A stretch of DNA of 64,000 nucleotides, taken from contig JACNFK010000020.1 in assembly GCA_014384675.1 (NCBI GenBank), positions 3,954 to 67,953 on the forward strand. The letters are read 5' to 3'. Both the position numbers and the translations under genes were made by a program. The stretch comes from Candidatus Thiopontia autotrophica (lineage in GTDB: Bacteria > Pseudomonadota > Gammaproteobacteria > GCF-002020875). Below are positions 1 to 64,000 of this stretch, piece after piece. Below the pieces are notes generated by a model. The model made no database searches, was not told the DNA's origin, and saw only the letters and a list, made by a program, of their open reading frames with translations. Every line of letters starts with the position of its first letter. Positions within the stretch are counted from its first letter, which is position 1.

Positions 1-688
1 CGGCATACATCACCGCAACCCGGTCAGCCATCTCTGCCACAACCCCAAGGTCGTGAGTAATAAGCAGGATCGCCATCCCCCGCTCTCTCTGCAGGCGCCG
101 CAACAGCTTCAGAATCTGTGCCTGAATAGTTACATCCAGTGCGGTTGTGGGCTCATCGGCAATCAGGATATCAGGCTCCGCCGCAAGTGCTATGGCAATC
201 ATCACCCGCTGTTTCATTCCACCGGAGAGTTGATGGGGATAGATATCAATCCGTTGTGCCGGATCCGGCAGGCCGACATCCTCTAACAGCTCAATTACCC
301 GCCTGCGTTGCTCCGCCCCCTTTACCCCAAAGTGGTGCTGTAGTACCTCGCCCACCTGGTCGCCTACACTCAGTACCGGATTGAGAGAGGTCATCGGCTC
401 CTGAAATATCATCGCAATACGTCTGCCACGAACCTTGCGCATCTTGCGCTCTGGCAGATCAAGCAGATTCTCTCCATCCAGCAATATATCGCCACGCAGT
501 CGTGCCAGTGGAGCCTCTGGAAGCAGCTGCATTATTGAGAGAGCAGTAATTGATTTGCCACATCCGGACTCGCCCAGCAGGGCAAAGGTCTCCCCATTGT
601 TGATCTCCAGCGACACCCCGTCTACAGCCCGAGCAGCTCCATGCCGTGTATAGAACCAGACCTGAAGGTTGGATACCTTGAGACTCAT
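1..688 (-). CDS. ABC transporter ATP-binding protein (YejF/DppD/OppD family), 3' end cut by window edge
   Basis: Reverse-strand translation from the ATG at 688 reads MSLKVSNLQVWFYTRHG.... It has Walker A GESGCGKS, ABC signature LSGGMKQR and Walker B ILIADEPTTALD. It is absent from the ORF track because it runs off the window. The start overlaps the stop of the upstream permease gene by 4 nt. Confidence 0.85.
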   Translation of the reverse strand, partial: MSLKVSNLQVWFYTRHGAARAVDGVSLEINNGETFALLGESGCGKSITALSIMQLLPEAPLARLRGDILLDGENLLDLPERKMRKVRGRRIAMIFQEPMTSLNPVLSVGDQVGEVLQHHFGVKGAEQRRRVIELLEDVGLPDPAQRIDIYPHQLSGGMKQRVMIAIALAAEPDILIADEPTTALDVTIQAQILKLLRRLQRERGMAILLITHDLGVVAEMADRVAVMYA

Positions 689-2124
689 CTCTCTCCTCTC
701 TGCAGACGAGGATCAAATGCCTCTCGTACCACATCGGAGAAGAGATTTGCCGCTAACACCAGAGTGAACATGAAGAGGAACGATGCCAGCAGCGTCCACC
801 AGACCACCGGTTCTCTTGCCATCTCGAGGCGAGCCCCATTGATCATGTTACCCCAGCTATACATGGTGGGATCAACTCCGACCCCCACATAGGAGAGCAC
901 AGCCTCGGCCAATACCAGACCACTGAAATCAAGCACTACCGAGATCAGCACTACATGCATCACGTTGGGGAGGATATGACGGGTGATGATACGCAGATTC
1001 TTCACCCCAAATGCATGGGCAGCCGTGATGTAGTCCATCTCGCGCAGCTTGAGAGTCTCTCCGCGTAGCAGTCGGCAGAGGCCGGTCCAGCTGGTAACCC
1101 CGAGGATAATGCAGAGGAAGAGCAGTCTCAGATCGGCACGCTCCTCGGTGGTCTCAAAAAGTGCGGCATTATTGTCTATATAGACCTGAATCATCAGGAT
1201 GGCTGCGGCAATCAGCAGCACCCCTGGAATAGAGTTTAGCGTGGTGTAGATGTACTGAATCGCATCATCTATCCAGCCCCGGAAGAAGCCGGCCATGATC
1301 CCCAACAGAATCGCAAATGGAAGCATGATAAGGGTGGTCAGAGTTCCAATCACCAGCCCTGTACGTATACTCTTTACTGCCTGGTAAAAGACATCCTGCC
1401 CCACTTTGTCGGTTCCAAGTATATGGTACTTAACCCCGATCTGAATGGAGAGCATCACCAGTATTGAGACTATGGCTGTGATCAACAGAACTGTTTTCCA
1501 TGGGGTCGCTGTATCTCCTCTGGTGACATCCGCCATCCAGCGCAGAGAGGACCGGTCACCCCGTTTCCTGCTGATCAACAGCGCCAATAAAAGAGCAATT
1601 CCAATCCAGAGCAGCACCCCCTTGACAGTGCCCAACATAAGATTATCAAGAAGGTCAGCGCCGCGCTGCTGGGGATCTTGCAGATGGGCGCCACCAGATT
1701 TCAGTCGCGGGAAGTCACGATTTACTGCGCCATCTGGAGCCTCCACCATCTCTCGCACATAGAGATGTGTTGCCATGGGTGCCGAGTAGCTCTTTTCACT
1801 ATTTTCTCGCAACCCACCAACCGTCCAGTCCAGCAAGGTTCTGGCCTCAACCGCATAGTGAACCTCCTCTCCCTGCTCACCCTGTTCCATAGCTGGACGA
1901 TAGTGAATGGAATCCATTAACCCTATCACTACATACACCAGTAACACCACAAGTGACCCCATGGCCAGTCGGCTTTTTGCCACCCGATGCCACGGCTCCA
2001 GCAGATGTGGGTGTTTACGGGTGTGTGAGACTCCAAAAAAAATGACTGCAACCAGTAGCCAGATCAACATGTCTGTCCAGAGGAAAAGTGGCTTGCCCCC
2101 AATCCAGGCGTATATCTCAGCCAT
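685..2124 (-). CDS. peptide/microcin-type ABC transporter permease (YejE/DppC-like) with extended N-terminal region
   Basis: 479-aa ORF with multiple hydrophobic segments and a binding-protein-dependent transporter inner-membrane fold; the C-terminal half resembles DppC/YejE. It is translationally coupled to the flanking genes. The true start is uncertain. Confidence 0.75.
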   Translation of the reverse strand: MAEIYAWIGGKPLFLWTDMLIWLLVAVIFFGVSHTRKHPHLLEPWHRVAKSRLAMGSLVVLLVYVVIGLMDSIHYRPAMEQGEQGEEVHYAVEARTLLDWTVGGLRENSEKSYSAPMATHLYVREMVEAPDGAVNRDFPRLKSGGAHLQDPQQRGADLLDNLMLGTVKGVLLWIGIALLLALLISRKRGDRSSLRWMADVTRGDTATPWKTVLLITAIVSILVMLSIQIGVKYHILGTDKVGQDVFYQAVKSIRTGLVIGTLTTLIMLPFAILLGIMAGFFRGWIDDAIQYIYTTLNSIPGVLLIAAAILMIQVYIDNNAALFETTEERADLRLLFLCIILGVTSWTGLCRLLRGETLKLREMDYITAAHAFGVKNLRIITRHILPNVMHVVLISVVLDFSGLVLAEAVLSYVGVGVDPTMYSWGNMINGARLEMAREPVVWWTLLASFLFMFTLVLAANLFSDVVREAFDPRLQRGER

Positions 2125-3101
2125 TACGACAGCCTCACCCGTGGATCAACCAGGGTATAGGAGAGATCTGTCAGTAGCAGCCCGATGATGTAGAGCACGG
2201 CCCCGAGGAAAACCATCGCACGGACAATGGCAAAGTCCTGGGCATTGATAGCCTCGATGGTGTAGCTACCAAGCCCGGGAATTCCAAAAAATGACTCCGT
2301 AATCAGGCTTCCCATAAAGAGCAGAGGCAACACAACCACCGCACCGGTAAGGATAGGGATCATCGCATTTCTCAGCACATGGTGAAACAGCACCCTGGAC
2401 TCTGGCAACCCCTTGGCACGGGCAGTACGAACATAATCTTTTCCCATCTCCTCAAGAAAGATGGTGCGATACCAGCGGGTCCCTGAGCCGATGCCCGAGA
2501 TCACCCCTATCGCCACCGGCAGGATCACAAATCGAAACGCATCCAGCCCCCCCTCATAACCGGATATCGGAACCAGATGCATCAGTTTACCAACCACAAA
2601 CTGCCCACCAATAATGTAGAAAAGACCAGAGATAGACATCAATACTACCGTCAGCACCACTCCCGAGAGATCAAGGTAGGTGGCACGGAAAAAGACCATC
2701 AACATGGCAAAGGTGATATTAGTGAAGAGCCCGATCATGAAGATGGGCACAGCTATTGCCAGACTTGGCCCCATTCGCTGTCTGATGTCTCCTCCAATAT
2801 TGCGTCCATCATCAGCCACCCCAAAATCAAAACGGAAGAGTTTGACGGACTCGGAGACAATCAGGGTATCGGTCATCTTTTCACTACCGGACGCCGCCTC
2901 GTTCCAGAGTAGTGGACGGTCATACCCCCTCTCCTGTTTCCAGTTCTCTATCGCCTCCTCGGTTACGTGCTTCATCCCCAGATGCATACGTGCCATGTCA
3001 TCAGGGGTGTTGACCACAAAGAAGAGGAAGAAGGTAAGCAGGTTGACTCCAACCAGAATCGGGAAGGCGTAGAGAATGCGACGCAGAATGTAGTTCAACA
3101 T
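2124..3101 (-). CDS. ABC transporter permease (YejB/DppB-like)
   Basis: The ORF track gives 2124..3158. The internal start MLNYILRRILYAFPILVGVNLLTFFLFFVV matches the conserved N-terminus of the DppB/YejB family, so I place the start at 3101. It is polytopic. Confidence 0.8.
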   Translation of the reverse strand: MLNYILRRILYAFPILVGVNLLTFFLFFVVNTPDDMARMHLGMKHVTEEAIENWKQERGYDRPLLWNEAASGSEKMTDTLIVSESVKLFRFDFGVADDGRNIGGDIRQRMGPSLAIAVPIFMIGLFTNITFAMLMVFFRATYLDLSGVVLTVVLMSISGLFYIIGGQFVVGKLMHLVPISGYEGGLDAFRFVILPVAIGVISGIGSGTRWYRTIFLEEMGKDYVRTARAKGLPESRVLFHHVLRNAMIPILTGAVVVLPLLFMGSLITESFFGIPGLGSYTIEAINAQDFAIVRAMVFLGAVLYIIGLLLTDLSYTLVDPRVRLS

Positions 3102-3114
3102 ATCTTTACCGTGC

Positions 3115-5331
3115 TCATTCAATAACCTCCAAACGCCCCGCCTCTGTAGAACCAACATGCTCCACTGTTCTCAGTGATGAGTTCTCTTTGCGGCGCACAC
3201 CCAACCATGCCGGCACCACCATAATCAACAGCAATAACCCTCCTCCCCACAGAGGCCAGAGCACTGGGCGGTTCCACTCGTCACGCAGCCTGGCACGCTC
3301 GCCCTGATCAACACGCACATATTTCAGGGTGTTGTTAGCCATAAGATTTGGCTTGGTATTTTGATACCAGCGGTGGTAGAGACCAAAATTCTTGGGGTGA
3401 AAACCCCATACCCATGGTGCATCATGCTGCAGCAGGGAGACCATCCTTTTGATTATCTGCTGCCGCTGAGGACTGTTCTCCATATTCTTCATCTGTTCAA
3501 AGAGGAGATTGAACTCGGGGTTATCATAGTTGGATGCATTCTCTCCACCCTTGCCAATTTTGGCATTTGGTCCATAGAGGAGAAACAGAAAGTTCTCGGG
3601 GTCAGGGTAGTCTGCATTCCATCCCCATAGATAGATCTGGGCGCTACCAGTACGAATCTTGTCCTGAAAACGGTTGTAGTCGGTATTACGAACCACCAAC
3701 TGTAGATCTATCTTCTCAAACTGCTTTCGATACCAGTCCATGCGTGCCTTGTCATCCGGGCCGCTGGCAGTTACATCAAAATAGAGGGTTAATGGCTTGC
3801 CGCTCTCCTGGTCACGTCCTTTTGGATAACCGGCCTCGGCCAACAACTGTTTAGCCTCATCCAGCGAACGCCGTTTTGGCTTGCCACCACTCCAACTGTA
3901 GACTGTCTGATTAACCCCGCTTCTCCCCTCTTGATGGCCAAAAATCCCGGCTGGCAGTGGCCCTTGGGCAGGAATACCTCGCCCATTTGCAAAAATTGAG
4001 ATGTACTCCTCGTAATCCACAGCTATTGAGATTGCCTGACGCAGCTTTCTGGCCTGTTCACTATCCCCACCAATAACCGAATCCACCATATTGAATCCCA
4101 TATAGTAGATTGAGGTAGATACAGATGTCTGCAGACGCATGCCCTGTTGCTCCATCTCACCACTCAACTCTGCCTCACCAGCTGAAGAGAACTGTACTGC
4201 CTGATCAAAACTGTCCGAGCTGATCCCGGATGAATCATAGTAACCCTGCAGAAACTTGTTCCAGTAGGGAATGGTCTCTTTTTCCAGACTAAACTCAATT
4301 CTGTCAAGAAACGGGATCTGTTTTCCTGCATCAACCAGCAGATCACTCTCATGGTCACCAGGCTCACCCTCAACGGGGTAATAGTCGGAGTGGTAATTTG
4401 GATTACGCTCCAAAACCATCTTGCGATTTGGGTTGTTTACCGTCAGCATAAATGGGCCTGTTCCCACAGGGTACCAGTCGAGAGTTATATTTTTCTCATG
4501 AAGCAGTGGATTAGAGTAAAAACGGTCTGCCTCCCACGGCATGGGGGCAAAAAATGGCATCGCCATCCAGTAGAGAAACTGGGGGTATTTTCCATTCACC
4601 TTGATCCGGTAAGTTTGTGAATCCACCACCTCAACCCCCTCCAGGGAAAATTCTCTCAGATCCAGCCACTCTTCCGGGTTGTTGTCTCTGGTCTCCTTCA
4701 GAGCATCTCGCAGATCACCAAGACCGACAATATGCTCTCTCATCAGACCAAAAATCGGAGAGTGGAGCGATGGATGGGCCAGCCGTTTTATCTGATAGAC
4801 ATAATCTGCTGCTGTCAGCAGCCGGGAATCACTCTCTGCGAAATCAGACATCTTCTCGATTCCAGCCAGCTCGTCCTCGGTCAGATCACCATAACGCACT
4901 CCACCATGCTCATCTTTTGCAAAAGCTGGATGTGGCTGATAGCTGACCCCATCTCTTATCGAGATCTCGTATAGAGAGTAGGCAATCTCTTCCACCTCAA
5001 CATCTCCTGGAAGCTCATTCCCATCCTTGTCCAGATAGGTGACCTGCGGCATTCTGGAGGCGGTTAGTGGCTCCAGTTGATAGGGTCTCTTCAGATAGTG
5101 ATACTGCAGTGGAGGCTCATATATCTGCCCAATAAAGGTGTACTCATTGGAGCTATAGGAACGTGCCGGATCCAGATGCTTGGGGCGCCCCGAGAATGAC
5201 GAGTAGAGCACCTGCTCCTCCAGCCCATCTTGAGGGTACGGATTATTCCAGTTAGCCTGGAGGGCAGAAGATAGTAGCCAGCCGCACAGGGCAACAGACA
5301 ATTCCCATCTTTTTATCCTGTTACTTCTCAC
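3115..5331 (-). CDS. periplasmic solute-binding protein, family 5 (YejA-like, long form)
   Basis: The ORF track runs to 5541 with no plausible N-terminus. A GTG at 5331 gives MRSNRIKRWELSVALCGWLLSSALQA, a clear signal peptide. The body resembles large oligopeptide/microcin C-type SBPs. The C-terminus carries an unusual hydrophobic stretch, WPLWGGGLLLLIMVVPAWLG. Confidence 0.7.
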   Translation of the reverse strand: MRSNRIKRWELSVALCGWLLSSALQANWNNPYPQDGLEEQVLYSSFSGRPKHLDPARSYSSNEYTFIGQIYEPPLQYHYLKRPYQLEPLTASRMPQVTYLDKDGNELPGDVEVEEIAYSLYEISIRDGVSYQPHPAFAKDEHGGVRYGDLTEDELAGIEKMSDFAESDSRLLTAADYVYQIKRLAHPSLHSPIFGLMREHIVGLGDLRDALKETRDNNPEEWLDLREFSLEGVEVVDSQTYRIKVNGKYPQFLYWMAMPFFAPMPWEADRFYSNPLLHEKNITLDWYPVGTGPFMLTVNNPNRKMVLERNPNYHSDYYPVEGEPGDHESDLLVDAGKQIPFLDRIEFSLEKETIPYWNKFLQGYYDSSGISSDSFDQAVQFSSAGEAELSGEMEQQGMRLQTSVSTSIYYMGFNMVDSVIGGDSEQARKLRQAISIAVDYEEYISIFANGRGIPAQGPLPAGIFGHQEGRSGVNQTVYSWSGGKPKRRSLDEAKQLLAEAGYPKGRDQESGKPLTLYFDVTASGPDDKARMDWYRKQFEKIDLQLVVRNTDYNRFQDKIRTGSAQIYLWGWNADYPDPENFLFLLYGPNAKIGKGGENASNYDNPEFNLLFEQMKNMENSPQRQQIIKRMVSLLQHDAPWVWGFHPKNFGLYHRWYQNTKPNLMANNTLKYVRVDQGERARLRDEWNRPVLWPLWGGGLLLLIMVVPAWLGVRRKENSSLRTVEHVGSTEAGRLEVIE

Positions 5332-5428
5332 TATGTCTGTGTAAAATTGGATTACTACAAGCTCTGTTGAAAGACTGGATAATACCAGAATAAAAACCGA
5401 ACGATTGGACAGTATACGAGGATTTGTA

Positions 5429-6229
5429 ATGGGATTTATGCAAGGTAAAAAAGTGCTGGTTGTTGGTGTAGCCAGTAACCGTTCTATTGCCTGGGGTATT
5501 GCCAAGGCGATGCACCGTGAGGGGGCCGAAATTGCCCTCACCTATCAGGGTGATAAACTGCAGGGCCGAGCTGAAAAATTTGCTGCCGAGCTTGGCAGTG
5601 ATATTACCATCCCCTGTGATGTCTCCAGCGATGACCAGATCAGGAAGACATTTGAGACTCTTGCTACCCATTGGGACGGACTGGACTGCCTGGTGCACTC
5701 AGTAGCTTTCTCACCAAAAGGGGAGCTTGATGGCCGTTTTATCGACTCGGTAACTCGTGAGGGCTCCAAGGTTGCCCACGATATCAGCTCTTATAGTTTT
5801 GCCGCACTGGGCCGTGAGGCCCTGCCGATGATGGAGGGGCGCAAGGGCTCAATGTTGACCCTAAGTTACCTGGGTGCAATACGCTCCATTCCCCACTACA
5901 ACGTCATGGGGCTGGCCAAGGCCAGTCTGGAGGCCGCTGTACGAGCAATGGCTGCCGACCTTGGGCCTGATGGAATTCGCGTTAATGGCCTCTCTGCAGG
6001 ACCAGTCAAGACCTTGGCGGCCAAGGGGATTGGTGACTTCAATCTGCTACTCGACTACTCGGAGAAAAACTCGCCACTACGCCGCAATGTGACAATTGAC
6101 GAGATTGGCAATGTTGGCGCCTTCCTCTGCTCTGATCTGGCTTCCGGAATGACCGGCGAGATCACCTATGTCGATGGTGGTTACAACACCACCGGAATGG
6201 CAACCTACGGAGTCAGGAAAGAGGATTAG
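5429..6229 (+). CDS. fabI: enoyl-[acyl-carrier-protein] reductase (NADH) FabI
   Basis: [40 protein letters not shown]... is near-collinear with E. coli FabI ([40 protein letters not shown]). Start set at the conserved MGF, 24 nt inside the track ORF. Confidence 0.95.
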
Positions 6230-6240
6230 GAGGGGTTTTT

Positions 6241-8163
6241 CTAGTTTAACTGATCCTCGTAGACCTTAATATCTGCCTGGTTACGCAGGCTGGCAACATA
6301 GCTCTGATAGTGACTTTTCACATTACGGTCTGCAAGCTCACGACGCATAACCTCTACCTGTTTGTCACCCATGGCCTCAAAACTACCATCCTCAACTGCC
6401 AGCAGTTCAATCAACGCATAACCACCTCCACGCAACTCGGTGCCAGCATACGCTTTCTGCCCCTTAAGCAGATTCACCTGAAATGCTCGTGCTACAACCT
6501 CTGAGGATATGGTTTTATCACTCCTGTTGATCTGTTCAACCCCGCTCCACTGCAGAGCCACACTCTCTGCAGCTGCGTCTGTGCCAACAGCACCACTCTG
6601 AATCTTGTCCAGAAGCTCCATTCCACTGTTCTTTGCAGTAGCCCTTGCGCGCTGGGCAAGAATTGCATCAACCACCTCTGCACGCACCCTCTCTAGCGGT
6701 TTTCTTGTTGCTGGACGGTGTTCACGCACTCTGACAACAACCATATGGTCCTCTGACAGCTCTATCGGATCACTATTCTTGCCATCTACCAAAACCATAT
6801 CTGAGAATGCTGCCTTGATTACTCCAGGGTTTGTGGCAACTCCATTAGTCGCCCCCTGGCGATTGAATAGCTCACTCTGCCTGACTACCAGGCCTGCGGC
6901 CTCTGCTGCCCCATCCAGTGAATCAGGCTGCTCATAAGCCAGATTGGCAATAGTCTCTGCATACTCAAAGAAGAGGTCCTCAGCAGTCTGGCGTTTTAGC
7001 TCTGCACTGAGTTCTCCGCGAACATCCTCAAACGTACGAATCTCTTCCGCCTGAATCTCATCCAGACGAATCAGATGAAAACCAAACGGAGTACGAACCG
7101 GCTCAGACACCTCCCCCACCTGCATGGAGAATACCGCATCATCAAATTCTGGAACCATCATGCCACGAGGGAAGAAGTCCAGATCACCCCCAGCAGCTGC
7201 GGATCCGGGATCATCAGAATAGTGTTCTGCCAGGGCCTCGAAAGAGTCTCCCGCAGCCAATTTGGCCTGCACCTCATTCAAACGAGCCTGAGCCGCTGCA
7301 GTGGCCTCCTCATCAGCCCCCTCCGCCAGCTCAATCAGAATATGTCGTGCATGACGCTCCTCATCTGCAAGCAGGCTCTCCTTGCGCTGCTCATATAGCT
7401 TCTGTAGTGCATCTACCTCAACCGGAACATCCCCGGCAAGATCTGCCACCGACAGTGAAATGTAATCAAGACTAACCTGTTCAGGAATCTCATAAGCAAC
7501 CGAGTTTATCTCGTACTGCGCAGCAATCTCATCATCTCCAACATCCTTGCTCTCAATCCTGTCAACTGATGCAGGAATAGTAAGCAGACGTAGTGAACGT
7601 TTCTGTTCTTGTAGACGCACAGCCTCACGCAGCTCACTCTCTGTTACAAAAGAGGCCTGACGAAAACCGGTAAGAAGCTGAGACTGCATCAGGTCAGAGC
7701 GTATTCTGCTCTCAAAAAATGGCTGGCTCATGCCCTGTGAGGAGAGAACCTGTTTGTAGATATCCTGACTGAATTTATCATCATTTCCACGAAAGGCCTC
7801 GGTACGCTGCAGCTGCCAGTAGAGCAACTCATCACCAATGCGGAAGCCATCACCATCTACTGCCTGATTCAATAGATCGTTTTCGATCATCGCATCCAGT
7901 ACCGCACGACGCATACGTGGATCTTCCAACATCTCCGGGCGATAATCTGCCCCCATCAACTGGCGCATTCTCTGACGCTGCTGCTGTAGCGAACGTTGAT
8001 ACTCATTTAGACTTATCTCTGTCCCATTTACCTCTGCAACAACCGCACCTGAACCCCCATCAAAATAGGAGTTAATGCCCCACAGTGCAAATGGAATAAT
8101 CAGCAACCCGACGATAACCCATGCAACCCAACTCTGTGCCTGATCGTGAATACTCTGCAACAT
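6241..8163 (-). CDS. ppiD: periplasmic chaperone / peptidyl-prolyl isomerase PpiD
   Basis: 640 aa with an N-terminal membrane anchor (WVAWVIVGLLIIPFALWGINSYF) and a parvulin-like segment (HARHILIELAEG). Its position downstream of lon matches the conserved tig-clpPX-lon-(hupB)-ppiD neighbourhood. Confidence 0.9.
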   Translation of the reverse strand: MLQSIHDQAQSWVAWVIVGLLIIPFALWGINSYFDGGSGAVVAEVNGTEISLNEYQRSLQQQRQRMRQLMGADYRPEMLEDPRMRRAVLDAMIENDLLNQAVDGDGFRIGDELLYWQLQRTEAFRGNDDKFSQDIYKQVLSSQGMSQPFFESRIRSDLMQSQLLTGFRQASFVTESELREAVRLQEQKRSLRLLTIPASVDRIESKDVGDDEIAAQYEINSVAYEIPEQVSLDYISLSVADLAGDVPVEVDALQKLYEQRKESLLADEERHARHILIELAEGADEEATAAAQARLNEVQAKLAAGDSFEALAEHYSDDPGSAAAGGDLDFFPRGMMVPEFDDAVFSMQVGEVSEPVRTPFGFHLIRLDEIQAEEIRTFEDVRGELSAELKRQTAEDLFFEYAETIANLAYEQPDSLDGAAEAAGLVVRQSELFNRQGATNGVATNPGVIKAAFSDMVLVDGKNSDPIELSEDHMVVVRVREHRPATRKPLERVRAEVVDAILAQRARATAKNSGMELLDKIQSGAVGTDAAAESVALQWSGVEQINRSDKTISSEVVARAFQVNLLKGQKAYAGTELRGGGYALIELLAVEDGSFEAMGDKQVEVMRRELADRNVKSHYQSYVASLRNQADIKVYEDQLN

Positions 8164-8195
8164 GGTCTGTTTCCTTCCTCAACAAAACTCAAAAA

Positions 8196-8235
8196 ATAGA
8201 TAAAAAAAGGGCGCACCTGAGATCAGGCACGCCCT
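8196..8235 (-). terminator. putative intrinsic terminator downstream of the tRNA-Val/tRNA-Asp pair
   Basis: On the minus strand, an imperfect GC-rich hairpin (GGGCGTGCCTGAtctCAGGTGCGCCC) is followed by TTTTTTT. Confidence 0.5.
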
Positions 8236-8242
8236 TGGTATA

Positions 8243-8319
8243 TGGCGGAGCGGACGGGACTCGAACCCGCGACCCCCGGCGTGACAGGCCGGTATTCTAA
8301 CCAACTGAACTACCGCTCC
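8243..8319 (-). tRNA. tRNA-Asp (anticodon GUC)
   Basis: Reverse complement GGAGCGGTAGTTCAGTTGGTTAGAATACCGGCCTGTCACGCCGGGGGTCGCGGGTTCGAGTCCCGTCCGCTCCGCCA. It is near-identical to E. coli tRNA-Asp, with anticodon loop CUGUCAC and an encoded CCA. Confidence 0.95.
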
Positions 8320-8341
8320 ACAATTTTTACAACACATTATT

Positions 8342-8417
8342 TGGTGGGTGCTGCAGGGATCGAACCTGCGACCCTCGCCTTGTAAGGGCGATGCTCTCCC
8401 AGCTGAGCTAAGCACCC
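8342..8417 (-). tRNA. tRNA-Val (anticodon UAC)
   Basis: Reverse complement GGGTGCTTAGCTCAGCTGGGAGAGCATCGCCCTTACAAGGCGAGGGTCGCAGGTTCGATCCCTGCAGCACCCACCA. Cloverleaf with anticodon loop CUUACAA and an encoded CCA. Confidence 0.95.
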
Positions 8418-8505
8418 TATCTGTCTTCAGATAGCGCGCGCTAGTCTACGATATACCATGACTCATTACTAGCTTAAATATCACTTTTATACTGTTTTTT
8501 TGCCT

Positions 8506-10950
8506 TTAGTGAGTCTGTCTAACAGATGACTCATGGCTGTTTTCCGCACCGCTACCGGACTCCTCTATTTTCTCGTCCTGCTGCTCTTTTTCGTCCAGTG
8601 GTTGCGGTGAAAACTGCAACGCAATCTCCAACACCTCATCAATCCATCTGACCGGTTTTACCTCAATGTCAGTGAGGATGTTTTCCGGAATCTCCTTGAG
8701 ATCCTTTCTGTTCTCTTCAGGTATCAGTACGGTAGTGATTCCACCACGATGAGCCGCCAGCATCTTCTCTTTCAACCCACCAATAGGCAACACTTCTCCA
8801 CGCAGGGTAATCTCACCTGTCATTGCTACATCTGCACGAACCGGAATACCGGTAAGCACGGAAACCAGTGCTGTACACATCCCTATCCCCGCACTTGGCC
8901 CATCCTTGGGAATAGCCCCTTCCGGCACATGGATATGGATATCACTTTTCTCGTAATAGGATGATTTGATTCCCAATGCGGAGGAGCGGCTACGCACCAC
9001 CGTCATCGCAGCCTGAATGGACTCTTTCATGACATCACCGAGCTGACCGGTCACCGAGAATTTGCCTTTTCCAGACATTACAGCCCCTTCTATGGTCAAC
9101 AACTCTCCACCAACCTCGGTCCATGCAAGGCCAGTAACCTGGCCAATCTGATCATTCTTCTCGGCCAGTCCAAAACGGAATTTTTTGACCCCAAGATAGT
9201 GCTCAAGGTTACGGATAGAGACAGATACCTTGCCCTTCTGCTCCTTGAGAACCAGCTCTTTGACCACTTTGCGTAATACCTTGGATATCTCACGCTCAAG
9301 ATTTCTGACCCCAGCCTCTCTGGTGTAGTGTCGTACCATCTGACGGACTGCACCAACACTTATGGTCACCTCTTTGGCCTTGAGACCGTTATCCTTCATC
9401 TGCTTTGGAATCAGGTACTGGCGCGCAATATTGAGCTTCTCCTCCTCGGTATAGCCAGGAATTCTGATCACCTCCATGCGATCACGCAGAGGGCCGGGTA
9501 TATTCATACTATTGGCGGTTGCCACAAACATCACATCAGAGAGATCATAGTCCACCTCAAGGTAGTGATCGCCAAAGGTGCTATTCTGCTCGGGGTCAAG
9601 CACTTCGAGCAGAGCCGATGCCGGATCACCACGAAAATCCATTGCCATCTTGTCTATTTCATCCAGCAGAAACAGTGGGTTTCTCACCTCCGCCTTGCTC
9701 ATATTCTGGATGATCCGACCCGGCATTGACCCTATATAGGTTCGCCTGTGCCCACGAATCTCAGCCTCATCACGAACCCCACCAAGTGACATCCGTACAA
9801 ATTTACGACTGGTAGCACGGGCAACTGATTGCCCTAACGAGGTCTTGCCAACCCCTGGAGGACCAACCAGACAGAGAATTGCCCCTTTGATCTTGCCTAC
9901 ACGCTTCTGTACTGCAAGGTACTCAAGAATTCTCTCCTTCACCTCTTCCAGACCGTAGTGGTCTTCATTCAATATCTTCTCTGCACGGGCCAGATCACCA
10001 CGAACTTTTGAGCTCTTCTTCCATGGAACGCCTATCAAGGTCTCAAGATAGGTACGGACAACTGCCGCCTCAGCAGACATGGGAGACATCATCTTCAGCT
10101 TCTTCAGCTCGGAGTCAGCTTTTGCCTGGGCCTCCTCTGACAGCTCGGCCTTCTTGATCTTTCCCTCCAACTCATCCATCTCGTTGGTTCCATCCTCAGA
10201 TTCACCCAACTCTTTCTGGATCGCCTTGATCTGTTCATTCAGATAGAACTCACGCTGATTACGCTCCATCTGTTTCTTGACCCTACCCCGCACCCTCTTC
10301 TCCACCTCAAGAATATCGAGCTCACCCTCCATGATGGAGAGAATATTTTCCATCCTCTCCTGCACATCGAAGGTCTCCAGCAGCTGCTGTTTCTCATCGA
10401 TTTTAAGCGTCATATGCGCCGCCACCGTATCACTGAGACGGCCAGGATCATCAATTCCAGCCAGTGAGGTCAAAACCTCTGGAGGAATCTTCTTGTTCAT
10501 TTTTACATAGTGTTCGAACTGACTCTGAATGGAGCCGGATAACAGATCAACCTCAACACCACCAACAATCTCTCCACGATGAACTGAAACCTGGGCACGC
10601 ATATACCCATGATCCTCATCGATATGGTGAATCAGTGCACGATTTTTACCCTCCACCAGAACCTTGACGGTCCCATCAGGCAATTTCAGTAGCTGGAGAA
10701 TGGTGGCAACTGTACCTGCATTAAACAGGTCGCTTATGGATGGCTCATTCTCAGTTGCACTCTTTTGTGCCACCAGAAGAATTTTTTTATTTTCCGCCAT
10801 CGCTGATTCCAGAGCCGCGATGGAACGGGGACGCCCAACAAATAGTGGGATCACCATATGTGGATATACCACAACATCGCGCAGTGGAAGCAGTGAGTAC
10901 TCCTGCATTAAAGGATCAACTGGAGCTACACTCTTGTCTTCTGTTCCCAT
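8506..10950 (-). CDS. lon: ATP-dependent Lon protease (LonA)
   Basis: 814 aa. The N-domain [21 protein letters not shown] matches E. coli Lon. Walker [10 protein letters not shown], protease-domain PKDGPSAGI with catalytic Ser, and an acidic C-terminal tail. Sits in the canonical tig-clpP-clpX-lon locus. Confidence 0.97.
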
Positions 10951-10963
10951 GGAGTATTAGGTA

Positions 10964-12232
10964 CTACTCAGCGACAGCCAGCTTTTCCTGCTCGCCCCCC
11001 TCAAAGATAAGCAGCGGCTCTGATTTATCATTGATAACAGTGGCATCCACCACCACCTTCTCAACACCCTCCTGGGATGGGAGATGGTACATGGTATCAA
11101 GTAGCGCATGCTCAAGAATAGAGCGCAGGCCACGAGCACCAGTCTTGCGTTTGATCCCCTTTTTGGCAATAGCATGCAGGGCATCCTCGCGAATATCCAG
11201 CTCTGCCCCCTCCATCTCAAAGAGTTTTCCATACTGTTTGGTAAGGGCGTTCTTCGGCTCTGTCAGAATCTTGACCAGCGCATCCTCATCCAGCTCTCTC
11301 AGAGTTGCCTCTACGGGAAGACGGCCAACAAACTCCGGGATCAATCCGTACTTGATCAGATCCTCTGGCTCAACATCCTCCAGCACCTCACCAACAGAAC
11401 GTTCATCATCCTTGCTCTTGATCTCGGCAGCAAAACCGATCCCACTTTTCTCGGAGCGGTCACGAATAATTTTGTCCAGCCCGGCAAAGGCACCGCCACA
11501 GATAAAGAGAATCTTGCTGGTATCTACCTGCAAAAACTCCTGTTGTGGATGCTTTCTTCCGCCCTGTGGCGGCACAGATGCTGTTGTACCCTCAACCAGC
11601 TTCAACAGTGCCTGCTGTACGCCTTCACCAGAGACATCACGGGTAATGGATGGGTTGTCTGCCTTGCGGGAGATCTTGTCAATCTCGTCAACATAGATAA
11701 TGCCACTCTCGGCACGCTCCACATCGTAATCACACTTCATCAGCAGTTTCTGGATGATATTCTCTACATCTTCACCTACATAACCGGCCTCGGTCAGTGT
11801 GGTTGCATCTGCAATGGTAAACGGAACATTAAGGGTACGGGCCAGAGTCTCTGCAAGCAGAGTCTTGCCACACCCTGTAGGGCCAATCAACAGTACGTTA
11901 CTTTTGGCAAGCTCTACATCATCCTTTTTATAACCTGACTCTACGCGCTTGTAGTGGTTATAGACCGCAACAGAGAGGGTCTTTTTGGCCTGGTTCTGAC
12001 CAATAACATAGTCATCAAGTGTTGCCCTGATCTTCTCCGGAGTCGGCAACAACGATTCTGAAGAGGACTCTTCATCCTCATCCTGCTCCTCTCGAATGAT
12101 GTCATTACAGAGCTCTACACACTCGTCGCAGACATAAACCGATGGGCCCGCAATCAGTTTTCTTACCTCAGTCTGACTCTTTCCGCAGAAAGAGCAGTAG
12201 AGAAGCTTGCCATCTTCCTCGTTTTCACTCAT
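10964..12232 (-). CDS. clpX: ATP-dependent Clp protease ATP-binding subunit ClpX
   Basis: Zinc-finger N-terminus [33 protein letters not shown], Walker A GPTGCGKT, and an IGF-like loop. Start set at MSENEEDGK (12232), which has a GGAAGGTG RBS, rather than the upstream in-frame Met at 12277. Confidence 0.95.
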
Positions 12233-12363
12233 AAAATTTGCACCTTCCGTACCTTGAGCAACTAGATCACTCGTCAATTACTGTTTTTTGATGGTTCTTT
12301 ATACTATATTGGCCAGATTATACAAGACGCAGCCACACAATAACCAACTGTTTCTATCAGTTA

Positions 12364-12969
12364 TTAATTGCGGCTCGATAACACCTTGTCTATCAGGCCA
12401 TACTCAACCGACTCATCACTACTCATAAAGTTGTCACGGTCTGTATCCTTGCGAATCTGATCAATTGGCTGCCCCGTATGGTTAGCCAGGATCTTGTTCA
12501 GCCTCTCACGCACATCGAGAATCTCTTTGGCATGAATCTCGATATCTGATGCCTGCCCCTGAAAACCACCAAGAGGCTGATGAATCATCATCCTGGAGTG
12601 TGGAAGACAGAAACGTTTCTCTGCCGCCCCGCCAGCCAGTAACAGTGCCCCCATACTGGCAGCCTGACCAATACACATGGTACTTACGTCTGGCTTGATA
12701 AACTGCATGGTGTCGTAAATAGAGAGACCAGCTGTAACTGAACCACCAGGAGAGTTGATATAGAGATGAATCTCCTTGTCTGGATTCTCAGACTCCAGAA
12801 ACAGTAGCTGAGCAACCACCAGATTAGCCATCTGATCCTCAACCGGGCCCACCAGAAAGATGACTCTCTCCTTGAGTAGGCGGGAGTAAATATCGTAAGC
12901 CCTCTCCCCACGTGAGGACTGCTCTACCACCATTGGTACCATGCCTATATTCTCTATTGGTGAACTCAT
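12364..12969 (-). CDS. clpP: ATP-dependent Clp protease proteolytic subunit ClpP
   Basis: 201 aa with the catalytic triad context [14 protein letters not shown] ... MIHQPLGG, collinear with E. coli ClpP. Confidence 0.97.
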
Positions 12970-13020
12970 ACTCTTATCTCTTCCTCGGTTAAATGGTTCA
13001 ATGCTACCTGTATGCGATAC

Positions 13021-14325
13021 CTAAGCAGTACGATTGGCATTAGCCTTCTGCATCAGCTCCTCGAACTCCATACTCTCGTCCGACACTGTAGCATCATTCA
13101 TCACCAGATCCACAATCTGCTCCTCCAGAGCCAGATTCTGCACACCCTCCAGCTGCTGTGGATTCTTCTCATACCACTCAATAACCTCCTGTGGATCCTC
13201 ATAACCTGAAGCCATGGTCTCAATATGCTTCTTCACCTTGGTTGGATCAACCTGGACATTATGTTCACGGGTAATCTCAGCCAGAATCAGCCCCAGCTTG
13301 ACTCTACGCTCTGCCTGCTCCTTGAACAGGTCAGGACTCAGAACTCCCTCCTGCCCCTGCATCTGCTGCTGCATGTTTTCAGCCATACGGGCAGCCTCTT
13401 CATCAATCAGTGGGGTTGGAATATCAAAGCCGTGCGTCTCATATAGCCCGTCCATCACCTGATTCTTGTTCACCTGGCTAACTGCCTGATCACACTCGCG
13501 CTGCATGTTTTCACGAATCTGGGTACGGAAAGCCTCAACCCCGCCCTCGGTTACGCCATACTTGGTAATAAACTCATCATCTATCTCTGGAAGCACCGCC
13601 TCGGAGACACTGTTTACCGTGATCGCAAACTGGGCTGGTTTGCCAGCCAAATCCTCTGCCGCATAGTCATCAGGGAAGGTGACATCAATACTCTTCTCCT
13701 CACCAGCCTTCATCCCGGCAATACCCTCTTCAAAGCCTGCAATCATTGAACCGGATCCCAGAGTTACCGGCACCCCTTCAGCAGAGCCTCGGTCAAACTC
13801 CTCACCATCAACAGTTCCAACAAAATCTATCACTACCTGATCACCATCGGCTGCTGCTCGCTCAACCTCGCCCCAGCTCTGTTGCTGGCTACGCAGATTG
13901 TCGATCATCTTGTCCATGTCATCATCACCAATCTCAACAACAGGCTTCTCTACCTTGATATCTGCAAACGATGCGATCTCAAACTCTGGATAGATCTCAA
14001 ATGTGGCCTTGTAGGTGAGGTCCTTACCCGCTGCTATCTCTTCCGGATCAATCTTTGGAGCTCCCGCCGGAGTAAGATTCTCCTTGGTGACCGCCTCACC
14101 AAAACTGGCCTGAATCACCTCTCCTGCAACCTCGTGGAGAACTGACTCCCCAAAACGCTTCTTGACTACCGCCATTGGCACTTTTCCAGGACGAAAACCA
14201 TTCAGTTTGGCCGTATTTTTCAGTCGGTTGAGACGATCCGCAACCTCCTTGTCAACACGCTCCGCAGGAACAGTAATTGTAATTGTGCGCTCTAGCCCTT
14301 GGGTTGTTTCTACAGATACTTCCAT
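13021..14325 (-). CDS. tig: trigger factor
   Basis: [28 protein letters not shown] parallels E. coli Tig [28 protein letters not shown]. Start at 14325 rather than the track start 14427, which would add 34 non-conserved residues. Confidence 0.93.
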   Translation of the reverse strand: [434 protein letters not shown]

Positions 14326-14630
14326 GTCTACTCTCGATTCCGTGGTTGAAAGCCGCGTATTGTACCCCAAAATCTCGCTCTGGCAGTACCCTAAAAAACC
14401 AATCATGGCTAGAATGTACAGTTTCATCCTGGAAGAGCAAATTTAACCTGAATCCTCCAGATGATCGTGCGTATAATGTGCAACATATTGATTCATAGAG
14501 CGAATTCTCGACTGAGCATAATCCTTGTTGTGATTTCCGAAGAATAAAATATCACTATATGAATCAAGAGGTTGGTGTATAACAGGTGGGAGCACCTAGA
14601 GAATTCAGGCTTAACATGGAGGTCAACAAT

Positions 14631-16571
14631 ATGAGCAGTGGAAAAACTTACCCGGTTAATAGTGATTTTGCGGCACAGGCCAACATCACCGCTGAACAGT
14701 ACGAGGAGATGTATCAAAAATCTGTGGCTGACCCTGAGGAGTTCTGGGCAGAGCAGGCATCTAGCTACCTCACCTGGTTCAAGCCGTGGGAGACCACACT
14801 TGACTGGGATTATAGTAATGACGTCCATATAAACTGGTTCAAGGGTGGCAAACTCAACGCCTCATACAACTGTCTTGATCGCCACCTGAAGGATCGTGGT
14901 GATCAGATTGCAATTATCTGGGAGGGGGATGACCCCAATGAGGATCGCAAGATAACCTACAGGGAACTCCATTCCGAGGTCAGTCAATTTGCCAATGTGC
15001 TCAAAGCACGTGGGGTAGAAAAGGGAGACCGAGTCTCCATATATATGCCGATGGTTCCAGAGGCTGCTGTAGCAATGCTTGCCTGCACCCGTATTGGTGC
15101 CATCCACTCTGTAGTGTTTGGCGGATTCTCTCCGGATGCACTGCGTGATCGCATCCTTGACTCTGATTGCCGGGTGGTGATTACCGCTGACCAGAGCATT
15201 CGTGGCGGCAAAAAGGTTCCGCTTAAACAGAATGCAGACCAGGCCATGGCCGCCTGCCCCAATGTCCATACCTCTATTGTGGTAAGACGTGGCGGAGAGC
15301 CTGTTGAGTGGAATGCGGAGAGAGATATCTGGTACCACGAAGCGATGGAGGATGCACCTACCAAGTGCCCTCCTGAGGAGATGGATGCCGAGGATCCAAT
15401 GTTTATCCTCTACACCTCTGGCTCTACCGGAAAACCAAAAGGGGTCCAACACACAACTGGTGGTTATATGCTCCATGCTGCCATTACCCACAAACTGGTC
15501 TTTGACTACAAGGATGGCGAAGTCTACTGGTGCACCGCCGACGTGGGATGGGTAACCGGACACACATATATACTCTATGGCCCCCTGGCTAATGGCGCCA
15601 CCACCATGATGTTTGAGGGCATCCCCACCTACCCCACCGTCTCCCGCTTCTGGGATGTTTGTGACAAGCACAGTGTAGCCAGCTTCTATACTGCACCCAC
15701 CGCAATTCGTGCACTAATGGCTGCTGGTGATGAGCCGGTGCGAAGCACATCCAGAAAATCACTGCGACTGCTCGGGACTGTAGGCGAACCGATTAATCCG
15801 GAGGCCTGGGAGTGGTACTACAATGTGGTTGGTGATGGGCGCTGCCCAATTGTTGATACCTGGTGGCAGACCGAGACCGGTGGCCATATGATTACCCCTC
15901 TGCCAGGGGCACATCAACTTAAACCGGGCTCTGCAAGCCGTCCCTTCTTTGGGGTGCAGCCAGTACTGCTGGATGATGAGGGTAACGAGCTTGAAGGGGC
16001 AACCTCAGGCAATCTGGCAATGAAATTTCCGTGGCCAGGGCAGATGCGCACCCTATATGGCGACCATAACCGTTTTATCGAAACCTATTTCAGCCAGTTC
16101 CCCGGATACTATTTCAGTGGTGATGGTGCCCGCCGTGATGAGGATGGATACTGGTGGATTACCGGTCGGGTTGATGATGTACTCAATGTCTCTGGTCACC
16201 GTCTGGGAACCGCAGAAATTGAATCAGCCCTCGTACTGCATGAACAGGTGGCCGAAGCTGCTGTGGTTGGATACCCACATGAAATTACCGGACAGGGAAT
16301 ATACGCCTTTGTCACCCTGATGCAGGAAACCGAAAGCAGTGACTCACTAAAAGATGAGTTGGTGGCGCTTGTACGCAAGGAGATTGGACCAATTGCCAAG
16401 GTTAACATTATCCAGTGGGCCCCAGGGCTGCCAAAAACACGTTCCGGCAAGATCATGCGCCGAATTCTACGCAAGATTGCAGCTAACGAGCTGGAAGATC
16501 TGGGAGACACCTCTACCCTGGCTGACCCCTCTGTGGTTGAGGAGTTAATCAACAATCGGGAGAGTGGATAA
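14631..16571 (+). CDS. acs: acetyl-coenzyme A synthetase (AMP-forming)
   Basis: AMP-binding motif [11 protein letters not shown], a conserved WWQTETGG segment, and C-terminal catalytic Lys context [14 protein letters not shown]. Start at MSSGKTYPV with GGAGG 10 nt upstream. Confidence 0.95.
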
Positions 16572-16819
16572 ACCAACCAGATCTCCCTCACAAGTTATCC
16601 TATGGGGGAAAGGTTATGGTTCAGTGCGTTGTAATAACACCTGTAGAGCCCTCTCCCCAAACCCCCATCCCATTAATCTTTTTCAGATGTTCCTTAGTTG
16701 TGTAGAAAAATAGTTGCGCCTACTCACCCAACCAGTATGATTGGGCGAGTAATAAAATATAAATTAAACATCTTGCTGATCCCATGATCTATCCAGGATG
16801 TTGTTTCGGAGGAGATGTA

Positions 16820-17482
16820 ATGCATAGAAAGCCGATCACTTTCATGTTTATTGCCATGTTGTCACCACTATCCCATGGGTGGGATGGGTTTGATCGTGGA
16901 GGTGAGGCCGAGGAGGCAATGACGCTTACACCGGATATAGATAACGGCAAAAAAATATATGATACCTGCTCTCTATGCCACACCTCGCAGGGCTGGGGAA
17001 TGGCTCCAGGAATTGGTCAATACCGTGTCCCGGGAACATATCCACAACTGGCCGGCCAGCACAAGTCGGTTCTGATCAAACAACTAACCGATATTCGCCA
17101 GCTTAATCGCGACAATCCGGTCATGTATCCATTTACTCTGAACAGATATATTGGTAATGCTCAGGATATAGCAGATGTCACTGGATACATCACAACCCTG
17201 CCTGTTAACAGGCAAAACTACCTCGGACATGGAGACGACCTGGAGCATGGCAAAAAACTTTATCAGGACAACTGCGCTCAATGCCATGGCGACAACGGTG
17301 AGGGCGATCCGGAAAATTTTTATCCCAAACTGAACAATCAACACTACGAATACATGTTAAGACAGTTTATCTGGATCAGGGATGGCAAACGGAGAAACGC
17401 CAACAAGAAGATGGTCAAACAGATTCAAAAATTTAGCTACAGAGATATAAAAGCAGTCATTGATTACTCATCAAGATTCTAA
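16820..17482 (+). CDS. dihaem c-type cytochrome, cytochrome c4-like, periplasmic
   Basis: Two CxxCH motifs (CSLCHT, CAQCHG), YPQLAGQ and other c4-type repeat features, and an N-terminal signal peptide. GGAGG RBS. Confidence 0.85.
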   Translation: MHRKPITFMFIAMLSPLSHGWDGFDRGGEAEEAMTLTPDIDNGKKIYDTCSLCHTSQGWGMAPGIGQYRVPGTYPQLAGQHKSVLIKQLTDIRQLNRDNPVMYPFTLNRYIGNAQDIADVTGYITTLPVNRQNYLGHGDDLEHGKKLYQDNCAQCHGDNGEGDPENFYPKLNNQHYEYMLRQFIWIRDGKRRNANKKMVKQIQKFSYRDIKAVIDYSSRF

Positions 17483-17537
17483 CAAACGCGCAATAATAAC
17501 AAGATATTATAAAAACTATTAAAGGAAACTTGTGAAG

Positions 17538-18239
17538 ATGAAAAAACTATTTGTCCCACTCCTGATTTTCGTGGCAGGCATGGTTGCCCTGGGGGGCGTA
17601 AACATATTCTTTGGTGCAACCAACGAGATGGCATTCTGTACATCATGTCACTCAATGAAGGTAAATCTTGAAGAGTACAAAGAGACCGTCCATTACAAAA
17701 ACCAGTCCGGTGTGCAGACAACCTGTTCCGACTGCCACGTACCGCAGCAATTCTTCCCCAAGGTCCTTGCCAAGATCATGGCAGCCAAGGATGTATACCA
17801 CTGGGTGCTCGGTACTATTGAGCCGGATGAGTCACAACTTGTAAGTGCAGATGACAATGGAAATTGTCCGGATCTGTTTGTCCCGATCAAGGAGGGGTCC
17901 AACCTCTGCATTCCAAATTACGGGGAAGTCTATAGCGAAGATGACATGAGCGAGGAGGCGGAAGAGCGTCGAGAGGCTGCCCTGGAGAAATTCAATGCAT
18001 ATCGCTGGAAGATGGCAAACAGTGTCTGGGACAAGATGAAGGCATCCGATTCTCGCGAATGTAGAAACTGTCATGATTTCGAGAACATGGACCTTGATAT
18101 ACAGGACCGCAGTGCTCGCAAGAAACATGGTCGCGCCACAGAGAAGGGACAGACCTGTATAGATTGCCATAAGGGAATTGCCCATACAGAGCCCGACGAG
18201 CCTGAGGAGAATGAAGACGAAGAGGAAGATGAAGAATAG
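17538..18239 (+). CDS. NapC/NirT/CymA-family membrane-anchored tetrahaem cytochrome c (quinol dehydrogenase-like) with acidic insertion and tail
   Basis: N-terminal TM helix (LFVPLLIFVAGMVALGGV) and four CxxCH motifs (CTSCHS, CSDCHV, CRNCHD, CIDCHK). Collinear with E. coli NapC (FCISCHEM..CPDCHVP..CRNCHNF..CIDCHKGIAH). It carries a ~50-aa Asp/Glu-rich insertion and a poly-acidic C-terminus, EPDEPEENEDEEEDEE. Confidence 0.85.
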   Translation: MKKLFVPLLIFVAGMVALGGVNIFFGATNEMAFCTSCHSMKVNLEEYKETVHYKNQSGVQTTCSDCHVPQQFFPKVLAKIMAAKDVYHWVLGTIEPDESQLVSADDNGNCPDLFVPIKEGSNLCIPNYGEVYSEDDMSEEAEERREAALEKFNAYRWKMANSVWDKMKASDSRECRNCHDFENMDLDIQDRSARKKHGRATEKGQTCIDCHKGIAHTEPDEPEENEDEEEDEE

Positions 18240-18249
18240 GAACAGCACA

Positions 18250-19188
18250 ATGAAAAAAATCGTAATAACCCTACTCTCCATGCTCCTCTCAACTACAGCA
18301 TCCGCTGATGAGGCACTGGATAACGCCCTGCGCAGAGCAGCTGCCAATGGTGATTTTGAGGCCACTCAACAACTAATTGACAGAGGCGCGAATGTAAACA
18401 GCAGAGGAGAGCTTGGCCATACTCCGCTGATTTATGCTGCAGAGGATGGTCAAATCTCAATTGCAAAACTGCTTATTGACAGTGGCGCCCGTATTAATGA
18501 TCAGACCAAAGGTGGATATACCGCCATCTCCGCTGCTGCAGATGAGGGAAGTATCACCCTGGTAGCCCTACTATTAAGGTCAGGTGCCGACCCTCACATC
18601 AAAACCAGTAATGGAATGGATGCCCTGATGGTGGCAATCCGCAGTGGAGATGCAGATGTCATCTCCATGCTTATGGCATATAACAGCAACATTAACACCG
18701 CAGATCGCCATGGACGGACTGCTCTCATGATAGCGACAAAACAGGGGCACATTAATACTGTACACATGCTTCTTCTCGCCAGTGCGGGAATGGATATTCG
18801 TGATAAAAATGGGAAAACTGCATTGATGATGGCGGCCGAGAGCGGGAATATGGATATTATTAATGCCCTGCTCAACCGCGGGGCATCAACATCCGTCACT
18901 AATGATCACGGCGCATCAGCTCTCCACTACGCTGTCTCCAAAAGAGGGGTTGATAGCGCACTTACCATACTTAACCACGGTGCAGATATAAATGTCACCG
19001 ACCAGGATGGGTGGACACCACTAATGGAAGCGGTAGGCAGTGGCAATATGGAGCTGGCAAAACTAATGATTCAACGAGGCGCAAAGACAGATGTGCGTGA
19101 TCATGAGGGGCTTGATCTGTTACTGATTTCAAAAATGAATCGCCATCATCAACTAACAGAATATCTTCGCACAATCATAAAAAAATAA
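18250..19188 (+). CDS. secreted ankyrin-repeat protein (about 8 ANK repeats) with signal peptide
   Basis: MKKIVITLLSMLLSTTASA signal peptide, then tandem ~33-aa repeats with the TPLxxAAxxGHxxxVxxLLxxGA consensus. Start chosen at the ATG with an AGGAA RBS, 72 nt inside the track ORF. Confidence 0.85.
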   Translation: MKKIVITLLSMLLSTTASADEALDNALRRAAANGDFEATQQLIDRGANVNSRGELGHTPLIYAAEDGQISIAKLLIDSGARINDQTKGGYTAISAAADEGSITLVALLLRSGADPHIKTSNGMDALMVAIRSGDADVISMLMAYNSNINTADRHGRTALMIATKQGHINTVHMLLLASAGMDIRDKNGKTALMMAAESGNMDIINALLNRGASTSVTNDHGASALHYAVSKRGVDSALTILNHGADINVTDQDGWTPLMEAVGSGNMELAKLMIQRGAKTDVRDHEGLDLLLISKMNRHHQLTEYLRTIIKK

Positions 19189-19386
19189 TTTTACTGAAAC
19201 GCTGCAGCCACACCCTGAATGCAGTTTCAGTAAACGCATATAAGAAGATACAGATACTCTAATCTGCCTCTATTTGCTTGCACAAGAAGTTCTTTTTATA
19301 TTATTATTGCTCTGCTCCGGGTTGAGAGACTTGGAGCAAATTAATATTAATTTTAACAAAATCTCTAATTAACTTTAGGAGGAGAT

Positions 19387-19986
19387 ATGAAAGCAACTAA
19401 ACTTGCTATGGCCATCATTGGTGGCTGCGCAATTAGTCTGTCTGTATCTGCAGGCGGAAATATGACAGGGGCTGATGCATCAATGCTATCCAATACCTGT
19501 GCCGGTTGTCACGGTACTGATGGCGGTAGTTCTGGACCAGCTATTCCATCCATTGGCGGAATGTCTGCAACCTACATTACAGATATGATGAATGCATACA
19601 AGTCGGGTGATACTGTCAGTACCATTATGGGACGTATTGCCAAGGGCTACAGCGAAGATGAGATCGGCGCAATGGCTAACTACTTCGCCGAGCAATCACA
19701 GACTCGTGCAGATCAGTCTTTTGACAAGGCCAAGGCTGCCAAGGGTATGAAACTGCATGACAAGTACTGTGAGAAGTGTCACTCAGAGGGTGGATCTCTA
19801 GCCGACGATGACTCCGGTATTCTTGCTGGTCAGCTAACACCTTACCTTCACTACAGCATGGAAGACTTCGATAATGGAGATCGCTCTATGCCCGAGAAGA
19901 TGAAGAAAAAGGTCAAGAAGCTGAACAAGAAGGAAGGTGCTGCCGGTATGGAAGCCATCCTCAACTACTACGCCAGTCAGCGTTAA
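19387..19986 (+). CDS. fccA: flavocytochrome c sulfide dehydrogenase, dihaem cytochrome subunit FccA
   Basis: Signal peptide, two CxxCH motifs (CAGCHG, CEKCHS), and the expected size (199 aa). Lies immediately upstream of the flavoprotein subunit. GGAGG RBS. Confidence 0.85.
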   Translation: MKATKLAMAIIGGCAISLSVSAGGNMTGADASMLSNTCAGCHGTDGGSSGPAIPSIGGMSATYITDMMNAYKSGDTVSTIMGRIAKGYSEDEIGAMANYFAEQSQTRADQSFDKAKAAKGMKLHDKYCEKCHSEGGSLADDDSGILAGQLTPYLHYSMEDFDNGDRSMPEKMKKKVKKLNKKEGAAGMEAILNYYASQR

Positions 19987-20001
19987 GGAGGAGCAAATAA
20001 A

Positions 20002-21324
20002 ATGAGTAAATTTAATCGTAGAGATTTTCTGAAGGTTTCTGGTGGAGCAGTTGGTGCTGCAACCATTGCCACTTCTGGGCTATCTTTTGCAAACACCAAC
20101 CTTGATTCGCGCGGTCGTGTTGTGGTTGTTGGTGGTGGTCTGGGTGGCGCAACTGCAGCAAAATACATTAAGCGTGCCGATGCATCCATTGATGTGACTA
20201 TCATTGAGCCAAACAAGACCTATTACACCGGCTTTACCAGTAACCTGACCCTGACCGGAATGGTTACCATGGATCAGCTTGGTCACACCTATGAGGGTCT
20301 TACTGCAATGGGTATCAAGGTTGTTCATGACTCTGTTACCGAGATTGGTGACAAGGCCGTGAAGACTGCTGGTGGTGGAAGCTACGGCTTTGACCGTTGC
20401 GTGGTATCTCCAGGTGTTGACTTCAAGTTTGTTGATGGACACAGTGAAGAGGTTGCCAACAAGTCTGTAACTCACGCATACAAGTCTGGTCATCAGATGA
20501 ACCTTCTTGGTGAGCAGATTCGTGGCATGAAGGATGGTGGTACTGTTGTAATTGCAGCACCTCGCAACCCATTCCGTTGCCCTCCTGGACCTTACGAGCG
20601 TACCAGCCAGATCGCTTCCTACCTCAAGACTCACAATCCAAAATCCAAGATTATTGTCCTTGATCCAAAGGGTAAGTTCTCCAAGTTTGGCCTGTTCCGT
20701 GAGGCATGGAATATCCATTATGGATTTGATCCAGCTGCAGACGGTAGCAATGATGGCTCTATCATTGAGTGGAGAAAGATGACTCCTCTGGAAGAGATTG
20801 ATGCAGCTACAAACACTGCTATCACCGAGGTTGACGAGGTTAAGGGTGACGTTCTTAACGTTATTCCTGACCAGAAGGCTGGCCATGTTGCACATGTAAA
20901 TGGTCTGGTTGATGGTGACTGGTGTCCTGTAAATCTGCAGACTTTTGAGTCCAAGAAGCGTGCAAACATCCACGTCATTGGTGACTCCAGTGCAGCCAAG
21001 GGGCTTCCAAAGTCCGGTTATGCGGCGGCATCTGAAGCGAAGGTAACGGCAGCGGCTATTGTTGCAGCATTGAATGGTAACTCTGCTCCAATCCCGGCCT
21101 ACACCAACACCTGCTACAGTGTGGTTGCACCAAATGATGCGTTCTCCGTAGCAGCGGTATACCAGTTGGCTGCAGATCACTCGAAGGTCATGAAGGTCTC
21201 CGGTGGTCTTACCCCAAGCGGTAAAAACCGTAATCCAGCACATCGCGAACGTGAAGTAGCGTATGCACTGAGCTGGTATGAGAACATTACTACTGATGCA
21301 TTTAGCGACGGCAAGAAGCTATAA
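20002..21324 (+). CDS. fccB: flavocytochrome c sulfide dehydrogenase, FAD-binding flavoprotein subunit FccB (Tat-exported)
   Basis: Twin-arginine signal NRRDFLKVSGGAVGAATIA, FAD fold VVVVGGGLGGATAAKYI, and pyridine-nucleotide disulfide oxidoreductase family features with Cys residues. Confidence 0.88.
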   Translation: MSKFNRRDFLKVSGGAVGAATIATSGLSFANTNLDSRGRVVVVGGGLGGATAAKYIKRADASIDVTIIEPNKTYYTGFTSNLTLTGMVTMDQLGHTYEGLTAMGIKVVHDSVTEIGDKAVKTAGGGSYGFDRCVVSPGVDFKFVDGHSEEVANKSVTHAYKSGHQMNLLGEQIRGMKDGGTVVIAAPRNPFRCPPGPYERTSQIASYLKTHNPKSKIIVLDPKGKFSKFGLFREAWNIHYGFDPAADGSNDGSIIEWRKMTPLEEIDAATNTAITEVDEVKGDVLNVIPDQKAGHVAHVNGLVDGDWCPVNLQTFESKKRANIHVIGDSSAAKGLPKSGYAAASEAKVTAAAIVAALNGNSAPIPAYTNTCYSVVAPNDAFSVAAVYQLAADHSKVMKVSGGLTPSGKNRNPAHREREVAYALSWYENITTDAFSDGKKL

Positions 21325-21348
21325 GCTCAGATTAACGTTCTGAAAACA

Positions 21349-21386
21349 GGCCCTCAGAAGGAGACTTCTGAGGGCTTTTTTATTAT
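21349..21386 (+). terminator. rho-independent terminator of the fccAB operon
   Basis: Perfect 11-bp stem GCCCTCAGAAG / CTTCTGAGGGC with a GAGA tetraloop, followed by TTTTTTATT. Confidence 0.88.
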
Positions 21387-21518
21387 GAATCCGTGCGAAA
21401 GTAATAGCGACCTCCCACGAGTAGCCGTCTGTGGCCTGGACGACCACAGTCGAGCGACACAGGGATGTGCTTGAGCATGCTGCATGGGTGATATCGCTAT
21501 TACTTTCGCACGGATTCA
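21386..21518. repeat. 133-bp MITE-like element bounded by perfect 25-bp terminal inverted repeats
   Basis: Left arm TGAATCCGTGCGAAAGTAATAGCGA (21386-21410) is the exact reverse complement of the right arm TCGCTATTACTTTCGCACGGATTCA (21494-21518). The internal segment has a further hairpin, CTGTGG..CCACAG. No coding capacity. Confidence 0.7.
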
Positions 21519-21525
21519 TACCAAC

Positions 21526-22959
21526 ATGGCCAGACTATTATTTGGATTGCTCTTGATCATTAGCAGCACGGCAGAGTCCGGCCGCCAGGGATACGAGGTG
21601 GTGACCATGAACAATGGCAACATCTTCCATGGCACTATTGCTCATGAGGCTTTCGCTATTGAGACCAGTTATGGTCTGGTCACAATTCCCTACTCTTTTG
21701 TTGCATCACTTACCCCTGGCCAGAAAGGTGGTACTGACCAGATTACAACTCATCCTGGAGAGCGTTTCAGCGGAACAATACAGGGTGATGAATTTACTAT
21801 TTTACGATTTGATCAACCTGCACTCCCTCTGGACCTGGCAGACATTTCAGAGATTATCTTCTCCAGGAAAACTGTACGTTCCCCACCACCGATACCTGTT
21901 GACTCAATCAGTACAGACAATGGAGACCGCTTCACTGCAACCATCTCAACCTCATCAATTCTGCTTGCAGGAGAGGATGGGCTCTCCATAATCCCCATCC
22001 AGCAGCTCCATATAATCGATCTTGAGGAGATAGAGGATCAGCTATCAGTTAACATTACCGACAATAATGGCAAGATACGACAAGGGGTAGTTAGAAACTC
22101 CTCAATACAGGCTGTGACCCGTTATGGAGACAGGGTTGATATCCCTTCATCACAGCTCTCACTGCTTGCAGTTAATGTCCATCACGGCAGAGCGCCATCT
22201 CTGTTTAATTATCGTCAACAACTTAACCCTGCAACCCAGTTTCATGATCTGCTATATCAGGATATTTCTGCTCCAGAGATGATCGCCTTGCGTGGAGGAG
22301 ACTTTACCAGAGGCTCAAGAAATAAGGATGGTGATAACGATGAGCTCCCTCTTCAACCAATGCGCCTTAGGCCATTTGCCATAGGTCAGTATGAGGTCAC
22401 TTTTGATGAGTATGATCTCTTCTGCGAGGTAACCGGTCATGATAAACCAGATGATAGCGGCTGGGGACGTGGTAACCGACCGGTTGTAAATGTGTCATGG
22501 AACGATGCAACTGCCTATACCGAGTGGCTTGCAACCAAAACACGCCAGCCATATCGCCTTCCATCTGATGCTGAGTGGGAGTATGCCGCGCGTGGTGGGA
22601 CAGAAACCGTGTTCTGGTGGGGTGATCAAGCGCCAACCACGGAGTCCAATTGTGATGGCTGTGGCAGCATATGGGATGGTGAGCGTACCGCACCTGTAGG
22701 GCGCTTCAGGCCAAACCTGTTTGGACTGCATGATACTGCCGGTAATGTATTCGAGATTGTTGCTGACTGTTGGTCTGACACCTATTCTGATGCCCCCATT
22801 GATGGCTCACCATATCTCAAGGGTGGCTGTGGAAAACGGGTTATCCGTGGTGGGGCATGGAGCTTTCCTCCACACGAGGTACGTTCCGCCAACCGCTGGC
22901 GCGACTTCCCAAGCAGAAAAAGTGATGATACCGGTTTTCGTGTTGCTCGCGATCTGTAG
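21526..22959 (+). CDS. FGE-sulfatase (formylglycine-generating enzyme / SUMF1 / PvdO / EgtB-C) domain protein with signal peptide and four N-terminal tandem repeats
   Basis: The C-terminal ~270 aa carry hallmark FGE-family motifs (RGGDFTRGS, NVSWNDATAYTEWL, RLPSDAEWEYAARGG, RVIRGGAWSFPP, GFRVARDL). The N-terminus has four ~45-aa repeats with G-[DE]-R-F-x-G-T-I ... IP-x-S consensus. Start at MARLLFGLLLIISSTAES, not the track start inside the IR element. Confidence 0.8.
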   Translation: MARLLFGLLLIISSTAESGRQGYEVVTMNNGNIFHGTIAHEAFAIETSYGLVTIPYSFVASLTPGQKGGTDQITTHPGERFSGTIQGDEFTILRFDQPALPLDLADISEIIFSRKTVRSPPPIPVDSISTDNGDRFTATISTSSILLAGEDGLSIIPIQQLHIIDLEEIEDQLSVNITDNNGKIRQGVVRNSSIQAVTRYGDRVDIPSSQLSLLAVNVHHGRAPSLFNYRQQLNPATQFHDLLYQDISAPEMIALRGGDFTRGSRNKDGDNDELPLQPMRLRPFAIGQYEVTFDEYDLFCEVTGHDKPDDSGWGRGNRPVVNVSWNDATAYTEWLATKTRQPYRLPSDAEWEYAARGGTETVFWWGDQAPTTESNCDGCGSIWDGERTAPVGRFRPNLFGLHDTAGNVFEIVADCWSDTYSDAPIDGSPYLKGGCGKRVIRGGAWSFPPHEVRSANRWRDFPSRKSDDTGFRVARDL

Positions 22960-23047
22960 CCAGGGAACCTCTAAAAAAGCTTAATGGATTCATACTACTC
23001 TACTCCCAACAACAGAAGTACAGGTGGGTGATGACGGCTGGATACCA

Positions 23048-23076
23048 CCTCTCCAGATATATCTTATCTGGAGAGG
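23048..23076. terminator. strong bidirectional hairpin between convergent genes
   Basis: 12-bp perfect stem CCTCTCCAGATA / TATCTGGAGAGG with a 5-nt loop. No clean U-tract on either side. Confidence 0.4.
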
Positions 23077-23093
23077 TTATGAAGAAACTATTC

Positions 23094-23420
23094 TTATTTT
23101 GACTGTGCCACCATGTAGTCAACCACAGCCTTCAGTGCATCATCACTCAGGCCTGTTCCACCACGCGGCATCATCAGTGGGTTTGTTGGAGAGCCATTGA
23201 TTGCGGTTGCATAGAGTGCATCCATACCTTTGGCAATACGTGGTGCCCAGGCAGTCTTGTCACCCACACCAGGAGCACCTACTGCGGCTGCAGTTGCAGG
23301 GCTGTGACAGGCAAAACATCCAGCGGCATAATCACCGGCAGCATCCGCAGATACATTTGTTGAGACTATTATTGCAGTGACTGCACTCAATGCCACCAGT
23401 AGACTATTTCTGCTCTTCAT
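23094..23420 (-). CDS. monohaem cytochrome c5-family protein, periplasmic
   Basis: Signal peptide, a single CFACHS, and a C-terminal GGTGLSDDALKAVVDYM typical of cytochrome c5/c555. Confidence 0.8.
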   Translation of the reverse strand: MKSRNSLLVALSAVTAIIVSTNVSADAAGDYAAGCFACHSPATAAAVGAPGVGDKTAWAPRIAKGMDALYATAINGSPTNPLMMPRGGTGLSDDALKAVVDYMVAQSK

Positions 23421-23653
23421 ATTTTCTTCCTTAAACGTGTTATGTTATTGAATGACTCGCTAGGTTACTCAATTATTCCAAACTAGTCCATATTTAATAG
23501 ATCACTTCATTGCGTGGCATACGGGATATAGGCGTACCCCCGTTGCTGCAAGGAGACCAGCTCAAGAATCCCAAAGATTGATCCGGAGCATACCATTTTA
23601 TTCCTGTAGCTCTGCAAAATTCAGCCCTGCGAATATGGTAAAGTCGTCATTCC

Positions 23654-24010
23654 ATGCGAGACCTGATTGAGACCCTTTTGCTTGTTGGTATCCCCCTCTC
23701 CGCCATTTTCTTCTGGTCGGACAGCATGCGTGCGCGTGAACGAGCCATTACGGTTTGTCGCCTGACCTGTAAAAATTATGGTGCACAACTCCTTGATCAG
23801 ACTGTATCACTCCGACGCATTCGCCTACGCAGAGACAGTAGTGGCCGTATCCGTTTTTACCGCACCTACAGCTTTGATTACAGCTATGATGGAACAGACC
23901 GCTTTCAGGGAACCATGACCATGCTTGGGCCATATTCTGATCTAATTCATATTGATCCACCTCAGGATCCAACTATTGTACCTCCACCGGAAAATATCGT
24001 AACTCTTTAA
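23654..24010 (+). CDS. DUF3301-like small membrane protein
   Basis: N-terminal TM helix, then RA..A...C....QLLD..V.L.R.R..RD..G pattern and a Y.F.YS..G.DR..G motif that I recall from DUF3301 proteins of Pseudomonas and other gammaproteobacteria. Confidence 0.55.
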   Translation: MRDLIETLLLVGIPLSAIFFWSDSMRARERAITVCRLTCKNYGAQLLDQTVSLRRIRLRRDSSGRIRFYRTYSFDYSYDGTDRFQGTMTMLGPYSDLIHIDPPQDPTIVPPPENIVTL

Positions 24011-24013
24011 TAT

Positions 24014-24118
24014 TATGGGAAAAATACTTGCATTATTGGCTCTGGCTCTTGTTATTGGCATCATGATTGCTCTACGTAGAAATCGAAAGTTGGAGAAAGA
24101 TTCCCAGAATAAGCATTG
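24014..24118 (+). CDS. putative 34-aa single-TM micropeptide (MGKILALLALALVIGIMIALRRNRKLEKDSQNKH)
   Basis: Below the ORF-track size cutoff. The ATG overlaps the DUF3301 stop (TAATATTATGG). One hydrophobic helix plus a basic tail. Resembles small DUF2897-type partners of DUF3301 genes. Confidence 0.35.
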
Positions 24119-24314
24119 AAGGGATTTGTTGAATATGGTACAATGCGCGCAGTATTAATTTAACAACAGTCACCACATTCTATTCACAAAAAAGAGAATA
24201 GATTCCGCCACTTATACCAAAAATAGCGGTCTTGAACCCCAATAATCACGGGGTCATAATTTAGATGGCTTGCATAGTTATCCTGGTGACAAATGGATAA
24301 AAAAGGAAACAATT

Positions 24315-24608
24315 ATGTTTTCACAGAACATAAGCTGCGAAGATGCGCAGCGGATGATAAAAGATGAGGATGGGCAACTGGTAGATGTTCGCAGTCCGAT
24401 GGAGTACGCACAAGGATGCCTTCCTGATGCGGTAAATGTCCCACTGCAATCAATTCAGGTGGCCGAGGAGATGCTCGATAAAGAGCGTCCAATAGTCCTC
24501 TATTGCGTTACCGGAGCCCGCACCCGTATGGCAAAAACATACCTGGAATCTATGGGCTTCGATAATGTTCATGATCTTGGTTCATTCAGGAACTATATGA
24601 GCTGCTAA
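24315..24608 (+). CDS. single-domain rhodanese-like sulfurtransferase
   Basis: ~98 aa with an active-site Cys loop, IVLYCVTGARTRMA. AGGAA RBS. Confidence 0.8.
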   Translation: MFSQNISCEDAQRMIKDEDGQLVDVRSPMEYAQGCLPDAVNVPLQSIQVAEEMLDKERPIVLYCVTGARTRMAKTYLESMGFDNVHDLGSFRNYMSC

Positions 24609-24644
24609 TTGCACTCTACCGGTGAATATGTCATTCTGAAAGGG

Positions 24645-27458
24645 ATGAAGAAACTTACCCAACCCAGAGACCAGATTCTCCGTAGCAGAGTAAAACTGCT
24701 CGGCACACTCCTTGGCAATGTGCTTAAAAACCAGGCTGGTGAGGATATTTTTGATGCTGTAGAGACGCTGAGAAAGGGTTTTATAGCTCTCAGAAAAAAG
24801 GAGAATAGCCGAAAACGTGCCCGACTGATGCAGCTGATAGAACAGCTGGACCCAGATCAGCTCACCCATGTTATCAGGGCATTCAGCATCTACTTCAGCC
24901 TGATAAACCAGACTGAAGAGGAGTTTCAGCACCTGCAACGTCGCAAACAACTACTTACCGACAAGCAGTTGTGGAGAGGATCATTTGATGCAACCCTCCA
25001 CAGTTTTGTGGATGATGGAATTGACAAAGAAGATCTGCAATCCCTGTTAAACAGTCTGGCCTACATGCCGGTCATGACAGCCCATCCCACCGAGGCGCGT
25101 CGCAGAACAATCATGGAGGGTCTGCGCCGGGTTTTTGAGTATGAAGAGAAGCTGGATGACCCTCGTCTGAGCCGCTCTGAAAAAGATGAGATTATTCGTG
25201 ACCTGGAGGGACAGATACAGATACTCTGGAATACAGACGAGATTCGTACACGCAAACCAACTGTAGAGGATGAGATCAACCAGGGGCTCTACTATTACCA
25301 GAAATCTCTATTCAAGTCCGTCCCCAGACTCTATCGTAATCTGGAACGACACATCCGCAAGATATATCTTGATGGCGCTCCTACCATGGAGGGAGTTGAG
25401 GTGCCATCATTTCTCCGCTTTGGCTCATGGATTGGTGGAGATCGTGATGGCAACCCATATGTTACGCCTCAAACCACTGAAACCGCTGTACGTATCTATG
25501 CAAAAACCATTCTTGAGGAGTATATAGGTCGTGTTGACTCACTCATCCATGTGCTCACACACTCCAGTAAGCTATCAGATCTGCCACAGCCATTTATTGA
25601 CCAGGTTTCCCGGGATGAAAAATTCTGCCAATCAATCGATTGTGGCCAGATAGAGCGCTTTGATAATGAACCATATCGGCGTCGCCTCTTTGTTATTCAA
25701 CACCGTCTCTCACTAAATCTGGAGATCCTGAATCGCCGCATCTTCGGCAATAACGTGGACAATCGTATTCCTGGCTATGACTCCATTGATGAGTTCCGCC
25801 AAGATCTAGGGTTGATATACGATGCCCTGGTACATCAGGGAGATCTACGTACTGCCAGAGGAGACCTGCAGGATCTAATCAGGCTTGTCGAGACCTTTGG
25901 CTTCCACCTTCTCCATCTTGATATACGCCAGGAATCGACACGCCATACCGATGCTATTGCAGATATGCTAACCAGCAATGAAACCGGCATCGACTATAAC
26001 AGCCTTGATGAATCTGAACGAATTGAGCTGCTTGCCAAGGCAATAGAGCAGGATCGGCCCTTCACTCTACAGAAAAATCTACTGCAGACAGAAACCCTGG
26101 AGACTCTAGAGATATTCGATGTTATCTATCGTATGCGTGAGGAACTTGGTGATGAATCATTTGGCCACTATGTGATCTCCATGACTCATGAGGCAAGCCA
26201 TCTGCTAGAGGTGCTATTGCTTGCCCGCCAGGCAGGGTTGGTTGGGCGTGATATTGGTGGACGCTTCTGCCATCTCCAGGTGACCCCACTATTTGAAACC
26301 ATTGATGACCTTGACAGACTGAAACCGGTACTGAGCAGACTATTCAAAAACCAGACATACAGAGAGTTGCTCACTCTATCAGGCAATCTCCAGGAGGTGA
26401 TGCTGGGCTACTCTGATTCATCGAAGGATGGGGGTATCGCATCCTCATCATGGCATCTGTACAAGGCTCAACAACAGGTTGTAAAACTGACGAAGCAGTA
26501 CAAGATAGAGTGTCGCCTGTTCCACGGTCGTGGCGGTACCATTGGGCGTGGTGGCGGCCCTACCCATGATGCAATTCTTTCACAACCAGCCGGAACTGTT
26601 CATGGCCAAATCAAGTTTACCGAACAAGGAGAGGTGCTCTATTACAAGTATGCCAATGAGGAGACTGCACTCTACGAACTGACCATGGGCGTTACTGGAC
26701 TTATGAAAGCAACCACATGCATCATACGCAAAAGTGAATCCGAACACCCAGAGCATCGCAAGGTAATGGAGAGGCTAAGCAAGCTTGGGGAAAAGAGTTA
26801 TCGCAATCTGATAGATGATACGCCCGGACTACTGGACTACTTCTATGAAGCAACACCAGTCATGGAGATCGGACTCCTTAACCTGGGATCTCGTCCATCA
26901 CATCGTTCCAAGGGTAATCGTTCCAAGAGCTCCATTCGTGCCATCCCCTGGGTATTTGGCTGGGCCCAATCCAGACACACTCTCCCAGCATGGTATGGCA
27001 TAGGCAGCGCCCTGGAAAAGTGGCGCGATAACAAGCCTGAAAGGTTAAAACAGCTTAGGCAGATGGCCAGACAATGGCCCTACTTCAGCGCCCTCTTGGG
27101 TAATACACAGATGGCCCTGTTCAAGGGAGATATGGACATAGCGGAAGAGTATTCCATGCTGGCAGAGGACAAAGAGAGCGCACAAAAGATCTTCAGCATG
27201 ATCAGAGACGAACATGCCAAAACATGTCAGCAGCTCCTGGAGATTACCGAACAGGAGAGCATGCTTGAGGATATACCATCTCTCGCACTCTCTCTTATGC
27301 GCCGCAACCCCTATCTGGACCCACTTAACCACATCCAGATTATTCTGCACCAGAGATTTATCTCATCTCCAGATATAGAGAGAGAGGATGATCAATGGAT
27401 GCAGCCGCTGTTAAGAACCATTAATGCCATATCCAATGGGATGAGGAATACTGGCTAG
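24645..27458 (+). CDS. ppc: phosphoenolpyruvate carboxylase
   Basis: VMTAHPTE, GYSDSSKDGG, FHGRGGTIGRGGGPTH, and the C-terminal NTG end. Collinear with E. coli Ppc. Confidence 0.95.
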   Translation: MKKLTQPRDQILRSRVKLLGTLLGNVLKNQAGEDIFDAVETLRKGFIALRKKENSRKRARLMQLIEQLDPDQLTHVIRAFSIYFSLINQTEEEFQHLQRRKQLLTDKQLWRGSFDATLHSFVDDGIDKEDLQSLLNSLAYMPVMTAHPTEARRRTIMEGLRRVFEYEEKLDDPRLSRSEKDEIIRDLEGQIQILWNTDEIRTRKPTVEDEINQGLYYYQKSLFKSVPRLYRNLERHIRKIYLDGAPTMEGVEVPSFLRFGSWIGGDRDGNPYVTPQTTETAVRIYAKTILEEYIGRVDSLIHVLTHSSKLSDLPQPFIDQVSRDEKFCQSIDCGQIERFDNEPYRRRLFVIQHRLSLNLEILNRRIFGNNVDNRIPGYDSIDEFRQDLGLIYDALVHQGDLRTARGDLQDLIRLVETFGFHLLHLDIRQESTRHTDAIADMLTSNETGIDYNSLDESERIELLAKAIEQDRPFTLQKNLLQTETLETLEIFDVIYRMREELGDESFGHYVISMTHEASHLLEVLLLARQAGLVGRDIGGRFCHLQVTPLFETIDDLDRLKPVLSRLFKNQTYRELLTLSGNLQEVMLGYSDSSKDGGIASSSWHLYKAQQQVVKLTKQYKIECRLFHGRGGTIGRGGGPTHDAILSQPAGTVHGQIKFTEQGEVLYYKYANEETALYELTMGVTGLMKATTCIIRKSESEHPEHRKVMERLSKLGEKSYRNLIDDTPGLLDYFYEATPVMEIGLLNLGSRPSHRSKGNRSKSSIRAIPWVFGWAQSRHTLPAWYGIGSALEKWRDNKPERLKQLRQMARQWPYFSALLGNTQMALFKGDMDIAEEYSMLAEDKESAQKIFSMIRDEHAKTCQQLLEITEQESMLEDIPSLALSLMRRNPYLDPLNHIQIILHQRFISSPDIEREDDQWMQPLLRTINAISNGMRNTG

Positions 27459-27469
27459 AGAATATAGTA

Positions 27470-27850
27470 CTAGGCGGCCTGTACAGGAATGGTATGGGCG
27501 GTTCTCTCAATACGGTTATCACCGCTGAGGTAGATCAGTCTGGGCTTGAAATTTTTTGCCTCTGCCTGATCCAGTGCCGTGTAAGCACAGATAATCACAC
27601 GATCTCCAGGGTTTGCCTTGTGTGCTGCCGCACCATTAACCGAGATCACACCAGAACGATGCTCTGCACGAATAGCATAGGTTACAAAACGTTCGCCATT
27701 ATCGATATTGTAGATATGTATCTGCTCGTACTCCATTATTCCGGAGGCATCAAGCAGGCTTCCATCAATCGCACATGAGCCCTCATACTCCAATTCAGAG
27801 TGGGTAACCGTTGCACGATGCAGTTTTGTCTTGAGCATATTGATTTGCAT
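27470..27850 (-). CDS. panD: aspartate 1-decarboxylase
   Basis: [38 protein letters not shown] parallels E. coli Pan[39 protein letters not shown]. The self-processing Gly-Ser site is conserved. Confidence 0.93.
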
Positions 27851-27857
27851 CGGCATA

Positions 27858-28709
27858 TTATCTCAGATTAAGGGGTAAATTATCAATTAATCGGGTTGCC
27901 CCCATCTTTGCTGCAGCCAAAACAGTCAGGTTTTTGCTGCCATTTTTGACGCTGTGCAACCCTGAATCCAGAATTGAGAAGTAGTCAACCAGGAACCCGG
28001 CCTGCCGAAGTTTTTCTATCGCCTCCAGCTCAATCACGGGGTAATCCTCTCTACCTGCCTCAAGCTGATCTCCAGCCCACTGTAGTGTACGGTATATTTC
28101 GGGGGCCCTCTCTCTCTCCTCCGCATCAAGATAACCATTCCTGGAGCTCATGGCCAAACCATCATCTTCACGAAAAGTTGGAACCCCGATAACCTCAACA
28201 GGAAGGTTAAGATCTGCAACCAGTTGGCGAATAACCAGTAACTGCTGGTAATCCTTCTGCCCAAAAAGCGCTACATCAGGCTGCACAATGTTTAATAACT
28301 TGGTAACTACTGTAGCTACCCCGGCAAAATGTCCTGGACGAGAGCGGCCGCAGAGCTGTTCGGATATCCCTGCAACCTCAACAGTTGTAGCTGGTGAACG
28401 GTCTCCAGCTGGATACATCTCTCCATCTGATGGAACAAAGAGAATTGAGGTATCAATATTCTCAAGCTTCTCTCGGTCTTGCTGCATGGTCCGGGGATAA
28501 TTATCAAAATCCTCACCCTCTCCAAACTGGGCAGGATTAACATAGATAGAGACAACCACCACAGCTGCATTTCTCTTTGCCTCTTTCACCAACTCCAGGT
28601 GTCCTTCATGCAGGTTACCCATGGTTGGTACAAAGGCGATTGACTCGCCCATGCAGCGCAATCCGGCAAGATGCTCTCTTAATGACTCAATTTGACTAAA
28701 CTCTTCCAC
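27858..28709 (-). CDS. panC: pantoate--beta-alanine ligase
   Basis: [18 protein letters not shown]-type motif and conserved FGQKDYQQ. Confidence 0.93.
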
Positions 28710-28721
28710 CCCACAACCGCC

Positions 28722-29549
28722 CTACTGAAATGTATGCTCAACAGCCGGGAACTTGCCCCCTCTAACCTCTGCAACATAATTGGAAAGTGCCTCCGAAACA
28801 GCACCGCCATCTTCCATGAAGTTTTTCACAAACTGTGGAACTCTGCCCATAGTAATTCCCAGCATGTCGTACAGCACCAACACCTGGCCATCACACTCAA
28901 CCCCTGCCCCAATCCCAATAACCGGAATCTCAAGCGCCGCCGTAATCTCCTGAGCCAGAACCACCGGGACACACTCCAGCACCAGCATTGAGGCTCCTGC
29001 CTGCTCTAGCGCGTGAGCATCGGCAATCATCTGCTGGGCAACATCACTCTCTCTGCCCTGAACACGATATCCGCCCAAACGGTGAACAGACTGTGGCTGC
29101 AATCCCAGATGAGCACAAACAGGAATATTTCTACTCACCAAAAGTGACACCGTTTCAACCTGATCTTCTCCACCCTCCAGTTTTACCATCTGTGCCCCTG
29201 TCTCTTTCATAAGGCGACCACCATTCTCCAGAGCCAGCTCTGGCGTGGCGTAACTCATAAAGGGCATATCAACCAGCAGTAACGCTCTCTTCAGGCCATG
29301 ACCAACCATCCTGGCGTGATAAATCATCTCGTCAACAGTCACTGGAATTGTGGTCTCTCTGCCCTGAATTACCATCCCCAGAGAGTCCCCTACCAAAACC
29401 AGGTCAACTCCCGCCTTATCAATCTGTTGAGCAAAACTATAGTCATATGCCGTAAGTGAGGTGATTTTTTCTTTATTAGCCTTCATCTCCATTAATGTAG
29501 AGACTGTTACACGACCATGCCCACTGTTTGTGGTTGAACTACTCATCAA
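28722..29549 (-). CDS. panB: 3-methyl-2-oxobutanoate hydroxymethyltransferase
   Basis: TAYDYSFAQ, LVGDSLGMV and other conserved KPHMT segments collinear with E. coli PanB. The exact start is uncertain (several N-terminal Met). Confidence 0.9.
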   Translation of the reverse strand: MMSSSTTNSGHGRVTVSTLMEMKANKEKITSLTAYDYSFAQQIDKAGVDLVLVGDSLGMVIQGRETTIPVTVDEMIYHARMVGHGLKRALLLVDMPFMSYATPELALENGGRLMKETGAQMVKLEGGEDQVETVSLLVSRNIPVCAHLGLQPQSVHRLGGYRVQGRESDVAQQMIADAHALEQAGASMLVLECVPVVLAQEITAALEIPVIGIGAGVECDGQVLVLYDMLGITMGRVPQFVKNFMEDGGAVSEALSNYVAEVRGGKFPAVEHTFQ

Positions 29550-30040
29550 TCTATCCCTCTTATTTCTATTTTTGTCATCTCACCACAATCACACTGTTGC
29601 AACAACTCTCCAACCATCCCCTCCCCGGGAACATTCAGCTCAGCACCTGCAATCTCAGCCAGAGGAACCAGTACAAATGGCCTCTCTGCAACTCCTGGAT
29701 GAGGAATCTGCAATCTCTCGTCATCCACAACATCTTGTCCATAGAGCAAAATATCAAGATCAATTGTACGCTCCCCCCAACGCCTTTCTCTGTTACGCCC
29801 TTGTTGATGCTCTATCTTTTGTAGCTGATCCAGAAGTTGTGATGGTCCCAGTGTTGTATCTATCTCTGCAACTGCATTCAGGTAGTCCGGCTGATCCTGT
29901 GGTCCCATCGGTGGATTTATATAAAGTGAAGAGATGGCAACAAGAGTGGTTTGATCCATATTCTCCAACGCAAGCAGCGCACTATCTATCTGCTTGTCTG
30001 GACTATCCAGGTTACTTCCCAGCCCAACATATGCCTTCAT
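29546..30040 (-). CDS. folK: 2-amino-4-hydroxy-6-hydroxymethyldihydropteridine pyrophosphokinase
   Basis: MKAYVGLGSNL... RERRWGERTIDLDILLYG ... RPFVLVPLAEI are HPPK hallmarks. Position between pcnB and panB matches E. coli. Confidence 0.9.
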   Translation of the reverse strand: MKAYVGLGSNLDSPDKQIDSALLALENMDQTTLVAISSLYINPPMGPQDQPDYLNAVAEIDTTLGPSQLLDQLQKIEHQQGRNRERRWGERTIDLDILLYGQDVVDDERLQIPHPGVAERPFVLVPLAEIAGAELNVPGEGMVGELLQQCDCGEMTKIEIRGID

Positions 30041-31380
30041 CAGTTGCTGGTCTGAGCCGGCTTCTTGCTGCGTCTACGCCGCTTTTTTCTGGGCTTACCG
30101 CTACCCGGAGCCTCGTTGATCATGCTCTCTCGCTCCTTCGTACCAACTTTCTGGAAGTCAGTCCACCAGTTGGCCAGTTCGCTATCAACCTCACCAACCT
30201 CGGATCTGAGCAACAGAAAATCATAAGCAGCACGAAAGCGGGGGTGATCCATAAAACGGTATGGCTGCCTGCCTTTACGACGCTGAAAACGGGTCTGCAG
30301 TTCCCATATCTCCTGGGCCATTATGGCGAACCTTTTTGGCATTGATAGAGTTTTTCTTTGTTCCCTCAATGCATTACGCCCTGCATGGTGCAGGCGTACA
30401 TTTTCTGGCAATCTGGCACCACTTTCTGGGTGTCTCTCATCAGATCTGTCTGCAATCTGTCGCACCTCCTCCCAGAGAAGTGCTGCAATCAGAAATGCCG
30501 GGGTAATTGGTTTGTTCTCTGCAACACGACGATCCGTATTCTCCAGTGCCTTGATCAGAAAGGCATGAGGAAACCCCTCTTGCTGATCCAATACCCTGTC
30601 AGTAAGCGGAAAGAGGTAGCGAAACAGATCATAGTGACGCAGTCGTTCAAAGGTCTCCAGCGCCTGCCCTGACTGGAACATCTTGAGAAACTCCTCATAT
30701 AGTCGCGCCTGGGGGATCTGCTCCAACAGATTTCCCAGCTTGAAAATTGGTTGCTCAGTCTTTTTCTCAATCTGAAAACCAAGCTTTACTGCAAAACGGA
30801 CTGCCCGCAACATTCTTACAGGATCTTCATGATAGCGTTGCGCTGGATCACCAATCATCCTGATCTGTCCACGTTCCAGATCTCTTACTCCACCGGTATA
30901 ATCCACCACCGAAAAATCGGCAATATTGTAATAGAGCGCATTGATTGTGAAGTCTCTACGCCAGGCATCCTCTTCCAGAGTTCCGTAGAGGTTATCTCGC
31001 AGAATCATGCCCTGTTCACTCTGTTTCGCGTTACTCACTGAACCATCCTGTCCCGAACGGAAGGTGGCAACCTCGATTATCTCCCTCCCAAAATGGACAT
31101 GAGCCAGACGAAAACGGCGACCAATCAGACGACAGTTACGAAATAGTGCCTTGATCTCCTCTGGAGTTGCATCTGTTGCTACATCGAAATCCTTGGGCTC
31201 ACGCTCCAGCATCAAATCTCTAACTCCACCCCCAACCAGATAAGCTCCATATCCACCTTTGTGTATTCTATTTAGAACCTTGACCGCATTACGGCTCATC
31301 TGCCCACGTGAGACCGGATGCTCCGAACGAGAAAATATAGTCGCATCGACAGATGGTCGCCCTTTTTCAGAAGAGAACAT
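30040..31380 (-). CDS. pcnB: poly(A) polymerase I
   Basis: Nucleotidyltransferase core AYLVGGGVRDLMLEREPKDFDVAT ... NCRLIGRRFRLAHVHFG, collinear with E. coli PcnB. The start is uncertain; 31380, 31416 and 31476 are all possible, and E. coli uses a non-canonical start. Confidence 0.88.
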   Translation of the reverse strand: MFSSEKGRPSVDATIFSRSEHPVSRGQMSRNAVKVLNRIHKGGYGAYLVGGGVRDLMLEREPKDFDVATDATPEEIKALFRNCRLIGRRFRLAHVHFGREIIEVATFRSGQDGSVSNAKQSEQGMILRDNLYGTLEEDAWRRDFTINALYYNIADFSVVDYTGGVRDLERGQIRMIGDPAQRYHEDPVRMLRAVRFAVKLGFQIEKKTEQPIFKLGNLLEQIPQARLYEEFLKMFQSGQALETFERLRHYDLFRYLFPLTDRVLDQQEGFPHAFLIKALENTDRRVAENKPITPAFLIAALLWEEVRQIADRSDERHPESGARLPENVRLHHAGRNALREQRKTLSMPKRFAIMAQEIWELQTRFQRRKGRQPYRFMDHPRFRAAYDFLLLRSEVGEVDSELANWWTDFQKVGTKERESMINEAPGSGKPRKKRRRRSKKPAQTSN

Positions 31381-31482
31381 GCGTTTTATCCATCCTGAGC
31401 CTTTTATTAATTTCATATTGCGTATTGTACTTGTTTTATCTCTCTGGCAGAATACGCCACCGGTCACATAGACCAAAAAAAT

Positions 31483-31557
31483 GCTCTCTTCGTCTAGCGG
31501 TTAGGACGCTGGCCTCTCACGCCGGTAACAGGGGTTCGATTCCCCTAGGGAGTACCA
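31483..31557 (+). tRNA. tRNA-Glu-like, anticodon reads CUC
   Basis: GCTCTCTTCGTCTAGCGGTTAGGACGCTGGCCTCTCACGCCGGTAACAGGGGTTCGATTCCCCTAGGGAGTACCA. The D-loop, T-arm and overall sequence parallel E. coli tRNA-Glu (GTCCCCTTCGTCTAGAGGCCCAGGACACCGCCCTTTCACGGCGGTAACAGGGGTTCGAATCCCC...), but the anticodon loop is CUCUCAC, not CUUUCAC. Confidence 0.75.
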
Positions 31558-31566
31558 ACAACAAGG

Positions 31567-31617
31567 CCGATTCTTGTTCTATAGACCTGCTCTACAGAGA
31601 TAAGAATCGGTTTTTTA
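31567..31617 (+). terminator. rho-independent terminator after the tRNA
   Basis: 9-bp stem CCGATTCTT / AAGAATCGG with a structured loop, followed by TTTTTTA. Confidence 0.65.
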
Positions 31618-31654
31618 TGTTATATTCGTTTGTTTTCAATACATAAAATCCTGC

Positions 31655-32281
31655 ATGAGCGATACCCAAACAAAAGTCCATGTCACCATTAACGGCAAAC
31701 AGATCCATGTCTCCTCGACACTATCTGTAATCCAGGCACTGTGGAAAGCAGGATATCCCCGCGTCCAGGGGGTTGGCTGTCTCGAGGGTGTATGTGGATC
31801 CTGCCGGGTATTGGTGCGTCGCGCAGAAACTGACGAGATAAGCATGGAGATGGGGTGCCAGACCCTGGTTGAGGATGGTATGGAGGTAATGTTTCTGGTC
31901 TTTCCGTCACCATCCCAGCATAGCTACAGTCTGGAACAGATACAAAATTCATGGGAGGTCCAGACCGAGTTCCACAAGATTTTTCCTGAAGCACAACAGT
32001 GCCGCAATTGTCACGGTTGTACAACATCATGCCCCAAGGATATTGATGTTGAGAAGGGGGTTGAGCTTGCGGTAAAGGGGCGTTTTAAAGAGGCCGGAGA
32101 CCTGTTTATTGAGTGTGTTATGTGTGATCTCTGCATGACCGGATGTCCTGAACAGATTGCTCCAAACCATGTTGGCCTGTTTGCTCGACGTGTGACCGCA
32201 TACTTTCACTCTCGCCCCTCCAACCTGATTAATCGCCTTGAAAAGATCCGTACTGGCGCCCTACAGGTGATCAAGGAGTAA
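31655..32281 (+). CDS. succinate dehydrogenase / fumarate reductase iron-sulfur subunit-like protein (short, 208 aa)
   Basis: [2Fe-2S] motif CLEGVCGSC (cf. SdhB CREGVCGSD) plus two Cys clusters, CRNCHGCTTSCP and CVMCDLCMTGCP, in the positions of the SdhB [4Fe-4S]/[3Fe-4S] sites. Confidence 0.8.
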   Translation: MSDTQTKVHVTINGKQIHVSSTLSVIQALWKAGYPRVQGVGCLEGVCGSCRVLVRRAETDEISMEMGCQTLVEDGMEVMFLVFPSPSQHSYSLEQIQNSWEVQTEFHKIFPEAQQCRNCHGCTTSCPKDIDVEKGVELAVKGRFKEAGDLFIECVMCDLCMTGCPEQIAPNHVGLFARRVTAYFHSRPSNLINRLEKIRTGALQVIKE

Positions 32282-32283
32282 TT

Positions 32284-33921
32284 ATGGATAAGGTCAATAA
32301 CGAGGCAATATCCTATCAGAAGGCAGTCGCCAACTATCGCATCAAACAGGAGCGGCCTCTGCCAATACCTGAAATTGATAGTGAAAAACTGTTAAACAGT
32401 TTTCACCCAGACTATATCGAAGAGTGCCTAACTACACTAAAGGTTGGAGCCAACAAGGGAGACCCTTGCCACAAACAGCTTGCCGATACACTGCAGTCAG
32501 ACTCAAGAATCAGTGAAGCTGATTTGGCAGGAGCCGCGACTGTAGAGACAGATGTACTGGTTATTGGTGGTGGTGGTGCAGGATGTGCTGCCGCACTGAT
32601 TGCACAACAACAGGGGGCCAGAGTAATCCTGGCTACAAAACTGCGTCTTGGGGATAGCAACACAGTAATGGCAGAGGGCGGTATTCAAGCCTCCATCAAC
32701 AAGGATGATTCGCCCCAATTCCACTATAACGACACCATGAGTGCCGGCCATCAGAAATCTGATCCTGACCTTGTATCTCAACTGGTGCTGGATGGACCTG
32801 ATGTTATTCGCTGGCTTATCCAGCAGGGCATGCAGTTTGATCTGGATGAGTTTGGTGACCTGCTTACCAGGCGTGCTGGTGGTACCTCAGCGGAACGCAT
32901 ATGTTTCTATCGTGACTACACTGGCCTGGAGATGATGCGAGTACTACGTGAATCTGTCCATAACAGCAACATTGATGTGTGGGACTACAGTCCAACAGTG
33001 GAGCTACTAGGGGATGATCAGGGTGGCTGCTCTGGAGCTGTTATCTCTTCACTGAAAAATCGAAAATATATCCAGATAAGCGCAAAGGCAGTTATTGTCG
33101 CAACTGGCGGCATTGGAAGAATGCACCTTAATGGTTTTCCAACATCAAACCATTTCGGTGCAACTGGTGATGGCCTGGTACTCTCCTATCGCATGGGAGC
33201 GCAACTGCGTGATCTTGACTCTTTTCAGTACCATCCAACTGGTCTTGCATACCCCTTCCACCTTGCAGGCAGCCTTATAACTGAAGGAGTTCGCTCCTGT
33301 GGAACCTATCTGTTAAACGGGAATGGAGAACGCTTTGTTGATGAGCTCTCCGCTCGAGATATTGTTGCTGCCGCCGTTATTCGTGAATGTCGTGAAGGTC
33401 GAGGCATAATTACAGAGGATGGCCATCAGGGAATCTGGCTGGACACCCCAGGGCTGGAGGCCAGGCAACCCGGGGTTCTGCAGAAGAGGTTTCCCAAGCT
33501 AATGCACCTGGGAGAGAAAGCCGAAATCAACCCGGCTGAAACACCACTACTTATATACCCTACCCTCCACTATCAGAACGGTGGTGTAGTAATTAATGAA
33601 GATTGTGAAACCTCAGTGCCAGGACTCTTCTCTACTGGTGAGGTAACCGGTGGAATTCACGGAAGAAATCGTCTTATGGGAAATGCTCTTCTTGAGATTA
33701 TCAGCTTTGGGCGTAAGGCAGGAGCTGCCGCCGCCAAAAAAAGAAAAGACAAACGCAGCAGTCAACTATCTATTGAGCACCTAAATACACTCCGTAGAGA
33801 GCTGACCAACGCAGAACTCTCTATGGATCTACAGGGACCAATACTCTTTCCTGAATATGCAAAATTTGATCTGGACTCAGATTATGTTGGTCTGCACCGT
33901 AACCGAAGGCAGAGCTCATGA
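32284..33921 (+). CDS. FAD-dependent fumarate reductase / L-aspartate oxidase-family flavoprotein with ~85-aa N-terminal extension
   Basis: GxGxxG VLVIGGGGAGCAAALIA, then MAEGGIQA (no His for covalent FAD, as in NadB and soluble FRDs), HPTGLAYPFHLAGSLITEGVRSCGTYLLNGNGERFVDELSARDIVAAAV (close to E. coli NadB FHPTALYHP...LTEALRGEGAYL...RDIVARAI), and GNALLEIISFGRKAG. Stop overlaps the next start (ATGA). Confidence 0.8.
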   Translation: MDKVNNEAISYQKAVANYRIKQERPLPIPEIDSEKLLNSFHPDYIEECLTTLKVGANKGDPCHKQLADTLQSDSRISEADLAGAATVETDVLVIGGGGAGCAAALIAQQQGARVILATKLRLGDSNTVMAEGGIQASINKDDSPQFHYNDTMSAGHQKSDPDLVSQLVLDGPDVIRWLIQQGMQFDLDEFGDLLTRRAGGTSAERICFYRDYTGLEMMRVLRESVHNSNIDVWDYSPTVELLGDDQGGCSGAVISSLKNRKYIQISAKAVIVATGGIGRMHLNGFPTSNHFGATGDGLVLSYRMGAQLRDLDSFQYHPTGLAYPFHLAGSLITEGVRSCGTYLLNGNGERFVDELSARDIVAAAVIRECREGRGIITEDGHQGIWLDTPGLEARQPGVLQKRFPKLMHLGEKAEINPAETPLLIYPTLHYQNGGVVINEDCETSVPGLFSTGEVTGGIHGRNRLMGNALLEIISFGRKAGAAAAKKRKDKRSSQLSIEHLNTLRRELTNAELSMDLQGPILFPEYAKFDLDSDYVGLHRNRRQSS

Positions 33922-35177
33922 GTGACTTATCAAAACTGAATCAGGTACTACTTCATCCTGATCGTCGCTTCGGTGCTGATCTCGATACCTGGCTGGTTGA
34001 TATTGGTGGTGACGGTCTGGAGAAAGCAATACTGAATCCGGAACATATTCTACCAACCATTCGTGAAGCAAAGTTACTGGGGCTCGGTGGTAGCGGGTTC
34101 CCAACCCATATCAAGTGGGAATTTGTAGCGAATGAACCGAGTGACCAGGACAAATATCTCATCTGTAACGGAAATGAAGATGAGCCGGGAACATTCAAAG
34201 ACCGAATCCTGCTTCAGGAGACCCCTCATCAGGTTATTGAAGGGGCAATTATTACCGCACTGGCCACTGGCACAAACCAGATTGTCTTCTATATAAATCC
34301 TGAACAGGAAGGTTCGCTTGAGGCGATGAAAGAGGCCACAAACCAGTGGAGTGAAACCGACTATGTAAACCAGGTCTCCAACATCCTTGGACGCCCTCTT
34401 GAGTTTTATATTGTTGCCAGCTCTGGTCACTATATTGGTGGTGAAGAGACTGCGGCAATTGAGTCTATTGAGGGCAAATTTCCATTTCCACGTGGCAAGC
34501 CACCATATCCTGCTAAAGCAGGACTATTTGGACTCCCTACACTGATTAATAATGTAGAGACCATGGCCAACGTCTCTCATATTATTCGCAATGGTGCAGA
34601 GTGGTTTATAAACCAGGGAGAGGGAGACTCGCACGGCACAAAGATCTTCTCCCTGAGTGGTGATGTACTACGTCCCGGAGCTTATGAACTCCCGATGGGT
34701 ACTCCCCTGTCTGACCTGATCCATATCCATGGTGGAGGCATGTTGCTGGACAGAAAACTCAAGGCAGTCTTTACCGGTGGCCCCTCCAACACAATCTTGA
34801 CACCAAAGGATCTGGATGTCCCGCTGGACTTTGACTCGGTGCAGGAGAGACGATCCAGCCTGGGTACAGGGGCAATGATCGTAATCTCAGAGGGGACAGG
34901 AGTTGTACGCCGGGTGACAGAATATGTCTCGTTCTTTGCAAACTCATCCTGTGGGCAGTGTCCTTCATGCAAAACAGGAACATTTTATGCGTCTCAACTG
35001 CTCTCGCGAATTGACAGCGGAAATGGAACCCGTGCCGATCTTGACACATTGATTAATCTAACCCGCATCCTCCCGGGAAGTGGCCGTTGCCATCTTTTGG
35101 ACGGGGCAATAAAACTGCTTGATAGCTCTCTCTACCATTTTATGGATGAATATGAGCAACCACTGAGACACAGCTAA
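33918..35177 (+). CDS. NuoF / 51-kDa-like NADH-binding FMN iron-sulfur flavoprotein
   Basis: GLGGSGFPTHIKWEF (NuoF GRGGAGFPTGLKW), YLICNGNEDEPGTFKDRILLQETPHQVIEGAIITALATG (NuoF [28 protein letters not shown]), GGEETAAIESIEGK, and [4Fe-4S] SCGQCPSCKTG (NuoF SCGQCTPCREG). Confidence 0.8.
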   Translation: MSDLSKLNQVLLHPDRRFGADLDTWLVDIGGDGLEKAILNPEHILPTIREAKLLGLGGSGFPTHIKWEFVANEPSDQDKYLICNGNEDEPGTFKDRILLQETPHQVIEGAIITALATGTNQIVFYINPEQEGSLEAMKEATNQWSETDYVNQVSNILGRPLEFYIVASSGHYIGGEETAAIESIEGKFPFPRGKPPYPAKAGLFGLPTLINNVETMANVSHIIRNGAEWFINQGEGDSHGTKIFSLSGDVLRPGAYELPMGTPLSDLIHIHGGGMLLDRKLKAVFTGGPSNTILTPKDLDVPLDFDSVQERRSSLGTGAMIVISEGTGVVRRVTEYVSFFANSSCGQCPSCKTGTFYASQLLSRIDSGNGTRADLDTLINLTRILPGSGRCHLLDGAIKLLDSSLYHFMDEYEQPLRHS

Positions 35178-35371
35178 ACAAACCTAAACTTCGGCGAAAT
35201 CTAGGTAAAAAACCGGTAATCGTCGGTTATTTTCTCCAAAAACCACAATACACACATAGCTTATATAGTCATTTCAGCTTGATTCCACACCCTGTTTCAT
35301 GAGATGATTAGCGGCTATTGCCACCGACCTGTCAAGGTCAACAAAAGAAAAAGCTCTGCGAGGAAATCGTT

Positions 35372-37259
35372 CGTGCAACCAACTAGCATCAAAGAAAATA
35401 TTGTAGAAATTGTAAGCGACTCTGGAGAAGGAGCCCAAAAATGTGGGCAGACCTTCGGAAATATAAGTGCCAAAATGAACAATGGAGTCTGGACGGTAGA
35501 AATTATCCCTGCCGAGATCCAGCCACCTGCGCGCACCCCATCTGGAGCCAGTGGTATTCGTATCCGCTTTGGCTCTAAATATATGACCAATGTCGGCAAT
35601 GAGGGTGACCTGGTTGTCGCCTTCAATGAACAGGTTCTCTACTCCAGAATAGCCAATGGTGCCTACAAAAAAGGCACTATTGTTCTGTTGGATAATCGCT
35701 GGGAAAGTGATGCTTCCACAGAAATTCAGGAGATGTATAGAAAGGCCGTTGTCGAATTCCGTGAGCATGGGCTGGTTGTCCATGAGCTACCGATCCACGA
35801 GGCCTGTCTGGAGGTAGTCAAAGACCCCCGCAAAGGGAAAAACATGTTTGTCCTCGGCATGCTCTGCCGAATCTATAACCGCGACAAAGAGATGAGCCGA
35901 AACGAGATTGCCATCACCTTTGCCGGCAAGAAAAACGCGATCATCACCAGCAATCAAAACCTGTTTGATGCTGGTTACGCCTTTGCAGAGAAGCATGTTG
36001 GCGACTATTTCTTTGATATTCCTCCAGCAGAAGAGATGGGCAGTCAGAAAATGGTTGTCACTAACGGGAATACTGCAATTGGTTTGGGGGTGATGGCCTC
36101 TGGAATGGAGTTAGTCTCCATGTACCCCATTACTCCGGCAACCTCTGCCTCACACTATCTGGCAGATGTTTACCCGGCAGCTGGAGGCTTCGTTCATCAG
36201 GCAGAGGATGAGATTGCGGCAATAGCATTTGCAATTGGTGCCTCCTACGCTGGCAAAACAGCCTGCACAATTACCTCAGGTCCAGGTATGGCACTGAAGA
36301 CCGAGAACATTGCTCTGGCAGTAATGGCAGAGATCCCGCTGGTGATTGTAGATGTTCAGCGTGGCGGGCCATCTACTGGTCTCCCCACCAAAATTGAGCA
36401 GGGAGACCTCCTCTCATCCCTTTATGGCATGCCTGGAGATGCGCCCAAGATTATACTTGCTGCCGCCACCATTGCTGAGTGTTTTAGTATGGTAGTGCTG
36501 GCCCGCAAACTGGCTGAAACCTTCCGCACCCCAGTAATCGTCTTGACAGATGCAAATCTGGCAACCGGGGTACAGCCTTGGGTACGTCCGGAATTGAGCC
36601 GTGACATGCTGGCACCACCACTGGATCAATCAGAATGGAACCCGGATGTTCCAGCCTATGACTGGGATGAAAAAACCGGGCTCTCACAACGCCCAATCCC
36701 GGGAATGCCCAGGGGTGAATATGTACTGACAGGCCTCTCTCACACCAAACAGAGCAAGGTATCCTATGAGTCGACCGAGAACCAGCACAGCACAAGCATG
36801 CGTAGTCGCAAACTGGCCACCTTGCAAAGCACCCTGACTCCTCCAGAAATACACGGTGACGAGAGTGGAGACCTGTTAGTTGTTGGCTGGGGTTCTACCT
36901 ATGGCGCAATCAACGAGGCAATTGATAATCTTCGTGAAAAAGGGAGCAAGGTCTCCTCAATACACCTACGATTCCTCTCTCCATTGGAGCCTGGACTAAA
37001 AGAGATTTTCTCTAGATTCAAAAAGGTAATTACGGTAGAGGTCAACTACAGTGACGACCCCAAGGCACCGATGATTACCGATGAGAACCGTCGCTACGCA
37101 CAGCTGGCTAGCATACTACGTATTCAGACTCTGGTTGATGTGGACTGCTGGTCAGTGGTCTATGGACACCCCCTGCAACCGGAACTTATTGAGAACGCCA
37201 TTCAGGAACGGTTGGATCAGGTTACTGACAACCGATCCTCACAGGACAAAGGAGAATAA
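35372..37259 (+). CDS. korA: 2-oxoglutarate:ferredoxin oxidoreductase subunit alpha, two-subunit type
   Basis: GTG start with GAGG 8 nt upstream gives MQPTSIKENIVEIVSDSGEGAQKCGQTFGNISAKMNNGVWTVEIIPAEIQPPARTP. This matches the conserved KorA N-terminus of two-subunit OFORs (SGDSGDG..QLTG....A..GND..T.PDFPAEIRAP). The track start at 35304 adds an implausible leader. Followed 2 nt later by korB. Confidence 0.85.
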
Positions 37260-37261
37260 CG

Positions 37262-38224
37262 ATGTTTGGAATCAAGGCAGATTGGTCCCTCGATATTCAG
37301 GAGCGTTACTTCACCCTGGATGATTATGAAGGAAATGAGGCACGCTGGTGCTCCGGATGTGGTGACCATGCAGTACTGGCAACAGCTCATCGCATCCTGC
37401 GTGATGCTCAGCTACCACCGGAAAAATCAGTTTTTGTCTCCGGAATCGGCTGCTCAAGCCGGATGCCACACTATATGGCAACTTATGGACTCCATGGGCT
37501 CCATGGTCGCGCCCTCCCTCTGGCCTGCGGGGTAAAATCTCGACGCCCAGATCTTGATGTATGGGTAGCTACCGGAGATGGTGACTGTTTCTCTATTGGT
37601 ACAGCTCACTGGATTCATGCCGTGCGTTATAACATGGATATGACAGTGCTTGTCTTTGACAACCAGATCTATGGATTGACCAAAAAGCAGACCTCTCCAA
37701 CCACCCCAATCGAGTTCAAGACCAGCACTCATCCGCAGGGAGCATCTCTGGATATGCTCAACCCCAATACAGTTACTCTGGGAATCACCAACGCATCATT
37801 TGTTGCGCAGGTTGTGGACTGGAACCCTCCCCTGCTGCACGAGACTCTGAAGGCGGCACACAAACACAAGGGGACAAGTTTTGTCAGAATCATTCAGCGT
37901 TGCCCGGTCTTTGTAGACTCCATTACCAAGGAGCTTCAGGAGGATGCCTCCAGACTGCGTCTACTGACCCATGAAAACGGGATCCCCGTCGCCAAGGGAA
38001 TTGAAAAGCTCTTTCCTGAAACCATGGAACATGACCCTGCAGATATGGCTGAAGCTCTTCAAATTGCACGTGACGAGACCGAGAAGGGAATCATTCCTGT
38101 TGGTCTCCTCTATCAGAATAGTAACATCCCTTGCTACAGTGACCTCTCTAGCGTCGGCCACGATGCTACGGATGAAATAAAGATTGCTGCAACCAATGAC
38201 GCCCTGGATGCGTTTGCGATCTAA
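37262..38224 (+). CDS. korB: 2-oxoglutarate:ferredoxin oxidoreductase subunit beta, TPP-binding
   Basis: N-terminal Cys cluster WCSGCGDH ... GIGCSS for the [4Fe-4S]. Canonical TPP motif GDGDCFSIG...(x27)...VFDNQIYGLT. Confidence 0.88.
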   Translation: MFGIKADWSLDIQERYFTLDDYEGNEARWCSGCGDHAVLATAHRILRDAQLPPEKSVFVSGIGCSSRMPHYMATYGLHGLHGRALPLACGVKSRRPDLDVWVATGDGDCFSIGTAHWIHAVRYNMDMTVLVFDNQIYGLTKKQTSPTTPIEFKTSTHPQGASLDMLNPNTVTLGITNASFVAQVVDWNPPLLHETLKAAHKHKGTSFVRIIQRCPVFVDSITKELQEDASRLRLLTHENGIPVAKGIEKLFPETMEHDPADMAEALQIARDETEKGIIPVGLLYQNSNIPCYSDLSSVGHDATDEIKIAATNDALDAFAI

Positions 38225-38242
38225 AGAGGAATATTCAACCCA

Positions 38243-40762
38243 ATGAGTAGTGCACATTCACTTCCCATACTGAACTCTACGCAATCAGAGCCAGAATCAG
38301 AGACCAAAACTCTAAGGACTCTTCACCACTTTCACCTTGGAGACCCTAGTGTAGAACGTGAGACCAGACAGATTGGCAGTGATTATCTTCCTGCACTGCT
38401 TGGTCCATTTCGTGATGTCTCAAAGATTAGTTATGACTATCCATTGGTTCTCTTCTCCAGAGAGTCCCGCCAGAGCAGTCAATATGCACTACCTCTCTCC
38501 ACATTTCTCCAGGAGTCTGTAGCAGAATTTGCCCCCGGCGAGAATGGTGCACGAATACTTAAAGATAACCTGGGTTGGCTGGAACATGCAATTCGAGGTG
38601 AGCTGGAAGGGCATGATGGGCCACTCCAGCTCTTCCCGGCAGTAAACCGTTCTGTTGAAGCACTGTTACAGCACCTCTCTCTATCTGGTGACAACCAGAA
38701 GGCGGTCGAGAATGATCTTGAGCAACTTAAGGGTTTCTTCAGTGAAGCGGATCAACTCCTCCCATACGATCGCTATACCGCAATTCATCTAATGATTCAT
38801 CTGGTCCATGGACGCTCTGAAGAGCGCTGGGACCAGTTTGAGATTGAGCTCCAGGATTTACGCCGCCAACTCAATCAGATTCTTGATATCGAGCAGCGCA
38901 AATCAGGTGAAGCAATGGGCGCCTCTGCACTACAGAAAAGTGTTGGCAGCAATGCCAATCGCTTTAATTCCGAGGCCCTCTCTTCAGTGCTTCCCCAGAA
39001 TAGTGGCACAGTCACCATGTCTGAGGCGCGCAAGGATAGAATCACTCATGCAGCAGAGATCATAAACCAGTTCCAGCGAGATCCTGTTCAGGTACGCTTT
39101 ATCCATACTGGCGACTTCTCTGGTCCATGGGCTGATCATCCCAACCACTTTGAGACTACAGTTGATGCAGACCCTTGTCACAAGGCGACATCCATATTCG
39201 ACAGTGAGGCAAATGAGCTTGCCGAGCTCTTTACTGCATGCAGAATTGCCCGCCTGGAGATTGACAACAGTTATGATGCAACTGTTCATGACCCCTGGTT
39301 TGCCAACTTTAACTGGGAGGCTTTTTCAAAGGAGGAACTCTTACTTGTTCCAGCAACGGTTGCTTTAGAGCCGGCAAATCGATTGGCCCGTGAGGGGCTT
39401 AGCTCCTTCTCTCAGCTACTGGGCTCCGGACGACCCATTCAGATCCTGACTCGAGTCAAGGGTCATAGTAATCCTGCTGCTAGTGAAGAAGAGTCCCCAT
39501 TCCATGATTTCCGTCTGGAACTAGGGTATATAGCAACAGCACATCGTCAATGCTACGTGGCCCAAACCTCTGCTGCTCGCTATCAACATTTGATGAGCAG
39601 CTTCCTGGAGGCAACCGAGATTCCCCACACTGGAGTCCACCTGATTAATACCGGGGTTCAGATTACCAGTAATCTGCAGGAAGATGATCCTCACATGATC
39701 GATCCATCAATCCAGAAGAGCAGAAAACAGTTCCTGATGGATCCATGGATGGTGGCCAGTGCTGCCCTGGAGGGGCGTGTTCACCCCTTCTTCCGGATGA
39801 ATCCAGAACTGGGGGATACCTTTGCCGAGCGGATGAATTTTAGTGTCAATCCGCAGCCTGAAAAGGATTGGGCCATCCATCCGTTCAGCTATCAAAATGA
39901 GAATGGTGAGGTGACTCATACGGAATTCGCCTTCACCTTTGCCGACTATGCACTGCTGGTACCTAAACTCAGAAACCATTTTCGCCTTATTCCTGGTAAT
40001 TTTGAGTCCGAGGCTCTAACTCCAATTGCTGAGTATCTGCAACAATCCGAGGAAAACAGCTTCTCTCTAGTACCATTCGTCTGGACTATCAACAAGGATA
40101 ACCTGCTCCACAGAGCTGTTGTATCCCGAGAACTGGTGCTTGCGTGCAAGGATAGGCTCAACTACTGGCATACCCTGCAGGAGCTCTCTGGAGTACGTAA
40201 TCCACACGCAGACCAGGCTGTCAATGAGGCTAACCTGTTGATGGAGGCAAAACAGAACAGCATTATCAGTGAGCTTCAGCAGAGTCACGCCGAGGAGATT
40301 AGTCAACTACAGGCCGATGCAACAGCAACGGTGATGAGTAAACTGGCTAAGGTGCTGATGGGAATGAACCTCGAACAGAATATCGTTGCCGGCGCTGGAT
40401 CTACTGCAACTACTGCAACTACTACAGAGACAGAAGAGCAAGACTCCGAACCAACCGAGGAGGCTGTCGAAGAGATGGCTTCAGAGGAGGAGCCTGTTAT
40501 CGAGATCTCTGAAGACCCATGGATCGAATCCATTCTCTGCACAACATGCAATGATTGCACCAATATGAATCCACAAATGTTTGTCTACAACGATGATAAA
40601 CAGGCATACATAGCTGACCCCAATGCTGGAACCTATGCGGAACTGGTTGAAGCGGCAGAAATATGTCCATCCCGCTGTATCCACCCTGGAATGCCACTCA
40701 ATAGCAGTGAACCTGATCTGGATGAGCTGATCGAGAGAGCAGCCCCATTCAACCAGGGATAG
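38243..40762 (+). CDS. 839-aa protein of unknown function with a C-terminal single-[4Fe-4S] ferredoxin domain
   Basis: AAGAGGAA RBS. I recognise no motifs in the first ~750 aa (no Rossmann or P-loop, and no citrate synthase, aconitase or IDH signatures). The last ~80 aa, CTTCNDCTNMNPQMFVYNDDKQAYIADPNAGTYAELVEAAEICPSRCIHPG, fit the Pyrococcus-type single-cluster ferredoxin pattern CxxCxxC...(x~30)...CP. A Thr/Glu-rich acidic linker precedes it. Confidence 0.7.
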   Translation: MSSAHSLPILNSTQSEPESETKTLRTLHHFHLGDPSVERETRQIGSDYLPALLGPFRDVSKISYDYPLVLFSRESRQSSQYALPLSTFLQESVAEFAPGENGARILKDNLGWLEHAIRGELEGHDGPLQLFPAVNRSVEALLQHLSLSGDNQKAVENDLEQLKGFFSEADQLLPYDRYTAIHLMIHLVHGRSEERWDQFEIELQDLRRQLNQILDIEQRKSGEAMGASALQKSVGSNANRFNSEALSSVLPQNSGTVTMSEARKDRITHAAEIINQFQRDPVQVRFIHTGDFSGPWADHPNHFETTVDADPCHKATSIFDSEANELAELFTACRIARLEIDNSYDATVHDPWFANFNWEAFSKEELLLVPATVALEPANRLAREGLSSFSQLLGSGRPIQILTRVKGHSNPAASEEESPFHDFRLELGYIATAHRQCYVAQTSAARYQHLMSSFLEATEIPHTGVHLINTGVQITSNLQEDDPHMIDPSIQKSRKQFLMDPWMVASAALEGRVHPFFRMNPELGDTFAERMNFSVNPQPEKDWAIHPFSYQNENGEVTHTEFAFTFADYALLVPKLRNHFRLIPGNFESEALTPIAEYLQQSEENSFSLVPFVWTINKDNLLHRAVVSRELVLACKDRLNYWHTLQELSGVRNPHADQAVNEANLLMEAKQNSIISELQQSHAEEISQLQADATATVMSKLAKVLMGMNLEQNIVAGAGSTATTATTTETEEQDSEPTEEAVEEMASEEEPVIEISEDPWIESILCTTCNDCTNMNPQMFVYNDDKQAYIADPNAGTYAELVEAAEICPSRCIHPGMPLNSSEPDLDELIERAAPFNQG

Positions 40763-40770
40763 GAGCAGCC

Positions 40771-41634
40771 TTGAACAGTCTGCTAGCATCTCCAGCTATA
40801 ATGATGGGAATAGGACTCTTTTTCGGGGTAATTCTTGCTGTTGCCTATCGTCTGCTAAAGGTAGACGAAGACCCCAGAATTGATGAGACAGAAGAGATGC
40901 TACCTGGCACCAACTGTGGTGCATGTGGTGTTCCTGGATGCCGTGCTTTTGCTGAAGAACTCATCAAAGGCAGTGTGGAACCAAGCCAATGTACGGTTGC
41001 CCCCAAGGATGAGATCGAGGAAATTGCCGAATTCCTGGGAGTTGATGCTGGCTCACAGATAAAACGGGTTGCCCGTCTTCATTGTGCTGGTGGCAAAGAG
41101 GAGGCCTGGCAGATTGCAGAGTACCAGGGATTTGATAGCTGCCGCGCTGCTGCTGTAGTCTCTGGAGGTGGCAAAGGGTGTTCATGGGGATGTCTGGGAC
41201 TGGCAGACTGCGAGATCGCATGTGATTTTGATGCCATTCACATGAATGCCAATGGTCTCCCGGTTGTGGATCTGGATAAATGTACAGCCTGTGAGGATTG
41301 TGTAGTTGCATGTCCAAAGGATCTTTTCAAGATTCACCCGATTAATGAACACCTCCTGGTTCAATGCAGTGCCCCACTGGAGGGGGATGCGATTCTCTCA
41401 CTATGTGGTACCGCCTGTGATGGCTGTGGACGTTGTGCAACAGATGCCAATCCTGGCTTGATAGAGATGGTGGATGGCCTGCCTGTTGTAGATTACAGTA
41501 GCATGGTGGAAGAGACACCAGAGGCCACCTATCGCTGCCCCACTGAAGCCATTATATGGATAGATGGTGGACAGTTTGACCGCAAAAACAGAAACCTGAC
41601 CGAGGGTCAAAAACGTTATGCCCAGCTTCGCTGA
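40771..41634 (+). CDS. rnfB: Rnf electron-transport complex subunit B
   Basis: N-terminal TM helix, RnfB-specific LPGTNCGACGVPGCRAFAEELI (E. coli RsxB [21 protein letters not shown]), then two ferredoxin-type CxxCxxCxxxCP domains. TTG start with AGGAG 6 nt upstream; an ATG at 40801 is possible. Confidence 0.85.
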   Translation: MNSLLASPAIMMGIGLFFGVILAVAYRLLKVDEDPRIDETEEMLPGTNCGACGVPGCRAFAEELIKGSVEPSQCTVAPKDEIEEIAEFLGVDAGSQIKRVARLHCAGGKEEAWQIAEYQGFDSCRAAAVVSGGGKGCSWGCLGLADCEIACDFDAIHMNANGLPVVDLDKCTACEDCVVACPKDLFKIHPINEHLLVQCSAPLEGDAILSLCGTACDGCGRCATDANPGLIEMVDGLPVVDYSSMVEETPEATYRCPTEAIIWIDGGQFDRKNRNLTEGQKRYAQLR

Positions 41635-44600
41635 AATCGCAAACCGCATCTACCGCAAAGTCATCGGAGCAGATAACACTCTGCAAACAGACAGTCACGG
41701 TATTACCACAACGCTAAATGGTAGTGTTGCGGTAGCTACAGTTGAGAGCATTCTATCGGAGGCTGCCGCATGTGGTGAGGCCTTCCCTCCTGAGAAAGGT
41801 TCCATTGCATGGCGTAACGAACAGCAGCGTCAACAGGTTAATCTTTTTGGAAAGCCACTCCTTAACATAGAGAGCGGAAGTGCTCGTGGTGCACTATCTG
41901 CGGCCATGGGGCTTGCGATGGCTGGCAAACGGGCCTCCTGCAGTCTATGGTCAAGTGACCTTGCCAATGCACAGGATCTTGTCAGACGTGCAGTTGGTCA
42001 CCACTTGCCACTGGTTATCCATGCCACCAGCAAGGCACTTCCCCTGAATGGCGAAAGCCATGAAGATAGTGATGAAGGTATTCATCAACTCAGAGATAGT
42101 GGAGCATTTATTCTCTATGCACAGAATGTACAAGAGGCCATTGATTTCACCCTGATTGCCAGAGCAGTTGCTGAGAAGGCACTTGTTCCAGGTATAGTAA
42201 TAATGGATGGTCACGAAACCGCGTCATCACCACAACAGATTGAACTGCCATCTCCAGAACTTATCGAAAACCTGGTTGGCAACTATGCTGATTCAATTCC
42301 GGTTGCAGAGCCAGCCCAGCAACTTGTATTTGGAGAAGAGCGCCGCCGGGTGCCAAATTGGTACAGTCTGGATAATCCAACACTACAGGGAAGCTATCGA
42401 GACCCATACAGTTTTGGGCTTGGCACCATCTCTCACACCAAGTTCTTTGGAGCACTGGTTCAGGAAATTTTGCAGGATACCTTCACCGGTTTCGCTCAAC
42501 TAACAGGTAGAAATTACAGTGCTGTCACCTACCTCGGCAAGAAGAGAGCTAAAAAGATTATTGTTTGCTATGGATCAATAACAGGTCGTTGTAATAACAT
42601 CTCCAACCAACTTAAAGAGATTGCTGTAGCTAGTATTCATCTGCTTGCACCATTTCCTGCCAAAACACTACATGAGACTCTACAGAACTGTAGTGAGGCT
42701 ATAATCCTTGATCGCAGTGAATCACTGCTTGATGAAAAGCCTCAGTTGTATAGAGAAGTTTTGCCTCTGCTCTCACATAACTGTAAGGCAAACTCCGTCA
42801 TCTATGGAGTTGGAGGACTTCCTGTTCACGACTCTGATCTGGTGGCAGCGTTTAAGGCTCCTCACCATGATGACGCTATAAGGGTTGGAGTTACCCCACT
42901 ACCCAACAACAGCAATCCAAAACAGCAGGTCCTAACTGACCTGCTGGAGAGGAATTATCCTGAACTGGGGGAACTTGGCATTACTGGAGGGAGAGAGAAC
43001 AACAGCCACCCCTCCACACCATCCAACTCACAGCATACCCCTATGGCAGTACGCCACCTGGGATCTGATCAAGATAGCGGATACCAGAACCTGTCACGAT
43101 TCTGGGATCAGACCGGAGTTCTCTACCGGGACGGGATGGAGAGTAACCAGGGTATTGATCCATTCGCTGCAGTTGGTCACATTCCTCCGCTAACCTCAAC
43201 ATTTATCACTACTGGCTGCAACACTCTGCCTCTTCTCAATCCGGAGCAGTGCACAGGATGTGGCAAGTGTTGGAGTAACTGTCCTGACAGTGCAATTGTA
43301 GCTGTCTCCCTCTCTCCCACCCAACTTCTGGAGGCAGGTATAAAGATGGGAGGAGCAGATGCACTGCGCCCCCACCTATCCAAACTCGCCAAACAGATGA
43401 GCCTCACCATCAACAGCGGTGAAGCTAAAGAGCTTTTAGAAAAAAGCTGGGATGAGTTAATGACACACTCCCCCCTCCCGGATGAACGCAGAACCAGTGC
43501 GGAAGATGCCATATCACAGCTTGCATCCAACATTGGTGAGCTCCCTCTCATCCATACAGAACCTCTTTTCCACCACCCGGAACGGCTAAAAGCACAATCC
43601 GGGGAGCTGCTATCAATTGTAGTCAACCCTGACAGCTGCAAGGGATGTGGAATCTGTGCCGAACTTTGTAAAACAGAATCAGATACGCCTGCACTCACTA
43701 TGCAGGAACAGAGTGATGAAGAGCTGGACCACGCCTATAAGAGCTGGAGAGTATGGGAGCAACTTCCAGACAGTAGCTCAACAACCATTATTGATTATGG
43801 TGCTCGTCCGGAAATCAGCACACTCAATGCAACCATGCTCTCTCGCCATGCATCTATGGCAATGGCTGGTGGTGACTCTGCAGAACCAGGTTCTGGTGAG
43901 AAAATTGCTATCAGACAACTGTTGGGGATAACCGAATATCATCAACAGCCAATGGTACACAGACTTCTGGAGAATATTGATGAGACTCATCAAAAGCTAC
44001 TCTCCGGAATCCGGGAAAAACTGGCAGTAGCCTCTCATGCCGATGATCTCTCCTCGCTGGCAGAAGGTCTTGAGAGCGTATCCAGCAGGCAAATTGATCT
44101 GAGTGCATTGGCAGAAAAGACTGCCAATATTGAAAGTGATGGTGTAAATGCGGAAGAGCTGAAAGAGTGGATAAATCTGGCTGAGAGAATCCGCACAGAG
44201 AGAGAAAGGATTGCAAGCGGAGAACACTCTCTGGGACGCTCCCGCTATAGCATGGTATTTGCTCCTGGAACTGCAGCAGCCTGGGCGGGAACCTTTCCAT
44301 CCAACCCATTCCAGGTCCCTGTAGTTATTGGATCTGCAGGAGAGGTCGGTGCCCTTGCATCCGGCCTGATAGAGGGTCAACTGGAACAGGCCACAGAGAT
44401 TCATCGCATTTTGCGCAAAGCAAAACTACTACTGAAGAATGGCTCTCTTGCAGAACGCAAGGCCACAGAACAGCTTGTCTGGGGGGATTTAAGCAGAGAT
44501 GAACTACAGCAATCGCCTCCTCTATTGCTAATTGGCAATGACACCACGCTGGGTGCAGAATCTGCAGGGGAACTTATCTGGTTACTTAACAGCAGACTCC

Positions 44601-45394
44601 CCATAAAGGTTATTGTGCTGGCAGAAATGGATCTTGGGTTTAGTGACACCCACTCCGATGCCCGCTCGGAGCTTGCTCTGACTGCCCTCTCCCAACGCAA
44701 TGCTTACGTTGCACAGAGCTCAATCGCCGCCCCTGACCATCTAAATAGAGTGGTACGTGAATCACTGCGTCATTCTGGACCTGCCCTGCTAAGAATTTAT
44801 GTGCCCAGCCCACAACGCCATGGATTTAATCCCGAGGCGACAATCAGACAGGCTGAATTGGCCCTCAACGGACATGCCACTCCTCTATTTAGCTACAACC
44901 CGACTGCTGACGGAGTCTTTGGAACACGCATTAGCCTGGAAGGAAATCCAACCGAGAGCAGATCAATTGCAGAGTGGGCAATCAGCGAAGAACGTTTCTC
45001 GGGACAGTTCACCAGCCTCTCCAATGGACAGAAGAGCAAAGCTGTAGAGCTTGAGGAGTGGCTCAAGCTTGATACCAGGGCCCAGAACAACAAGATTCCT
45101 GTTTTCGAAGAACATGCAATCAATCCCGGTTTTGCCAGTCGTCTGGGGCAACTGCTTGAGCAGTGGCAGATGCTCCAGGAGCTCGCCGGAATCGTTACTC
45201 CGTTTACTGAACAGGTTAAGAGAGAGGCAGAGAGCAATATCTCTGCCGACCATCAAAGAGAGATTGATGAACTGAACAGAGAGCACCAAGAGGAGCTCCA
45301 GACACTAAGAAACCGGCTGGAGTCCGAGATTACCCAACGCATAACTGATCAACTGGTTGCACTAACTGACAGCCAGTCTGATCCAGACCAATAA
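41618..45394 (+). CDS. divergent pyruvate:ferredoxin oxidoreductase (PFOR/NifJ)-like multidomain protein, 1258 aa
   Basis: Domain I/II-like N-terminus collinear with single-chain PFOR (IESGSARGALSAAMGLAMAGKRASCSLWSS...LPLVIHATSKAL vs PFOR [26 protein letters not shown]...LPGVFHVTARAI). Central 2x[4Fe-4S] ferredoxin domain (CTGCGKCWSNCP, CKGCGICAELCK). C-terminal TPP-domain-like region with a degenerate motif (LLLIGNDTT...KVIVLAEMDLG instead of GDG...NTGGQ). I see no counterpart of PFOR domain III. 150-aa coiled-coil tail. Confidence 0.65.
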   Translation: MPSFAEIANRIYRKVIGADNTLQTDSHGITTTLNGSVAVATVESILSEAAACGEAFPPEKGSIAWRNEQQRQQVNLFGKPLLNIESGSARGALSAAMGLAMAGKRASCSLWSSDLANAQDLVRRAVGHHLPLVIHATSKALPLNGESHEDSDEGIHQLRDSGAFILYAQNVQEAIDFTLIARAVAEKALVPGIVIMDGHETASSPQQIELPSPELIENLVGNYADSIPVAEPAQQLVFGEERRRVPNWYSLDNPTLQGSYRDPYSFGLGTISHTKFFGALVQEILQDTFTGFAQLTGRNYSAVTYLGKKRAKKIIVCYGSITGRCNNISNQLKEIAVASIHLLAPFPAKTLHETLQNCSEAIILDRSESLLDEKPQLYREVLPLLSHNCKANSVIYGVGGLPVHDSDLVAAFKAPHHDDAIRVGVTPLPNNSNPKQQVLTDLLERNYPELGELGITGGRENNSHPSTPSNSQHTPMAVRHLGSDQDSGYQNLSRFWDQTGVLYRDGMESNQGIDPFAAVGHIPPLTSTFITTGCNTLPLLNPEQCTGCGKCWSNCPDSAIVAVSLSPTQLLEAGIKMGGADALRPHLSKLAKQMSLTINSGEAKELLEKSWDELMTHSPLPDERRTSAEDAISQLASNIGELPLIHTEPLFHHPERLKAQSGELLSIVVNPDSCKGCGICAELCKTESDTPALTMQEQSDEELDHAYKSWRVWEQLPDSSSTTIIDYGARPEISTLNATMLSRHASMAMAGGDSAEPGSGEKIAIRQLLGITEYHQQPMVHRLLENIDETHQKLLSGIREKLAVASHADDLSSLAEGLESVSSRQIDLSALAEKTANIESDGVNAEELKEWINLAERIRTERERIASGEHSLGRSRYSMVFAPGTAAAWAGTFPSNPFQVPVVIGSAGEVGALASGLIEGQLEQATEIHRILRKAKLLLKNGSLAERKATEQLVWGDLSRDELQQSPPLLLIGNDTTLGAESAGELIWLLNSRLPIKVIVLAEMDLGFSDTHSDARSELALTALSQRNAYVAQSSIAAPDHLNRVVRESLRHSGPALLRIYVPSPQRHGFNPEATIRQAELALNGHATPLFSYNPTADGVFGTRISLEGNPTESRSIAEWAISEERFSGQFTSLSNGQKSKAVELEEWLKLDTRAQNNKIPVFEEHAINPGFASRLGQLLEQWQMLQELAGIVTPFTEQVKREAESNISADHQREIDELNREHQEELQTLRNRLESEITQRITDQLVALTDSQSDPDQ

Positions 45395-45420
45395 ATTAGC
45401 AATTACAAGGAACGTAATTA

Positions 45421-46596
45421 ATGAACCTTCACGAATATCAATCCAAAGAGCTTTTTGAACAGGTTGGGATCCCCGTACCTGCTGGAGTAACCATCGAACG
45501 TCTTGGTGAGGTAGCGCAGGCTGCCAACGATATTGGTGGCGAGGCCTGGGTTGCCAAGGCGCAAGTCCATGCTGGTGGGCGCGGCAAGGCTGGAGGCGTA
45601 AAAATAGCAAAGAGCATTGATGAACTTTCTACCTTCAGTGATGAGATGCTGGGTAGCACCCTAACCACCCCTCAGACCCATGGTCGTGGCCTGCCTATCC
45701 AGAAGGTATTAATTGAACAGACACTGGATATCAGTAGAGAGTTATACCTTGGCGCACTGGTTGATCGCGATCGCGAACAGATTGTCTATATGGTATCTGC
45801 GGCTGGTGGAATGGATATCGAACAGGTTGCTGCCGAAACTCCCGAGAAGATACTTACAGTACATGCCCATAGTGCTGCTGGTCTGCAGCCATACCAATGC
45901 CGCCAACTGGCATTTGGGCTGGAGCTGGAGGGCAAACAGATTGGGATGTTGACCAAAATTGTTAGCGGTCTGCACCGTCTATTTACTCACAACGACTTTA
46001 GTCTGGTAGAGATTAACCCTCTTATAGTAACTGGTGATGGAGATCTTCTGGCGCTTGATGCCAAGATCAACCTGGATGATAACGCTCTCTATCGCCACCC
46101 GAAACTACAGGAACTACATGATCCGTCACAGGAAGATAGGACTGAACTCGAAGCAAGCAAACACGACCTGAACTATATAACTCTGGACGGCAATATTGGC
46201 TGCATGGTCAATGGTGCCGGTCTCGCTATGGCTACAATGGATCTGATCAAGCTCCATGGCGGAGACCCTGCAAACTTTCTTGATGTCGGTGGCGGTACAA
46301 CTGCAGAACGGGTAGCCGCTGCATTCAAGCTGATCCTCAGTGACGCCAAGGTAGAGGCCATTCTGGTAAATATCTTCGGTGGCATCGTGCGCTGTGATCT
46401 GATTGCCGAGGGAATAATCTCGGCTGTGAAGGAGGTTGGTATAGAGATCCCGGTAATTGTTCGTCTGGAGGGAACCAACGCTCCGCAAGGGATGGATCTC
46501 CTGAAAAACAGTGGACTCAACATTGATGTTGAAGAGACCCTTACAGGGGCTGCCAAGAAGGCAGTCTCTTCAACCAATAGCCAGGAGGGAGAGTAG
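45421..46596 (+). CDS. sucC: succinate--CoA ligase (ADP-forming) subunit beta
   Basis: [20 protein letters not shown]...[19 protein letters not shown] is near-collinear with E. coli SucC ([20 protein letters not shown]...[19 protein letters not shown]). Confidence 0.93.
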
Positions 46597-46598
46597 AG

Positions 46599-47474
46599 AT
46601 GAGCATTTTAATTAACAACGATACTCGTGTCATCGTCCAGGGCTTCACAGGCAAACAGGGCACATTCCACGCAGAGCAGTCAATTGCCTACGGAACAAAT
46701 ATTGTTGGAGGAGTAACCCCGGGGAAAGGTGGCCAGAGCCATCTTGACCGCCCTGTATTCAACACTGTAAAAGATGCTGTAGACGCTACCGGTGCTGATG
46801 CCAGCATGATCTATGTTCCTGCCGCCTTTGCGGCGGACGCAATCTTTGAGGCTGCTGCCGGTGGTATCAAGACGATCGTATGCATTACCGAGGGCATTCC
46901 TGTTCAGGACATGATCAAGGTAAAGGCATTCCTGAAAGACTTTCCAGACACCCGCCTTATCGGACCCAACTGTCCAGGCATCATCACCCCCGGAGCCTGC
47001 AAGATTGGAATCATGCCTGGCAATATTCACCAGGAGGGGGCAATTGGCATAGTCTCCCGTTCTGGCACCCTCACCTATGAAGCGGTCTTCCAGACCACCA
47101 ATGAGGGTCTTGGACAGAGTACCTGTATCGGTATTGGAGGAGATCCAATCCATGGCATGAATTTTATCGACTGTCTGGAGCTGTTCCAGCAGGATGAACA
47201 GACCAGGGGAATTGTACTGGTTGGTGAGATTGGTGGCAGCAAAGAGGAGGAGGCCGCAGAGTATATTCGCCAGAATGTAACAAAGCCGGTAGTAGCATAT
47301 ATTGCCGGAGTGACCGCACCTCCAGGACGCAGAATGGGTCATGCAGGTGCAATCATCTCTGGTGGCAAGGGAACAGCGGAAGACAAGATAAGCGCCCTTG
47401 AGGCAGCCGGGGTCACAGTCTCCCGCTCTCCTGCCGAGATCGGAAAACATATGGCTGCATTACTGAACAGTTAA
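46599..47474 (+). CDS. sucD: succinate--CoA ligase subunit alpha
   Basis: [24 protein letters not shown], phospho-His loop [14 protein letters not shown], and CoA-binding fold. Confidence 0.93.
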
Positions 47475-47487
47475 CCATTAATAGTTT

Positions 47488-48837
47488 ATGGGTCTCCTTT
47501 CACTTTTCAGACAGAGCTTTGCACACGGTGTACACCCTGCCCACAACAAGGGGCAGACTGCAGACCTTGCAATTCAGCGGGTACCTTTTGGTCACCGTTA
47601 TGTAATGCCGCTGGGGCAACATATAGGTGCGCCAGCCATAGCTGTTGTAAAAAAAGGTCAGAGCGTGAAACGTGGAGAGATGATTGCCAAACCGGGAGGC
47701 TTCATATCTACCGCTCTACACAGCCCAGTCACCGGCACAGTAAGTGAAATAAGCCCTCAACGCACACTGGATGGATCATTTAAACCAGCCATTGTCATCG
47801 AGGCTGATCCATTTTCCACCCAGAGGGTAGAGACCACCCCTCCCCCATCCTGGGAGACCATCTCTCTGGATGATTTTATTGAACTTGTACAGCAGGCAGG
47901 AGTAGTTGGAATGGGTGGTGCAGCATTCCCCAGCCATGTTAAATACTCGATTCCAGACGGCATCGTGATTGATGATCTGCTGATCAATGGTGCAGAGTGT
48001 GAGCCGTTCCTTACCAACGATCATCGCTTAATGGTTGAGCAGCCAGAAAAAGTTATTAACGGAACCGAAATCCTGCGCCAAAAACTTGGGGCCAAGAGAG
48101 CCAATATTGGCGTAGAGAAAAATAAGCCAGAGGCGATTGTAAATCTCCAAAAAGCTCTTGATAAAAACCCGGAACTGCCAATAACCATAACCCCTCTGGA
48201 GGTGAAGTATCCCCAGGGTGCAGAGAAGATGTTGATTCAATCTGTCTACCACAAAGAGGTTCCTGCCGGTCAACTACCGAGAGATATCGGGGTTGCTGTC
48301 AACAACAGCGGCACCGTTGTAGCGATTGCTGACCTCTTTGCAACCGGATCCCCACTTATTGAACGGGTGGTCACAGTCTCTGGCCCTGGCATTGATCAAC
48401 CAGCAAATCTTCTGGTTCCACTTGGTACTCCAGTCAGGGATGTATTGAAATTCTGTGGTGGGCTCAATGACAAAACTCGAGAGGTAATAATGGGTGGTCC
48501 CATGATGGGATTTCCTATAGCCAGTCTGGATGTTCCCATTCTAAAGGGAAGCTCAGCCATTCTTGCATTTACCGAGCAAGAGACAGCCAGACCCCATGAG
48601 TACCCATGCATTAGATGTGGGCGCTGCCTGGAGGCATGCCCATACTTTCTCAATCCATCACGGCTGGCACTGTTAAGTCGCAACAGACGTTATGAAGAGA
48701 CTATTGATTACCATGTAATGGATTGTGTTGAGTGCGGTGCATGCAGCTTTGCATGCCCATCCAATATCCCGATTGTGCAGTTGATTAGAACAGCCAAAGA
48801 CAATATGCGCCAGCACCCTGTCGAGGAGGCAGCATGA
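47488..48837 (+). CDS. rnfC: Rnf complex subunit C
   Basis: N-terminal GVHPAHNKGQT...PLGQHIGAPA, Rossmann-like GMGGAAFP, and two C-terminal [4Fe-4S] motifs (CIRCGRCLEACP, CVECGACSFACP). Confidence 0.9.
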   Translation: MGLLSLFRQSFAHGVHPAHNKGQTADLAIQRVPFGHRYVMPLGQHIGAPAIAVVKKGQSVKRGEMIAKPGGFISTALHSPVTGTVSEISPQRTLDGSFKPAIVIEADPFSTQRVETTPPPSWETISLDDFIELVQQAGVVGMGGAAFPSHVKYSIPDGIVIDDLLINGAECEPFLTNDHRLMVEQPEKVINGTEILRQKLGAKRANIGVEKNKPEAIVNLQKALDKNPELPITITPLEVKYPQGAEKMLIQSVYHKEVPAGQLPRDIGVAVNNSGTVVAIADLFATGSPLIERVVTVSGPGIDQPANLLVPLGTPVRDVLKFCGGLNDKTREVIMGGPMMGFPIASLDVPILKGSSAILAFTEQETARPHEYPCIRCGRCLEACPYFLNPSRLALLSRNRRYEETIDYHVMDCVECGACSFACPSNIPIVQLIRTAKDNMRQHPVEEAA

Positions 48838-49850
48838 ACAGGGATGACCCGAATCTTCTGCTGCAGCCATCACCTCTGGTAAAACAGGGGCTGACTGTAC
48901 CGACTGCAATGCGTGACGTGTTGTTGGCACTTATGCCTGCACTATTTGCAGGGATCTGGTTCTTTGGCCTGAGTGCACTGCTGGTGGTTACTGCGACCAC
49001 TCTTGGTGCCTTGATGACAGAGTGGGTTTTTACCTCCAGAGAGAGCCGCTCCATTACGCTTGGTGATGGCAGTGCACTACTTACTGGAATATTACTGGGT
49101 ATGACCCTACCACCTGCTCTTCCGCTGTGGATGGCGTGGCTGGGAGGAGTAGTTGCTATTGGGCTCGGCAAGATAATCTGGGGAGGTCTTGGTAATAATC
49201 TATTCAACCCTGCCATTGTGGGTCGTGCCTTTCTGCTTGGAACATTTCCAATAGCAATGACGACATGGCATATCGCTGCGGGGCCTGACAGTTTCTTCAG
49301 CCTACACCCAAGCACCCTTGCCATGCCATTCATGCAGTCTCCCCCCATGGATGGCATGAGTGCCGCAACCCCACTTGGCCTGATGAAGTTTGAGCAGATT
49401 GATACCCCAATATTCTCCCTGATGTTTGGCAACACCTCTGGCTCACTTGGAGAGACCAGTGGCCTGCTACTGATGGTTGGAGGACTATACCTGCTGTTAC
49501 GTCGTGCGCTGGAGTGGAGAATACCACTGGCAATCTTTCTCTCTGTAGGGGTCTTTACCCTACTGTTACAGGCAATCGATCCAGCCCGTTTCCCAGATAT
49601 CCATTTCACCCTCTTCTCTGGCGGAATGATGCTTGGTGCAATCTACATGGCAACCGACCCTGTCACCTCACCTGTCACTACAAAAGGGGCATGGATATTT
49701 GGTTGCGGAGTTGGATTCCTGGTAGTGCTAATTCGTAACTTTGGTGGGCTACCAGAGGGGATACTATATGCCATTCTCTTTATGAATGCCGCCACCCCAC
49801 TGATTAACCGTTATACCCAACCCAGAGTCTTTGGCCGGAGCAGGAAATGA
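48834..49850 (+). CDS. rnfD: Rnf complex subunit D
   Basis: Polytopic NqrB/RnfD-family membrane protein. Overlaps the rnfC stop by 4 nt. Has the conserved FMN-attachment region. Confidence 0.88.
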   Translation: MNRDDPNLLLQPSPLVKQGLTVPTAMRDVLLALMPALFAGIWFFGLSALLVVTATTLGALMTEWVFTSRESRSITLGDGSALLTGILLGMTLPPALPLWMAWLGGVVAIGLGKIIWGGLGNNLFNPAIVGRAFLLGTFPIAMTTWHIAAGPDSFFSLHPSTLAMPFMQSPPMDGMSAATPLGLMKFEQIDTPIFSLMFGNTSGSLGETSGLLLMVGGLYLLLRRALEWRIPLAIFLSVGVFTLLLQAIDPARFPDIHFTLFSGGMMLGAIYMATDPVTSPVTTKGAWIFGCGVGFLVVLIRNFGGLPEGILYAILFMNAATPLINRYTQPRVFGRSRK

Positions 49851-50482
49851 GTGACGAACCCACCTCCACCCGCCTGATCTCCACACTGGCAATAGCTGGG
49901 CTAATTTCAGGCGTGGCAATTGTTGCCATCTATGAGGCTACTCTGCAGACAATTACCGACAATAAAGCCAGAGAGTTGAGAGAGGCTGTATTCAAGGTGT
50001 TGCCAGGGGTAAGTGAGATGAAAAAGTTTCAGCTAGATGCAGACGGCCTGCGTTTCCGTACAGAAAAAGGTAAAGATGAAAACACCCTTTACGGTGGATA
50101 TAACCAGCATGGAGAGTTCGTCGGTTATGCCCTCCCCAGTGCCGGTCCGGGGTTTCAGGACACTATCGGGATACTGTATGGATATATTCCAGAGTCACGT
50201 AAAGTAGTAGGTATGGAGATTCTGGAGAGCCGTGAGACTCCAGGGCTTGGAGACAAAATATACAAGGACCTCTCATTTGTATCCAATTTTGATAATCTTG
50301 CTATTGATCCAGAAATAGTTACCGTGAAAAAAGGGATGAAGAACGCTCCCAATGAAGTTGATGCCATTACAGGTGCAACCATCTCAGCAAAAGCTGTGGT
50401 TCGTATTATCAACGAGGGTAATGAGCGCTGGTTAAACAGGCTTCCTACCCACGGCATTCCACTACATGAGGGAGCCAGATAG
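49847..50482 (+). CDS. rnfG: Rnf complex subunit G (FMN-binding)
   Basis: N-terminal anchor and the covalent-FMN site context DAITGATISAKAV. Confidence 0.88.
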   Translation: MSDEPTSTRLISTLAIAGLISGVAIVAIYEATLQTITDNKARELREAVFKVLPGVSEMKKFQLDADGLRFRTEKGKDENTLYGGYNQHGEFVGYALPSAGPGFQDTIGILYGYIPESRKVVGMEILESRETPGLGDKIYKDLSFVSNFDNLAIDPEIVTVKKGMKNAPNEVDAITGATISAKAVVRIINEGNERWLNRLPTHGIPLHEGAR

Positions 50483-50484
50483 TC

Positions 50485-51138
50485 ATGGCAAAAACACCTG
50501 AAAGCGCGTACCAGGAGATGCTCAAGGGGATCTGGAGAGACAACCCTGTCTTTGTCCAGGTACTCGGAATGTGCCCCATGCTGGCGGTCACCAACTCTGC
50601 TGTCAATGCATTGGCGATGGGGCTAGCCACATTCTTTGTGCTGGTAGGCTCCAGCCTGCTGGTCTCACTAATGCGCAAGTGGATTCCCAAACAGGTTCGT
50701 ATCTCCAGCTACATCATCATTATCGCCACCTTTGTAACCATCATCGACTATACCCTGCTGGCAATCTTTCCCAAGATCCACAAAGAGCTAGGAGCGTTCA
50801 TCCCGCTGATTACCGCAAACTGCCTGATCCTGGGGCGCCAGGAGGCCTTCGCCTCACGCAACAGTGTCCGCTTTGCGGTAATGGATGCGGTGGGTATGGC
50901 GGGAGGATTCCTCTTCGCCCTGCTGGCACTTGGTGGGGTGCGCGAGATTCTCGGTGAGGGGGCACTGTTTGGGGTCTCACTCTTCGGACCCAACTTTGAA
51001 CCATGGATAATCATGATCCTGCCACCTGGCGGCTTCCTTACCCTGGGGCTGATTCTGCTCTTCTTCAACTGGGTCACAGAGAAGCGCAGAGAGGCACAGA
51101 TGCGTATGCTGCAACCGGCTGAGGAGAGAGCGTCATGA
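50485..51138 (+). CDS. rnfE: Rnf complex subunit E
   Basis: NqrD/RnfE family: NPVFVQVLGMCPMLAVT ... LITANCLILGR. Confidence 0.88.
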   Translation: MAKTPESAYQEMLKGIWRDNPVFVQVLGMCPMLAVTNSAVNALAMGLATFFVLVGSSLLVSLMRKWIPKQVRISSYIIIIATFVTIIDYTLLAIFPKIHKELGAFIPLITANCLILGRQEAFASRNSVRFAVMDAVGMAGGFLFALLALGGVREILGEGALFGVSLFGPNFEPWIIMILPPGGFLTLGLILLFFNWVTEKRREAQMRMLQPAEERAS

Positions 51139-51728
51139 TGACAGATGCCGCCTTCCAGCACTTCCTCTGGATTTTCGTCAGTGCTCTGTTGGTAAACAAC
51201 TTTGTGCTGGCATACTTTCTTGGGCTCTGCCCATTCCTGGGTGTCTCCGGAAAGCTCGAAACCTCATTCAGGCTTGGGCTTGCCACCACCTTTGTACTGA
51301 TTATCACCGCCATCTGTGCCTGGATACTCAACACCTACGTACTTCCCCATGCACCATACCTGCGACTGATCAGCTTTATTGTGGTGATTGCCAGCGTAGT
51401 ACAATTTATCGAGATGCTGATCAAAAAGCTCAGCCCCTCTCTATTCCGCTCACTTGGAATCTTCCTGCCGCTGATCACCACCAACTGCGCCATCCTGGGG
51501 CTTGCCATATTTGCCACCAACCGTGAATATGGGTTTGCTGAAAGCATTATCTTCGCCCTTGGTGCCGGAGGCGGATTCACCCTGGCACTGCTGCTTATGG
51601 CCGGACTTCGTGAGGAGAGTGAACTATCCGATGTTCCAACCCTGATACGTGGCACTGCATTTAATCTGATTATTGCAGGCATCCTCTCCATGGCCTTTAT
51701 GGGCTTTGCCGGACTCTTCTCGTCATGA
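51135..51728 (+). CDS. rnfA: Rnf complex subunit A
   Basis: NqrE/RnfA family: FVLAYFLGLCPFLGVS ... LPLITTNCAILG. Confidence 0.88.
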   Translation: MMTDAAFQHFLWIFVSALLVNNFVLAYFLGLCPFLGVSGKLETSFRLGLATTFVLIITAICAWILNTYVLPHAPYLRLISFIVVIASVVQFIEMLIKKLSPSLFRSLGIFLPLITTNCAILGLAIFATNREYGFAESIIFALGAGGGFTLALLLMAGLREESELSDVPTLIRGTAFNLIIAGILSMAFMGFAGLFSS

Positions 51729-51916
51729 CGGGATATATCATCTCTATCCTTGCATTGATCGCCCTGCTAGTTGGCTGGGTGCTGTTTCAGGAGTGGCTGA
51801 AGAAGAGGGATCCCCAACAGTTTGGATATAAACCAGGATGTGACGCCTGTGCCAGCAAGGATAACTGCTCTGCCCAGAAACCAGACAACACAATAAAATT
51901 TACAACACCTAAATAG
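51725..51916 (+). CDS. small membrane protein (63 aa) with Cys-rich tail, translationally coupled to rnfA
   Basis: ATGA overlap with the rnfA stop. One TM helix (IISILALIALLVGWVLF), then KPGCDACASKDNC. Confidence 0.4.
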   Translation: MTGYIISILALIALLVGWVLFQEWLKKRDPQQFGYKPGCDACASKDNCSAQKPDNTIKFTTPK

Positions 51917-51919
51917 ACT

Positions 51920-52855
51920 ATGAGTTTACAGACCAGAAAAATTGCCCTCGTTGGTGGTGGCCAGATAGGCACAGCACTAGCCCTTATGATCACCCAGAAA
52001 GATCATGCCGAAGTAGTCATTGTTGATCTGCCAGAAGCAGTCGACCCTATCAAGGGCAAGGCACTTGATATCATGGCACTACGCCCCCACGCCGGTGTTG
52101 ATGTAGAGATTACTGCAACCAGTGACTACAGCAAGATAGCGGATGCCGAGGTTGTGATCGTAACAGCAGGTATTCCACGCAAAGCTGGCATGAGTCGTAA
52201 CGACCTGCTGGAGATAAATCTTGGGGTTATCGAATCCGTCGCCAAAGAGGTTGCCACTCACGCCCCCAATGCGTTTGTTGTCCTGTCAACAAACCCTGTA
52301 GATACCATGTGTCAGGCCTTCCAGCGCCACTCTGGTTTTCCTAAAAATCGTGTAATCGGCCTCTCTGGTGCTCTGGACAGCGGACGCTTTCGTCTGTTTA
52401 TCGCCATGGAGACCGGCTTCTCTGCCAAGGATGTCTCCTGCATGGTAATGGGTGGGCATGGCCCATCAATGATCCCCCTGACCAGAACTGCAACTGTTGG
52501 CGGCATCCCCATCCAGACCCTGCTATCAGATGAGAAGATCGAGGAGATTGTCGAACGTACCCGTCACGCCGGAACCGAGATTGTTCAACTTATGGGGCAA
52601 GGCAGCGCCTACATAAGCCCTGCCTCTGCAATTATGGAGATGGTTGAGGCCTACCTGTACAACAAGAAGAGACTTATTGCATCCTCTGTGCGTTGTGATG
52701 GAGAGTATGGGATCAATGACTGCTTCATAGGTGTGCCTTGTGTGATCGGCGCTGGTGGTGTGGAAAAGATAGTAGAGATGGAGCTGACTGCTAGTGAACA
52801 GTCCCAGCTCAAAACCAACTACCAATCACTACTGGAAAACATAAAACAGATCTGA
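51920..52855 (+). CDS. mdh: malate dehydrogenase (LDH-like type)
   Basis: IALVGGGQIGTALALMI NAD-binding fold, catalytic-loop IPRKAGMSRNDLL, and MVMGGHG, typical of tetrameric LDH-like MDHs. Confidence 0.9.
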   Translation: MSLQTRKIALVGGGQIGTALALMITQKDHAEVVIVDLPEAVDPIKGKALDIMALRPHAGVDVEITATSDYSKIADAEVVIVTAGIPRKAGMSRNDLLEINLGVIESVAKEVATHAPNAFVVLSTNPVDTMCQAFQRHSGFPKNRVIGLSGALDSGRFRLFIAMETGFSAKDVSCMVMGGHGPSMIPLTRTATVGGIPIQTLLSDEKIEEIVERTRHAGTEIVQLMGQGSAYISPASAIMEMVEAYLYNKKRLIASSVRCDGEYGINDCFIGVPCVIGAGGVEKIVEMELTASEQSQLKTNYQSLLENIKQI

Positions 52856-52871
52856 ACGAAAAATTGACCTA

Positions 52872-54260
52872 TCAAATAACCTTTGAGAAGTGTTGTGCCT
52901 TTTTCTCACGTAGATAGCGGTCAAATACCATACATACGTTACGGATCAACAACCGTCCTGCAGTAGCCACGGTAACACCATCACTGTCCATGGTTAGCAG
53001 TCCATCTGTCTCCATATCCTTGAGCTCTTCAAGTTCTATCTGGAAGTAGTTACTGAAGTTGATGTTATGGCGCTCTTCGATTGCACTGTAGCCAAGACGG
53101 AAGTTGCAGATAAGTTCGGTGATTACATCTCTGCGTAGCAGATCATCGGCATCCAGCTCTACCCCACGGAAAATTGGAAGTTGGCCGGCATCTATTGCTG
53201 CATAGTAATCATCTGACTCTTTCAGGTTCTGTGAGTATGTATTACCCACCACCCCAATTGAGGTTACTCCCAGACCAATAAGATCGCAGTCACGGTGGGT
53301 AGAGTAGCCCTGGAAGTTTCTATAGAGTGTACCTTCACGTTGGGCCACAGCCAGTTCGTCATCAGGAAGTGCGAAGTGATCCATTCCAATGTATAGATAT
53401 CCTGCCTCGGATAGCTGTTGGTTGGTACGTTGAAGAATTTCCAGTTTTTGATCAGGCGTTGGAAGGTCTGCCTCATTGATACGGCGCTGTGGTTTAAATA
53501 TCTCGGGGAGATGAGCATAATTAAATACCGACAGCCTGTCTGGTCTAACCTCCAGCACCTTGTCCACTGTTTTCTGGAAGCTATCTGCAGTCTGATGTGG
53601 CAGACCATAGATAAGATCAATACTGATCGATTTGAAACCGGTATCACGAGCCGCATTCAATACCGCAAACGTCTCTTCCTCTGACTGGATGCGGTTTACT
53701 GCTTTCTGTACCACAGGATCAAAATCCTGCAGACCCAGACTCATGCGGTTGAAGCCCTGCTCTCGCAGTAGCGCAATGGTCTCTGCTGTCGCCTCACGGG
53801 GATCGATCTCGATTGAGTACTCACCTTCATCATCGTCACGCAGATTGAAGTTTGCCCGAGTTGCATCCATCAACCGGAGAATCTCTTCATGGTTGAGGAA
53901 GGTTGGGGTACCACCGCCCCAGTGCAGCTGGTCAACAACTCTTGAGCTATCAAACTGCTCACCCTGAAGCTCCAGTTCACGAATTATCCTGTCCAGATAT
54001 GGAGGTGACTTGGCTCTATCCTTGGTTGCAATCTTGTTGCAGCCACAATAGAAACATACAGTGTCGCAAAACGGTATGTGGAAATAGAGTGACAGAGGAC
54101 GCAGTGGATCTTCCTGGTTGGTACGAGATGCCGCTGCTTTATAGGATTCCCTGTCAAATCCCTCATGAAACTGAACCGCCGTTGGGTATGATGTATAACG
54201 TGGACCCGCCTTGTCATAACGGCGAATCAAATCCATATCGAATGTTAGTATCTGTTCCAT
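52872..54260 (-). CDS. hemN: oxygen-independent coproporphyrinogen III oxidase (radical SAM)
   Basis: GPRYTSYPTA, radical-SAM CDTVCFYCGCN and LHWGGGTPTFL. Collinear with E. coli HemN through the C-terminal ...FDRYLREKKAQHFSKVI. Confidence 0.93.
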   Translation of the reverse strand: MEQILTFDMDLIRRYDKAGPRYTSYPTAVQFHEGFDRESYKAAASRTNQEDPLRPLSLYFHIPFCDTVCFYCGCNKIATKDRAKSPPYLDRIIRELELQGEQFDSSRVVDQLHWGGGTPTFLNHEEILRLMDATRANFNLRDDDEGEYSIEIDPREATAETIALLREQGFNRMSLGLQDFDPVVQKAVNRIQSEEETFAVLNAARDTGFKSISIDLIYGLPHQTADSFQKTVDKVLEVRPDRLSVFNYAHLPEIFKPQRRINEADLPTPDQKLEILQRTNQQLSEAGYLYIGMDHFALPDDELAVAQREGTLYRNFQGYSTHRDCDLIGLGVTSIGVVGNTYSQNLKESDDYYAAIDAGQLPIFRGVELDADDLLRRDVITELICNFRLGYSAIEERHNINFSNYFQIELEELKDMETDGLLTMDSDGVTVATAGRLLIRNVCMVFDRYLREKKAQHFSKVI

Positions 54261-54296
54261 ATAATTATCTTCCTCCCGTCTCTACGACTGTAGCAC

Positions 54297-55223
54297 TCAT
54301 GGTACCGCTCGCCGCTCAAATTCCTTGCGAAATAGTGGCCGGTATCTATCCAGCAAATCATGGCCGATCACAAATACCCCATGCCCACCACGTTCAAAAT
54401 CTATCCAGCTCCACGGGACTTCTGGAAACAGTTGTTCCAGAGCCAATGCACTATTCCCTACCTCACAAACCAGTGCGCCATTCTCTTCCAGATGGGCTGA
54501 GGATTCCAGTAGAATCTGAACCACAATATCGAGTCCATCCTCACCAGCCTCCAACCCCATACGGGGCTCGGCATGAAACTCTGCCGGCATTGAATCCAGA
54601 TCCAACTTGTCCACATACGGTGGATTGGTAACGATCAGATCATACCTCTTTCCATCAAGCTCAGAGAATAGATCTGAACGGATCAGATTAACCTGATCCT
54701 CTAACCCATGTTGCTCAACATTTATCTCTGCAACCTTCAGAGCATCCTCGGAAAGATCTACGGCATCTATAGTTGCCTCTGGAAACTCATAAGCACAAGC
54801 TATTGCAATACAAGCACTTCCAGCACCAATCTCAAGTATATGATCCGGTACTTCCGGATTTATCCAGGGTGAAAACTGCTGCTCTATCAGCTCAGCAACC
54901 GGCGATCTTGGGACCAGAACACGCTCATCTACATAGAACTGTAGCCCTGCAAACATTGCCCTATTGGTCAGATATGGGAGCGGCACCCTATCCTCGACTC
55001 TTCTCGCAAAAAGCTTGACCAAGTGCTGTCGCTCAGTCTGCAGCAGGTTCCCCTCAAGCAGAAGGTCAGGACAGTCAGATGGTAAATGCAGGCCGTTTAA
55101 AACCAGCTGAACAGACTCATCTACAGCATTATCTGTGCCGTGCCCAAAGTAGATCTGATCCTGCTGTTCAGCCTCCCCCATTAAAGAAGCACCCCAACGG
55201 ATAAAATCCCTTGGGGTGATCAA
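54297..55223 (-). CDS. prmB: ribosomal protein uL3 glutamine N5-methyltransferase
   Basis: N-terminal GHGTDNAVDESVQLVL (E. coli PrmB GHGTDNPWDEAVQLVL), SAM-binding ILEIGAGSACIAIA, and a catalytic NPPY. Confidence 0.8.
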   Translation of the reverse strand: MITPRDFIRWGASLMGEAEQQDQIYFGHGTDNAVDESVQLVLNGLHLPSDCPDLLLEGNLLQTERQHLVKLFARRVEDRVPLPYLTNRAMFAGLQFYVDERVLVPRSPVAELIEQQFSPWINPEVPDHILEIGAGSACIAIACAYEFPEATIDAVDLSEDALKVAEINVEQHGLEDQVNLIRSDLFSELDGKRYDLIVTNPPYVDKLDLDSMPAEFHAEPRMGLEAGEDGLDIVVQILLESSAHLEENGALVCEVGNSALALEQLFPEVPWSWIDFERGGHGVFVIGHDLLDRYRPLFRKEFERRAVP

Positions 55224-55252
55224 ATTCTCTTCAGCTGTAGCTCTATCTATAA

Positions 55253-55621
55253 TCAGGCCTTGGACTCCTTCTCTTCGATCTGCTTGCGCACTTCTGCCAT
55301 ATCAAGCTCTTGTGCTTTTGCCACCAGATCCTTGAGTCCTTCTGCTGGAACCATTCCTGGCTGAGAGAAGATAACAATCTGCTCACGAAAAATCATAAGG
55401 GTCGGGATAGAGCGAATCTGAAAATGGGATGCAAGATCATGATGCTCTTCTGTATTAACCTTTGCAAAGACCACATCCTCGATCTCTTCCGAGACCTTCT
55501 CATAGATTGGCGCAAAGTTTTTACACGGACCACACCAGGGCGCCCAAAAATCAACAACTACAATATCATTTCCATTAACAGTCTCTTCAAAAGAGGTCCC
55601 ATCAAGCTCAACAGTACTCAT
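55253..55621 (-). CDS. thioredoxin with a C-terminal acidic/Lys extension
   Basis: VVVDFWAPWCGPCKNFAPIYEK and IRSIPTLMIF. About 15 extra C-terminal residues relative to TrxA. Confidence 0.88.
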   Translation of the reverse strand: MSTVELDGTSFEETVNGNDIVVVDFWAPWCGPCKNFAPIYEKVSEEIEDVVFAKVNTEEHHDLASHFQIRSIPTLMIFREQIVIFSQPGMVPAEGLKDLVAKAQELDMAEVRKQIEEKESKA

Positions 55622-55736
55622 AACAAACTCTTCCTTGTATTAACCAATCATCCAATATTCTGTAACTTCGCACAGTATTCTAACATCCCTGAAACCAACA
55701 ATCCTGCAACATTAGCAAACCTCCTGAAGAGACTGT

Positions 55737-56135
55737 TCAGAAGCTTTTATCCTCCCCCTTATCCTTATCCTTATTCTGCTCAACATCAGACTCTGACTCA
55801 AACGAGGATGGCAGCATCCTCCAAGGAACAACTTTAGCTACCAGTGGCAACAGAAGTGCGCCTCCAGGCAGCATAAAAATACCGAAAGCTGGAACCGTTC
55901 TAGCCAGATCCTTTGCCTGCTCAAGCGCCTCTTGACGCTCCTCTGCCGTCGTATCCTGTCCTAGTGAAATTTTACGCAGTGTGGTCAACATAACCCCGGT
56001 CTGCTGTATCTCCATCCATGTTTTCAGGCTTATGTCTCTAAATACCCTGCCAATCAGCTCCGGATCACTAACTTTATCTGTAGTTATCCGCAGAATCTCA
56101 CGGGTTCTGGTAACTATCTTGATTTCACTTAACAA
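55737..56135 (-). CDS. hypothetical protein with central hydrophobic segment and KD-rich tail
   Basis: 132-aa ORF in a gap between mogA and trx that no other gene explains. No family recognised. Confidence 0.4.
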   Translation of the reverse strand: MLSEIKIVTRTREILRITTDKVSDPELIGRVFRDISLKTWMEIQQTGVMLTTLRKISLGQDTTAEERQEALEQAKDLARTVPAFGIFMLPGGALLLPLVAKVVPWRMLPSSFESESDVEQNKDKDKGEDKSF

Positions 56136-56151
56136 AAGTTATTGCCCCGAT

Positions 56152-56688
56152 CTATTTGCCTTTGGGCCGAAAAACCTTAACCACATCAGGATGAGCCTCC
56201 AGGCGTGGTCCCTCAATCAGATCCACACAGTATGGGATTGCAGGAAAAAGCTCATCCAGAGTCTCTGCAATGGCAGACGGTTTTCCCGGTAGGTTTACAA
56301 TAAGGGCCTTGCCACAGATGCCTGCAGTCTGACGGGAGAGTATCGCAGTTGGTACATACTTCAATGATATTTGACGCATCAATTCACCAAAGCCTGGCAT
56401 CATGCGATCACATACAGCTTCTGTCGCCTCAGGGGTAACGTCTCGTGGCGCAGGACCTGTGCCACCTGTGGTTACGATAAGGCAACACCCCTCTTCATCC
56501 GAGAGCGCGCGCAGGGTCTCTTCAATAATTGGCTGTTCATCAGGGATAACTCTGGCAACTGGATGCCACGATGAAGATATGGCCTTCTCAAACCACCCCT
56601 GCAGGGCAGGACCGCCAAGGTCCTCATACTCTCCTCGACTGGCACGATCGGACACCGTTACAATTCCAATTTTTGCGATCTCATCCAT
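56152..56688 (-). CDS. mogA: molybdopterin adenylyltransferase MogA
   Basis: MDEIAKIGIVTVSDRASRGEYEDLGGPAL...LIVTTGGTGPAPRDVTPEAT...MPGFGELMRQISL is collinear with E. coli MogA. The track ORF has a 52-codon spurious leader. Confidence 0.9.
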   Translation of the reverse strand: MDEIAKIGIVTVSDRASRGEYEDLGGPALQGWFEKAISSSWHPVARVIPDEQPIIEETLRALSDEEGCCLIVTTGGTGPAPRDVTPEATEAVCDRMMPGFGELMRQISLKYVPTAILSRQTAGICGKALIVNLPGKPSAIAETLDELFPAIPYCVDLIEGPRLEAHPDVVKVFRPKGK

Positions 56689-56862
56689 TGATCTGGACTC
56701 CTCAGTGGTTAAATTTAGTGAAGGCATTCTATAACAAAAAAACCGCATCACCCACCTTGAAAAAAGAATAATCATCCCCACATCAGTCCTTTCCAAAAAT
56801 TGTAGAGTCAGGGAAAATACCCTCCCTGAAAACAGATACAACAACAGATAAACAGAGAAAAC

Positions 56863-59277
56863 ATGAGCAATAAATTTGACGAGGGCATGGAGACAATTAA
56901 TGGTGAGGTAGAGGTTGAGATTGAGCTCTCCCCATCATCTGAACTTGCGCTTCCATCTGAAAATCTGCCAACACAGATCTATCTTCTCCCTCTATCTGAA
57001 CGCCCCTTCTTCCCGGCCCAGACTCAACCTCTCTTGATGAATGGCAAACCATGGATGGATACCGTTCAGAAAATTGGTGATACCAACGAACATATGGTTG
57101 GCCTGTTCATGACTCAGCCACATGAATCTGATTTTGCCTCTCCAGAAGACTATTTTGAGATTGGTACTGTCGCCCGTATGCACCACCCCATGAAGCAGGA
57201 GGGGAAAATTCAGTTTATTGCAGAGGGTGTACAGCGTGCCAGAATCGTACGCTGGCTATCAGATACTCCGCCCTACAGGGTTGAGGTTGAGTATCCCAAA
57301 CCAATTCAGCCAAAGAACAAGGATGAGGCCAAGGCATTTGCCATGGCAATCATCAATATTCTGCGAGAACTTATTCCACTCAACCCTCTATATGGCGAAG
57401 AGTTGCGATTCTTTCTCGACAGATTCAGCCCTAATGAACCATCCGCACTGACCGACTTTGCCGCCAGCCTGACCACAGCAACATCCGATGAGCTGCAAAA
57501 GGTATTGGATACATTGAACATTCGTCGCCGCATGCAGAATGTACTATCTCTGCTAAAGAACGACCTGAAAGTTGCAAAGCTACAGACCAAGATACGTGAC
57601 AGTGTTGATGACAAGATGGATGAACAGCAGCGCAAGTTCTTCCTCAAAGAGCAGTTAAAGGCAATTCAGAAAGAGCTTGGTATTGCCAAGGATGACCGTA
57701 CTGCAGACTATGACAGATTTATGGAACGCATGGAAAAGCTGACCATCCCCGAGGCATCAATGAAAAAGATTGATGAGGAGATGGAAAAACTGAGCATGCT
57801 GGAGACTGGATCCCCCGAATATGCAGTGACCCGCAACTATCTGGATCAGATCATCTCACTACCATGGGGGATCCACTCAAAGGATAAACTTGACCTGCGA
57901 CGTGCGCGCAAGATCCTTGACCGTGACCATGACAGCCTGGAGGATGTAAAAGATCGTATGATCGAGTTTCTTGCTGTAGGCAAGCTAAGGGGTGAGATCA
58001 ATGGCTCTATTCTGCTGCTGGTTGGCCCTCCTGGTGTCGGCAAGACCTCGATTGGAAAATCTGTCGCTGATGCGCTGGGACGAAAATTCTACCGTCTCTC
58101 CGTTGGCGGCATGAGGGATGAGGCAGAGATCAAGGGACATCGCCGCACCTATATTGGAGCCATGCCTGGAAAGTTTATCCAGGCGATCCGTGAGACAGGG
58201 ACCCAGAACCCTATCATTATGCTGGATGAGATAGACAAGATCGGTGCCTCCTACCATGGAGACCCCGCATCCGCCCTGTTGGAGGTGCTCGATCCGGAAC
58301 AGAATGTGGAGTTCCTTGATCACTATCTTGATACCAGATTTGACCTCTCCAAGGTGCTCTTTATCTGTACCGCCAACCAGCTGGACACTATCCCTGGACC
58401 GCTGCTGGATCGTATGGAGACCATTAGACTTTCGGGATACATCACCCAGGAGAAGGTGGAGATTGCAAAGCACCATCTGTGGCCACGACAGATAGAACGT
58501 AGCGGCCTCAAACCAAGTGATATCAGGATAAGTGATGCTGCGCTGCGCACAGTAATAGATGGCTATGCTCGCGAATCCGGAGTAAGAAATCTTGAGAAGC
58601 AGCTGGGGCGCATTATCCGCAAGATCGCAGTAAAAATAGTCAAAGGAAAAAAGGGGCCTTTCAAAGTAAATATCAAGAATGTGGTCGAGTACCTTGATCA
58701 ACCAATATTCCAGAGTGAAAAACCATACCGGGGAGTTGGTGTTGTGACTGGGCTTGCCTGGACTGTTATGGGTGGTGAGACCCTGACAATTGAGGCCTCC
58801 AAGATTCATACAGACAATCGCGGCTTCAAACTTACCGGGCAACTTGGGGATGTAATGCAGGAGTCAGCCTCAATTGCCTACAGCTACATCACATCGCATC
58901 TGAAAAAATACGGTGCCAATGCTGGCTTCTTTGATAAGGCACATGTCCATCTTCATGTTCCTGCTGGTGCCACCCCCAAGGATGGGCCCAGTGCAGGCAT
59001 AACCATGGGTATCGCTCTGTTATCTCTGGCGCGCGGAAGAAAGATAAACCGCCCGCTGGCAATGACAGGTGAGATGACCCTTACCGGACGAGTCCTACCA
59101 ATTGGAGGAGTAAGAGAAAAGACAATTGCTGCCCGCCGTCAGAATATCAAAGAGCTGATCTTCCCTGCTGAAAACAAAAATGATTTTGAGGAGCTGCCAG
59201 ACTATATCCGTGAAGGGATCAACCCACACTTTGTTGCCCATTTTGATGAGGTTGCAGAGATCGTATTCCCCTCCTGA
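56863..59277 (+). CDS. second Lon-family ATP-dependent protease paralog (LonA architecture)
   Basis: 804 aa with a Lon N-domain (LLPLSERPFFPAQTQPLL), Walker [10 protein letters not shown], and protease domain PKDGPSAGI. ~45% identity by eye to the lon at 8506-10950. Confidence 0.88.
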   Translation: MSNKFDEGMETINGEVEVEIELSPSSELALPSENLPTQIYLLPLSERPFFPAQTQPLLMNGKPWMDTVQKIGDTNEHMVGLFMTQPHESDFASPEDYFEIGTVARMHHPMKQEGKIQFIAEGVQRARIVRWLSDTPPYRVEVEYPKPIQPKNKDEAKAFAMAIINILRELIPLNPLYGEELRFFLDRFSPNEPSALTDFAASLTTATSDELQKVLDTLNIRRRMQNVLSLLKNDLKVAKLQTKIRDSVDDKMDEQQRKFFLKEQLKAIQKELGIAKDDRTADYDRFMERMEKLTIPEASMKKIDEEMEKLSMLETGSPEYAVTRNYLDQIISLPWGIHSKDKLDLRRARKILDRDHDSLEDVKDRMIEFLAVGKLRGEINGSILLLVGPPGVGKTSIGKSVADALGRKFYRLSVGGMRDEAEIKGHRRTYIGAMPGKFIQAIRETGTQNPIIMLDEIDKIGASYHGDPASALLEVLDPEQNVEFLDHYLDTRFDLSKVLFICTANQLDTIPGPLLDRMETIRLSGYITQEKVEIAKHHLWPRQIERSGLKPSDIRISDAALRTVIDGYARESGVRNLEKQLGRIIRKIAVKIVKGKKGPFKVNIKNVVEYLDQPIFQSEKPYRGVGVVTGLAWTVMGGETLTIEASKIHTDNRGFKLTGQLGDVMQESASIAYSYITSHLKKYGANAGFFDKAHVHLHVPAGATPKDGPSAGITMGIALLSLARGRKINRPLAMTGEMTLTGRVLPIGGVREKTIAARRQNIKELIFPAENKNDFEELPDYIREGINPHFVAHFDEVAEIVFPS

Positions 59278-59288
59278 ACAGATCGACA

Positions 59289-61187
59289 GTGGCTCTGGTT
59301 CAACTAAAGGATATCCAGCTCGCCTATGGTGATCTACCCCTGCTCGACCATGCCAACCTGATTATTGAGCGTGGTGAACGTCTCTGCCTGGTTGGACGAA
59401 ACGGAACTGGAAAATCAACTCTGCTAAAGGTTATTTCCGGAGATGCCACCGCAGAAGATGGCACAACAGAGATTGGTTCAACAAAAATATCACGTCTCAA
59501 ACAAGAGGTCCCCAAAGATACATCCGGCACTATTTATGATGTGACAGCCCAGGGAGTGGGTAAGATGGGTGCACTTATTGCAGAGTATCATCACCTTGTT
59601 CTGCAGCTTGCTGATGATTCATCTGAAAAAGCTCTCAACATAATGGCGTCCGTTCAACAGAAAATTGAGGCCGCTCATGGCTGGTCAATTCAACAACAGA
59701 TAGAGACCACTCTTTCAAAAATGGGGCTAGACCCGGAGGAGAATTTCTCAAGCCTCTCCGGAGGGATGAAAAGACGCGTACTGCTGGCGCAGGCTCTGGT
59801 GCAGAGCCCTGACCTGCTACTTCTGGATGAGCCAACCAACCATCTGGACATTGAATCAATTCAGTGGCTCGAAGAGTTTTTGCTCAATAGCCACATCACT
59901 CTGCTATTTATCACTCATGATCGCCAATTCCTGCGCAGACTTGCCACCAGAATTATTGAGCTGGACCGTGGAAACCTGACCGACTGGCCCGGCAACTATG
60001 ACACCTATCTGGAAAAGAAGGAGAAGGCTCTAGAGGAGGAGGAGCGCAACAACGCCCTCTTCGACAAGAAGCTGGCTCAGGAGGAGGTCTGGATTAGACA
60101 GGGGATAAAGGCTCGCCGCACCAGAAATGAGGGGCGAGTTCGGGCCTTGAAAGCCCTGCGTCAAGAGCGTAGTGAGCGCCGCAACCGTGCCGGCAATGTC
60201 AAAATGAGTGTGCAAAAGTCAGAGGCATCCGGAAAGAAGGTAATCAGGGCAAAGAATCTGCACCACAGATATGATGGTGCACCACTGATAAACTGCCTCT
60301 CTGTCAATATTCAGCGGGGTGATCGTATAGGTATCATCGGCCCCAACGGGGTTGGAAAAAGTACCCTGCTACGTATTCTTCTTGGTGAAACCGAGCCAGA
60401 CAAGGGGACCGTGCTACATGGCACCAAACTGCAGGTTGCCTACTTTGATCAGCTGAGAAACCAGCTCGATGAAAATAGATCAGTACAGGACAGTGTTGCC
60501 GATGGAAGCGACAATGTAACCATTAACGGCAACAGCAAACATGTAATCAGTTATCTGCAAGACTTCCTCTTCTCTCCACAACGAACCCGCAGCCCGGTAA
60601 GCACCCTATCCGGAGGTGAAAGAAATCGCCTGTTGTTGGCAAGACTATTCTCAAAACCATCTAATCTTCTGGTGATGGATGAGCCCACCAATGACCTTGA
60701 CGTTGAGACCCTGGAGCTTCTGGAGGAGTTGCTACTGGAATACAAGGGCACACTGCTCCTGGTAAGTCATGACCGTGCCTTCCTGAATAATGTCGTAACC
60801 AGTACCCTGGTTTTTGAGGGTGATGGAGAAATTAACGAATATGTTGGTGGTTATGATGACTGGATCCGCCAGTCAAAAACGGTCAGCTCCACCGCTCAAC
60901 CATCTCAACAAAAACAGGAGAAGAGGGATAACCCTCCAAAAAAATCCACCCCTGTAAAATTAAGTTACAAAGATAAACGGGAACTGGAGGCACTCCCAAA
61001 ACAGATTGAATCTCTAGAGAGTGAACAGGCTACAATCCACGCAACACTGGCAGACCCCAACTTTTATCAGAGTGAAGAGGATGAAGTAAGTAAAACAACT
61101 GAACGCCTAAATGAGATTGAACAACAACTCAGCGCAATGTATGAGCGCTGGGAGATGTTGGAGGAGATGAGTGGAGAGGATAAATAA
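59289..61187 (+). CDS. uup: ABC-F family ATPase with C-terminal coiled-coil (Uup-like)
   Basis: Two ABC cassettes (GRNGTGKST and GPNGVGKST; LSGGMKRR and LSGGERNR), an inter-domain linker and a ~90-aa C-terminal coiled-coil domain. Size and architecture match E. coli Uup. GTG start. Confidence 0.7.
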   Translation: MALVQLKDIQLAYGDLPLLDHANLIIERGERLCLVGRNGTGKSTLLKVISGDATAEDGTTEIGSTKISRLKQEVPKDTSGTIYDVTAQGVGKMGALIAEYHHLVLQLADDSSEKALNIMASVQQKIEAAHGWSIQQQIETTLSKMGLDPEENFSSLSGGMKRRVLLAQALVQSPDLLLLDEPTNHLDIESIQWLEEFLLNSHITLLFITHDRQFLRRLATRIIELDRGNLTDWPGNYDTYLEKKEKALEEEERNNALFDKKLAQEEVWIRQGIKARRTRNEGRVRALKALRQERSERRNRAGNVKMSVQKSEASGKKVIRAKNLHHRYDGAPLINCLSVNIQRGDRIGIIGPNGVGKSTLLRILLGETEPDKGTVLHGTKLQVAYFDQLRNQLDENRSVQDSVADGSDNVTINGNSKHVISYLQDFLFSPQRTRSPVSTLSGGERNRLLLARLFSKPSNLLVMDEPTNDLDVETLELLEELLLEYKGTLLLVSHDRAFLNNVVTSTLVFEGDGEINEYVGGYDDWIRQSKTVSSTAQPSQQKQEKRDNPPKKSTPVKLSYKDKRELEALPKQIESLESEQATIHATLADPNFYQSEEDEVSKTTERLNEIEQQLSAMYERWEMLEEMSGEDK

Positions 61188-61201
61188 TGGGTAGCGACAA
61201 G

Positions 61202-61420
61202 ATGGATTACAACTCACTTGAGTCTCGTCTGGAGGAGATTGAGAGCAGACTCTCATTTCAGGACAACCACATCCAGGAATTAAACGACATAATCAGCAAG
61301 CTTCAATTGGAGGTGATGACCATGGCTCAGCGTCTCAGTGATTCCGAGAGACAGATCCAGGAGATCACGCCCTCACTGATAAAGTCACTCTCGGAAGAGA
61401 CCCCTCCCCCTCATTACTGA
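61202..61420 (+). CDS. slyX: SlyX family protein
   Basis: LESRLEEIESRLSFQDNHIQELN... ends in EETPPPHY, the same C-terminus as E. coli SlyX. Confidence 0.85.
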   Translation: MDYNSLESRLEEIESRLSFQDNHIQELNDIISKLQLEVMTMAQRLSDSERQIQEITPSLIKSLSEETPPPHY

Positions 61421-61422
61421 TC

Positions 61423-62109
61423 ATGCCAGCTACGGAGCAGATAAAACTTGGGGAGAGCTGGAAGCAGGTCCTGCTACCTGAATTTGATAAACCATACATG
61501 GTCAAGCTGCGCGAGTTTCTACTGCAGCGTAAAAGGGGTGGGCACACCATCTTCCCCCCCTCTAACAGATGGTTCAATGCGTTCGACCACACCCCTTTTA
61601 AGAGAGTAAAAGTAGTTATTATTGGGCAGGATCCATACCATGGAGATGGTCAGGCTCATGGCCTCTGCTTCTCTGTACAGCCCAAAATAAAGATCCCTCC
61701 ATCTCTTGTTAATATCTATAAAGAGCTGGAATCAGACATTGGGGTTACAAACAGCACCGGAACCTTAACCAGCTGGGCTGATCAGGGGGTACTGCTACTG
61801 AATGCTGTGCTGACTGTTGAGAGCGGCAGTGCAGGTGCTCACCAGGGAAAAGGGTGGGAGACTTTTACAGATGCAGCCATTGACCACCTGAACCGCGAAC
61901 GTGACCATCTGGTTTTTATTCTGTGGGGGGCATATGCGCAGAAGAAGGGGCAACGAATTGATAGAGAGCATCACCTGGTTATCCAGGCACCACACCCCTC
62001 TCCGCTCTCAGCCCATAGAGGTTTTTTTGGTAGCCGCCCATTCTCTCAGACCAACGACTATCTACTCAGCCATGGCATCAAGCCGATAGAGTGGAAAATA
62101 GAGAGCTGA
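61423..62109 (+). CDS. ung: uracil-DNA glycosylase
   Basis: VVIIGQDPYHGDGQAHGLCFSV, LLLNAVLTV and HPSPLSAHRGFFG are collinear with E. coli Ung. Confidence 0.93.
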   Translation: MPATEQIKLGESWKQVLLPEFDKPYMVKLREFLLQRKRGGHTIFPPSNRWFNAFDHTPFKRVKVVIIGQDPYHGDGQAHGLCFSVQPKIKIPPSLVNIYKELESDIGVTNSTGTLTSWADQGVLLLNAVLTVESGSAGAHQGKGWETFTDAAIDHLNRERDHLVFILWGAYAQKKGQRIDREHHLVIQAPHPSPLSAHRGFFGSRPFSQTNDYLLSHGIKPIEWKIES

Positions 62110-62121
62110 TAGCTCTATAGG

Positions 62122-62856
62122 TCAGTAACGTCTGGGAGGATAGCCACCGGTTCTACGTCTGTCTGGAGCTCTGCGTTCGTAACGCTCACGTTTCGGCTCT
62201 ACCTCCACCTCTGGTGGCGTCCAGTAGAGGATACTGCCGTGCACCAGAATATCCTCACTCTTGTTGTCAAATACCTTGATTGGCTCCCAATAAGAGTAGC
62301 TCCCTTCACCCTGCACATCAGTGGTTGAACGCCACTCACACAGATAACGCTCAAACTGTCCACCCCTGTTGCAGTAGATTGTTGTGCCGTAATTAAGATC
62401 TACCTTAACTTCGGTCATGCTCATGGCTATCTCACACGGTCTACCACCACTTTTCTGTAGATCAGGATCATTATGCCACTCATACTCCTCCATGGTCATT
62501 GGGCTGTTCTTGCCATCAACCATTTTGGCCTCAACACGATGCTGGGTCATACGCATAAAACATCGGCCTGACTCATTTTTGTACAGGGTGCGTGTAGAGA
62601 GGTACCCATGCTCCTCATTATATTCGTTAAACACCATCACCTTCTGATAGAAAACATCCTCACCTGCAGTAGATTTTTCAACCGGCTTCACCTCCGAGGC
62701 AGTTGGCTGCTCTATCTCTTTTTTAATGCTCTCCTGCTCAAATTCAGATGCCTGCTTGGGCTGAATAAGAGCAATAAAGATCATGATGAACAACAGATCA
62801 AGCAGGGATGTAAGATGAACCTTGCTTCTTCTCTTGAGTGAAAGCCTCTCCATCAT
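62122..62856 (-). CDS. ExbD/TolR-like N-terminal anchor fused to a ~170-aa C-terminal domain of unknown function
   Basis: The N-terminus KVHLTSLLDLLFIMIFIAL matches the ExbD/TolR signature (basic - NLTPLIDVMLVLLIIF). The remainder (Cys, Trp and Tyr-rich: RCFMRM...RPCEIAM...YCNRGGQFERYLCEW...SYSYWEP) has no resemblance to ExbD periplasmic domains. C-terminal RRAPDRRRTGGYPPRRY tail. Confidence 0.6.
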   Translation of the reverse strand: MMERLSLKRRSKVHLTSLLDLLFIMIFIALIQPKQASEFEQESIKKEIEQPTASEVKPVEKSTAGEDVFYQKVMVFNEYNEEHGYLSTRTLYKNESGRCFMRMTQHRVEAKMVDGKNSPMTMEEYEWHNDPDLQKSGGRPCEIAMSMTEVKVDLNYGTTIYCNRGGQFERYLCEWRSTTDVQGEGSYSYWEPIKVFDNKSEDILVHGSILYWTPPEVEVEPKRERYERRAPDRRRTGGYPPRRY

Positions 62857-63476
62857 TACCCTAAATGAACTCTGGTAATAATATTTTTGAAATCGATACT
62901 CTCGTTAATCATGCGCTCAACCTTGGGGGCAATAAAACTCTCAACCATCATAAAGATGACTGAAAAACCGATACCCAGAATTGTTGTATCCATTGCCAAC
63001 ACAAATGCACTGGTCAAACGTGATGCATCAATACCGCCATCTCCGAATGCTGTGCCGGCAATTGCCAGAATTGTTCCCAAGATCCCCAACAGAGGGAAGA
63101 TCTGCACCATGGTGGACATAACGCTACTAGCGCTCTCTATCAGATAGTATCTGTTGTAGAGATTTCTCTCCGAGAGTCTGGAGACATTCTCCTTGATGAT
63201 TGCTGCGGCGCTCTTATCCAGCAGTATCTTGTTTGATAGATAGTGCAGGGCAGCATCAATCTTTTCATGTGACTTCTGTAGTGAGTCCTGATCCGGGGCA
63301 TCCGCAAACCCTTTTAGCAGATTACTGGATACATCATGCAACCTCAGACTGTGCCGTTTTAGAGAGGATGCTATAAGAGCGATAATGCCAATCTCGACTA
63401 TGGCAAGCAGATAAATCAGGGTAAAAATATTGTCAGTTACAACACTAAAAATACCCTGAACAGGGGAAACTTCCAT
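62856..63476 (-). CDS. MotA/TolQ/ExbB-family proton-channel protein
   Basis: C-terminal MotA_ExbB core FPLLGILGTILAIAGTAFGDGG...AMDTTILGIGFSVIFM. The stop overlaps the start of the ExbD-like gene. Confidence 0.75.
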   Translation of the reverse strand: MEVSPVQGIFSVVTDNIFTLIYLLAIVEIGIIALIASSLKRHSLRLHDVSSNLLKGFADAPDQDSLQKSHEKIDAALHYLSNKILLDKSAAAIIKENVSRLSERNLYNRYYLIESASSVMSTMVQIFPLLGILGTILAIAGTAFGDGGIDASRLTSAFVLAMDTTILGIGFSVIFMMVESFIAPKVERMINESIDFKNIITRVHLG

Positions 63477-63528
63477 ACGCGCCTCTTATGTTGGTGTTGA
63501 GGAGAATTGGCTGATTGTACATGAATGG

Positions 63529-64000
63529 CTATGCAAGATCCCCATAGTGCGTGAGCAATAACTCCTCCTTATCCTCCAGCTTCTGGTCCACCTCTCTCTT
63601 CTCCTGCAAAACCTCTTTCAGCTTCTGTTTGGCGCCATCCTCATAAATCTCTGGCTGCGCCAACCTCTCCTCCAGATCAGATCTAGCCACTTCAAGCTTC
63701 TCAATCTCCTGCTCCAGCCTGGCAACCACCCTTTTTAGTGGTGCCTGCTGTTTTCTCTGTTCTGCATCAAGCCGGCGCTGCTCCTTACGATTTATGTTCT
63801 CTCTCTGGGTATCACCACCGTCACCCTCTCTTGTCGTTGCCTCCACCTGCTTCCCGGAAGAGCGCAACCACTGCCCATAATCATCCAGGTCACCCTTAAA
63901 CTGCTCTGCCTCACCATCTGCAACCAGCATAAACTGATCTGCCACCCCCTCCAGCAGATAGCGATCATGAGAGACCACCACCAATGCGCCCTTAAATTCC
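63529..64000 (-). CDS. ABC-F family ATPase, C-terminal part only (N-terminus beyond window)
   Basis: The reverse frame continues open to the window edge: ...GALVVVSHDRYLLEGVADQF, then a charged coiled-coil tail rich in E, K, R and Q, typical of ABC-F C-termini. Confidence 0.7.
   Translation of the reverse strand, partial: EFKGALVVVSHDRYLLEGVADQFMLVADGEAEQFKGDLDDYGQWLRSSGKQVEATTREGDGGDTQRENINRKEQRRLDAEQRKQQAPLKRVVARLEQEIEKLEVARSDLEERLAQPEIYEDGAKQKLKEVLQEKREVDQKLEDKEELLLTHYGDLA

Follow-up and report, generated by a model that had tools for sequence, protein, structure and literature searches.

The fccAB genes for flavocytochrome c sulfide dehydrogenase (FCSD) described here are accompanied by genes for a c4-like dihaem cytochrome, a tetrahaem cytochrome of a NapC/NirT subfamily (the NapC-like protein) and a periplasmic ankyrin-repeat protein (Ank), and a functional linkage of these three proteins with FccAB is well supported. 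Recurrence of this arrangement in dozens of other sulfur oxidisers suggests that electrons from sulfide reach the quinone pool by a path that is so far uncharacterised. Taken as one package, we give an even chance to the view that the five genes form a single functional unit, organized as two proposed transcription units (c4-napC-ank and fccAB-terminator), in which electrons would pass from FccAB via the NapC-like protein to ubiquinone, with the c4-like cytochrome as a side exit and Ank in a docking role.

FCSD has been known for decades, but its cellular role and physiological electron acceptor are still unsettled. A conserved NapC-type cytochrome beside fccAB offers a testable answer to the acceptor question, namely entry at the level of quinone. 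If true, this would account for how FccAB could sustain both reverse electron flow and nitrate reduction that depends on quinol, and estimates of the energy gained by the abundant sulfur oxidisers of redoxclines and symbioses would shift. It would also be a clear instance of pairing between a dehydrogenase and a member of the NapC/NirT family.

Gene content of the region

The window, meaning the whole 64-kb stretch of DNA that was analysed, comes from 'Ca. Thiopontia autotrophica', a marine sulfur oxidiser of the BS-GSO2 clade. This clade is uncultured and a major sulfur oxidiser in euxinic basins; the host is a denitrifying sulfur oxidiser with rDsr and CBB in which most Sox genes are missing. 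Gene identities (Table 1) were assigned using ORF calls together with Pfam, NCBIfam and PDB sequence searches, and the relatives compared comprised contigs of the same strain (L001-L006), a 94%-related genome (L007), a sister genome (L009) and L008.

Table 1. Features of the fcc region and its flank, in window coordinates.
Feature	Position	Strand	Basis and remarks
c4-like dihaem cytochrome c, signal peptide	16820..17482	+	2 CXXCH, Pfam, PDB; conserved module member
NapC/NirT-subfamily membrane-anchored tetrahaem cytochrome	17532..18239	+	PF03264, 4 CXXCH
Secreted (periplasmic) ankyrin-repeat protein (Ank)	18250..19188	+	Ank_2, visible signal peptide
ank-fccA spacer with promoter-like site and AT-rich palindrome	19189..19386	+	Promoter scan, palindrome search, conservation
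fccA, dihaem cytochrome subunit of FCSD	19387..19986	+	PDB matches, 2 CXXCH
fccB, TAT-exported flavoprotein subunit	20002..21324	+	Pfam, PDB matches
Intrinsic terminator closing the fccAB unit	21348..21377	+	Stem and T-run
Inverted-repeat hairpin, 137 nt	21384..21520		Between terminator and FGE start codon
Secreted FGE-sulfatase-domain protein	21526..22959	+	PF03781; outside conserved module
Small monohaem class I cytochrome c (c-555/c-551/c5-like)	23094..23420	-	PDB matches; outside conserved module

Every gene named in the initial annotation was recovered within positions 16820-23420. Its count of five haem-protein genes is reduced to four c-type cytochrome genes, which together carry nine CXXCH motifs, because FccB is a flavoprotein subunit lacking a haem motif. 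Four of the five CXXCH-bearing ORFs among 51 ORFs fall within seven consecutive genes (P ~0.016, permutation); conserved synteny is a much stronger argument for linkage than this statistic of chance clustering. The suggestion of seven linked genes spanning 6.6 kb did not hold, as L009 lacks the FGE protein, the small monohaem cytochrome and the hairpin, and in L007 they are replaced or altered. These three are lineage-specific cargo outside the module.

The FGE protein belongs to its family by domain match (PF03781, 1.6e-54 across residues 263-489), its N-terminal 245 amino acids having no family match, and it scored 154 bits against the PvdO equivalog (cut-off 500) and likewise far below the EgtB and GldK cut-offs. 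Full-length orthologues with ~50% identity occur in Sedimenticola and Thiohalobacter, in unrelated neighbourhoods beside pfk/DUF2339 or men genes; these neighbourhoods and the absence from L009 led us to reject it as a module member. The small cytochrome, previously called a cytochrome c5, is matched better by c-555 (4j20, 4.4e-14) and c-551 (2zon_G, 2.5e-13) than by c5 (1cc5, 2.5e-5). It had no NCBIfam match and was not found beside the module in the other surveyed loci; in L007 the position is occupied by a SoxA-like gene.

The hairpin has perfect 27-nt arms (fold -74 kcal/mol, z = -8.3) and occurs only in the same-strain contigs L001-L006, the corresponding site in L007 being empty. The label MITE-like fits insofar as the element is short, non-coding and bounded by terminal inverted repeats. 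Dispersed copies and a target-site duplication, the other hallmarks, were not found: the hairpin is single-copy in the 64-kb window, two metagenome contig scans returned no paired copies (no match to an exact 26-mer; 36 single-arm matches to a 17-mer, compatible with chance), and the TA flanks are ambiguous as a duplication.

Conserved synteny of the module

The synteny survey was seeded from the NapC-like protein and covered 63 loci of sulfur oxidisers, such that all fractions refer to NapC-like loci and not to fccAB operons. The NapC-like gene was partnered by ank in 55 loci, by fccA and/or fccB in 47 and by a c4-like gene in 26. Where 4 kb or more of upstream and 5 kb or more of downstream sequence was available (37 loci), 36 loci had at least one partner. 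The commonest orders were napC>ank>fccA>fccB (19 loci) and the same order plus a convergent c4-like gene (10 loci). The same gene order was observed in more than 40 genomes with flanks that differ between taxa, including Chromatiaceae, Sedimenticola, Thiodiazotropha, Thiomicrorhabdus, tubeworm and nematode symbionts and two alphaproteobacteria. Clustering of all ORFs from -6 to +8 kb of the NapC-like gene revealed no sixth conserved neighbour. The triad napC-ank-c4like was found in 6-8 genomes with no fccAB within 10 kb, and the NapC-like protein therefore has a role independent of adjacent fccAB.

Expression in Allochromatium vinosum points in the same direction as gene order. Under electron-donor limitation, with sulfide scarce, Alvin_1092-1095 (FccB, FccA, Ankyrin and NapC/NirT) were co-induced 72x, 175x, 28x and 42x, respectively, while the flanking genes were not induced; the authors called the function of the tetrahaem protein unresolved (PMC11267869). 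Our full-text literature search retrieved no functional link between NapC/NirT, ankyrin and FccAB other than the co-induction table of that paper. Recurrent order and co-induction thus uphold the proposal of a functional tie between the NapC-like cytochrome and fccAB.

The ank-fccA spacer (~199 nt) contains a promoter-like site at 19279-19307 and an AT-rich palindrome, AAATTAATATTAATTT, conserved in the window, L007 and L009, and on this sequence evidence fccAB probably has its own promoter. Such separation would fit a chance placement of unrelated cytochrome genes near fccAB, yet that explanation is contradicted by synteny, the order being repeated in more than 40 genomes whose flanks differ, as well as by the co-induction in A. 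vinosum, and we find it scarcely credible.

fccAB encodes a genuine FCSD-type flavocytochrome

FccA carries two CXXCH motifs and matched 3vrd_A (2.6e-55) and 1fcd_C (5.2e-55), and its gene ends 16 nt before fccB, the adjacent-cytochrome-subunit arrangement of the dihaem, Chromatium type of FCSD. As a flavoprotein of this enzyme, FccB matched PF21706 (9.9e-41), PF09242 (1.1e-22) and 1fcd_A (1.9e-116) and bears a TAT signal. The redox cysteine pair is kept, with Cys161 present in 43 of 43 and Cys337 in 41 of 41 sequences (FRCPPGPYER and NTCYS). The PDB matches and this cysteine pair confirm the fcc genes as FCSD-type and exclude the thiosulfate-dehydrogenase type, the alternative identity named at the outset. 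The FAD-linking Cys42 is replaced by Gly (YYTGFTSN) only in the window, L007, L008 and L009 (4 of 43), with Cys in the other 39. The window FccB lacks the residue for a covalent 8-alpha-S-cysteinyl FAD, and in this clade the FAD is presumably bound non-covalently. The terminator behind fccB consists of a 13-bp stem, in which 7 pairs are GC, and a T-run downstream of it; it is conserved in L007.

The NapC-like protein represents a distinct subfamily

The NapC-like protein scored 205.5 bits against PF03264 (6.4e-61; cut-off 24.1). Residues 6-28 are hydrophobic and would form an N-terminal membrane helix, CXXCH motifs are located at residues 36, 65, 177 and 209, and four further His (H54, H90, H199 and H218) are invariant in the subfamily alignment; one such helix and four motifs with predicted bis-His ligation are characteristic of the NapC/NirT family. 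The quinol-site residues Met49, Lys82 and Asp89 of NrfH align with the invariant M42, K81 and D87 of the subfamily. The protein falls below the NapC equivalog cut-offs (NF007906, 177.7 vs 349; TIGR02161, 198.6 vs 310.6), no nap genes are present within the 64-kb window, and in the tree the subfamily forms a long-branched monophyletic group, apart from the Ruegeria NapC of napA-G-H-B-C operons. An identity as NapC sensu stricto was rejected on these three grounds. By these comparisons of sequence, the protein is a member of a distinct Fcc/Ank-associated NapC/NirT subfamily, separate from nap-operon NapC.

Two further features set the protein apart. An insert of 53 amino acids (~residues 97-150) is specific to the window's clade, and an acidic C-tail (EPDEPEE...) is conserved. 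The AlphaFold model was poor (mean pLDDT 61, pTM 0.34) and unsuited to a fold search; of the whole protein, only the insert (residues ~100-130, pLDDT 75-81) looks ordered, forming a small hairpin bounded by Cys112 and Cys126. We dropped the idea of the acidic tail docking electrostatically onto a basic partner because the pI values of the c4-like protein, FccA, FccB and Ank (4.2 to 10.4 across loci) follow no consistent pattern.

The c4-like cytochrome and the ankyrin protein

The c4-like protein resembles cytochrome c4 in having two class I domains (Cytochrom_C, 1.3e-20), each with a CXXCH motif (residues 50 and 152) and a downstream Met, the candidate ligands read from the sequence being those in PVMYPF and KKMVKQ. 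It matched cytochrome c4 8uf3 (E=1.9e-15), the c4 structures 6q2u and 1etp, and the TsdB part of 5lo9 (4e-8), and its only cysteines are the four of its CXXCH motifs. With such His/Met-type motifs, it is probably a high-potential carrier. Orthologues with 44-70% identity adjoin the module in the 26 loci noted above, either upstream or convergent downstream of fccB. Identity to FccA of just 17-20% rules out an origin as a recent FccA paralogue.

Ank matched Ank_2 with 224 bits (2.6e-67), and a signal peptide is visible in its N-terminus, MKKIVITLLSMLLSTTASA. A signal-peptide heuristic was passed by 48 of 55 Ank proteins; of the seven that did not pass, two have an ORF start that is over-extended, and visual inspection of the other five showed a hydrophobic stretch resembling a signal. 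The A. vinosum counterpart, Alvin_1094, is annotated as Ankyrin with a signal peptide at 1-27. In the 55 of 63 loci that have it, ank lies immediately 3' of the NapC-like gene, the gap being 11 nt in the window and in the median. This tight spacing, the standing of ankyrin repeats as protein-protein interaction modules, and membrane-bound FCSDs, reported from Thiobacillus sp. W5 and Ectothiorhodospira vacuolata, would all suit a role for the NapC-like protein and Ank in keeping FccAB at the membrane or aiding its maturation, with no electron exchange with quinone. A pure anchor, however, would need none of the features that are invariant in the NapC-like subfamily (four distal His, all four haem motifs, and Met, Lys and Asp at the quinone site), making this explanation improbable.

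Direction of electron flow

We propose that FccAB would oxidise periplasmic sulfide at its FAD/disulfide site and load its dihaem subunit, and that the NapC-like cytochrome, with its family quinone-site residues, would accept these low-potential electrons and reduce ubiquinone. Flow towards quinone is exergonic, since S0/HS- lies at ~-270 mV and UQ at ~+100 mV. Soluble FccAB would thereby become functionally equivalent to SQR, with sulfide electrons entering at the quinone level. Entry there is required by the bc1 complex, by nitrate reductase that depends on quinol and for reverse electron flow to NAD+. The c4-like cytochrome would offer a second, high-potential way out, to a terminal oxidase or to Nir, and Ank may act as a docking or assembly partner. 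The direction from FccAB via the NapC-like protein to quinone, with the c4-like side exit, we infer from thermodynamics and analogy only; physical interaction, the role of Ank and haem potentials are likewise deduced.

The initial annotation had envisaged a chain from FccAB through soluble cytochromes to the NapC-like protein. This chain is unlikely as written, since the c4-like motifs are typical of high-potential carriers, and such a carrier could not reduce quinone through a NapC-type protein; direct transfer from FccA to the NapC-like protein, with the c4-like cytochrome on a separate branch, would fit better. A more specific claim, that FccAB, the NapC/NirT subfamily and Ank constitute a membrane-docked multi-haem sulfide:quinone oxidoreductase in which the NapC-like protein is the long-sought physiological acceptor of FccAB and normally runs "backwards" as a quinone reductase, is advanced tentatively, somewhat short of an even chance.

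To our knowledge, all characterised NapC/NirT proteins are quinol dehydrogenases, which counts against a quinone reductase. So does the finding that ImoA oxidised quinol in vivo in a heterologous host (PMC9600427). The ImoA/PmcA/MtoD system is at the same time a precedent for a lithotroph NapC/NirT protein operating with a low-potential periplasmic cytochrome, while a high-potential cytochrome serves the oxidase (PMC13390432; PMC9600427). Three other observations speak against the quinone-reductase route: sulfide oxidation was normal in A. vinosum fccAB knockouts, the triad exists without fccAB, and a high-potential c4 partner better suits transfer from quinol via NapC to c4.

A rival scheme keeps the conventional direction. 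The NapC-like protein would be a quinol dehydrogenase feeding the c4-like cytochrome, as a bc1 bypass to cbb3 oxidase or Nir, FccAB would donate in parallel to that c4 pool, and clustering would reflect a common acceptor and regulon rather than reduction of the NapC-like protein by FccAB. The behaviour of characterised family members, the fccAB-free triad and the c4-type His/Met motifs agree with this scheme. However, fccAB accompanies the NapC-like gene more often than the c4-like gene does (47 vs 26 of 63), including in 19 loci and A. vinosum with no c4-like gene nearby, and a non-pumping bc1 bypass lacks an obvious reason for 40-fold co-induction with FccAB when sulfide is scarce. We regard this scheme as rather unlikely. 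A variant in which quinol, via the NapC-like protein, drives FccAB as a polysulfide or sulfur reductase for anoxic use of stored sulfur retains the conventional direction, parallels CymA feeding the fumarate-reductase flavocytochrome of Shewanella, and would suit the many hosts that store sulfur. Since the reaction is strongly endergonic from ubiquinol (~+100 mV to -270 mV), the module is also present in aerobic and denitrifying chemolithotrophs, and induction in A. vinosum occurs under electron-donor limitation, we consider this variant very improbable.

Comparison with known systems

The fcc locus of A. vinosum matches the window in four genes and their order, in the Ank signal peptide and in the four haem motifs of the tetrahaem protein; its genes are co-regulated, and its FccAB is 1fcd-type. 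In contrast to the window, it has no adjacent c4-like gene and is flanked by a hypothetical gene and nadA, and its FccB keeps Cys42 where the window clade has Gly along with the 53-aa tetrahaem insert. NapC, NirT, CymA and NrfH share with the NapC-like protein one N-terminal membrane helix, four CXXCH motifs, the first being CXXCHxM, and the conserved Lys and Asp that NrfH has in its quinol site, and identity to Ruegeria nap-operon NapC is 41-43%. Unlike them, the NapC-like protein does not reach the equivalog cut-offs for NapC and TorC, forms a separate clade and has a conserved acidic C-tail; in no surveyed locus did its gene belong to an operon of the nap, nir, tor or nrf type, lying instead beside ankyrin, fccAB and c4 genes. 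Since its partner is a dehydrogenase, the direction is likely reversed relative to these proteins.

ImoA-PmcA-MtoD of Sideroxydans lithotrophicus likewise includes a lithotroph NapC/NirT tetrahaem protein for which transfer of periplasmic electrons to quinone has been proposed, but there the donor is Fe(II) via an outer-membrane porin-cytochrome, with no flavoprotein and no ankyrin protein. SQR has the same proposed net reaction, from sulfide to quinone on the periplasmic side, and FccB is homologous to it (8dhk, 1.4e-10); whereas SQR is one membrane flavoprotein that reduces quinone directly, the path proposed here would run via six haems and two extra proteins. TsdA-TsdB similarly pairs a periplasmic sulfur dehydrogenase with a c4-family dihaem carrier, but the c4-like protein has no TsdA-type Cys-ligated haem, and the enzyme here is an FCSD.

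Gene content and layout of the locus

Seven proteins are encoded between 16.8 and 23.4 kb of the window, as summarized in the table below. Since FccA and FccB match the Allochromatium vinosum flavocytochrome c structure, we regard fccAB as genuine FCSD genes, in agreement with the initial annotation. Its count of five haem-protein genes needed correction: FccB carries no haem motif, and hence the region comprises 4 cytochrome genes (9 CXXCH motifs) and 1 flavoprotein gene. Similarly, the small cytochrome that had been named a cytochrome c5 is nearer to c-555 and c-551 in its PDB similarity.

Genes and sequence elements of the locus (window coordinates)
Feature	Position	Basis or remark
Dihaem cytochrome, c4 type, signal peptide	16820-17482	ORF, Pfam and PDB matches
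Tetrahaem cytochrome, NapC/NirT family, membrane-anchored	17532-18239	ORF and Pfam match; under the NapC equivalog cut-offs of NCBIfam
Ankyrin-repeat protein (ank), secreted	18250-19188	ORF and Pfam match
AT-rich palindrome	19325-19366	Palindrome scan
fccA	19387-19986	PDB match to A. vinosum flavocytochrome c, E = 5e-55
fccB	20002-21324	PDB match to A. vinosum flavocytochrome c, E = 2e-116
Intrinsic terminator, strong	21348-21377	
137-nt inverted repeat	21384-21520	
FGE-sulfatase-domain protein, secreted	21526-22959	ORF and Pfam match
Monohaem cytochrome, small	23094-23420	Opposite strand to the other six genes

Gaps of 49 nt and 10 nt, respectively, separate the c4-like from the NapC-like gene and the NapC-like gene from ank. 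A 199-nt spacer precedes fccA; in it, a promoter scan located a promoter-like site, and a palindrome scan an AT-rich palindrome that is conserved. The palindrome, AAATTAATATTAATTT, lies ~40 nt 5' of the fccA start, is kept at the equivalent site in two Thiopontia-like relatives (loci L007 and L009), and may represent a regulator site. The strong terminator follows 3' of fccB.

Conserved synteny across sulfur oxidisers

The window NapC-like protein was aligned to its homologues, 80 related genomic loci were fetched, and all window proteins were searched against these. None of the module partners was present in the 17 lowest-ranked loci, which were set apart (16 relatives from Ruegeria/Rhodobacteraceae, Roseibium and Paracoccus at 40-43% identity, together with locus L075). 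The gene in the one such locus that was inspected sits within a napA-G-H-B-C operon, and is thus a true NapC. The other 63 loci formed a single clade on a long branch of a neighbour-joining tree. Within this clade, ank lay directly 3' of the NapC-like gene in 55 loci (median gap 11 nt), fccA and/or fccB was found in 47, and 26 had an orthologue of the c4-like gene (44-70% identity); because the survey was seeded from the NapC-like protein, these counts describe NapC-like loci rather than a share of all fccAB operons. At least one partner was present in 36 of the 37 loci having at least 4 kb of upstream and at least 5 kb of downstream sequence. The commonest gene order was napC>ank>fccA>fccB (19 loci), followed in a further 10 loci by a convergent c4-like gene; the window clade differs in carrying the c4-like gene upstream. 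Hosts include Chromatiaceae (Lamprocystis, Thiohalocapsa), Sedimenticola, Thiodiazotropha, the Escarpia endosymbiont, Thiosymbion, Thiomargarita, Thiomicrorhabdus, Thermopetrobacter and a Hyphomicrobiaceae MAG.

Clustering of all ORFs from -6 to +8 kb of the NapC-like gene revealed no conserved family other than the five, and the surrounding genes vary from taxon to taxon, indicating that the five genes travel as a self-contained module. Partial variants also occur: napC-ank-c4like without fccAB in six loci, c4like-napC-ank without fccAB in two more, and napC-fccAB without ank in five. These identify the NapC-like protein as the hub, with which any partner can occur alone. In one Chromatiaceae MAG (L057, 11739-15934), napC-ank is followed by two tandem fccAB pairs and then a c4-like gene.

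A variable slot 3' of fccB

The FGE protein and the small cytochrome had originally been counted as members of the island. In L009 (81% NapC identity), fccB is followed directly by DUF3301, leaving the slot (13191-13319) empty, while in L007 (94%) the slot (12808-15413) holds an FGE gene and then a SoxA-like 292-aa cytochrome that replaces the small cytochrome. The window slot (21325-23650) contains a hairpin, the FGE gene and the c-555-like cytochrome. Based on these differences, we consider the slot to be variable cargo and exclude both genes from the module. The FGE protein (477 aa) has a 245-aa N-terminal region without a family match. Full-length orthologues (~50% identity) occur in many sulfur-oxidising Gammaproteobacteria, and their neighbourhood is not conserved; those in Sedimenticola, Thiohalobacter and Chromatiales adjoin pfk/DUF2339 or menaquinone genes.

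The inverted repeat, which lies 3' of the terminator and ahead of the FGE start codon, is present as annotated, but its designation as a MITE is unproven: it is missing from L007, and no repeated copies were found in the window or the metagenome contigs. Contigs L003, L005 and L006, each assembled independently from short reads of the same strain, all end at an identical point within this repeat, suggesting that the hairpin disrupts assembly.

Features of the NapC-like protein and FccB

The NapC-like protein possesses one N-terminal helix, four CXXCH motifs and four further invariant His residues. Invariant M42, K81 and D87 align with the NrfH quinol-site residues (Met of CXXCHxM, Lys82 and Asp89), so that, as judged from sequence, it retains all defining features of quinone-interacting NapC/NirT proteins. 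It scores under the NapC and TorC equivalog cut-offs, and an acidic tail, EPDEPEE(D/E)n, is common to the whole subfamily. A 53-residue insert (residues ~97-150) between haems 2 and 3, with conserved cysteines C112 and C126, was seen only in the Thiopontia-like clade (homologues P0001-P0019). The AlphaFold model is poor overall (pLDDT 61); for the insert it predicts a small hairpin, located between Cys112 and Cys126 (local pLDDT 75-81).

Cys42 of the A. vinosum structure 1fcd is the cysteine of the covalent FAD thioether in FCSD. The corresponding position (window FccB residue 77) is Gly in only 4 of 43 module-linked FccBs, namely those of the window, L007, L008 and L009, and Cys is retained in the other 39. 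The catalytic cysteines are intact in the Gly-bearing proteins, and the flavin of the Thiopontia-like clade is probably non-covalent.

Host and genomic surroundings

NCBI and UniRef list the exact sequences of the window FccB and PEP carboxylase under 'Candidatus Thiopontia autotrophica', a member of the BS-GSO2 clade of euxinic basins. BS-GSO2 is described as an rDsr/CBB autotroph with complete denitrification that lacks most Sox genes (PMC8359478). The cluster is set between two groups of housekeeping genes, lon-clpX-clpP-tig-acs and DUF3301-rhodanese-ppc-panDCB. The rhodanese (24315-24608), single-domain and devoid of a signal peptide, lies directly 5' of ppc, is also kept in L009, and belongs to the chromosomal backbone outside the module. 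A long one-strand gene run (31655-52855) encodes a fumarate-reductase-like flavoprotein, a NuoF-like protein, two 2-oxoacid:ferredoxin oxidoreductase sets, sucCD, rnfCDGEA and malate dehydrogenase; these are genes of ferredoxin-linked, rTCA-like carbon metabolism in a host described as a CBB autotroph.

Co-induction in A. vinosum and the proposed electron route

Four of the module genes have A. vinosum orthologues: Alvin_1092 (FccB), Alvin_1093 (FccA), Alvin_1094 (Ankyrin; 320 aa, signal peptide 1-27) and Alvin_1095 (NapC/NirT domain protein, four haems) (PMC11267869). On pyrite compared to dissolved sulfide these were elevated 72-, 175-, 28- and 42-fold, respectively, while flanking Alvin_1091 (3-fold, not significant) and Alvin_1096 (0.6-fold) were not induced; the authors called both function and pathway of the tetrahaem protein unresolved (PMC11267869). 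According to the literature, fccAB mutants oxidise sulfide normally, and the in vivo role of FccAB is unsettled. We consider it highly probable that the five module genes act together.

Beyond gene identity, synteny and co-induction, we infer each mechanistic step. NapC/NirT proteins normally oxidise quinol, feeding a periplasmic reductase. Unlike this usual arrangement, the conserved partner of the NapC-like protein is a dehydrogenase. With redox potentials of ~-270 mV for S0/HS- and ~+100 mV for UQ, ubiquinol-driven reversal of FccAB would be uphill by ~370 mV. Electrons passing from sulfide to FccAB, the NapC-like protein and ubiquinone would instead run downhill overall. Entry at the quinone level would also meet the needs of a denitrifying autotroph, since nitrate reductase depends on quinol, additional proton-motive force comes from the bc1 complex, and reverse flow from the quinol pool supplies NADH. 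The c4-like protein contains haem motifs of the His/Met type only, which are typical of high-potential carriers, and so is better placed on a parallel branch leading to an oxidase or Nir than in the path from FccAB to the NapC-like protein. The main alternative is conventional flow, from quinol to the NapC-like and then the c4-like protein, with FccAB as a parallel donor. Triads without fccAB favour this, but the tie between fccAB and the NapC-like gene is stronger and c4-independent, which speaks against it, and we judge conventional flow to be improbable. The full model, including flow from sulfide through FccAB and the NapC-like protein to quinone, we regard as evenly poised between right and wrong.

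Comparison with known systems

The component families are already known, and the four-gene arrangement is annotated in a model organism. In the literature searched, outside which lies a 2018 survey of FCSD gene context, the status of the tetrahaem protein as a NapC/NirT subfamily appears to be undescribed, as does its conserved link to ankyrin, fccAB and c4-like genes across many sulfur oxidisers. ImoA, a NapC/NirT protein, oxidised quinol in Shewanella, which urges caution regarding the direction of flow (PMC9600427). The same split as that proposed here has been put forward for Sideroxydans, in which ImoA is placed with low-potential PmcA, and high-potential MtoD is assigned to the oxidase (PMC13390432).

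What the first reader, a model, noticed from the sequence alone, without database searches (positions are those of the whole stretch)
31655..52855. A 21-kb co-directional block combining reductive-TCA-type enzymes with a complete Rnf complex
Fourteen or fifteen tightly spaced or overlapping + strand genes: SdhB-like Fe-S subunit, NadB/FrdA-like flavoprotein, NuoF-like module, korA, korB, the 839-aa Fd-domain unknown, rnfB, the PFOR-like 1258-aa protein, sucC, sucD, rnfC, rnfD, rnfG, rnfE, rnfA, a micro-ORF and mdh. Fumarate reductase, succinyl-CoA synthetase, 2-oxoglutarate:ferredoxin oxidoreductase, a pyruvate-synthase-like enzyme and MDH are the core of the reductive TCA cycle, and ppc sits 4 kb upstream. 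Rnf genes are physically interleaved here (rnfB before the PFOR-like gene, rnfCDGEA after sucCD). That suggests reduced ferredoxin for the two 2-oxoacid synthases is generated in situ by ion-gradient-driven NADH:Fd reverse electron flow. No citrate-cleaving enzyme, aconitase, IDH or fumarase is in the window. The citrate step is therefore either elsewhere or served by one of the two unassigned proteins. I cannot verify from sequence alone whether this organisation has been described.
Basis: partly seen in the sequence, partly recalled or inferred. Interest (0 to 1): 0.88.

Follow-up and report, generated by a model that had tools for sequence, protein, structure and literature searches.

The report
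Rnf-linked 2-oxoglutarate synthase gene cluster
This is a real 21-kb gene block in a Black Sea sulfur-oxidising bacterium (Candidatus Thiopontia) that joins part of the TCA cycle to an Rnf ion pump, but the same cluster is already described in tubeworm symbionts, it does not amount to a reductive TCA cycle, and its two mystery proteins are catalytically dead copies of pyruvate:ferredoxin oxidoreductase.

Summary
Window 31655-52855 carries 17 co-directional, tightly packed + strand genes. They are a Fe-S protein, a FrdA-like flavoprotein, a NuoF-like protein, korA, korB, an 839-aa protein (p839), rnfB, a 1258-aa PFOR-like protein (pPFOR), sucC, sucD, rnfC, rnfD, rnfG, rnfE, rnfA, a 63-aa ORF and mdh.

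The window comes from Candidatus Thiopontia, which is published as a Calvin-cycle sulfur oxidiser. The core order korAB-p839-rnfB-pPFOR-(sucCD)-rnfCDGEA is conserved in sulfur-oxidising Gammaproteobacteria: 319 species genomes encode a p839 relative. Rubin-Blum et al. 2019 already described this cluster in tubeworm symbionts and proposed the same Rnf-to-ferredoxin idea.

The rTCA reading is only partly supported. KorAB is an intact oxoglutarate:ferredoxin oxidoreductase. The "pyruvate-synthase-like" protein has lost the TPP-activating Glu, the TPP-Mg motif, the proximal cluster cysteines and, in this lineage, domain III. p839 is its paralogue: a PFOR domain VI fold plus a C-terminal ferredoxin domain, also without cofactor motifs. 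Neither can cleave citrate.

The most likely function is an Rnf-driven reductive branch from oxaloacetate to 2-oxoglutarate, possibly reversible. The dead PFOR paralogues may act as Fe-S adaptors between RnfB and KorAB. This is a new member of a known cluster, of moderate interest.

The parts
31483..31557 (+). tRNA-Glu(CTC), followed by a hairpin and T-run, directly upstream of the block. It marks the upstream boundary and is not a functional part.
   Evidence: ARAGORN; Rfam tRNA, 58.4 bits; sequence read.
31655..32281 (+). 208-aa Fe-S subunit with one 2Fe-2S and two 4Fe-4S Cys motifs. Proposed electron wire of a soluble NADH-linked fumarate-reductase-like complex.
   Evidence: Fer2_4 and Fer4_9 hits. 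12 Cys in three motifs. SdhB models score far below cutoff. Conserved with the next two genes in 21 of 56 loci.
32284..33921 (+). 545-aa FrdA/SdhA/NadB-superfamily flavoprotein with non-covalent FAD, a conserved 85-aa N-terminal extension and no C-terminal Succ_DH_flav_C domain. Putative fumarate reductase catalytic subunit.
   Evidence: FAD_binding_2, 264.7 bits. Best NCBIfam hits are TfrA, NadB and SdhA, all below cutoff. Equivalents of FrdA His232, Arg287, His355 and Arg390 are kept, and His44 is Asn. Arg-Ala stands where NadB has Glu121.
33918..35177 (+). 419-aa NuoF-like NADH/FMN/4Fe-4S module, the proposed NADH entry point of the trio.
   Evidence: Complex1_51K, SLBB and NADH_4Fe-4S hits. 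nuoF_fam 389.9 bits, below the 558.65 cutoff, so a paralogue. Its start overlaps the flavoprotein gene's end by 4 nt.
35304..37259 (+). korA, the alpha subunit (domains III, I, II) of the two-subunit 2-oxoglutarate:ferredoxin oxidoreductase.
   Evidence: TIGR03710 499 bits, above cutoff. Best PDB match is Magnetococcus OGOR 6N2N_A, E 6e-80.
37262..38224 (+). korB, the beta subunit, with intact TPP and 4Fe-4S motifs.
   Evidence: TPP_enzyme_C hit. 6N2N_B, E 4e-48, with CxxC, GCSS, GDGD and C214 present.
38243..40762 (+). p839: a PFOR domain V/VI-derived protein without TPP or proximal-cluster motifs, with a C-terminal single-cluster ferredoxin domain (Cys766, 769, 772, 808, 812). Proposed tethered electron carrier or adaptor for KorAB.
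40771..41634 (+). rnfB, the long polyferredoxin type with 20 Cys. It is separated from rnfCDGEA by pPFOR and sucCD.
   Evidence: PF04060 and Fer4 hits. TIGR01944 78.3 bits, above cutoff, and PRK07118-type models. Cys count.
41618..45394 (+). pPFOR: a 1258-aa catalytically degenerate PFOR paralogue. It has domains I, II, V (two 4Fe-4S motifs) and VI, lacks domain III, and has a C-terminal coiled coil.
   Evidence: Colinear with PFOR 6cin/7plm. Glu64, CxGCGE, TGCS, GGDG and YSNTGG are lost across the family. No Cys after residue 684. About 200 aa are deleted relative to the ~1500-aa relatives, at the region where canonical PFOR P0198 also has ~200 extra residues, i.e. domain III.
45421..46596 (+). 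sucC, the succinyl-CoA synthetase beta subunit.
   Evidence: NF001913 562.7 bits, above cutoff.
46599..47474 (+). sucD, the succinyl-CoA synthetase alpha subunit.
   Evidence: NF004230 473.6 bits, above cutoff.
47488..51728 (+). rnfC (47488-48837), rnfD (48834-49850), rnfG (49847-50482), rnfE (50485-51138) and rnfA (51135-51728).
   Evidence: TIGR01945, TIGR01946, TIGR01948 and TIGR01943 score above cutoff. rnfG scores 95.9 against 102. Overlapping starts and stops.
51725..51916 (+). 63-aa small membrane protein with one TM helix and a Cys-rich tail, translationally coupled to rnfA. Candidate accessory subunit of this Rnf type.
   Evidence: ORF listed. tblastn finds it directly after rnfA in 17 or more loci of diverse lineages (E down to 1e-16). 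Only a weak FeoB_associated hit, E 0.063.
51920..52855 (+). mdh, an NAD-dependent malate dehydrogenase of the LDH-like type.
   Evidence: TIGR01763 358.4 bits, above cutoff. This position is specific to the window's lineage.
24609..27458 (+). ppc, PEP carboxylase. It lies 4.2 kb upstream, is not part of the operon, and may feed oxaloacetate.
   Evidence: PF00311 1029 bits.

Best explanation
The block is the Candidatus Thiopontia copy of a gene cluster conserved in sulfur-oxidising Gammaproteobacteria. [quoted passage not shown]

Proposed operation, reductive direction:
1. Mdh reduces oxaloacetate (from Ppc) to malate.
2. A fumarase encoded elsewhere gives fumarate.
3. The Fe-S/flavoprotein/NuoF-like trio reduces fumarate to succinate with NADH.
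4. SucCD activates succinate to succinyl-CoA.
5. KorAB carboxylates succinyl-CoA to 2-oxoglutarate, using low-potential electrons that Rnf pushes uphill from NADH at the expense of the ion gradient.

The two large PFOR-derived proteins keep only Fe-S modules: p839 has a C-terminal ferredoxin domain and pPFOR has two 4Fe-4S clusters in domain V. I propose they act as non-catalytic electron-transfer adaptors or scaffolds between RnfB and KorAB.

The result would be an anaplerotic, CO2-assimilating branch that makes succinate and 2-oxoglutarate/glutamate in a Calvin-cycle autotroph. KorAB-Rnf could run in reverse when organic carbon is oxidised.

Shown: gene identities, intact KorAB motifs, loss of catalytic motifs in pPFOR and p839, their PFOR ancestry, and conserved synteny.

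Inferred: substrate of the trio, direction of flux, any physical coupling, and co-transcription.
For: - Identities and order.
- Organism: p839 is 100% identical to a Candidatus Thiopontia MAG protein. The lineage is described with rDsr and the Calvin cycle.
- Synteny: among the best 80 of 319 species genomes, korAB precedes p839 in 62 of 66 loci and rnfB+pPFOR follow in 51 of 59. sucCD is present in 21 of 56 and the trio in 21 of 56. The same order holds in Endoriftia, Vondammii and Endothiovibrio.
- KorB keeps its Cys and GDG motifs, and the closest solved structure is the Magnetococcus OGOR.
- pPFOR motif losses.
- p839 is PFOR domain VI plus a ferredoxin domain.
- p839 and pPFOR evolve much faster (median 44% and 39% identity) than neighbouring enzymes (65-82%), as expected for non-catalytic proteins.
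- The flavoprotein keeps the dicarboxylate-binding His/Arg set and lacks the NadB Glu. By established redox potentials (NADH/NAD+ about -320 mV, fumarate/succinate about +30 mV), an NADH-linked enzyme can run only towards succinate.
- Prior literature describes the orthologous korAB-PFOR-rnf cluster, reports its co-transcription, and proposes Rnf-supplied ferredoxin.
- Endoriftia KorA(3), KorB(3) and the adjacent 'PFOR-like ferredoxin' are co-regulated.
Against: - No biochemical data exist for any protein of this cluster.
- OGORs are reversible. Rubin-Blum et al. argue that the dimeric KorAB may complete an oxidative TCA cycle where 2-oxoglutarate dehydrogenase is missing.
- The trio is absent from more than half of the related loci, so it is not essential to the core module.
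- Its substrate is inferred only from conserved residues.
- The adaptor role of p839 and pPFOR has no direct evidence. They could be regulators or relics.
- Fumarase is not in the window.
- Simple promoter and terminator scans cannot show whether the block is one transcript.
Confidence: 0.6

Rival explanations
1. One reading: the block is the core of a complete autotrophic reductive TCA cycle with two ferredoxin-dependent 2-oxoacid synthases fed by Rnf. Citrate cleavage is encoded elsewhere or performed by one of the unknown proteins.
For: - A fumarate-reductase-like trio, SucCD, KorAB, Mdh, Ppc and Rnf are all present.
- The nearest solved KorAB structure is from the rTCA organism Magnetococcus.
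- Tubeworm symbionts that carry this cluster also run an rTCA cycle.
Against: - pPFOR lacks every catalytic OFOR motif and domain III.
- p839 is a PFOR paralogue, not a citrate-cleaving enzyme.
- No ACL, CCS/CCL, aconitase or IDH is in the window.
- Thiopontia is reported with the Calvin cycle only.
- The cluster occurs in many sulfur oxidisers generally regarded as Calvin-cycle autotrophs (Thiodiazotropha, Thiosymbion, Chromatiaceae). Their carbon-fixation mode rests and my own knowledge, not on a test here.
- In Endoriftia the true rTCA genes sit in a different ACL/korABCD operon.
- In Endoriftia the orthologues of this block respond oppositely to sulfide limitation.
Confidence: 0.1
2. Oxidative variant: KorAB replaces 2-oxoglutarate dehydrogenase in an oxidative or branched TCA cycle. 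Rnf re-oxidises the reduced ferredoxin, making NADH and pumping ions. SucCD yields ATP, so the cluster is an energy-conserving catabolic module for storage compounds or organic acids.
For: - Rubin-Blum et al. note that tubeworm symbionts lack the 2-oxoglutarate decarboxylase subunit and have gltA next to the cluster (gltA and mdh seen upstream in Endoriftia).
- sucCD sits with korAB where sucAB would sit in other bacteria.
- acs is in the window.
- OGOR and Rnf are both reversible (established knowledge).
Against: - An NADH-linked fumarate reductase cannot oxidise succinate.
- ppc and mdh fit oxaloacetate reduction.
- Whether Thiopontia lacks sucAB is unknown.
- In Endoriftia, expression is highest when sulfide is replete, not under energy limitation when stores would be burnt.
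Confidence: 0.22
3. Anaerobic redox-balancing module: under anoxia without nitrate the cell ferments stored carbon and uses fumarate as an electron sink (NADH to succinate). KorAB and Rnf adjust the ferredoxin/NADH balance.
For: - The soluble NADH-type fumarate-reductase architecture.
- The habitat at a sulfidic/anoxic interface.
- Similar ideas have been raised for large sulfur bacteria.
Against: - The trio is missing in most loci that keep the korAB-rnf core.
- No fermentation genes are seen in the window.
- It overlaps with, rather than excludes, the main explanation.
Confidence: 0.08

Closest known systems
The second TCA gene cluster (korAB, 'PFOR', TCA enzymes, rnfABCDGE) of vestimentiferan tubeworm symbionts (Escarpia, Riftia; Candidatus Endoriftia persephone). 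Rubin-Blum, Dubilier and Kleiner 2019, mSphere, Text S1 Notes 2 and 4 and Fig. S4 (PMC6315080).
   Same: The Endoriftia locus has the same genes in the same order: Fe-S, flavoprotein, NuoF-like, korA, korB, p839 homologue, rnfB, PFOR-like, sucC, sucD. p839 is 43-46% identical. The authors had already proposed that Rnf recycles reduced ferredoxin for OGOR and PFOR, and reported co-transcription of rnf with the por genes.
   Different: - In the window, rnfCDGEA, the micro-ORF and mdh follow directly after sucCD. In Endoriftia mdh and gltA lie upstream on the other strand.
- The Thiopontia pPFOR is a short form without domain III.
- The published description treats the PFOR-like gene as a functional PFOR. 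Here it is shown to lack the catalytic motifs.
- Thiopontia is not known to carry the separate ACL/korABCD/Hdr-Flx rTCA operon.
Two-subunit 2-oxoglutarate:ferredoxin oxidoreductase of Magnetococcus marinus MC-1 (PDB 6N2N/6N2O)
   Same: It is the best solved-structure match to KorA (E 6e-80) and KorB (E 4e-48). It shares the alpha (III-I-II) and beta architecture, a single 4Fe-4S cluster and no built-in ferredoxin domain.
   Different: The Magnetococcus enzyme is not known (to my knowledge) to be encoded next to PFOR-derived accessory proteins or inside an rnf operon. KorA here is about 80 aa longer.
Single-chain pyruvate:ferredoxin oxidoreductase (Desulfovibrio africanus 1B0P, Moorella thermoacetica 6CIN)
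   Different: pPFOR has lost the TPP-activating Glu, the TPP-Mg motif and the proximal 4Fe-4S ligands; p839, which has no domain I, lacks the latter two. Domain III is absent here. Both carry extra coiled-coil and ferredoxin modules.
Rnf complexes with the rnfB...CDGEA gene order and a long polyferredoxin RnfB (PRK07118-type RnfB models; gene-order classes recalled from Biegel et al. 2011, which I could not read)
   Same: All six subunits are present, RnfB is the long type, and the order is B then CDGEA.
   Different: 4.9 kb of non-rnf genes (pPFOR, sucCD) are inserted between rnfB and rnfC, and a conserved 63-aa Cys-rich membrane protein follows rnfA.
Soluble NADH-dependent fumarate reductase of Hydrogenobacter thermophilus (FrdABCDE; recalled from Miura et al. 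2008, not read here)
   Same: The idea is the same: a soluble, NADH-linked fumarate reductase serving a reductive TCA branch.
   Different: The subunit composition differs. Here a NuoF-like module and a 2Fe-2S/2x4Fe-4S protein accompany the flavoprotein, which lacks the C-terminal domain. No activity has been measured.

Membership tests
Reductive TCA (Arnon-Buchanan) cycle gene set | Citrate cleavage enzyme (ATP-citrate lyase, or citryl-CoA synthetase plus lyase) | tested here: not met
   None is in the window. The two unassigned proteins are PFOR paralogues. The rest of the genome could not be searched.
Reductive TCA (Arnon-Buchanan) cycle gene set | 2-oxoglutarate:ferredoxin oxidoreductase | tested here: met
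   KorA passes TIGR03710. KorB keeps the TPP and cluster motifs. The closest structure is 6N2N. Substrate specificity is inferred, not measured.
Reductive TCA (Arnon-Buchanan) cycle gene set | Pyruvate synthase (functional PFOR) | tested here: not met
   pPFOR lacks Glu64, GGDG/YSNTGG, CxGCGE/TGCS and domain III.
Reductive TCA (Arnon-Buchanan) cycle gene set | Fumarate reductase | tested here: inconclusive
   The FrdA-like flavoprotein keeps the His/Arg substrate set and lacks the NadB Glu. It scores below every curated cutoff and has no measured activity.
Rnf complex (RnfABCDGE) | All six subunits present | tested here: met
   The TIGR01943, 01944, 01945, 01946 and 01948 models (RnfA-E) pass. 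RnfG scores 95.9 against a cutoff of 102, with an FMN_bind domain.
2-oxoacid:ferredoxin oxidoreductase (catalytic) - pPFOR, 41618-45394 | TPP binding (GDG-X-N motif and activating Glu) and a proximal 4Fe-4S cluster | tested here: not met
   The alignment with five canonical PFORs and two intact intermediates shows all these motifs replaced in all 28 family members. There is no Cys after residue 684.
2-oxoacid:ferredoxin oxidoreductase (fold/ancestry) - pPFOR and p839 | Homology to PFOR domains | tested here: met
SdhB/FrdB iron-sulfur subunit - 208-aa protein | Match to SdhB family models (2Fe-2S, 4Fe-4S, 3Fe-4S arrangement) | tested here: not met
   TIGR00384 scores 23.3 bits against a cutoff of 88. 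The domains are Fer2_4 plus a dicluster Fer4.
L-aspartate oxidase (NadB) - 545-aa flavoprotein | NadB-specific Glu121 (diagnostic role recalled from my own knowledge) and a score above the TIGR00551 cutoff | tested here: not met
   Arg-Ala stands at the Glu121 position in the alignment with E. coli NadB. The score is 300.9 bits against a cutoff of 452.75.
Tubeworm-symbiont korAB-PFOR-rnf cluster (Rubin-Blum 2019) | Orthologous genes in the same order | tested here: met
   Endoriftia, Escarpia and Lamellibrachia symbiont loci share the order Fe-S, flavoprotein, NuoF-like, korA, korB, p839, rnfB, pPFOR, sucC, sucD (L004, L051, L056, L062).
Single operon | Co-transcription across 31.6-52.9 kb | not testable with these tools
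   Only indirect signs are available: overlapping or near-abutting genes. A 126-nt gap with a weak hairpin lies before korA, and the trio is absent from many loci. These suggest at least two units.

The most novel reading that the evidence does not exclude
p839 and pPFOR are not relics. They are dedicated Fe-S adaptor subunits that dock KorAB onto RnfB. This would create a membrane-bound supercomplex that uses the ion gradient to drive NADH-dependent reductive carboxylation of succinyl-CoA, or the reverse, without a freely diffusing ferredoxin. Such an arrangement would be shared by hundreds of sulfur-oxidising Gammaproteobacteria, built from pseudo-enzyme copies of PFOR.
Probability: 0.2. Interest if true: 0.75.

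Novelty: new member of a known kind. Interest (0 to 1): 0.4.

Why it matters
Candidatus Thiopontia (the BS-GSO2 clade) is among the most abundant sulfur oxidisers at the Black Sea and Cariaco redoxclines. An Rnf-driven route to succinate and 2-oxoglutarate would add CO2 assimilation on top of the Calvin cycle, and it would shape how these cells balance reductant.

Gene-marker surveys that count korAB, 'PFOR' and frd as evidence of an rTCA cycle would over-call it here, because the 'PFOR' is catalytically dead.

The conserved pair of PFOR-derived pseudo-enzymes between korAB and rnf is a concrete, testable lead on a long-standing question: how low-potential electrons reach oxygen-sensitive 2-oxoacid synthases in microaerobic bacteria.

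Tried and rejected
- Citrate-cleaving role for the unknowns: rejected. Both are PFOR paralogues.
- Flavoprotein as L-aspartate oxidase: rejected on the Glu121 position and the sub-cutoff score.
- Electron-bifurcating (HydABC/Bfu-type) reading of the NuoF-like subunit: not favoured. It is a minimal NuoF module with no NuoE-like partner and no extra ferredoxin domains.
- Literature search for a NuoF-linked NADH:fumarate reductase: nothing relevant.
- Search for 'PFOR-like': only Mitchell et al. 2024 is relevant.
- Loci where p839 stands alone (large sulfur bacteria) and a Thiosymbiont insertion between korB and p839: the surrounding genes were uninformative and unrelated.
- Promoter and terminator scans: promoter-like hits were fewer than in shuffles and there was no convincing internal terminator, so operon structure is unresolved.
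- Rfam: only three tRNAs, no riboswitch.
- Biegel et al. 2011 on rnf gene orders is not held, so that comparison rests on memory.
- The second structure-prediction job was not used. pPFOR exceeds the stated single-protein length limit, and the motif evidence was already decisive.

Full report

Yes. Between 31655 and 52855 there are sixteen long + strand ORFs plus one 63-aa ORF. Neighbouring genes overlap by up to 17 nt or are separated by at most 26 nt. The exceptions are a 126-nt gap before korA and a 191-nt gap after rnfA, and the micro-ORF fills the latter.

Pfam and NCBIfam give these identities:

| Coordinates | Product |
|---|---|
| 31655 | 208-aa protein with one 2Fe-2S and two 4Fe-4S motifs |
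| 32284 | 545-aa FAD_binding_2 flavoprotein |
| 33918 | 419-aa NuoF-like protein |
| 35304, 37262 | korA, korB |
| 38243 | 839-aa protein (p839), with only a C-terminal Fer4_13 hit |
| 40771 | rnfB |
| 41618 | 1258-aa PFOR-like protein (pPFOR) |
| 45421, 46599 | sucC, sucD |
| 47488-51728 | rnfC, rnfD, rnfG, rnfE, rnfA |
| 51920 | mdh |

ppc lies 4.2 kb upstream. The rest of the window holds housekeeping genes, acs, cytochromes c, fccAB and the pan/folK/pcnB genes. It holds no citrate synthase or lyase, aconitase, IDH or fumarase.

**2. Where does it come from?**

p839 and pPFOR are 100% identical to proteins of a MAG labelled Candidatus Thiopontia, and the same contigs recur in several assemblies. 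Thiopontia autotrophica represents the BS-GSO2 clade of the Black Sea. It is described as having rDsr sulfur oxidation, the Calvin cycle and complete denitrification (PMC8359478). A second paper assigns reverse-TCA potential in a Thiopontia-containing habitat to other phyla.

**3. Is the arrangement conserved, and is it already known?**

A scan of one genome per species found 319 genomes encoding a p839 relative. The best 80 are all sulfur-oxidising Gammaproteobacteria:
- Thiopontia-like MAGs
- Sedimenticola, Thiodiazotropha, Thiosymbion
- Thiohalomonadaceae
- Chromatiaceae, including the cultured Thiorhodococcus minor
- Thiomargarita and Parabeggiatoa
- the Escarpia and Lamellibrachia symbionts; the Riftia symbiont (Endoriftia) was found separately through the protein search

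tblastn with the window's proteins gives these synteny counts among loci with enough flank:
- korAB immediately upstream of p839 in 62 of 66 loci
- rnfB plus pPFOR immediately downstream in 51 of 59 loci
- rnfCDGEA after that in most loci
- sucCD inserted in 21 of 56 loci
- the Fe-S/flavoprotein/NuoF-like trio upstream in 21 of 56 loci

Gene calls in Endoriftia, Vondammii and Endothiovibrio confirm the order.

Rubin-Blum, Dubilier and Kleiner (2019) describe exactly this second TCA cluster in tubeworm symbionts. It holds korAB with a 'PFOR', bidirectional TCA enzymes and an rnfABCDGE set 'colocalized and cotranscribed' with the por genes. They propose that Rnf recycles reduced ferredoxin for OGOR and PFOR. 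The Thiopontia block is a new member of that cluster type.

**4. What are the two unassigned proteins?**

pPFOR is colinear with single-chain PFOR in domains I, II, V and VI. I aligned 28 family members with two intact intermediates and five canonical PFORs. The whole family has replaced these features:
- the TPP-activating Glu (EMQSE becomes ESGSAR or GPRGA)
- the proximal-cluster cysteines (CxGCGE becomes EPGSGE; TGCS becomes PGTA)
- the TPP-Mg motif (GGDG...YSNTGG becomes GND...DLGF)

The window protein has no cysteine after residue 684. Compared with the ~1500-aa relatives in other lineages it also lacks about 200 residues, at the position of domain III, the CoA-binding domain. Only the two 4Fe-4S motifs of domain V survive. 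By contrast KorB keeps CxxC, GCSS, GDGD and the fourth Cys.

p839 gave an AlphaFold model of mean pLDDT 78. It matches PFOR and OFOR beta subunits:
- Foldseek E 3.5e-7
- a profile-profile comparison aligns the p839 family with residues ~519-1258 of the pPFOR family at probability 100%, E 3.6e-78
- p839 aligns at E 1e-73 with the last 590 residues of P0180

P0180 is a 1732-aa OFOR that keeps all catalytic motifs and ends in the same Fer4_13 domain. At the GDG position p839 reads PAT.

Both unknowns are therefore paralogous, PFOR-derived proteins stripped of cofactor sites. p839 keeps a C-terminal single-cluster ferredoxin domain and pPFOR keeps a two-cluster ferredoxin domain. They evolve much faster (median 44% and 39% identity outside the Thiopontia clade) than the enzymes around them (65-82%). 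Neither can be a pyruvate synthase or a citrate-cleaving enzyme.

**5. What is the upstream trio?**

The flavoprotein belongs to the FrdA/SdhA/NadB superfamily but is below every curated cutoff.
- It keeps the equivalents of E. coli FrdA His232, Arg287, His355 and Arg390.
- It has Asn in place of the covalent-FAD His44.
- It has Arg-Ala where E. coli NadB has Glu121, which I recall as diagnostic for aspartate oxidase.
- It carries a conserved 85-aa N-terminal extension and lacks the usual C-terminal domain.

Its partners are a minimal NuoF-like NADH/FMN module and a small 2Fe-2S/2x4Fe-4S protein, which is not SdhB. The simplest reading is a soluble NADH:fumarate reductase. On standard potentials this would run only towards succinate. 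That is an inference; no relative is characterised, and database names are generic.

**6. How does the block most likely work?**

The pieces fit a reductive branch, as laid out in the best explanation: oxaloacetate (Ppc) to malate (Mdh), to fumarate (fumarase elsewhere), to succinate (the trio, with NADH), to succinyl-CoA (SucCD), to 2-oxoglutarate (KorAB). The low-potential electrons would come from Rnf running in reverse on the ion gradient.

The block encodes no free ferredoxin. The only ferredoxin-like modules are RnfB, pPFOR domain V and the p839 tail, and these genes sit between korB and rnfC in most genomes. I therefore propose that p839 and pPFOR wire or dock KorAB to RnfB. This step is inferred.

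The direction is uncertain. OGOR and Rnf are reversible, and Rubin-Blum et al. argue for an oxidative role where 2-oxoglutarate dehydrogenase is missing.

Expression data from Endoriftia show that KorA(3), KorB(3) and the adjacent 'PFOR-like ferredoxin' (the p839 orthologue by position) fall together under sulfide limitation. The ACL/korABCD rTCA operon rises under the same condition. So this module is regulated separately from the true rTCA cycle.

**7. Verdict on the interpretation**

It is partly supported. The reductive-type enzymes and the Rnf link are real. There is, however, one functional 2-oxoacid synthase rather than two, no candidate for citrate cleavage, and no indication of a full rTCA cycle in an organism reported to use the Calvin cycle. 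The cluster's wide occurrence in sulfur oxidisers generally regarded as Calvin-cycle autotrophs (their carbon-fixation mode was not tested here) points to an anaplerotic, redox or TCA-variant role.

**8. Novelty and score**

As posed, the finding is a new member of a known cluster type. What seems under-appreciated is this. The papers I could search treat the gene as 'PFOR' or 'PFOR-like'. In fact the PFOR-like pair is catalytically dead, paralogous and near-universally wedged between korAB and rnf. A small Cys-rich membrane protein also follows rnfA. That gives a testable adaptor or supercomplex hypothesis of moderate-to-high interest if true. I rate overall interest at 0.4.

**9. Limits**

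- I could not search the rest of the genome.
- Co-transcription could not be tested.
- The rnf gene-order comparison and the NadB Glu121 criterion rest on my own knowledge.
- No protein in the cluster has been studied biochemically.

Noticed in passing
window 51725-51916 (+): A 63-aa ORF with one TM helix and a Cys-rich tail (GCDAC...C). It overlaps the rnfA stop by 4 nt and ends 3 nt before mdh. Homologues sit directly after rnfA in 17 or more loci from Thiodiazotropha, Sedimenticola, Chromatiaceae and Thiohalomonadaceae. It may be an unrecognised accessory subunit of this Rnf type. It has only a weak FeoB_associated hit (E 0.063).
   Followed up: partly
window 31483-31557 (+), hairpin and T-run to ~31616: tRNA-Glu(CTC) with its own terminator-like hairpin lies about 100 nt upstream of the block's first start codon. 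This leaves only ~40 nt for a promoter. No sigma-70-like site was found there.
   Followed up: partly
window 41618-45394, compared with P0127-P0179, L004 and L005: The Thiopontia clade carries a short pPFOR (1258-1291 aa) lacking ~200 aa at the domain III position. More distant relatives of the GCF-002020875 family and all other lineages keep ~1420-1580-aa forms.
   Followed up: yes
P0180 (1732 aa) and P0182 (1635 aa, Flavobacteriales MAG): These are long OFORs that keep all catalytic motifs and share the unusual C-terminal coiled coil. P0180 also has the Fer4_13 domain seen in p839. They look like the active ancestor type of both pseudo-enzymes.
   Followed up: partly
window 32284-32540 (flavoprotein residues 1-85): The N-terminal extension (FHPDY..., GD.CH.QLA..LQSD.RI.EADLAG) is conserved across all sulfur-oxidiser homologues and absent from NadB. 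Its function is unknown.
   Followed up: no
window 35178-35303: The 126-nt gap between the NuoF-like gene and korA holds a weak hairpin (35211-35228). Some sources call korA 23 codons shorter (628 aa). With the trio absent from many loci, this suggests a separate transcription unit.
   Followed up: partly
window 16784-22959 (+): A dihaem cytochrome c, an ankyrin-repeat protein (336 aa), fccB-like and fccA-like flavocytochrome c sulfide dehydrogenase genes, and an FGE-sulfatase-domain protein. This is a sulfide-oxidation neighbourhood, with an ankyrin protein that is unusual for bacteria.
   Followed up: no
window 14586-16571 (+): Acetyl-CoA synthetase (acs) lies next to the tig-clpP-clpX-lon-ppiD housekeeping cluster. 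It is a possible acetate entry point relevant to the oxidative-versus-reductive question.
   Followed up: no
window 8506-10950 (-) and 56863-59277 (+): Two Lon protease paralogues occur within 50 kb.
   Followed up: no
L025 7743-9770 (Candidatus Thiosymbion ectosymbiont): An unrelated 675-aa gene with no Pfam hit is inserted between korB and p839, and rnfB/pPFOR are missing downstream within 10 kb. In Thiomargarita and Parabeggiatoa loci (L061, L083) rnfD and rnfG lie upstream on the opposite strand.
   Followed up: partly
L004 12550-12972 (Endoriftia): A 140-aa 23S_rRNA_IVP-family gene is inserted between the p839 homologue and rnfB in the Riftia symbiont.
   Followed up: no

Follow-up and report, generated by a model that had tools for sequence, protein, structure and literature searches.

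A conserved anchor-less gene trio with a NuoF-type module predicted to encode a soluble NADH:fumarate reductase in Candidatus Thiopontia autotrophica

The sulfur-oxidizing gammaproteobacterium Candidatus Thiopontia autotrophica has three adjoining genes whose products probably form a cytoplasmic, heterotrimeric NADH:fumarate oxidoreductase, with a NuoF-type module in place of the membrane anchor. The genes specify a small Fe-S protein, a flavoprotein, and a NuoF-like protein, and they lie within a 64,000-nucleotide stretch of contig sequence (hereafter, the window). We read the trio as an anchor-less fumarate reductase because of the invariant His/Arg/Thr/Glu set of the flavoprotein, the essentially invariant NADH/FMN/N3 motifs of the NuoF-like protein, the conserved gene order and overlaps, and the neighboring rTCA/TCA genes. 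Well over a hundred genomes contain the conserved trio, and its gene order and coupling are kept across about 80 species-level genomes, which is more than chance. This combination of subunits has not been described biochemically before; the genes themselves were already listed in a 2019 table.

RESULTS

Organization of the trio

A sequence-only reading of this DNA had proposed three open reading frames linked by translational junctions. The coordinates, strand, and lengths of the frames match exactly (Table 1), and both junctions are present: genes 1 and 2 meet at GGAGTAATTATG (i.e., GGAG-TAA-TT-ATG), and genes 2 and 3 share an ATGA overlap. On the 5' side, the trio is delimited by a tRNA gene with its hairpin and T-run, and on the 3' side korAB start after 126 nt.

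TABLE 1 Features of the window discussed in the text
Feature	Position	Strand	Description
tRNA-Glu(CTC)	31483..31557	+	Directly 5' of the trio; followed by hairpin and T-run
Fe-S subunit gene (gene 1)	31655..32281	+	208 aa, ORF translation
Flavoprotein gene, predicted catalytic subunit (gene 2)	32284..33921	+	545 aa, ORF translation
NuoF-like gene, predicted NADH-oxidizing subunit (gene 3)	33918..35177	+	419 aa, ORF translation
korA (651 aa) and korB (320 aa)	35304..38224	+	Two-subunit 2-oxoacid (2-oxoglutarate):ferredoxin oxidoreductase
Orphan 839-aa protein, then RnfB-like Fe-S protein (287 aa)	38243..41634	+	Pfam; the 839-aa protein ends in a ferredoxin domain with a single [4Fe-4S] cluster
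Divergent PFOR-like protein (1258 aa), sucC, sucD, rnfC-D-G-E-A, mdh	41618..52855	+	Rest of the same-strand cluster

The flavoprotein retains a dicarboxylate site and falls in its own clade

The flavoprotein begins with a structured extension of 85 aa. An FAD-binding and capping domain occupies residues 90 to 469 (Pfam FAD_binding_2, 2.3e-78), and the C-terminal region beyond it is truncated to about 75 residues, compared with about 180 to 205 in E. coli SdhA and FrdA. No Pfam match to Succ_DH_flav_C was obtained in this protein. Residues H317, T333, E334, R337, H429, and R463 are conserved in an alignment with FrdA, SdhA, and NadB of E. coli, and they are invariant in 36 homologs; the dicarboxylate catalytic set of FrdA (H232, T244, E245, R287, H355, and R390) is thereby complete and invariant in the family. 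An AF2 model (pLDDT 72.6, pTM 0.79) has E. coli FrdA (1kf6_A) as its best Foldseek match. Asn126 occupies the site of the covalent-FAD His (FrdA His44/SdhA His45) and is likewise invariant in the 36 homologs, in agreement with the earlier claim that this His is absent; the FAD is predicted to be non-covalent.

The sequence-only reading had gone further, placing the flavoprotein closer to L-aspartate oxidase (NadB) and allowing that it might act on L-aspartate/iminoaspartate or another 2-enoate while exchanging electrons with NAD(H). Several features are shared with NadB, including the missing covalent-FAD His and a 4-residue insertion in the capping domain, which bears out the description of that domain as NadB-like; moreover, the nadB model scores 301 bits, and JGI labels several homologs “L-aspartate oxidase”. 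However, this score (TIGR00551, 300.9 bits) falls short of its cutoff of 452.75, and the best NCBIfam model is TfrA (349 bits) rather than nadB, with sdhA_frdA at 297 and all three under cutoff. Core identity is about 38% to both the NadB type and the SdhA/FrdA type, and in a neighbor-joining (NJ) tree, the phylogenetic check that had been suggested, the flavoprotein sits in a clade of its own outside the NadB clade. The closer kinship to NadB is therefore not upheld. The diagnostic position is NadB Glu121, which faces the substrate amino group (PMC10249383). In the same E. coli alignment, this site is Ala198, invariant in the 36 homologs, whereas Glu is kept in 51 of 51 NadB-type representatives; thus, the NadB/aspartate reading is not supported. 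NadB also works without an Fe-S or NuoF partner, and the genomic context here is the TCA cycle, not NAD biosynthesis. A mono-acid enoate is disfavored by the invariance of both carboxylate-binding His/Arg pairs, which points to a C4-dicarboxylate. We consider aspartate or another such substrate highly improbable.

The clade that contains the flavoprotein is marked by the N-terminal extension and the short C-terminus, and its other members include the Hdr-linked “tfrAB-like” pairs found in tubeworm symbionts and a naturally occurring fusion of the Fe-S protein and flavoprotein (P0243). The 85-aa extension, described earlier as novel, is real, but it occurs in an Hdr-linked pair (P0242) and in the fusion as well and is a signature of the wider family.

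The Fe-S subunit carries three cluster motifs

The Fe-S subunit has an N-terminal [2Fe-2S] motif (C42, C47, C50, and C68) and two complete CxxCxxCxxxCP motifs (C116/119/122/126 and C154/157/160/164), from which we predict a content of one [2Fe-2S] and two [4Fe-4S] clusters. All 12 cysteines are invariant among 41 homologs, and the Pfam matches are Fer2_4 ([2Fe-2S]), Fer4_9, and Fer4_17. The label “SdhB-like” given to this protein by the sequence-only reading has weak sequence-level support. In hhalign comparisons, the subunit aligned with E. coli FrdB at 94.9% probability over 122 collinear columns, but with SdhB at 31% and with the NuoG N-terminus at 0.4%, and the TIGR00384 dhsB model gave 23 bits (cutoff, 88); its homology to SdhB/FrdB appears weak. 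A sequence-identical protein (P0121) is annotated merely as “(2Fe-2S)-binding protein”.

By Pfam (Fer2_4), the [2Fe-2S] domain is of the NuoG type. The AF2 model of the subunit has low confidence (pLDDT 64), and Foldseek matches obtained with this low-confidence model favor NuoG-like subunits, of which they cover only the beta-grasp 2Fe-2S domain. Methanogen-type TfrAB was tried as an identity for the Fe-S/flavoprotein pair and rejected: scores were 348.7 for TfrA (NF004900; cutoff, 718) and 22 for TfrB (NF004898; cutoff, 385), and the CCG (HdrD-like) domain is absent from the 208-aa Fe-S protein.

A minimal NuoF-like protein and no membrane anchor

The NuoF-like protein matches Complex1_51K, SLBB, and NADH_4Fe-4S, and Pfam detects no extra Fe-S domains beyond these three core domains. 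It contains FMN/NADH-binding motifs and the cysteines of an N3-type [4Fe-4S] cluster (C345, C348, C351, and C391); these motifs and the four cysteines are at least 97% conserved among 70 orthologs, which are 411 to 434 aa long. Among PDB sequences, the protein scores highest with NuoF of M. smegmatis and of Aquifex, at about 300 bits. Assignment as NuoF of respiratory complex I was rejected, with scores below cutoff for both TIGR01959 (389.9 versus 558.65 bits) and NF010120 (324 versus 389) and no nuo genes adjoining the trio. A search for NuoE homologs in the window and in 80 related loci gave none. To our knowledge, every structurally characterized NuoF-containing enzyme among the PDB matches has a NuoE-like partner, a point against the proposed enzyme.

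As the earlier reading had claimed, there is no membrane anchor gene. None of the three proteins contains transmembrane-like segments, and neither SdhC/D or FrdC/D homologs nor transmembrane-rich same-strand ORFs were detected in the window or in the 80 related loci. This includes sdhCD-like anchors beside these genes in relatives, which would have spoken against a soluble enzyme.

Conservation of the trio and possible alternative electron donors

Across related loci, the flavoprotein gene is preceded by the Fe-S gene in 74 of 75 cases and followed by the NuoF-like gene in 71 of 77. A 4-nt overlap is the commonest junction at both positions (19 loci for Fe-S/flavoprotein and 29 for flavoprotein/NuoF-like). 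In 6/77 loci the Fe-S/flavoprotein pair has no adjacent NuoF-like gene; thus, NADH need not be the sole donor for this core. The pair could instead be a fumarate reductase dependent on ferredoxin or another donor, with the NuoF-like protein serving as an accessory or alternative entry point or as a separate NADH:acceptor enzyme of the same operon. Besides these six loci, the wider family speaks for such an arrangement, as it includes pairs without an obvious donor gene (L087 and L088) or with Hdr (L086). The prevalence of a NuoF-like gene directly downstream, most commonly by overlap, argues against it, as does the lack of any further acceptor domain in the NuoF-like protein itself. On balance, we find this arrangement unlikely and favor the NADH-linked heterotrimer.

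Genomic neighborhood and possible electron bifurcation

The trio is surrounded by genes of the TCA/rTCA cycle, which overall include korAB, sucCD, mdh, aconitase, Rnf, and carbonic anhydrase. A ppc gene lies upstream; downstream, korAB exceed the TIGR03710 cutoff (499 versus 482.75 bits), and the order of the genes from the PFOR-like gene to mdh is the same as in “rTCA cycle cluster 2” of the Escarpia laminata symbiont (PMC6315080). The usual neighbors in relatives are korAB, the orphan ferredoxin-fusion protein, an rnfB-like gene, aconitase, or mdh. korA is found within 6 kb downstream in 28 of 48 related loci, and the 839-aa ferredoxin-domain protein and RnfB-like gene accompany korAB in relatives. 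In Nitrosomonas mobilis and Ca. Nitrotoga, the trio is present and korAB are absent; therefore, the trio is not tied to rTCA. Orthologous genes were listed, uninterpreted, as “ferredoxin, frdx*, nuoF*” by Rubin-Blum et al. (2019, Table S1; PMC6315080). They are transcribed in the E. laminata symbiont, at low levels of 0.8 to 2.0 log(TPM+1) versus 2.7 to 3.0 for korAB and 3.4 to 3.5 for the Hdr-linked pair (PMC6315080).

An alternative reading makes the trio a minimal flavin-based enzyme that bifurcates (or confurcates) electrons without NuoE, in which NADH would reduce fumarate and ferredoxin together and the exergonic flow to fumarate would drive endergonic ferredoxin reduction to feed KorAB. 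The acceptor could be free ferredoxin or the ferredoxin domain of the 839-aa protein, and the RnfB-like protein might also be involved. If true, such an enzyme would supply low-potential electrons for CO2 fixation by KorAB in microaerobic sulfur oxidizers. The scheme is energetically permitted, and korAB, the gene for the 839-aa protein, and the rnfB-like gene lie 3' of the trio in many genomes (the 28 loci above). A paralogous Fe-S/flavoprotein pair (44% identity) occurs within the kor-hdr cluster at L086, a cluster type already proposed to bifurcate to fumarate and ferredoxin (PMC6315080), and the PDB entries matched by sequence and fold include HydABC, NfnABC, and StnABC, in which bifurcation takes place on a subunit with the NuoF fold. 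However, bifurcating HydB/NfnB-type subunits, which measure 584 to 630 aa among the PDB matches, bear extra Fe-S domains that are missing from the minimal NuoF-like protein, and no NuoE-like gene accompanies the trio. Furthermore, the trio has no ferredoxin-dependent partner beside it in 20 of 48 loci, Nitrosomonas and Nitrotoga among them, and the Rnf complex of the same cluster already provides a route to reduced ferredoxin. We therefore regard bifurcation as unlikely.

DISCUSSION

Proposed electron path

The proposal of a soluble NADH:fumarate oxidoreductase, first made in the sequence-only reading, is retained here by inference from the anchor-less three-subunit make-up, the NuoF-type NADH module, and the link to rTCA/TCA genes; its NadB/aspartate side is not. 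Provided that the three proteins form a complex and that electrons flow from NADH to fumarate, as we infer, the FMN of the NuoF-like subunit would oxidize NADH, and its N3-type [4Fe-4S] cluster would pass on single electrons. These would traverse the [2Fe-2S] and two [4Fe-4S] clusters of the small Fe-S subunit to reach the presumably non-covalent FAD of the FrdA-like flavoprotein, where fumarate would be reduced to succinate at the conserved His/Arg/Thr/Glu site. The end of the Fe-S subunit that would face each flavoprotein, and with it the order of the clusters relative to the two flavins, is tentative in view of the weak homology to SdhB/FrdB and the NuoG-type [2Fe-2S] domain.

In this scheme, the NuoF-type module would stand in for the membrane anchor and quinol site of complex-II-type enzymes, so that the step would be strongly exergonic and would not depend on the quinone pool. 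Fumarate reduction has been given as +24 kJ/mol with ubiquinol and -58 kJ/mol with NADH (PMC13147460). Together with mdh, sucCD, korAB, Rnf, and the upstream ppc, the trio may serve to convert oxaloacetate reductively to succinyl-CoA and 2-oxoglutarate, either within a full rTCA cycle or in a reductive branch.

Comparison with known systems

A functional precedent is the soluble NADH-dependent fumarate reductase FrdABCDE of the rTCA organism Hydrogenobacter thermophilus, which, as Miura et al. (2008) are cited in PMC13147460, is cytoplasmic, anchor-less, and rTCA-serving and combines an FrdA-type flavoprotein and Fe-S subunit with NADH as the donor, like the predicted enzyme. In the same account, the use of NADH renders the fumarate step irreversible (PMC13147460). 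Compared by description, the H. thermophilus enzyme has five subunits, whereas the trio has one NuoF-type FMN/[4Fe-4S] subunit as its only candidate NADH site. The NADH-binding subunit of the former is reportedly GltD-like, and two further subunits are said to be Hdr-like. Neither GltD nor Hdr domains were found among the neighbors of the trio's flavoprotein and Fe-S genes (the NuoF-like protein, korAB, the orphan 839-aa protein, and the rnfB-like gene).

The clade of the trio flavoprotein also holds the “tfrAB-like” pairs, putative fumarate reductases that tubeworm symbionts and Thioflavicoccus encode within korABCD/hdrABC/flxABCD clusters (PMC6315080). Their flavoproteins share with that of the trio an N-terminal HPDY extension, Asn at the His44 site, and the short C-terminus; P0242 is 44% identical to the trio flavoprotein, and its short 12-Cys Fe-S partner is 30% identical over its full length. 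Both systems adjoin a 2-oxoglutarate:ferredoxin oxidoreductase, and they differ in the electron-input module, which is Hdr/MvhD/Flx in the “tfrAB-like” clusters and NuoF-like in the trio. The two systems occur together in tubeworm symbionts, each at its own locus (PMC6315080).

E. coli FrdABCD and SdhABCD resemble the trio in flavoprotein fold, catalytic residues, and the order of the three Fe-S motifs. The trio lacks their anchors and covalent-FAD His, has a truncated C-terminal domain and an extra N-terminal domain, and is predicted to use NADH rather than quinol. Its third cluster motif has four cysteines and is therefore predicted to bind a [4Fe-4S] cluster, unlike the [3Fe-4S] cluster of FrdB/SdhB. 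NadB is similar in its non-covalent FAD, capping-domain insertion, and His/Arg dicarboxylate site; the trio flavoprotein differs in lacking Glu121, in having Fe-S and NuoF-like partners, and in its C-terminus and separate clade.

Finally, the trio recalls soluble NuoF-containing enzymes (the NuoEF module of complex I, the “Bfu” enzymes HydABC, NfnABC, and StnABC, NAD-dependent formate dehydrogenase, and Hox hydrogenase), in which a NuoF-type NADH/FMN/N3 subunit likewise leads to a [2Fe-2S]-containing Fe-S subunit. Unlike these, the trio dispenses with a NuoE-like subunit, extra NuoF cluster domains, and a NuoG-length subunit, and its catalytic partner is an FrdA-like flavoprotein.

A conserved, coupled gene trio without a membrane anchor

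Our ORF calls confirmed, with exactly the same boundaries, the three plus-strand genes described in the sequence-only reading of this DNA. They encode an Fe-S protein (gene 1), a flavoprotein of the FrdA/SdhA superfamily (gene 2), and a NuoF-like protein (gene 3), which we refer to as the trio. The first junction reads GGAG-TAA-TT-ATG, and genes 2 and 3 share an ATGA overlap. Upstream, a strong hairpin and T-run behind a tRNA-Glu(CTC) gene lie about 40 nt ahead of the start of the Fe-S gene, so near that scant promoter space is left for the trio. Downstream, a 126-nt spacer carrying a weak hairpin leads to korA, the first gene of a same-strand series composed of korAB, p839 (an orphan ferredoxin-fusion protein), an rnfB-like gene, a gene for a divergent PFOR-like protein, sucCD, rnfCDGEA, and mdh; ppc and acs are located upstream of the trio.

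Coordinates of the trio and other features in the window
Feature	Coordinates	Strand	Length	Remarks
Acetyl-CoA synthetase	14586-16571			
Ankyrin-repeat protein	18178-19188			
Diheme cytochrome and SQR/FccB-like flavoprotein pair	19387-21324			
FGE/PvdO-like protein	21484-22959			
PEP carboxylase	24609-27458			
tRNA-Glu(CTC)	31483-31557	+		Upstream of trio; strong hairpin and T-run behind
Gene 1, Fe-S protein	31655-32281	+	208 aa	ORF call
Gene 2, flavoprotein	32284-33921	+	545 aa	ORF call
Gene 3, NuoF-like protein	33918-35177	+	419 aa	ORF call
p839	38243-40762	+	839 aa	ORF after korAB
rnfB-like gene	40771-41634			Ahead of PFOR-like gene
Divergent PFOR-like protein	41618-45394	+	1258 aa	Weak POR_N and PFOR_II matches; two Fer4 motifs
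rnfCDGEA	47488-51728			Same strand as trio

A scan of species-representative genomes returned 149 stretches encoding a relative, 80 of which were fetched (L-numbers denote loci). The hosts include Piscirickettsiaceae-type MAGs (up to 91% identity), Thiohalomonadaceae, Sedimenticolaceae (including Sedimenticola), symbionts of tubeworms (Escarpia, Lamellibrachia) and lucinid clams, Thiomargarita, Chromatiaceae (purple sulfur bacteria), Nitrosomonas mobilis, and Ca. Nitrotoga. The Fe-S gene lies upstream of the flavoprotein gene in 74 of 75 loci, the NuoF-like gene follows directly in 71 of the 77 loci with enough DNA, and the commonest junction within the trio is a 4-nt overlap. The sequence-only reading had also remarked on the missing membrane anchor and named anchor genes in relatives as a test; none accompanies the trio. 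SdhC/D and FrdC/D homologues were absent from the window and all 80 loci, TM-like segments from all three trio proteins, and same-strand multi-TM ORFs from the 80 loci, and a membrane-anchored complex II with its anchor genes close by or in relatives was rejected.

korA is found within 6 kb downstream in 28 of 48 loci, typically in the order korA-korB-p839-rnfB-like. Aconitase is often encoded upstream and divergently, and six loci have a co-oriented mdh ahead of the trio. The sole recurrent TM ORF near the trio, with 117 aa and four TM-like segments, is on the minus strand in tubeworm symbionts (L027, L030, L034, L038, and L039), about 100 nt past the NuoF-like gene and between it and korA; it lies outside the operon, has no Pfam match, and is not SdhC/D-like by BLAST. 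In the betaproteobacterial nitrifiers Nitrosomonas mobilis (L035) and Ca. Nitrotoga (L042, L073), the trio is present at 63-66% identity without korAB and adjoins an IS1595-type transposase, a nitrilase, and a GNAT gene, which suggests horizontal transfer and a role independent of the reverse TCA (rTCA) cycle.

The flavoprotein carries the fumarate reductase catalytic set

The flavoprotein belongs to the FAD_binding_2 family (Pfam, 2.3e-78), and its scores against curated families (TfrA, 349 bits; nadB, 301 bits; sdhA/frdA, 297 bits) all fall far under the cutoffs. E. coli FrdA is the best match to its structural model (pLDDT 72.6, pTM 0.79). About 75 residues are left of the C-terminal helical domain, and the prediction is highly confident for the 85-residue N-terminal extension (pLDDT about 76-92 over residues 10-90). 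We aligned the protein with E. coli FrdA, SdhA, and NadB (K-12 record) and compared diagnostic residues. FrdA residues H232, T244, E245, R287, H355, and R390 are kept as H317, T333, E334, R337, H429, and R463; the position of the covalent-FAD histidine is occupied by Asn126, and that of NadB Glu121 by Ala198. All of these residues are invariant among 36 homologues with 64-91% identity. Glu121 sets L-aspartate oxidase apart from SDH/FRD enzymes and has been assigned the role of base toward the amino group of the substrate (PMC10249383).

When 1.84 billion cluster representatives were searched exhaustively, the whole gamma- and betaproteobacterial flavoprotein family fell into one 50% cluster, and remoter members that also bear the N-terminal HPDY extension came to light. 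In an approximate neighbor-joining tree of 127 sequences, built without bootstrap and scored for diagnostic residues, we observed four groups: a clade with the N-terminal extension, short proteins of about 400 aa, SdhA/FrdA types bearing His44, and a NadB clade in which Glu121 is kept in 51 of 51 members. The window flavoprotein falls in the N-extension clade, which has Asn at the His44 site, lacks Glu121, and has a short C-terminus; its core is about 38% identical to SdhA/FrdA types and likewise to NadB types. The likeness to NadB and the alternative aspartate substrate put forward in the sequence-only reading were given up, as the Glu121-to-Ala replacement, the sub-cutoff HMM score, the clade position, and the gene context all contradict a NadB-type enzyme.

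The Fe-S and NuoF-like proteins could link NADH to the flavoprotein

In the Fe-S protein, a [2Fe-2S] motif at the N-terminus (Pfam Fer2_4) precedes two CxxCxxCxxxCP motifs, both complete, and all 12 Cys residues of the protein are invariant among 41 homologues. In hhalign profile comparisons, it aligned collinearly with E. coli FrdB (probability 94.9%, 122 columns) over a stretch that takes in the 2Fe-2S motif and both cluster motifs, whereas SdhB was a poor match (31%), the NuoI match was confined to the dicluster part, and the E. coli NuoG N-terminus gave effectively no match (0.4%). Based on these comparisons, the description "short SdhB/FrdB-like" appears acceptable in the sense of cluster inventory and order; the SdhB-like label proposed earlier holds to that extent, with weak homology. 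We also considered whether the protein might be a NuoG fragment, since Foldseek matched its AF2 model to NuoG-like subunits of the NuoF-based bifurcating enzymes (HydABC, NfnABC, StnABC). However, the model is weak (pLDDT 64), the alignments cover about 80 residues of a generic beta-grasp domain, and the profile comparison prefers FrdB; this reading was neither adopted nor discarded.

The product of gene 3 is a minimal NuoF with Complex1_51K, SLBB, and NADH_4Fe-4S domains. It gives matches of about 300 bits with genuine NuoF chains and scores under the NuoF equivalog cutoffs. FMN/NADH motifs and all four N3 Cys residues are conserved in the orthologues, which span 411-434 aa.

A soluble NADH:fumarate reductase is the favored interpretation

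Given these cofactor motifs and catalytic residues, the conserved gene coupling, and the lack of an anchor, we consider the trio to be probably a soluble (cytoplasmic) heterotrimeric NADH:fumarate reductase. This part of the sequence-only reading stands by inference, which extends to complex formation, donor, substrate, direction of electron flow, and geometry. NADH would give electrons to the FMN of the NuoF-like subunit, from which they would reach its N3 cluster, cross the Fe-S subunit by way of its three clusters, and pass through the non-covalent FAD of the flavoprotein to fumarate. The organisms carrying the trio presumably depend mainly on ubiquinone. The physiological rationale draws on tabulated energies, which put fumarate reduction at about +24 kJ/mol with ubiquinol, compared with about -58 kJ/mol with NADH (PMC13147460). 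Together with the nearby ppc, mdh, sucCD, korAB, and Rnf genes, the trio is consistent with a reductive conversion of oxaloacetate to 2-oxoglutarate.

The korAB/ferredoxin neighborhood, as well as an Hdr-linked paralogue of the Fe-S/flavoprotein pair, led us to consider whether the trio is instead a minimal bifurcating enzyme that lacks NuoE and passes electrons to ferredoxin. We regard this as improbable. No NuoE homologue was found in the window or the 80 loci, the NuoF-like subunit lacks extra clusters, and the trio often occurs without any ferredoxin-dependent neighbor; canonical bifurcation of the NuoF-based type was rejected on the first two grounds.

The C-terminal single-[4Fe-4S] ferredoxin domain of p839 spans residues 761-814, and the remainder has no Pfam, NCBIfam, or PDB match. 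p839 is always found behind korAB in related loci (41-74% identity), corresponds to the gene called "por-like" by Rubin-Blum 2019 (PMC6315080, Table S1), and might serve KorAB as a dedicated electron carrier or as a tether. The PFOR-like protein has no TPP_enzyme_C match, and its gene, lying between the rnfB-like gene and sucCD, sets rnfB apart from rnfCDGEA. Upstream, the genes from acetyl-CoA synthetase to PEP carboxylase are consistent with a thiotrophic, possibly host-associated lifestyle.

Annotation and comparison with known systems

The trio is currently mis-annotated in databases, where its genes are labeled "ferredoxin," "L-aspartate oxidase," "FAD-binding protein," and "NuoF." Such labels can mislead metabolic reconstruction by introducing a false nadB and false complex I subunits and leaving the fumarate reductase step missing. 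In Thiomargarita, the flavoprotein was named "frdA" and served as an rTCA indicator (PMC4914600). For the Escarpia laminata symbiont, Rubin-Blum 2019 lists the trio without interpretation in the cluster [quoted passage not shown] with low expression of 0.8-2.0 log(TPM+1) (PMC6315080, Table S1); the gene order of L034 is identical. The literature searched contained no biochemical work on the trio and no text that reads it as a fumarate reductase linked to NuoF. A 2026 survey took unusual AB-only fumarate reductases as a hint of undiscovered forms and concluded that there must be "novel forms of fumarate reductase" (PMC13147460). The trio is a concrete, widespread candidate for an acknowledged gap, the rTCA fumarate step in non-menaquinone, oxygen-exposed autotrophs, and because several carriers are cultured, the prediction is directly testable.

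Relatives of the flavoprotein suggest that it forms a unit with the Fe-S protein. One member of the N-extension clade, P0243 (L085 5250-7433, GCA_054283745.1), is a natural Fe-S/flavoprotein fusion of 727 aa, which gives Rosetta-stone support for the two proteins working together. Six of the 77 loci (L011, L025, L029, L032, L033, and L036) carry the pair, but the 10 kb downstream of it contain no NuoF-like gene; an alpha-type carbonic anhydrase takes its place in L025 and L032, and aconitase and pntA flank the pair in L033. Because of these six loci, it is possible that the core takes electrons from a donor other than the NuoF-like module. Elsewhere in the N-extension clade, the flavoprotein is again accompanied by this Fe-S protein, the order of the two genes varies, and the neighborhood shows no obvious donor gene. 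A further clade member, P0242 (44% identity, with the same N-terminal extension), is encoded beside a homologous Fe-S gene in L086 1-9659 (Logan SRR24270839 contig), directly behind korD-A-B-C, hdrA, mvhD/flpD, hdrC, and hdrB.

Taken together, the NuoF-linked and Hdr-linked contexts and those lacking an obvious donor gene point to one Fe-S/flavoprotein core with alternative electron-input modules, a case of modular evolution in which the core has been joined to either a NuoF-type NADH module or an Hdr/Flx module. Clusters of the L086 kind have been described from tubeworm symbionts and Thioflavicoccus, where the pair is named "tfrAB" and accompanies Hdr-Flx (PMC6315080). That Hdr-linked pair and the trio share a paralogous core, but the module attached to it is of the Hdr type there and of the NuoF type here.
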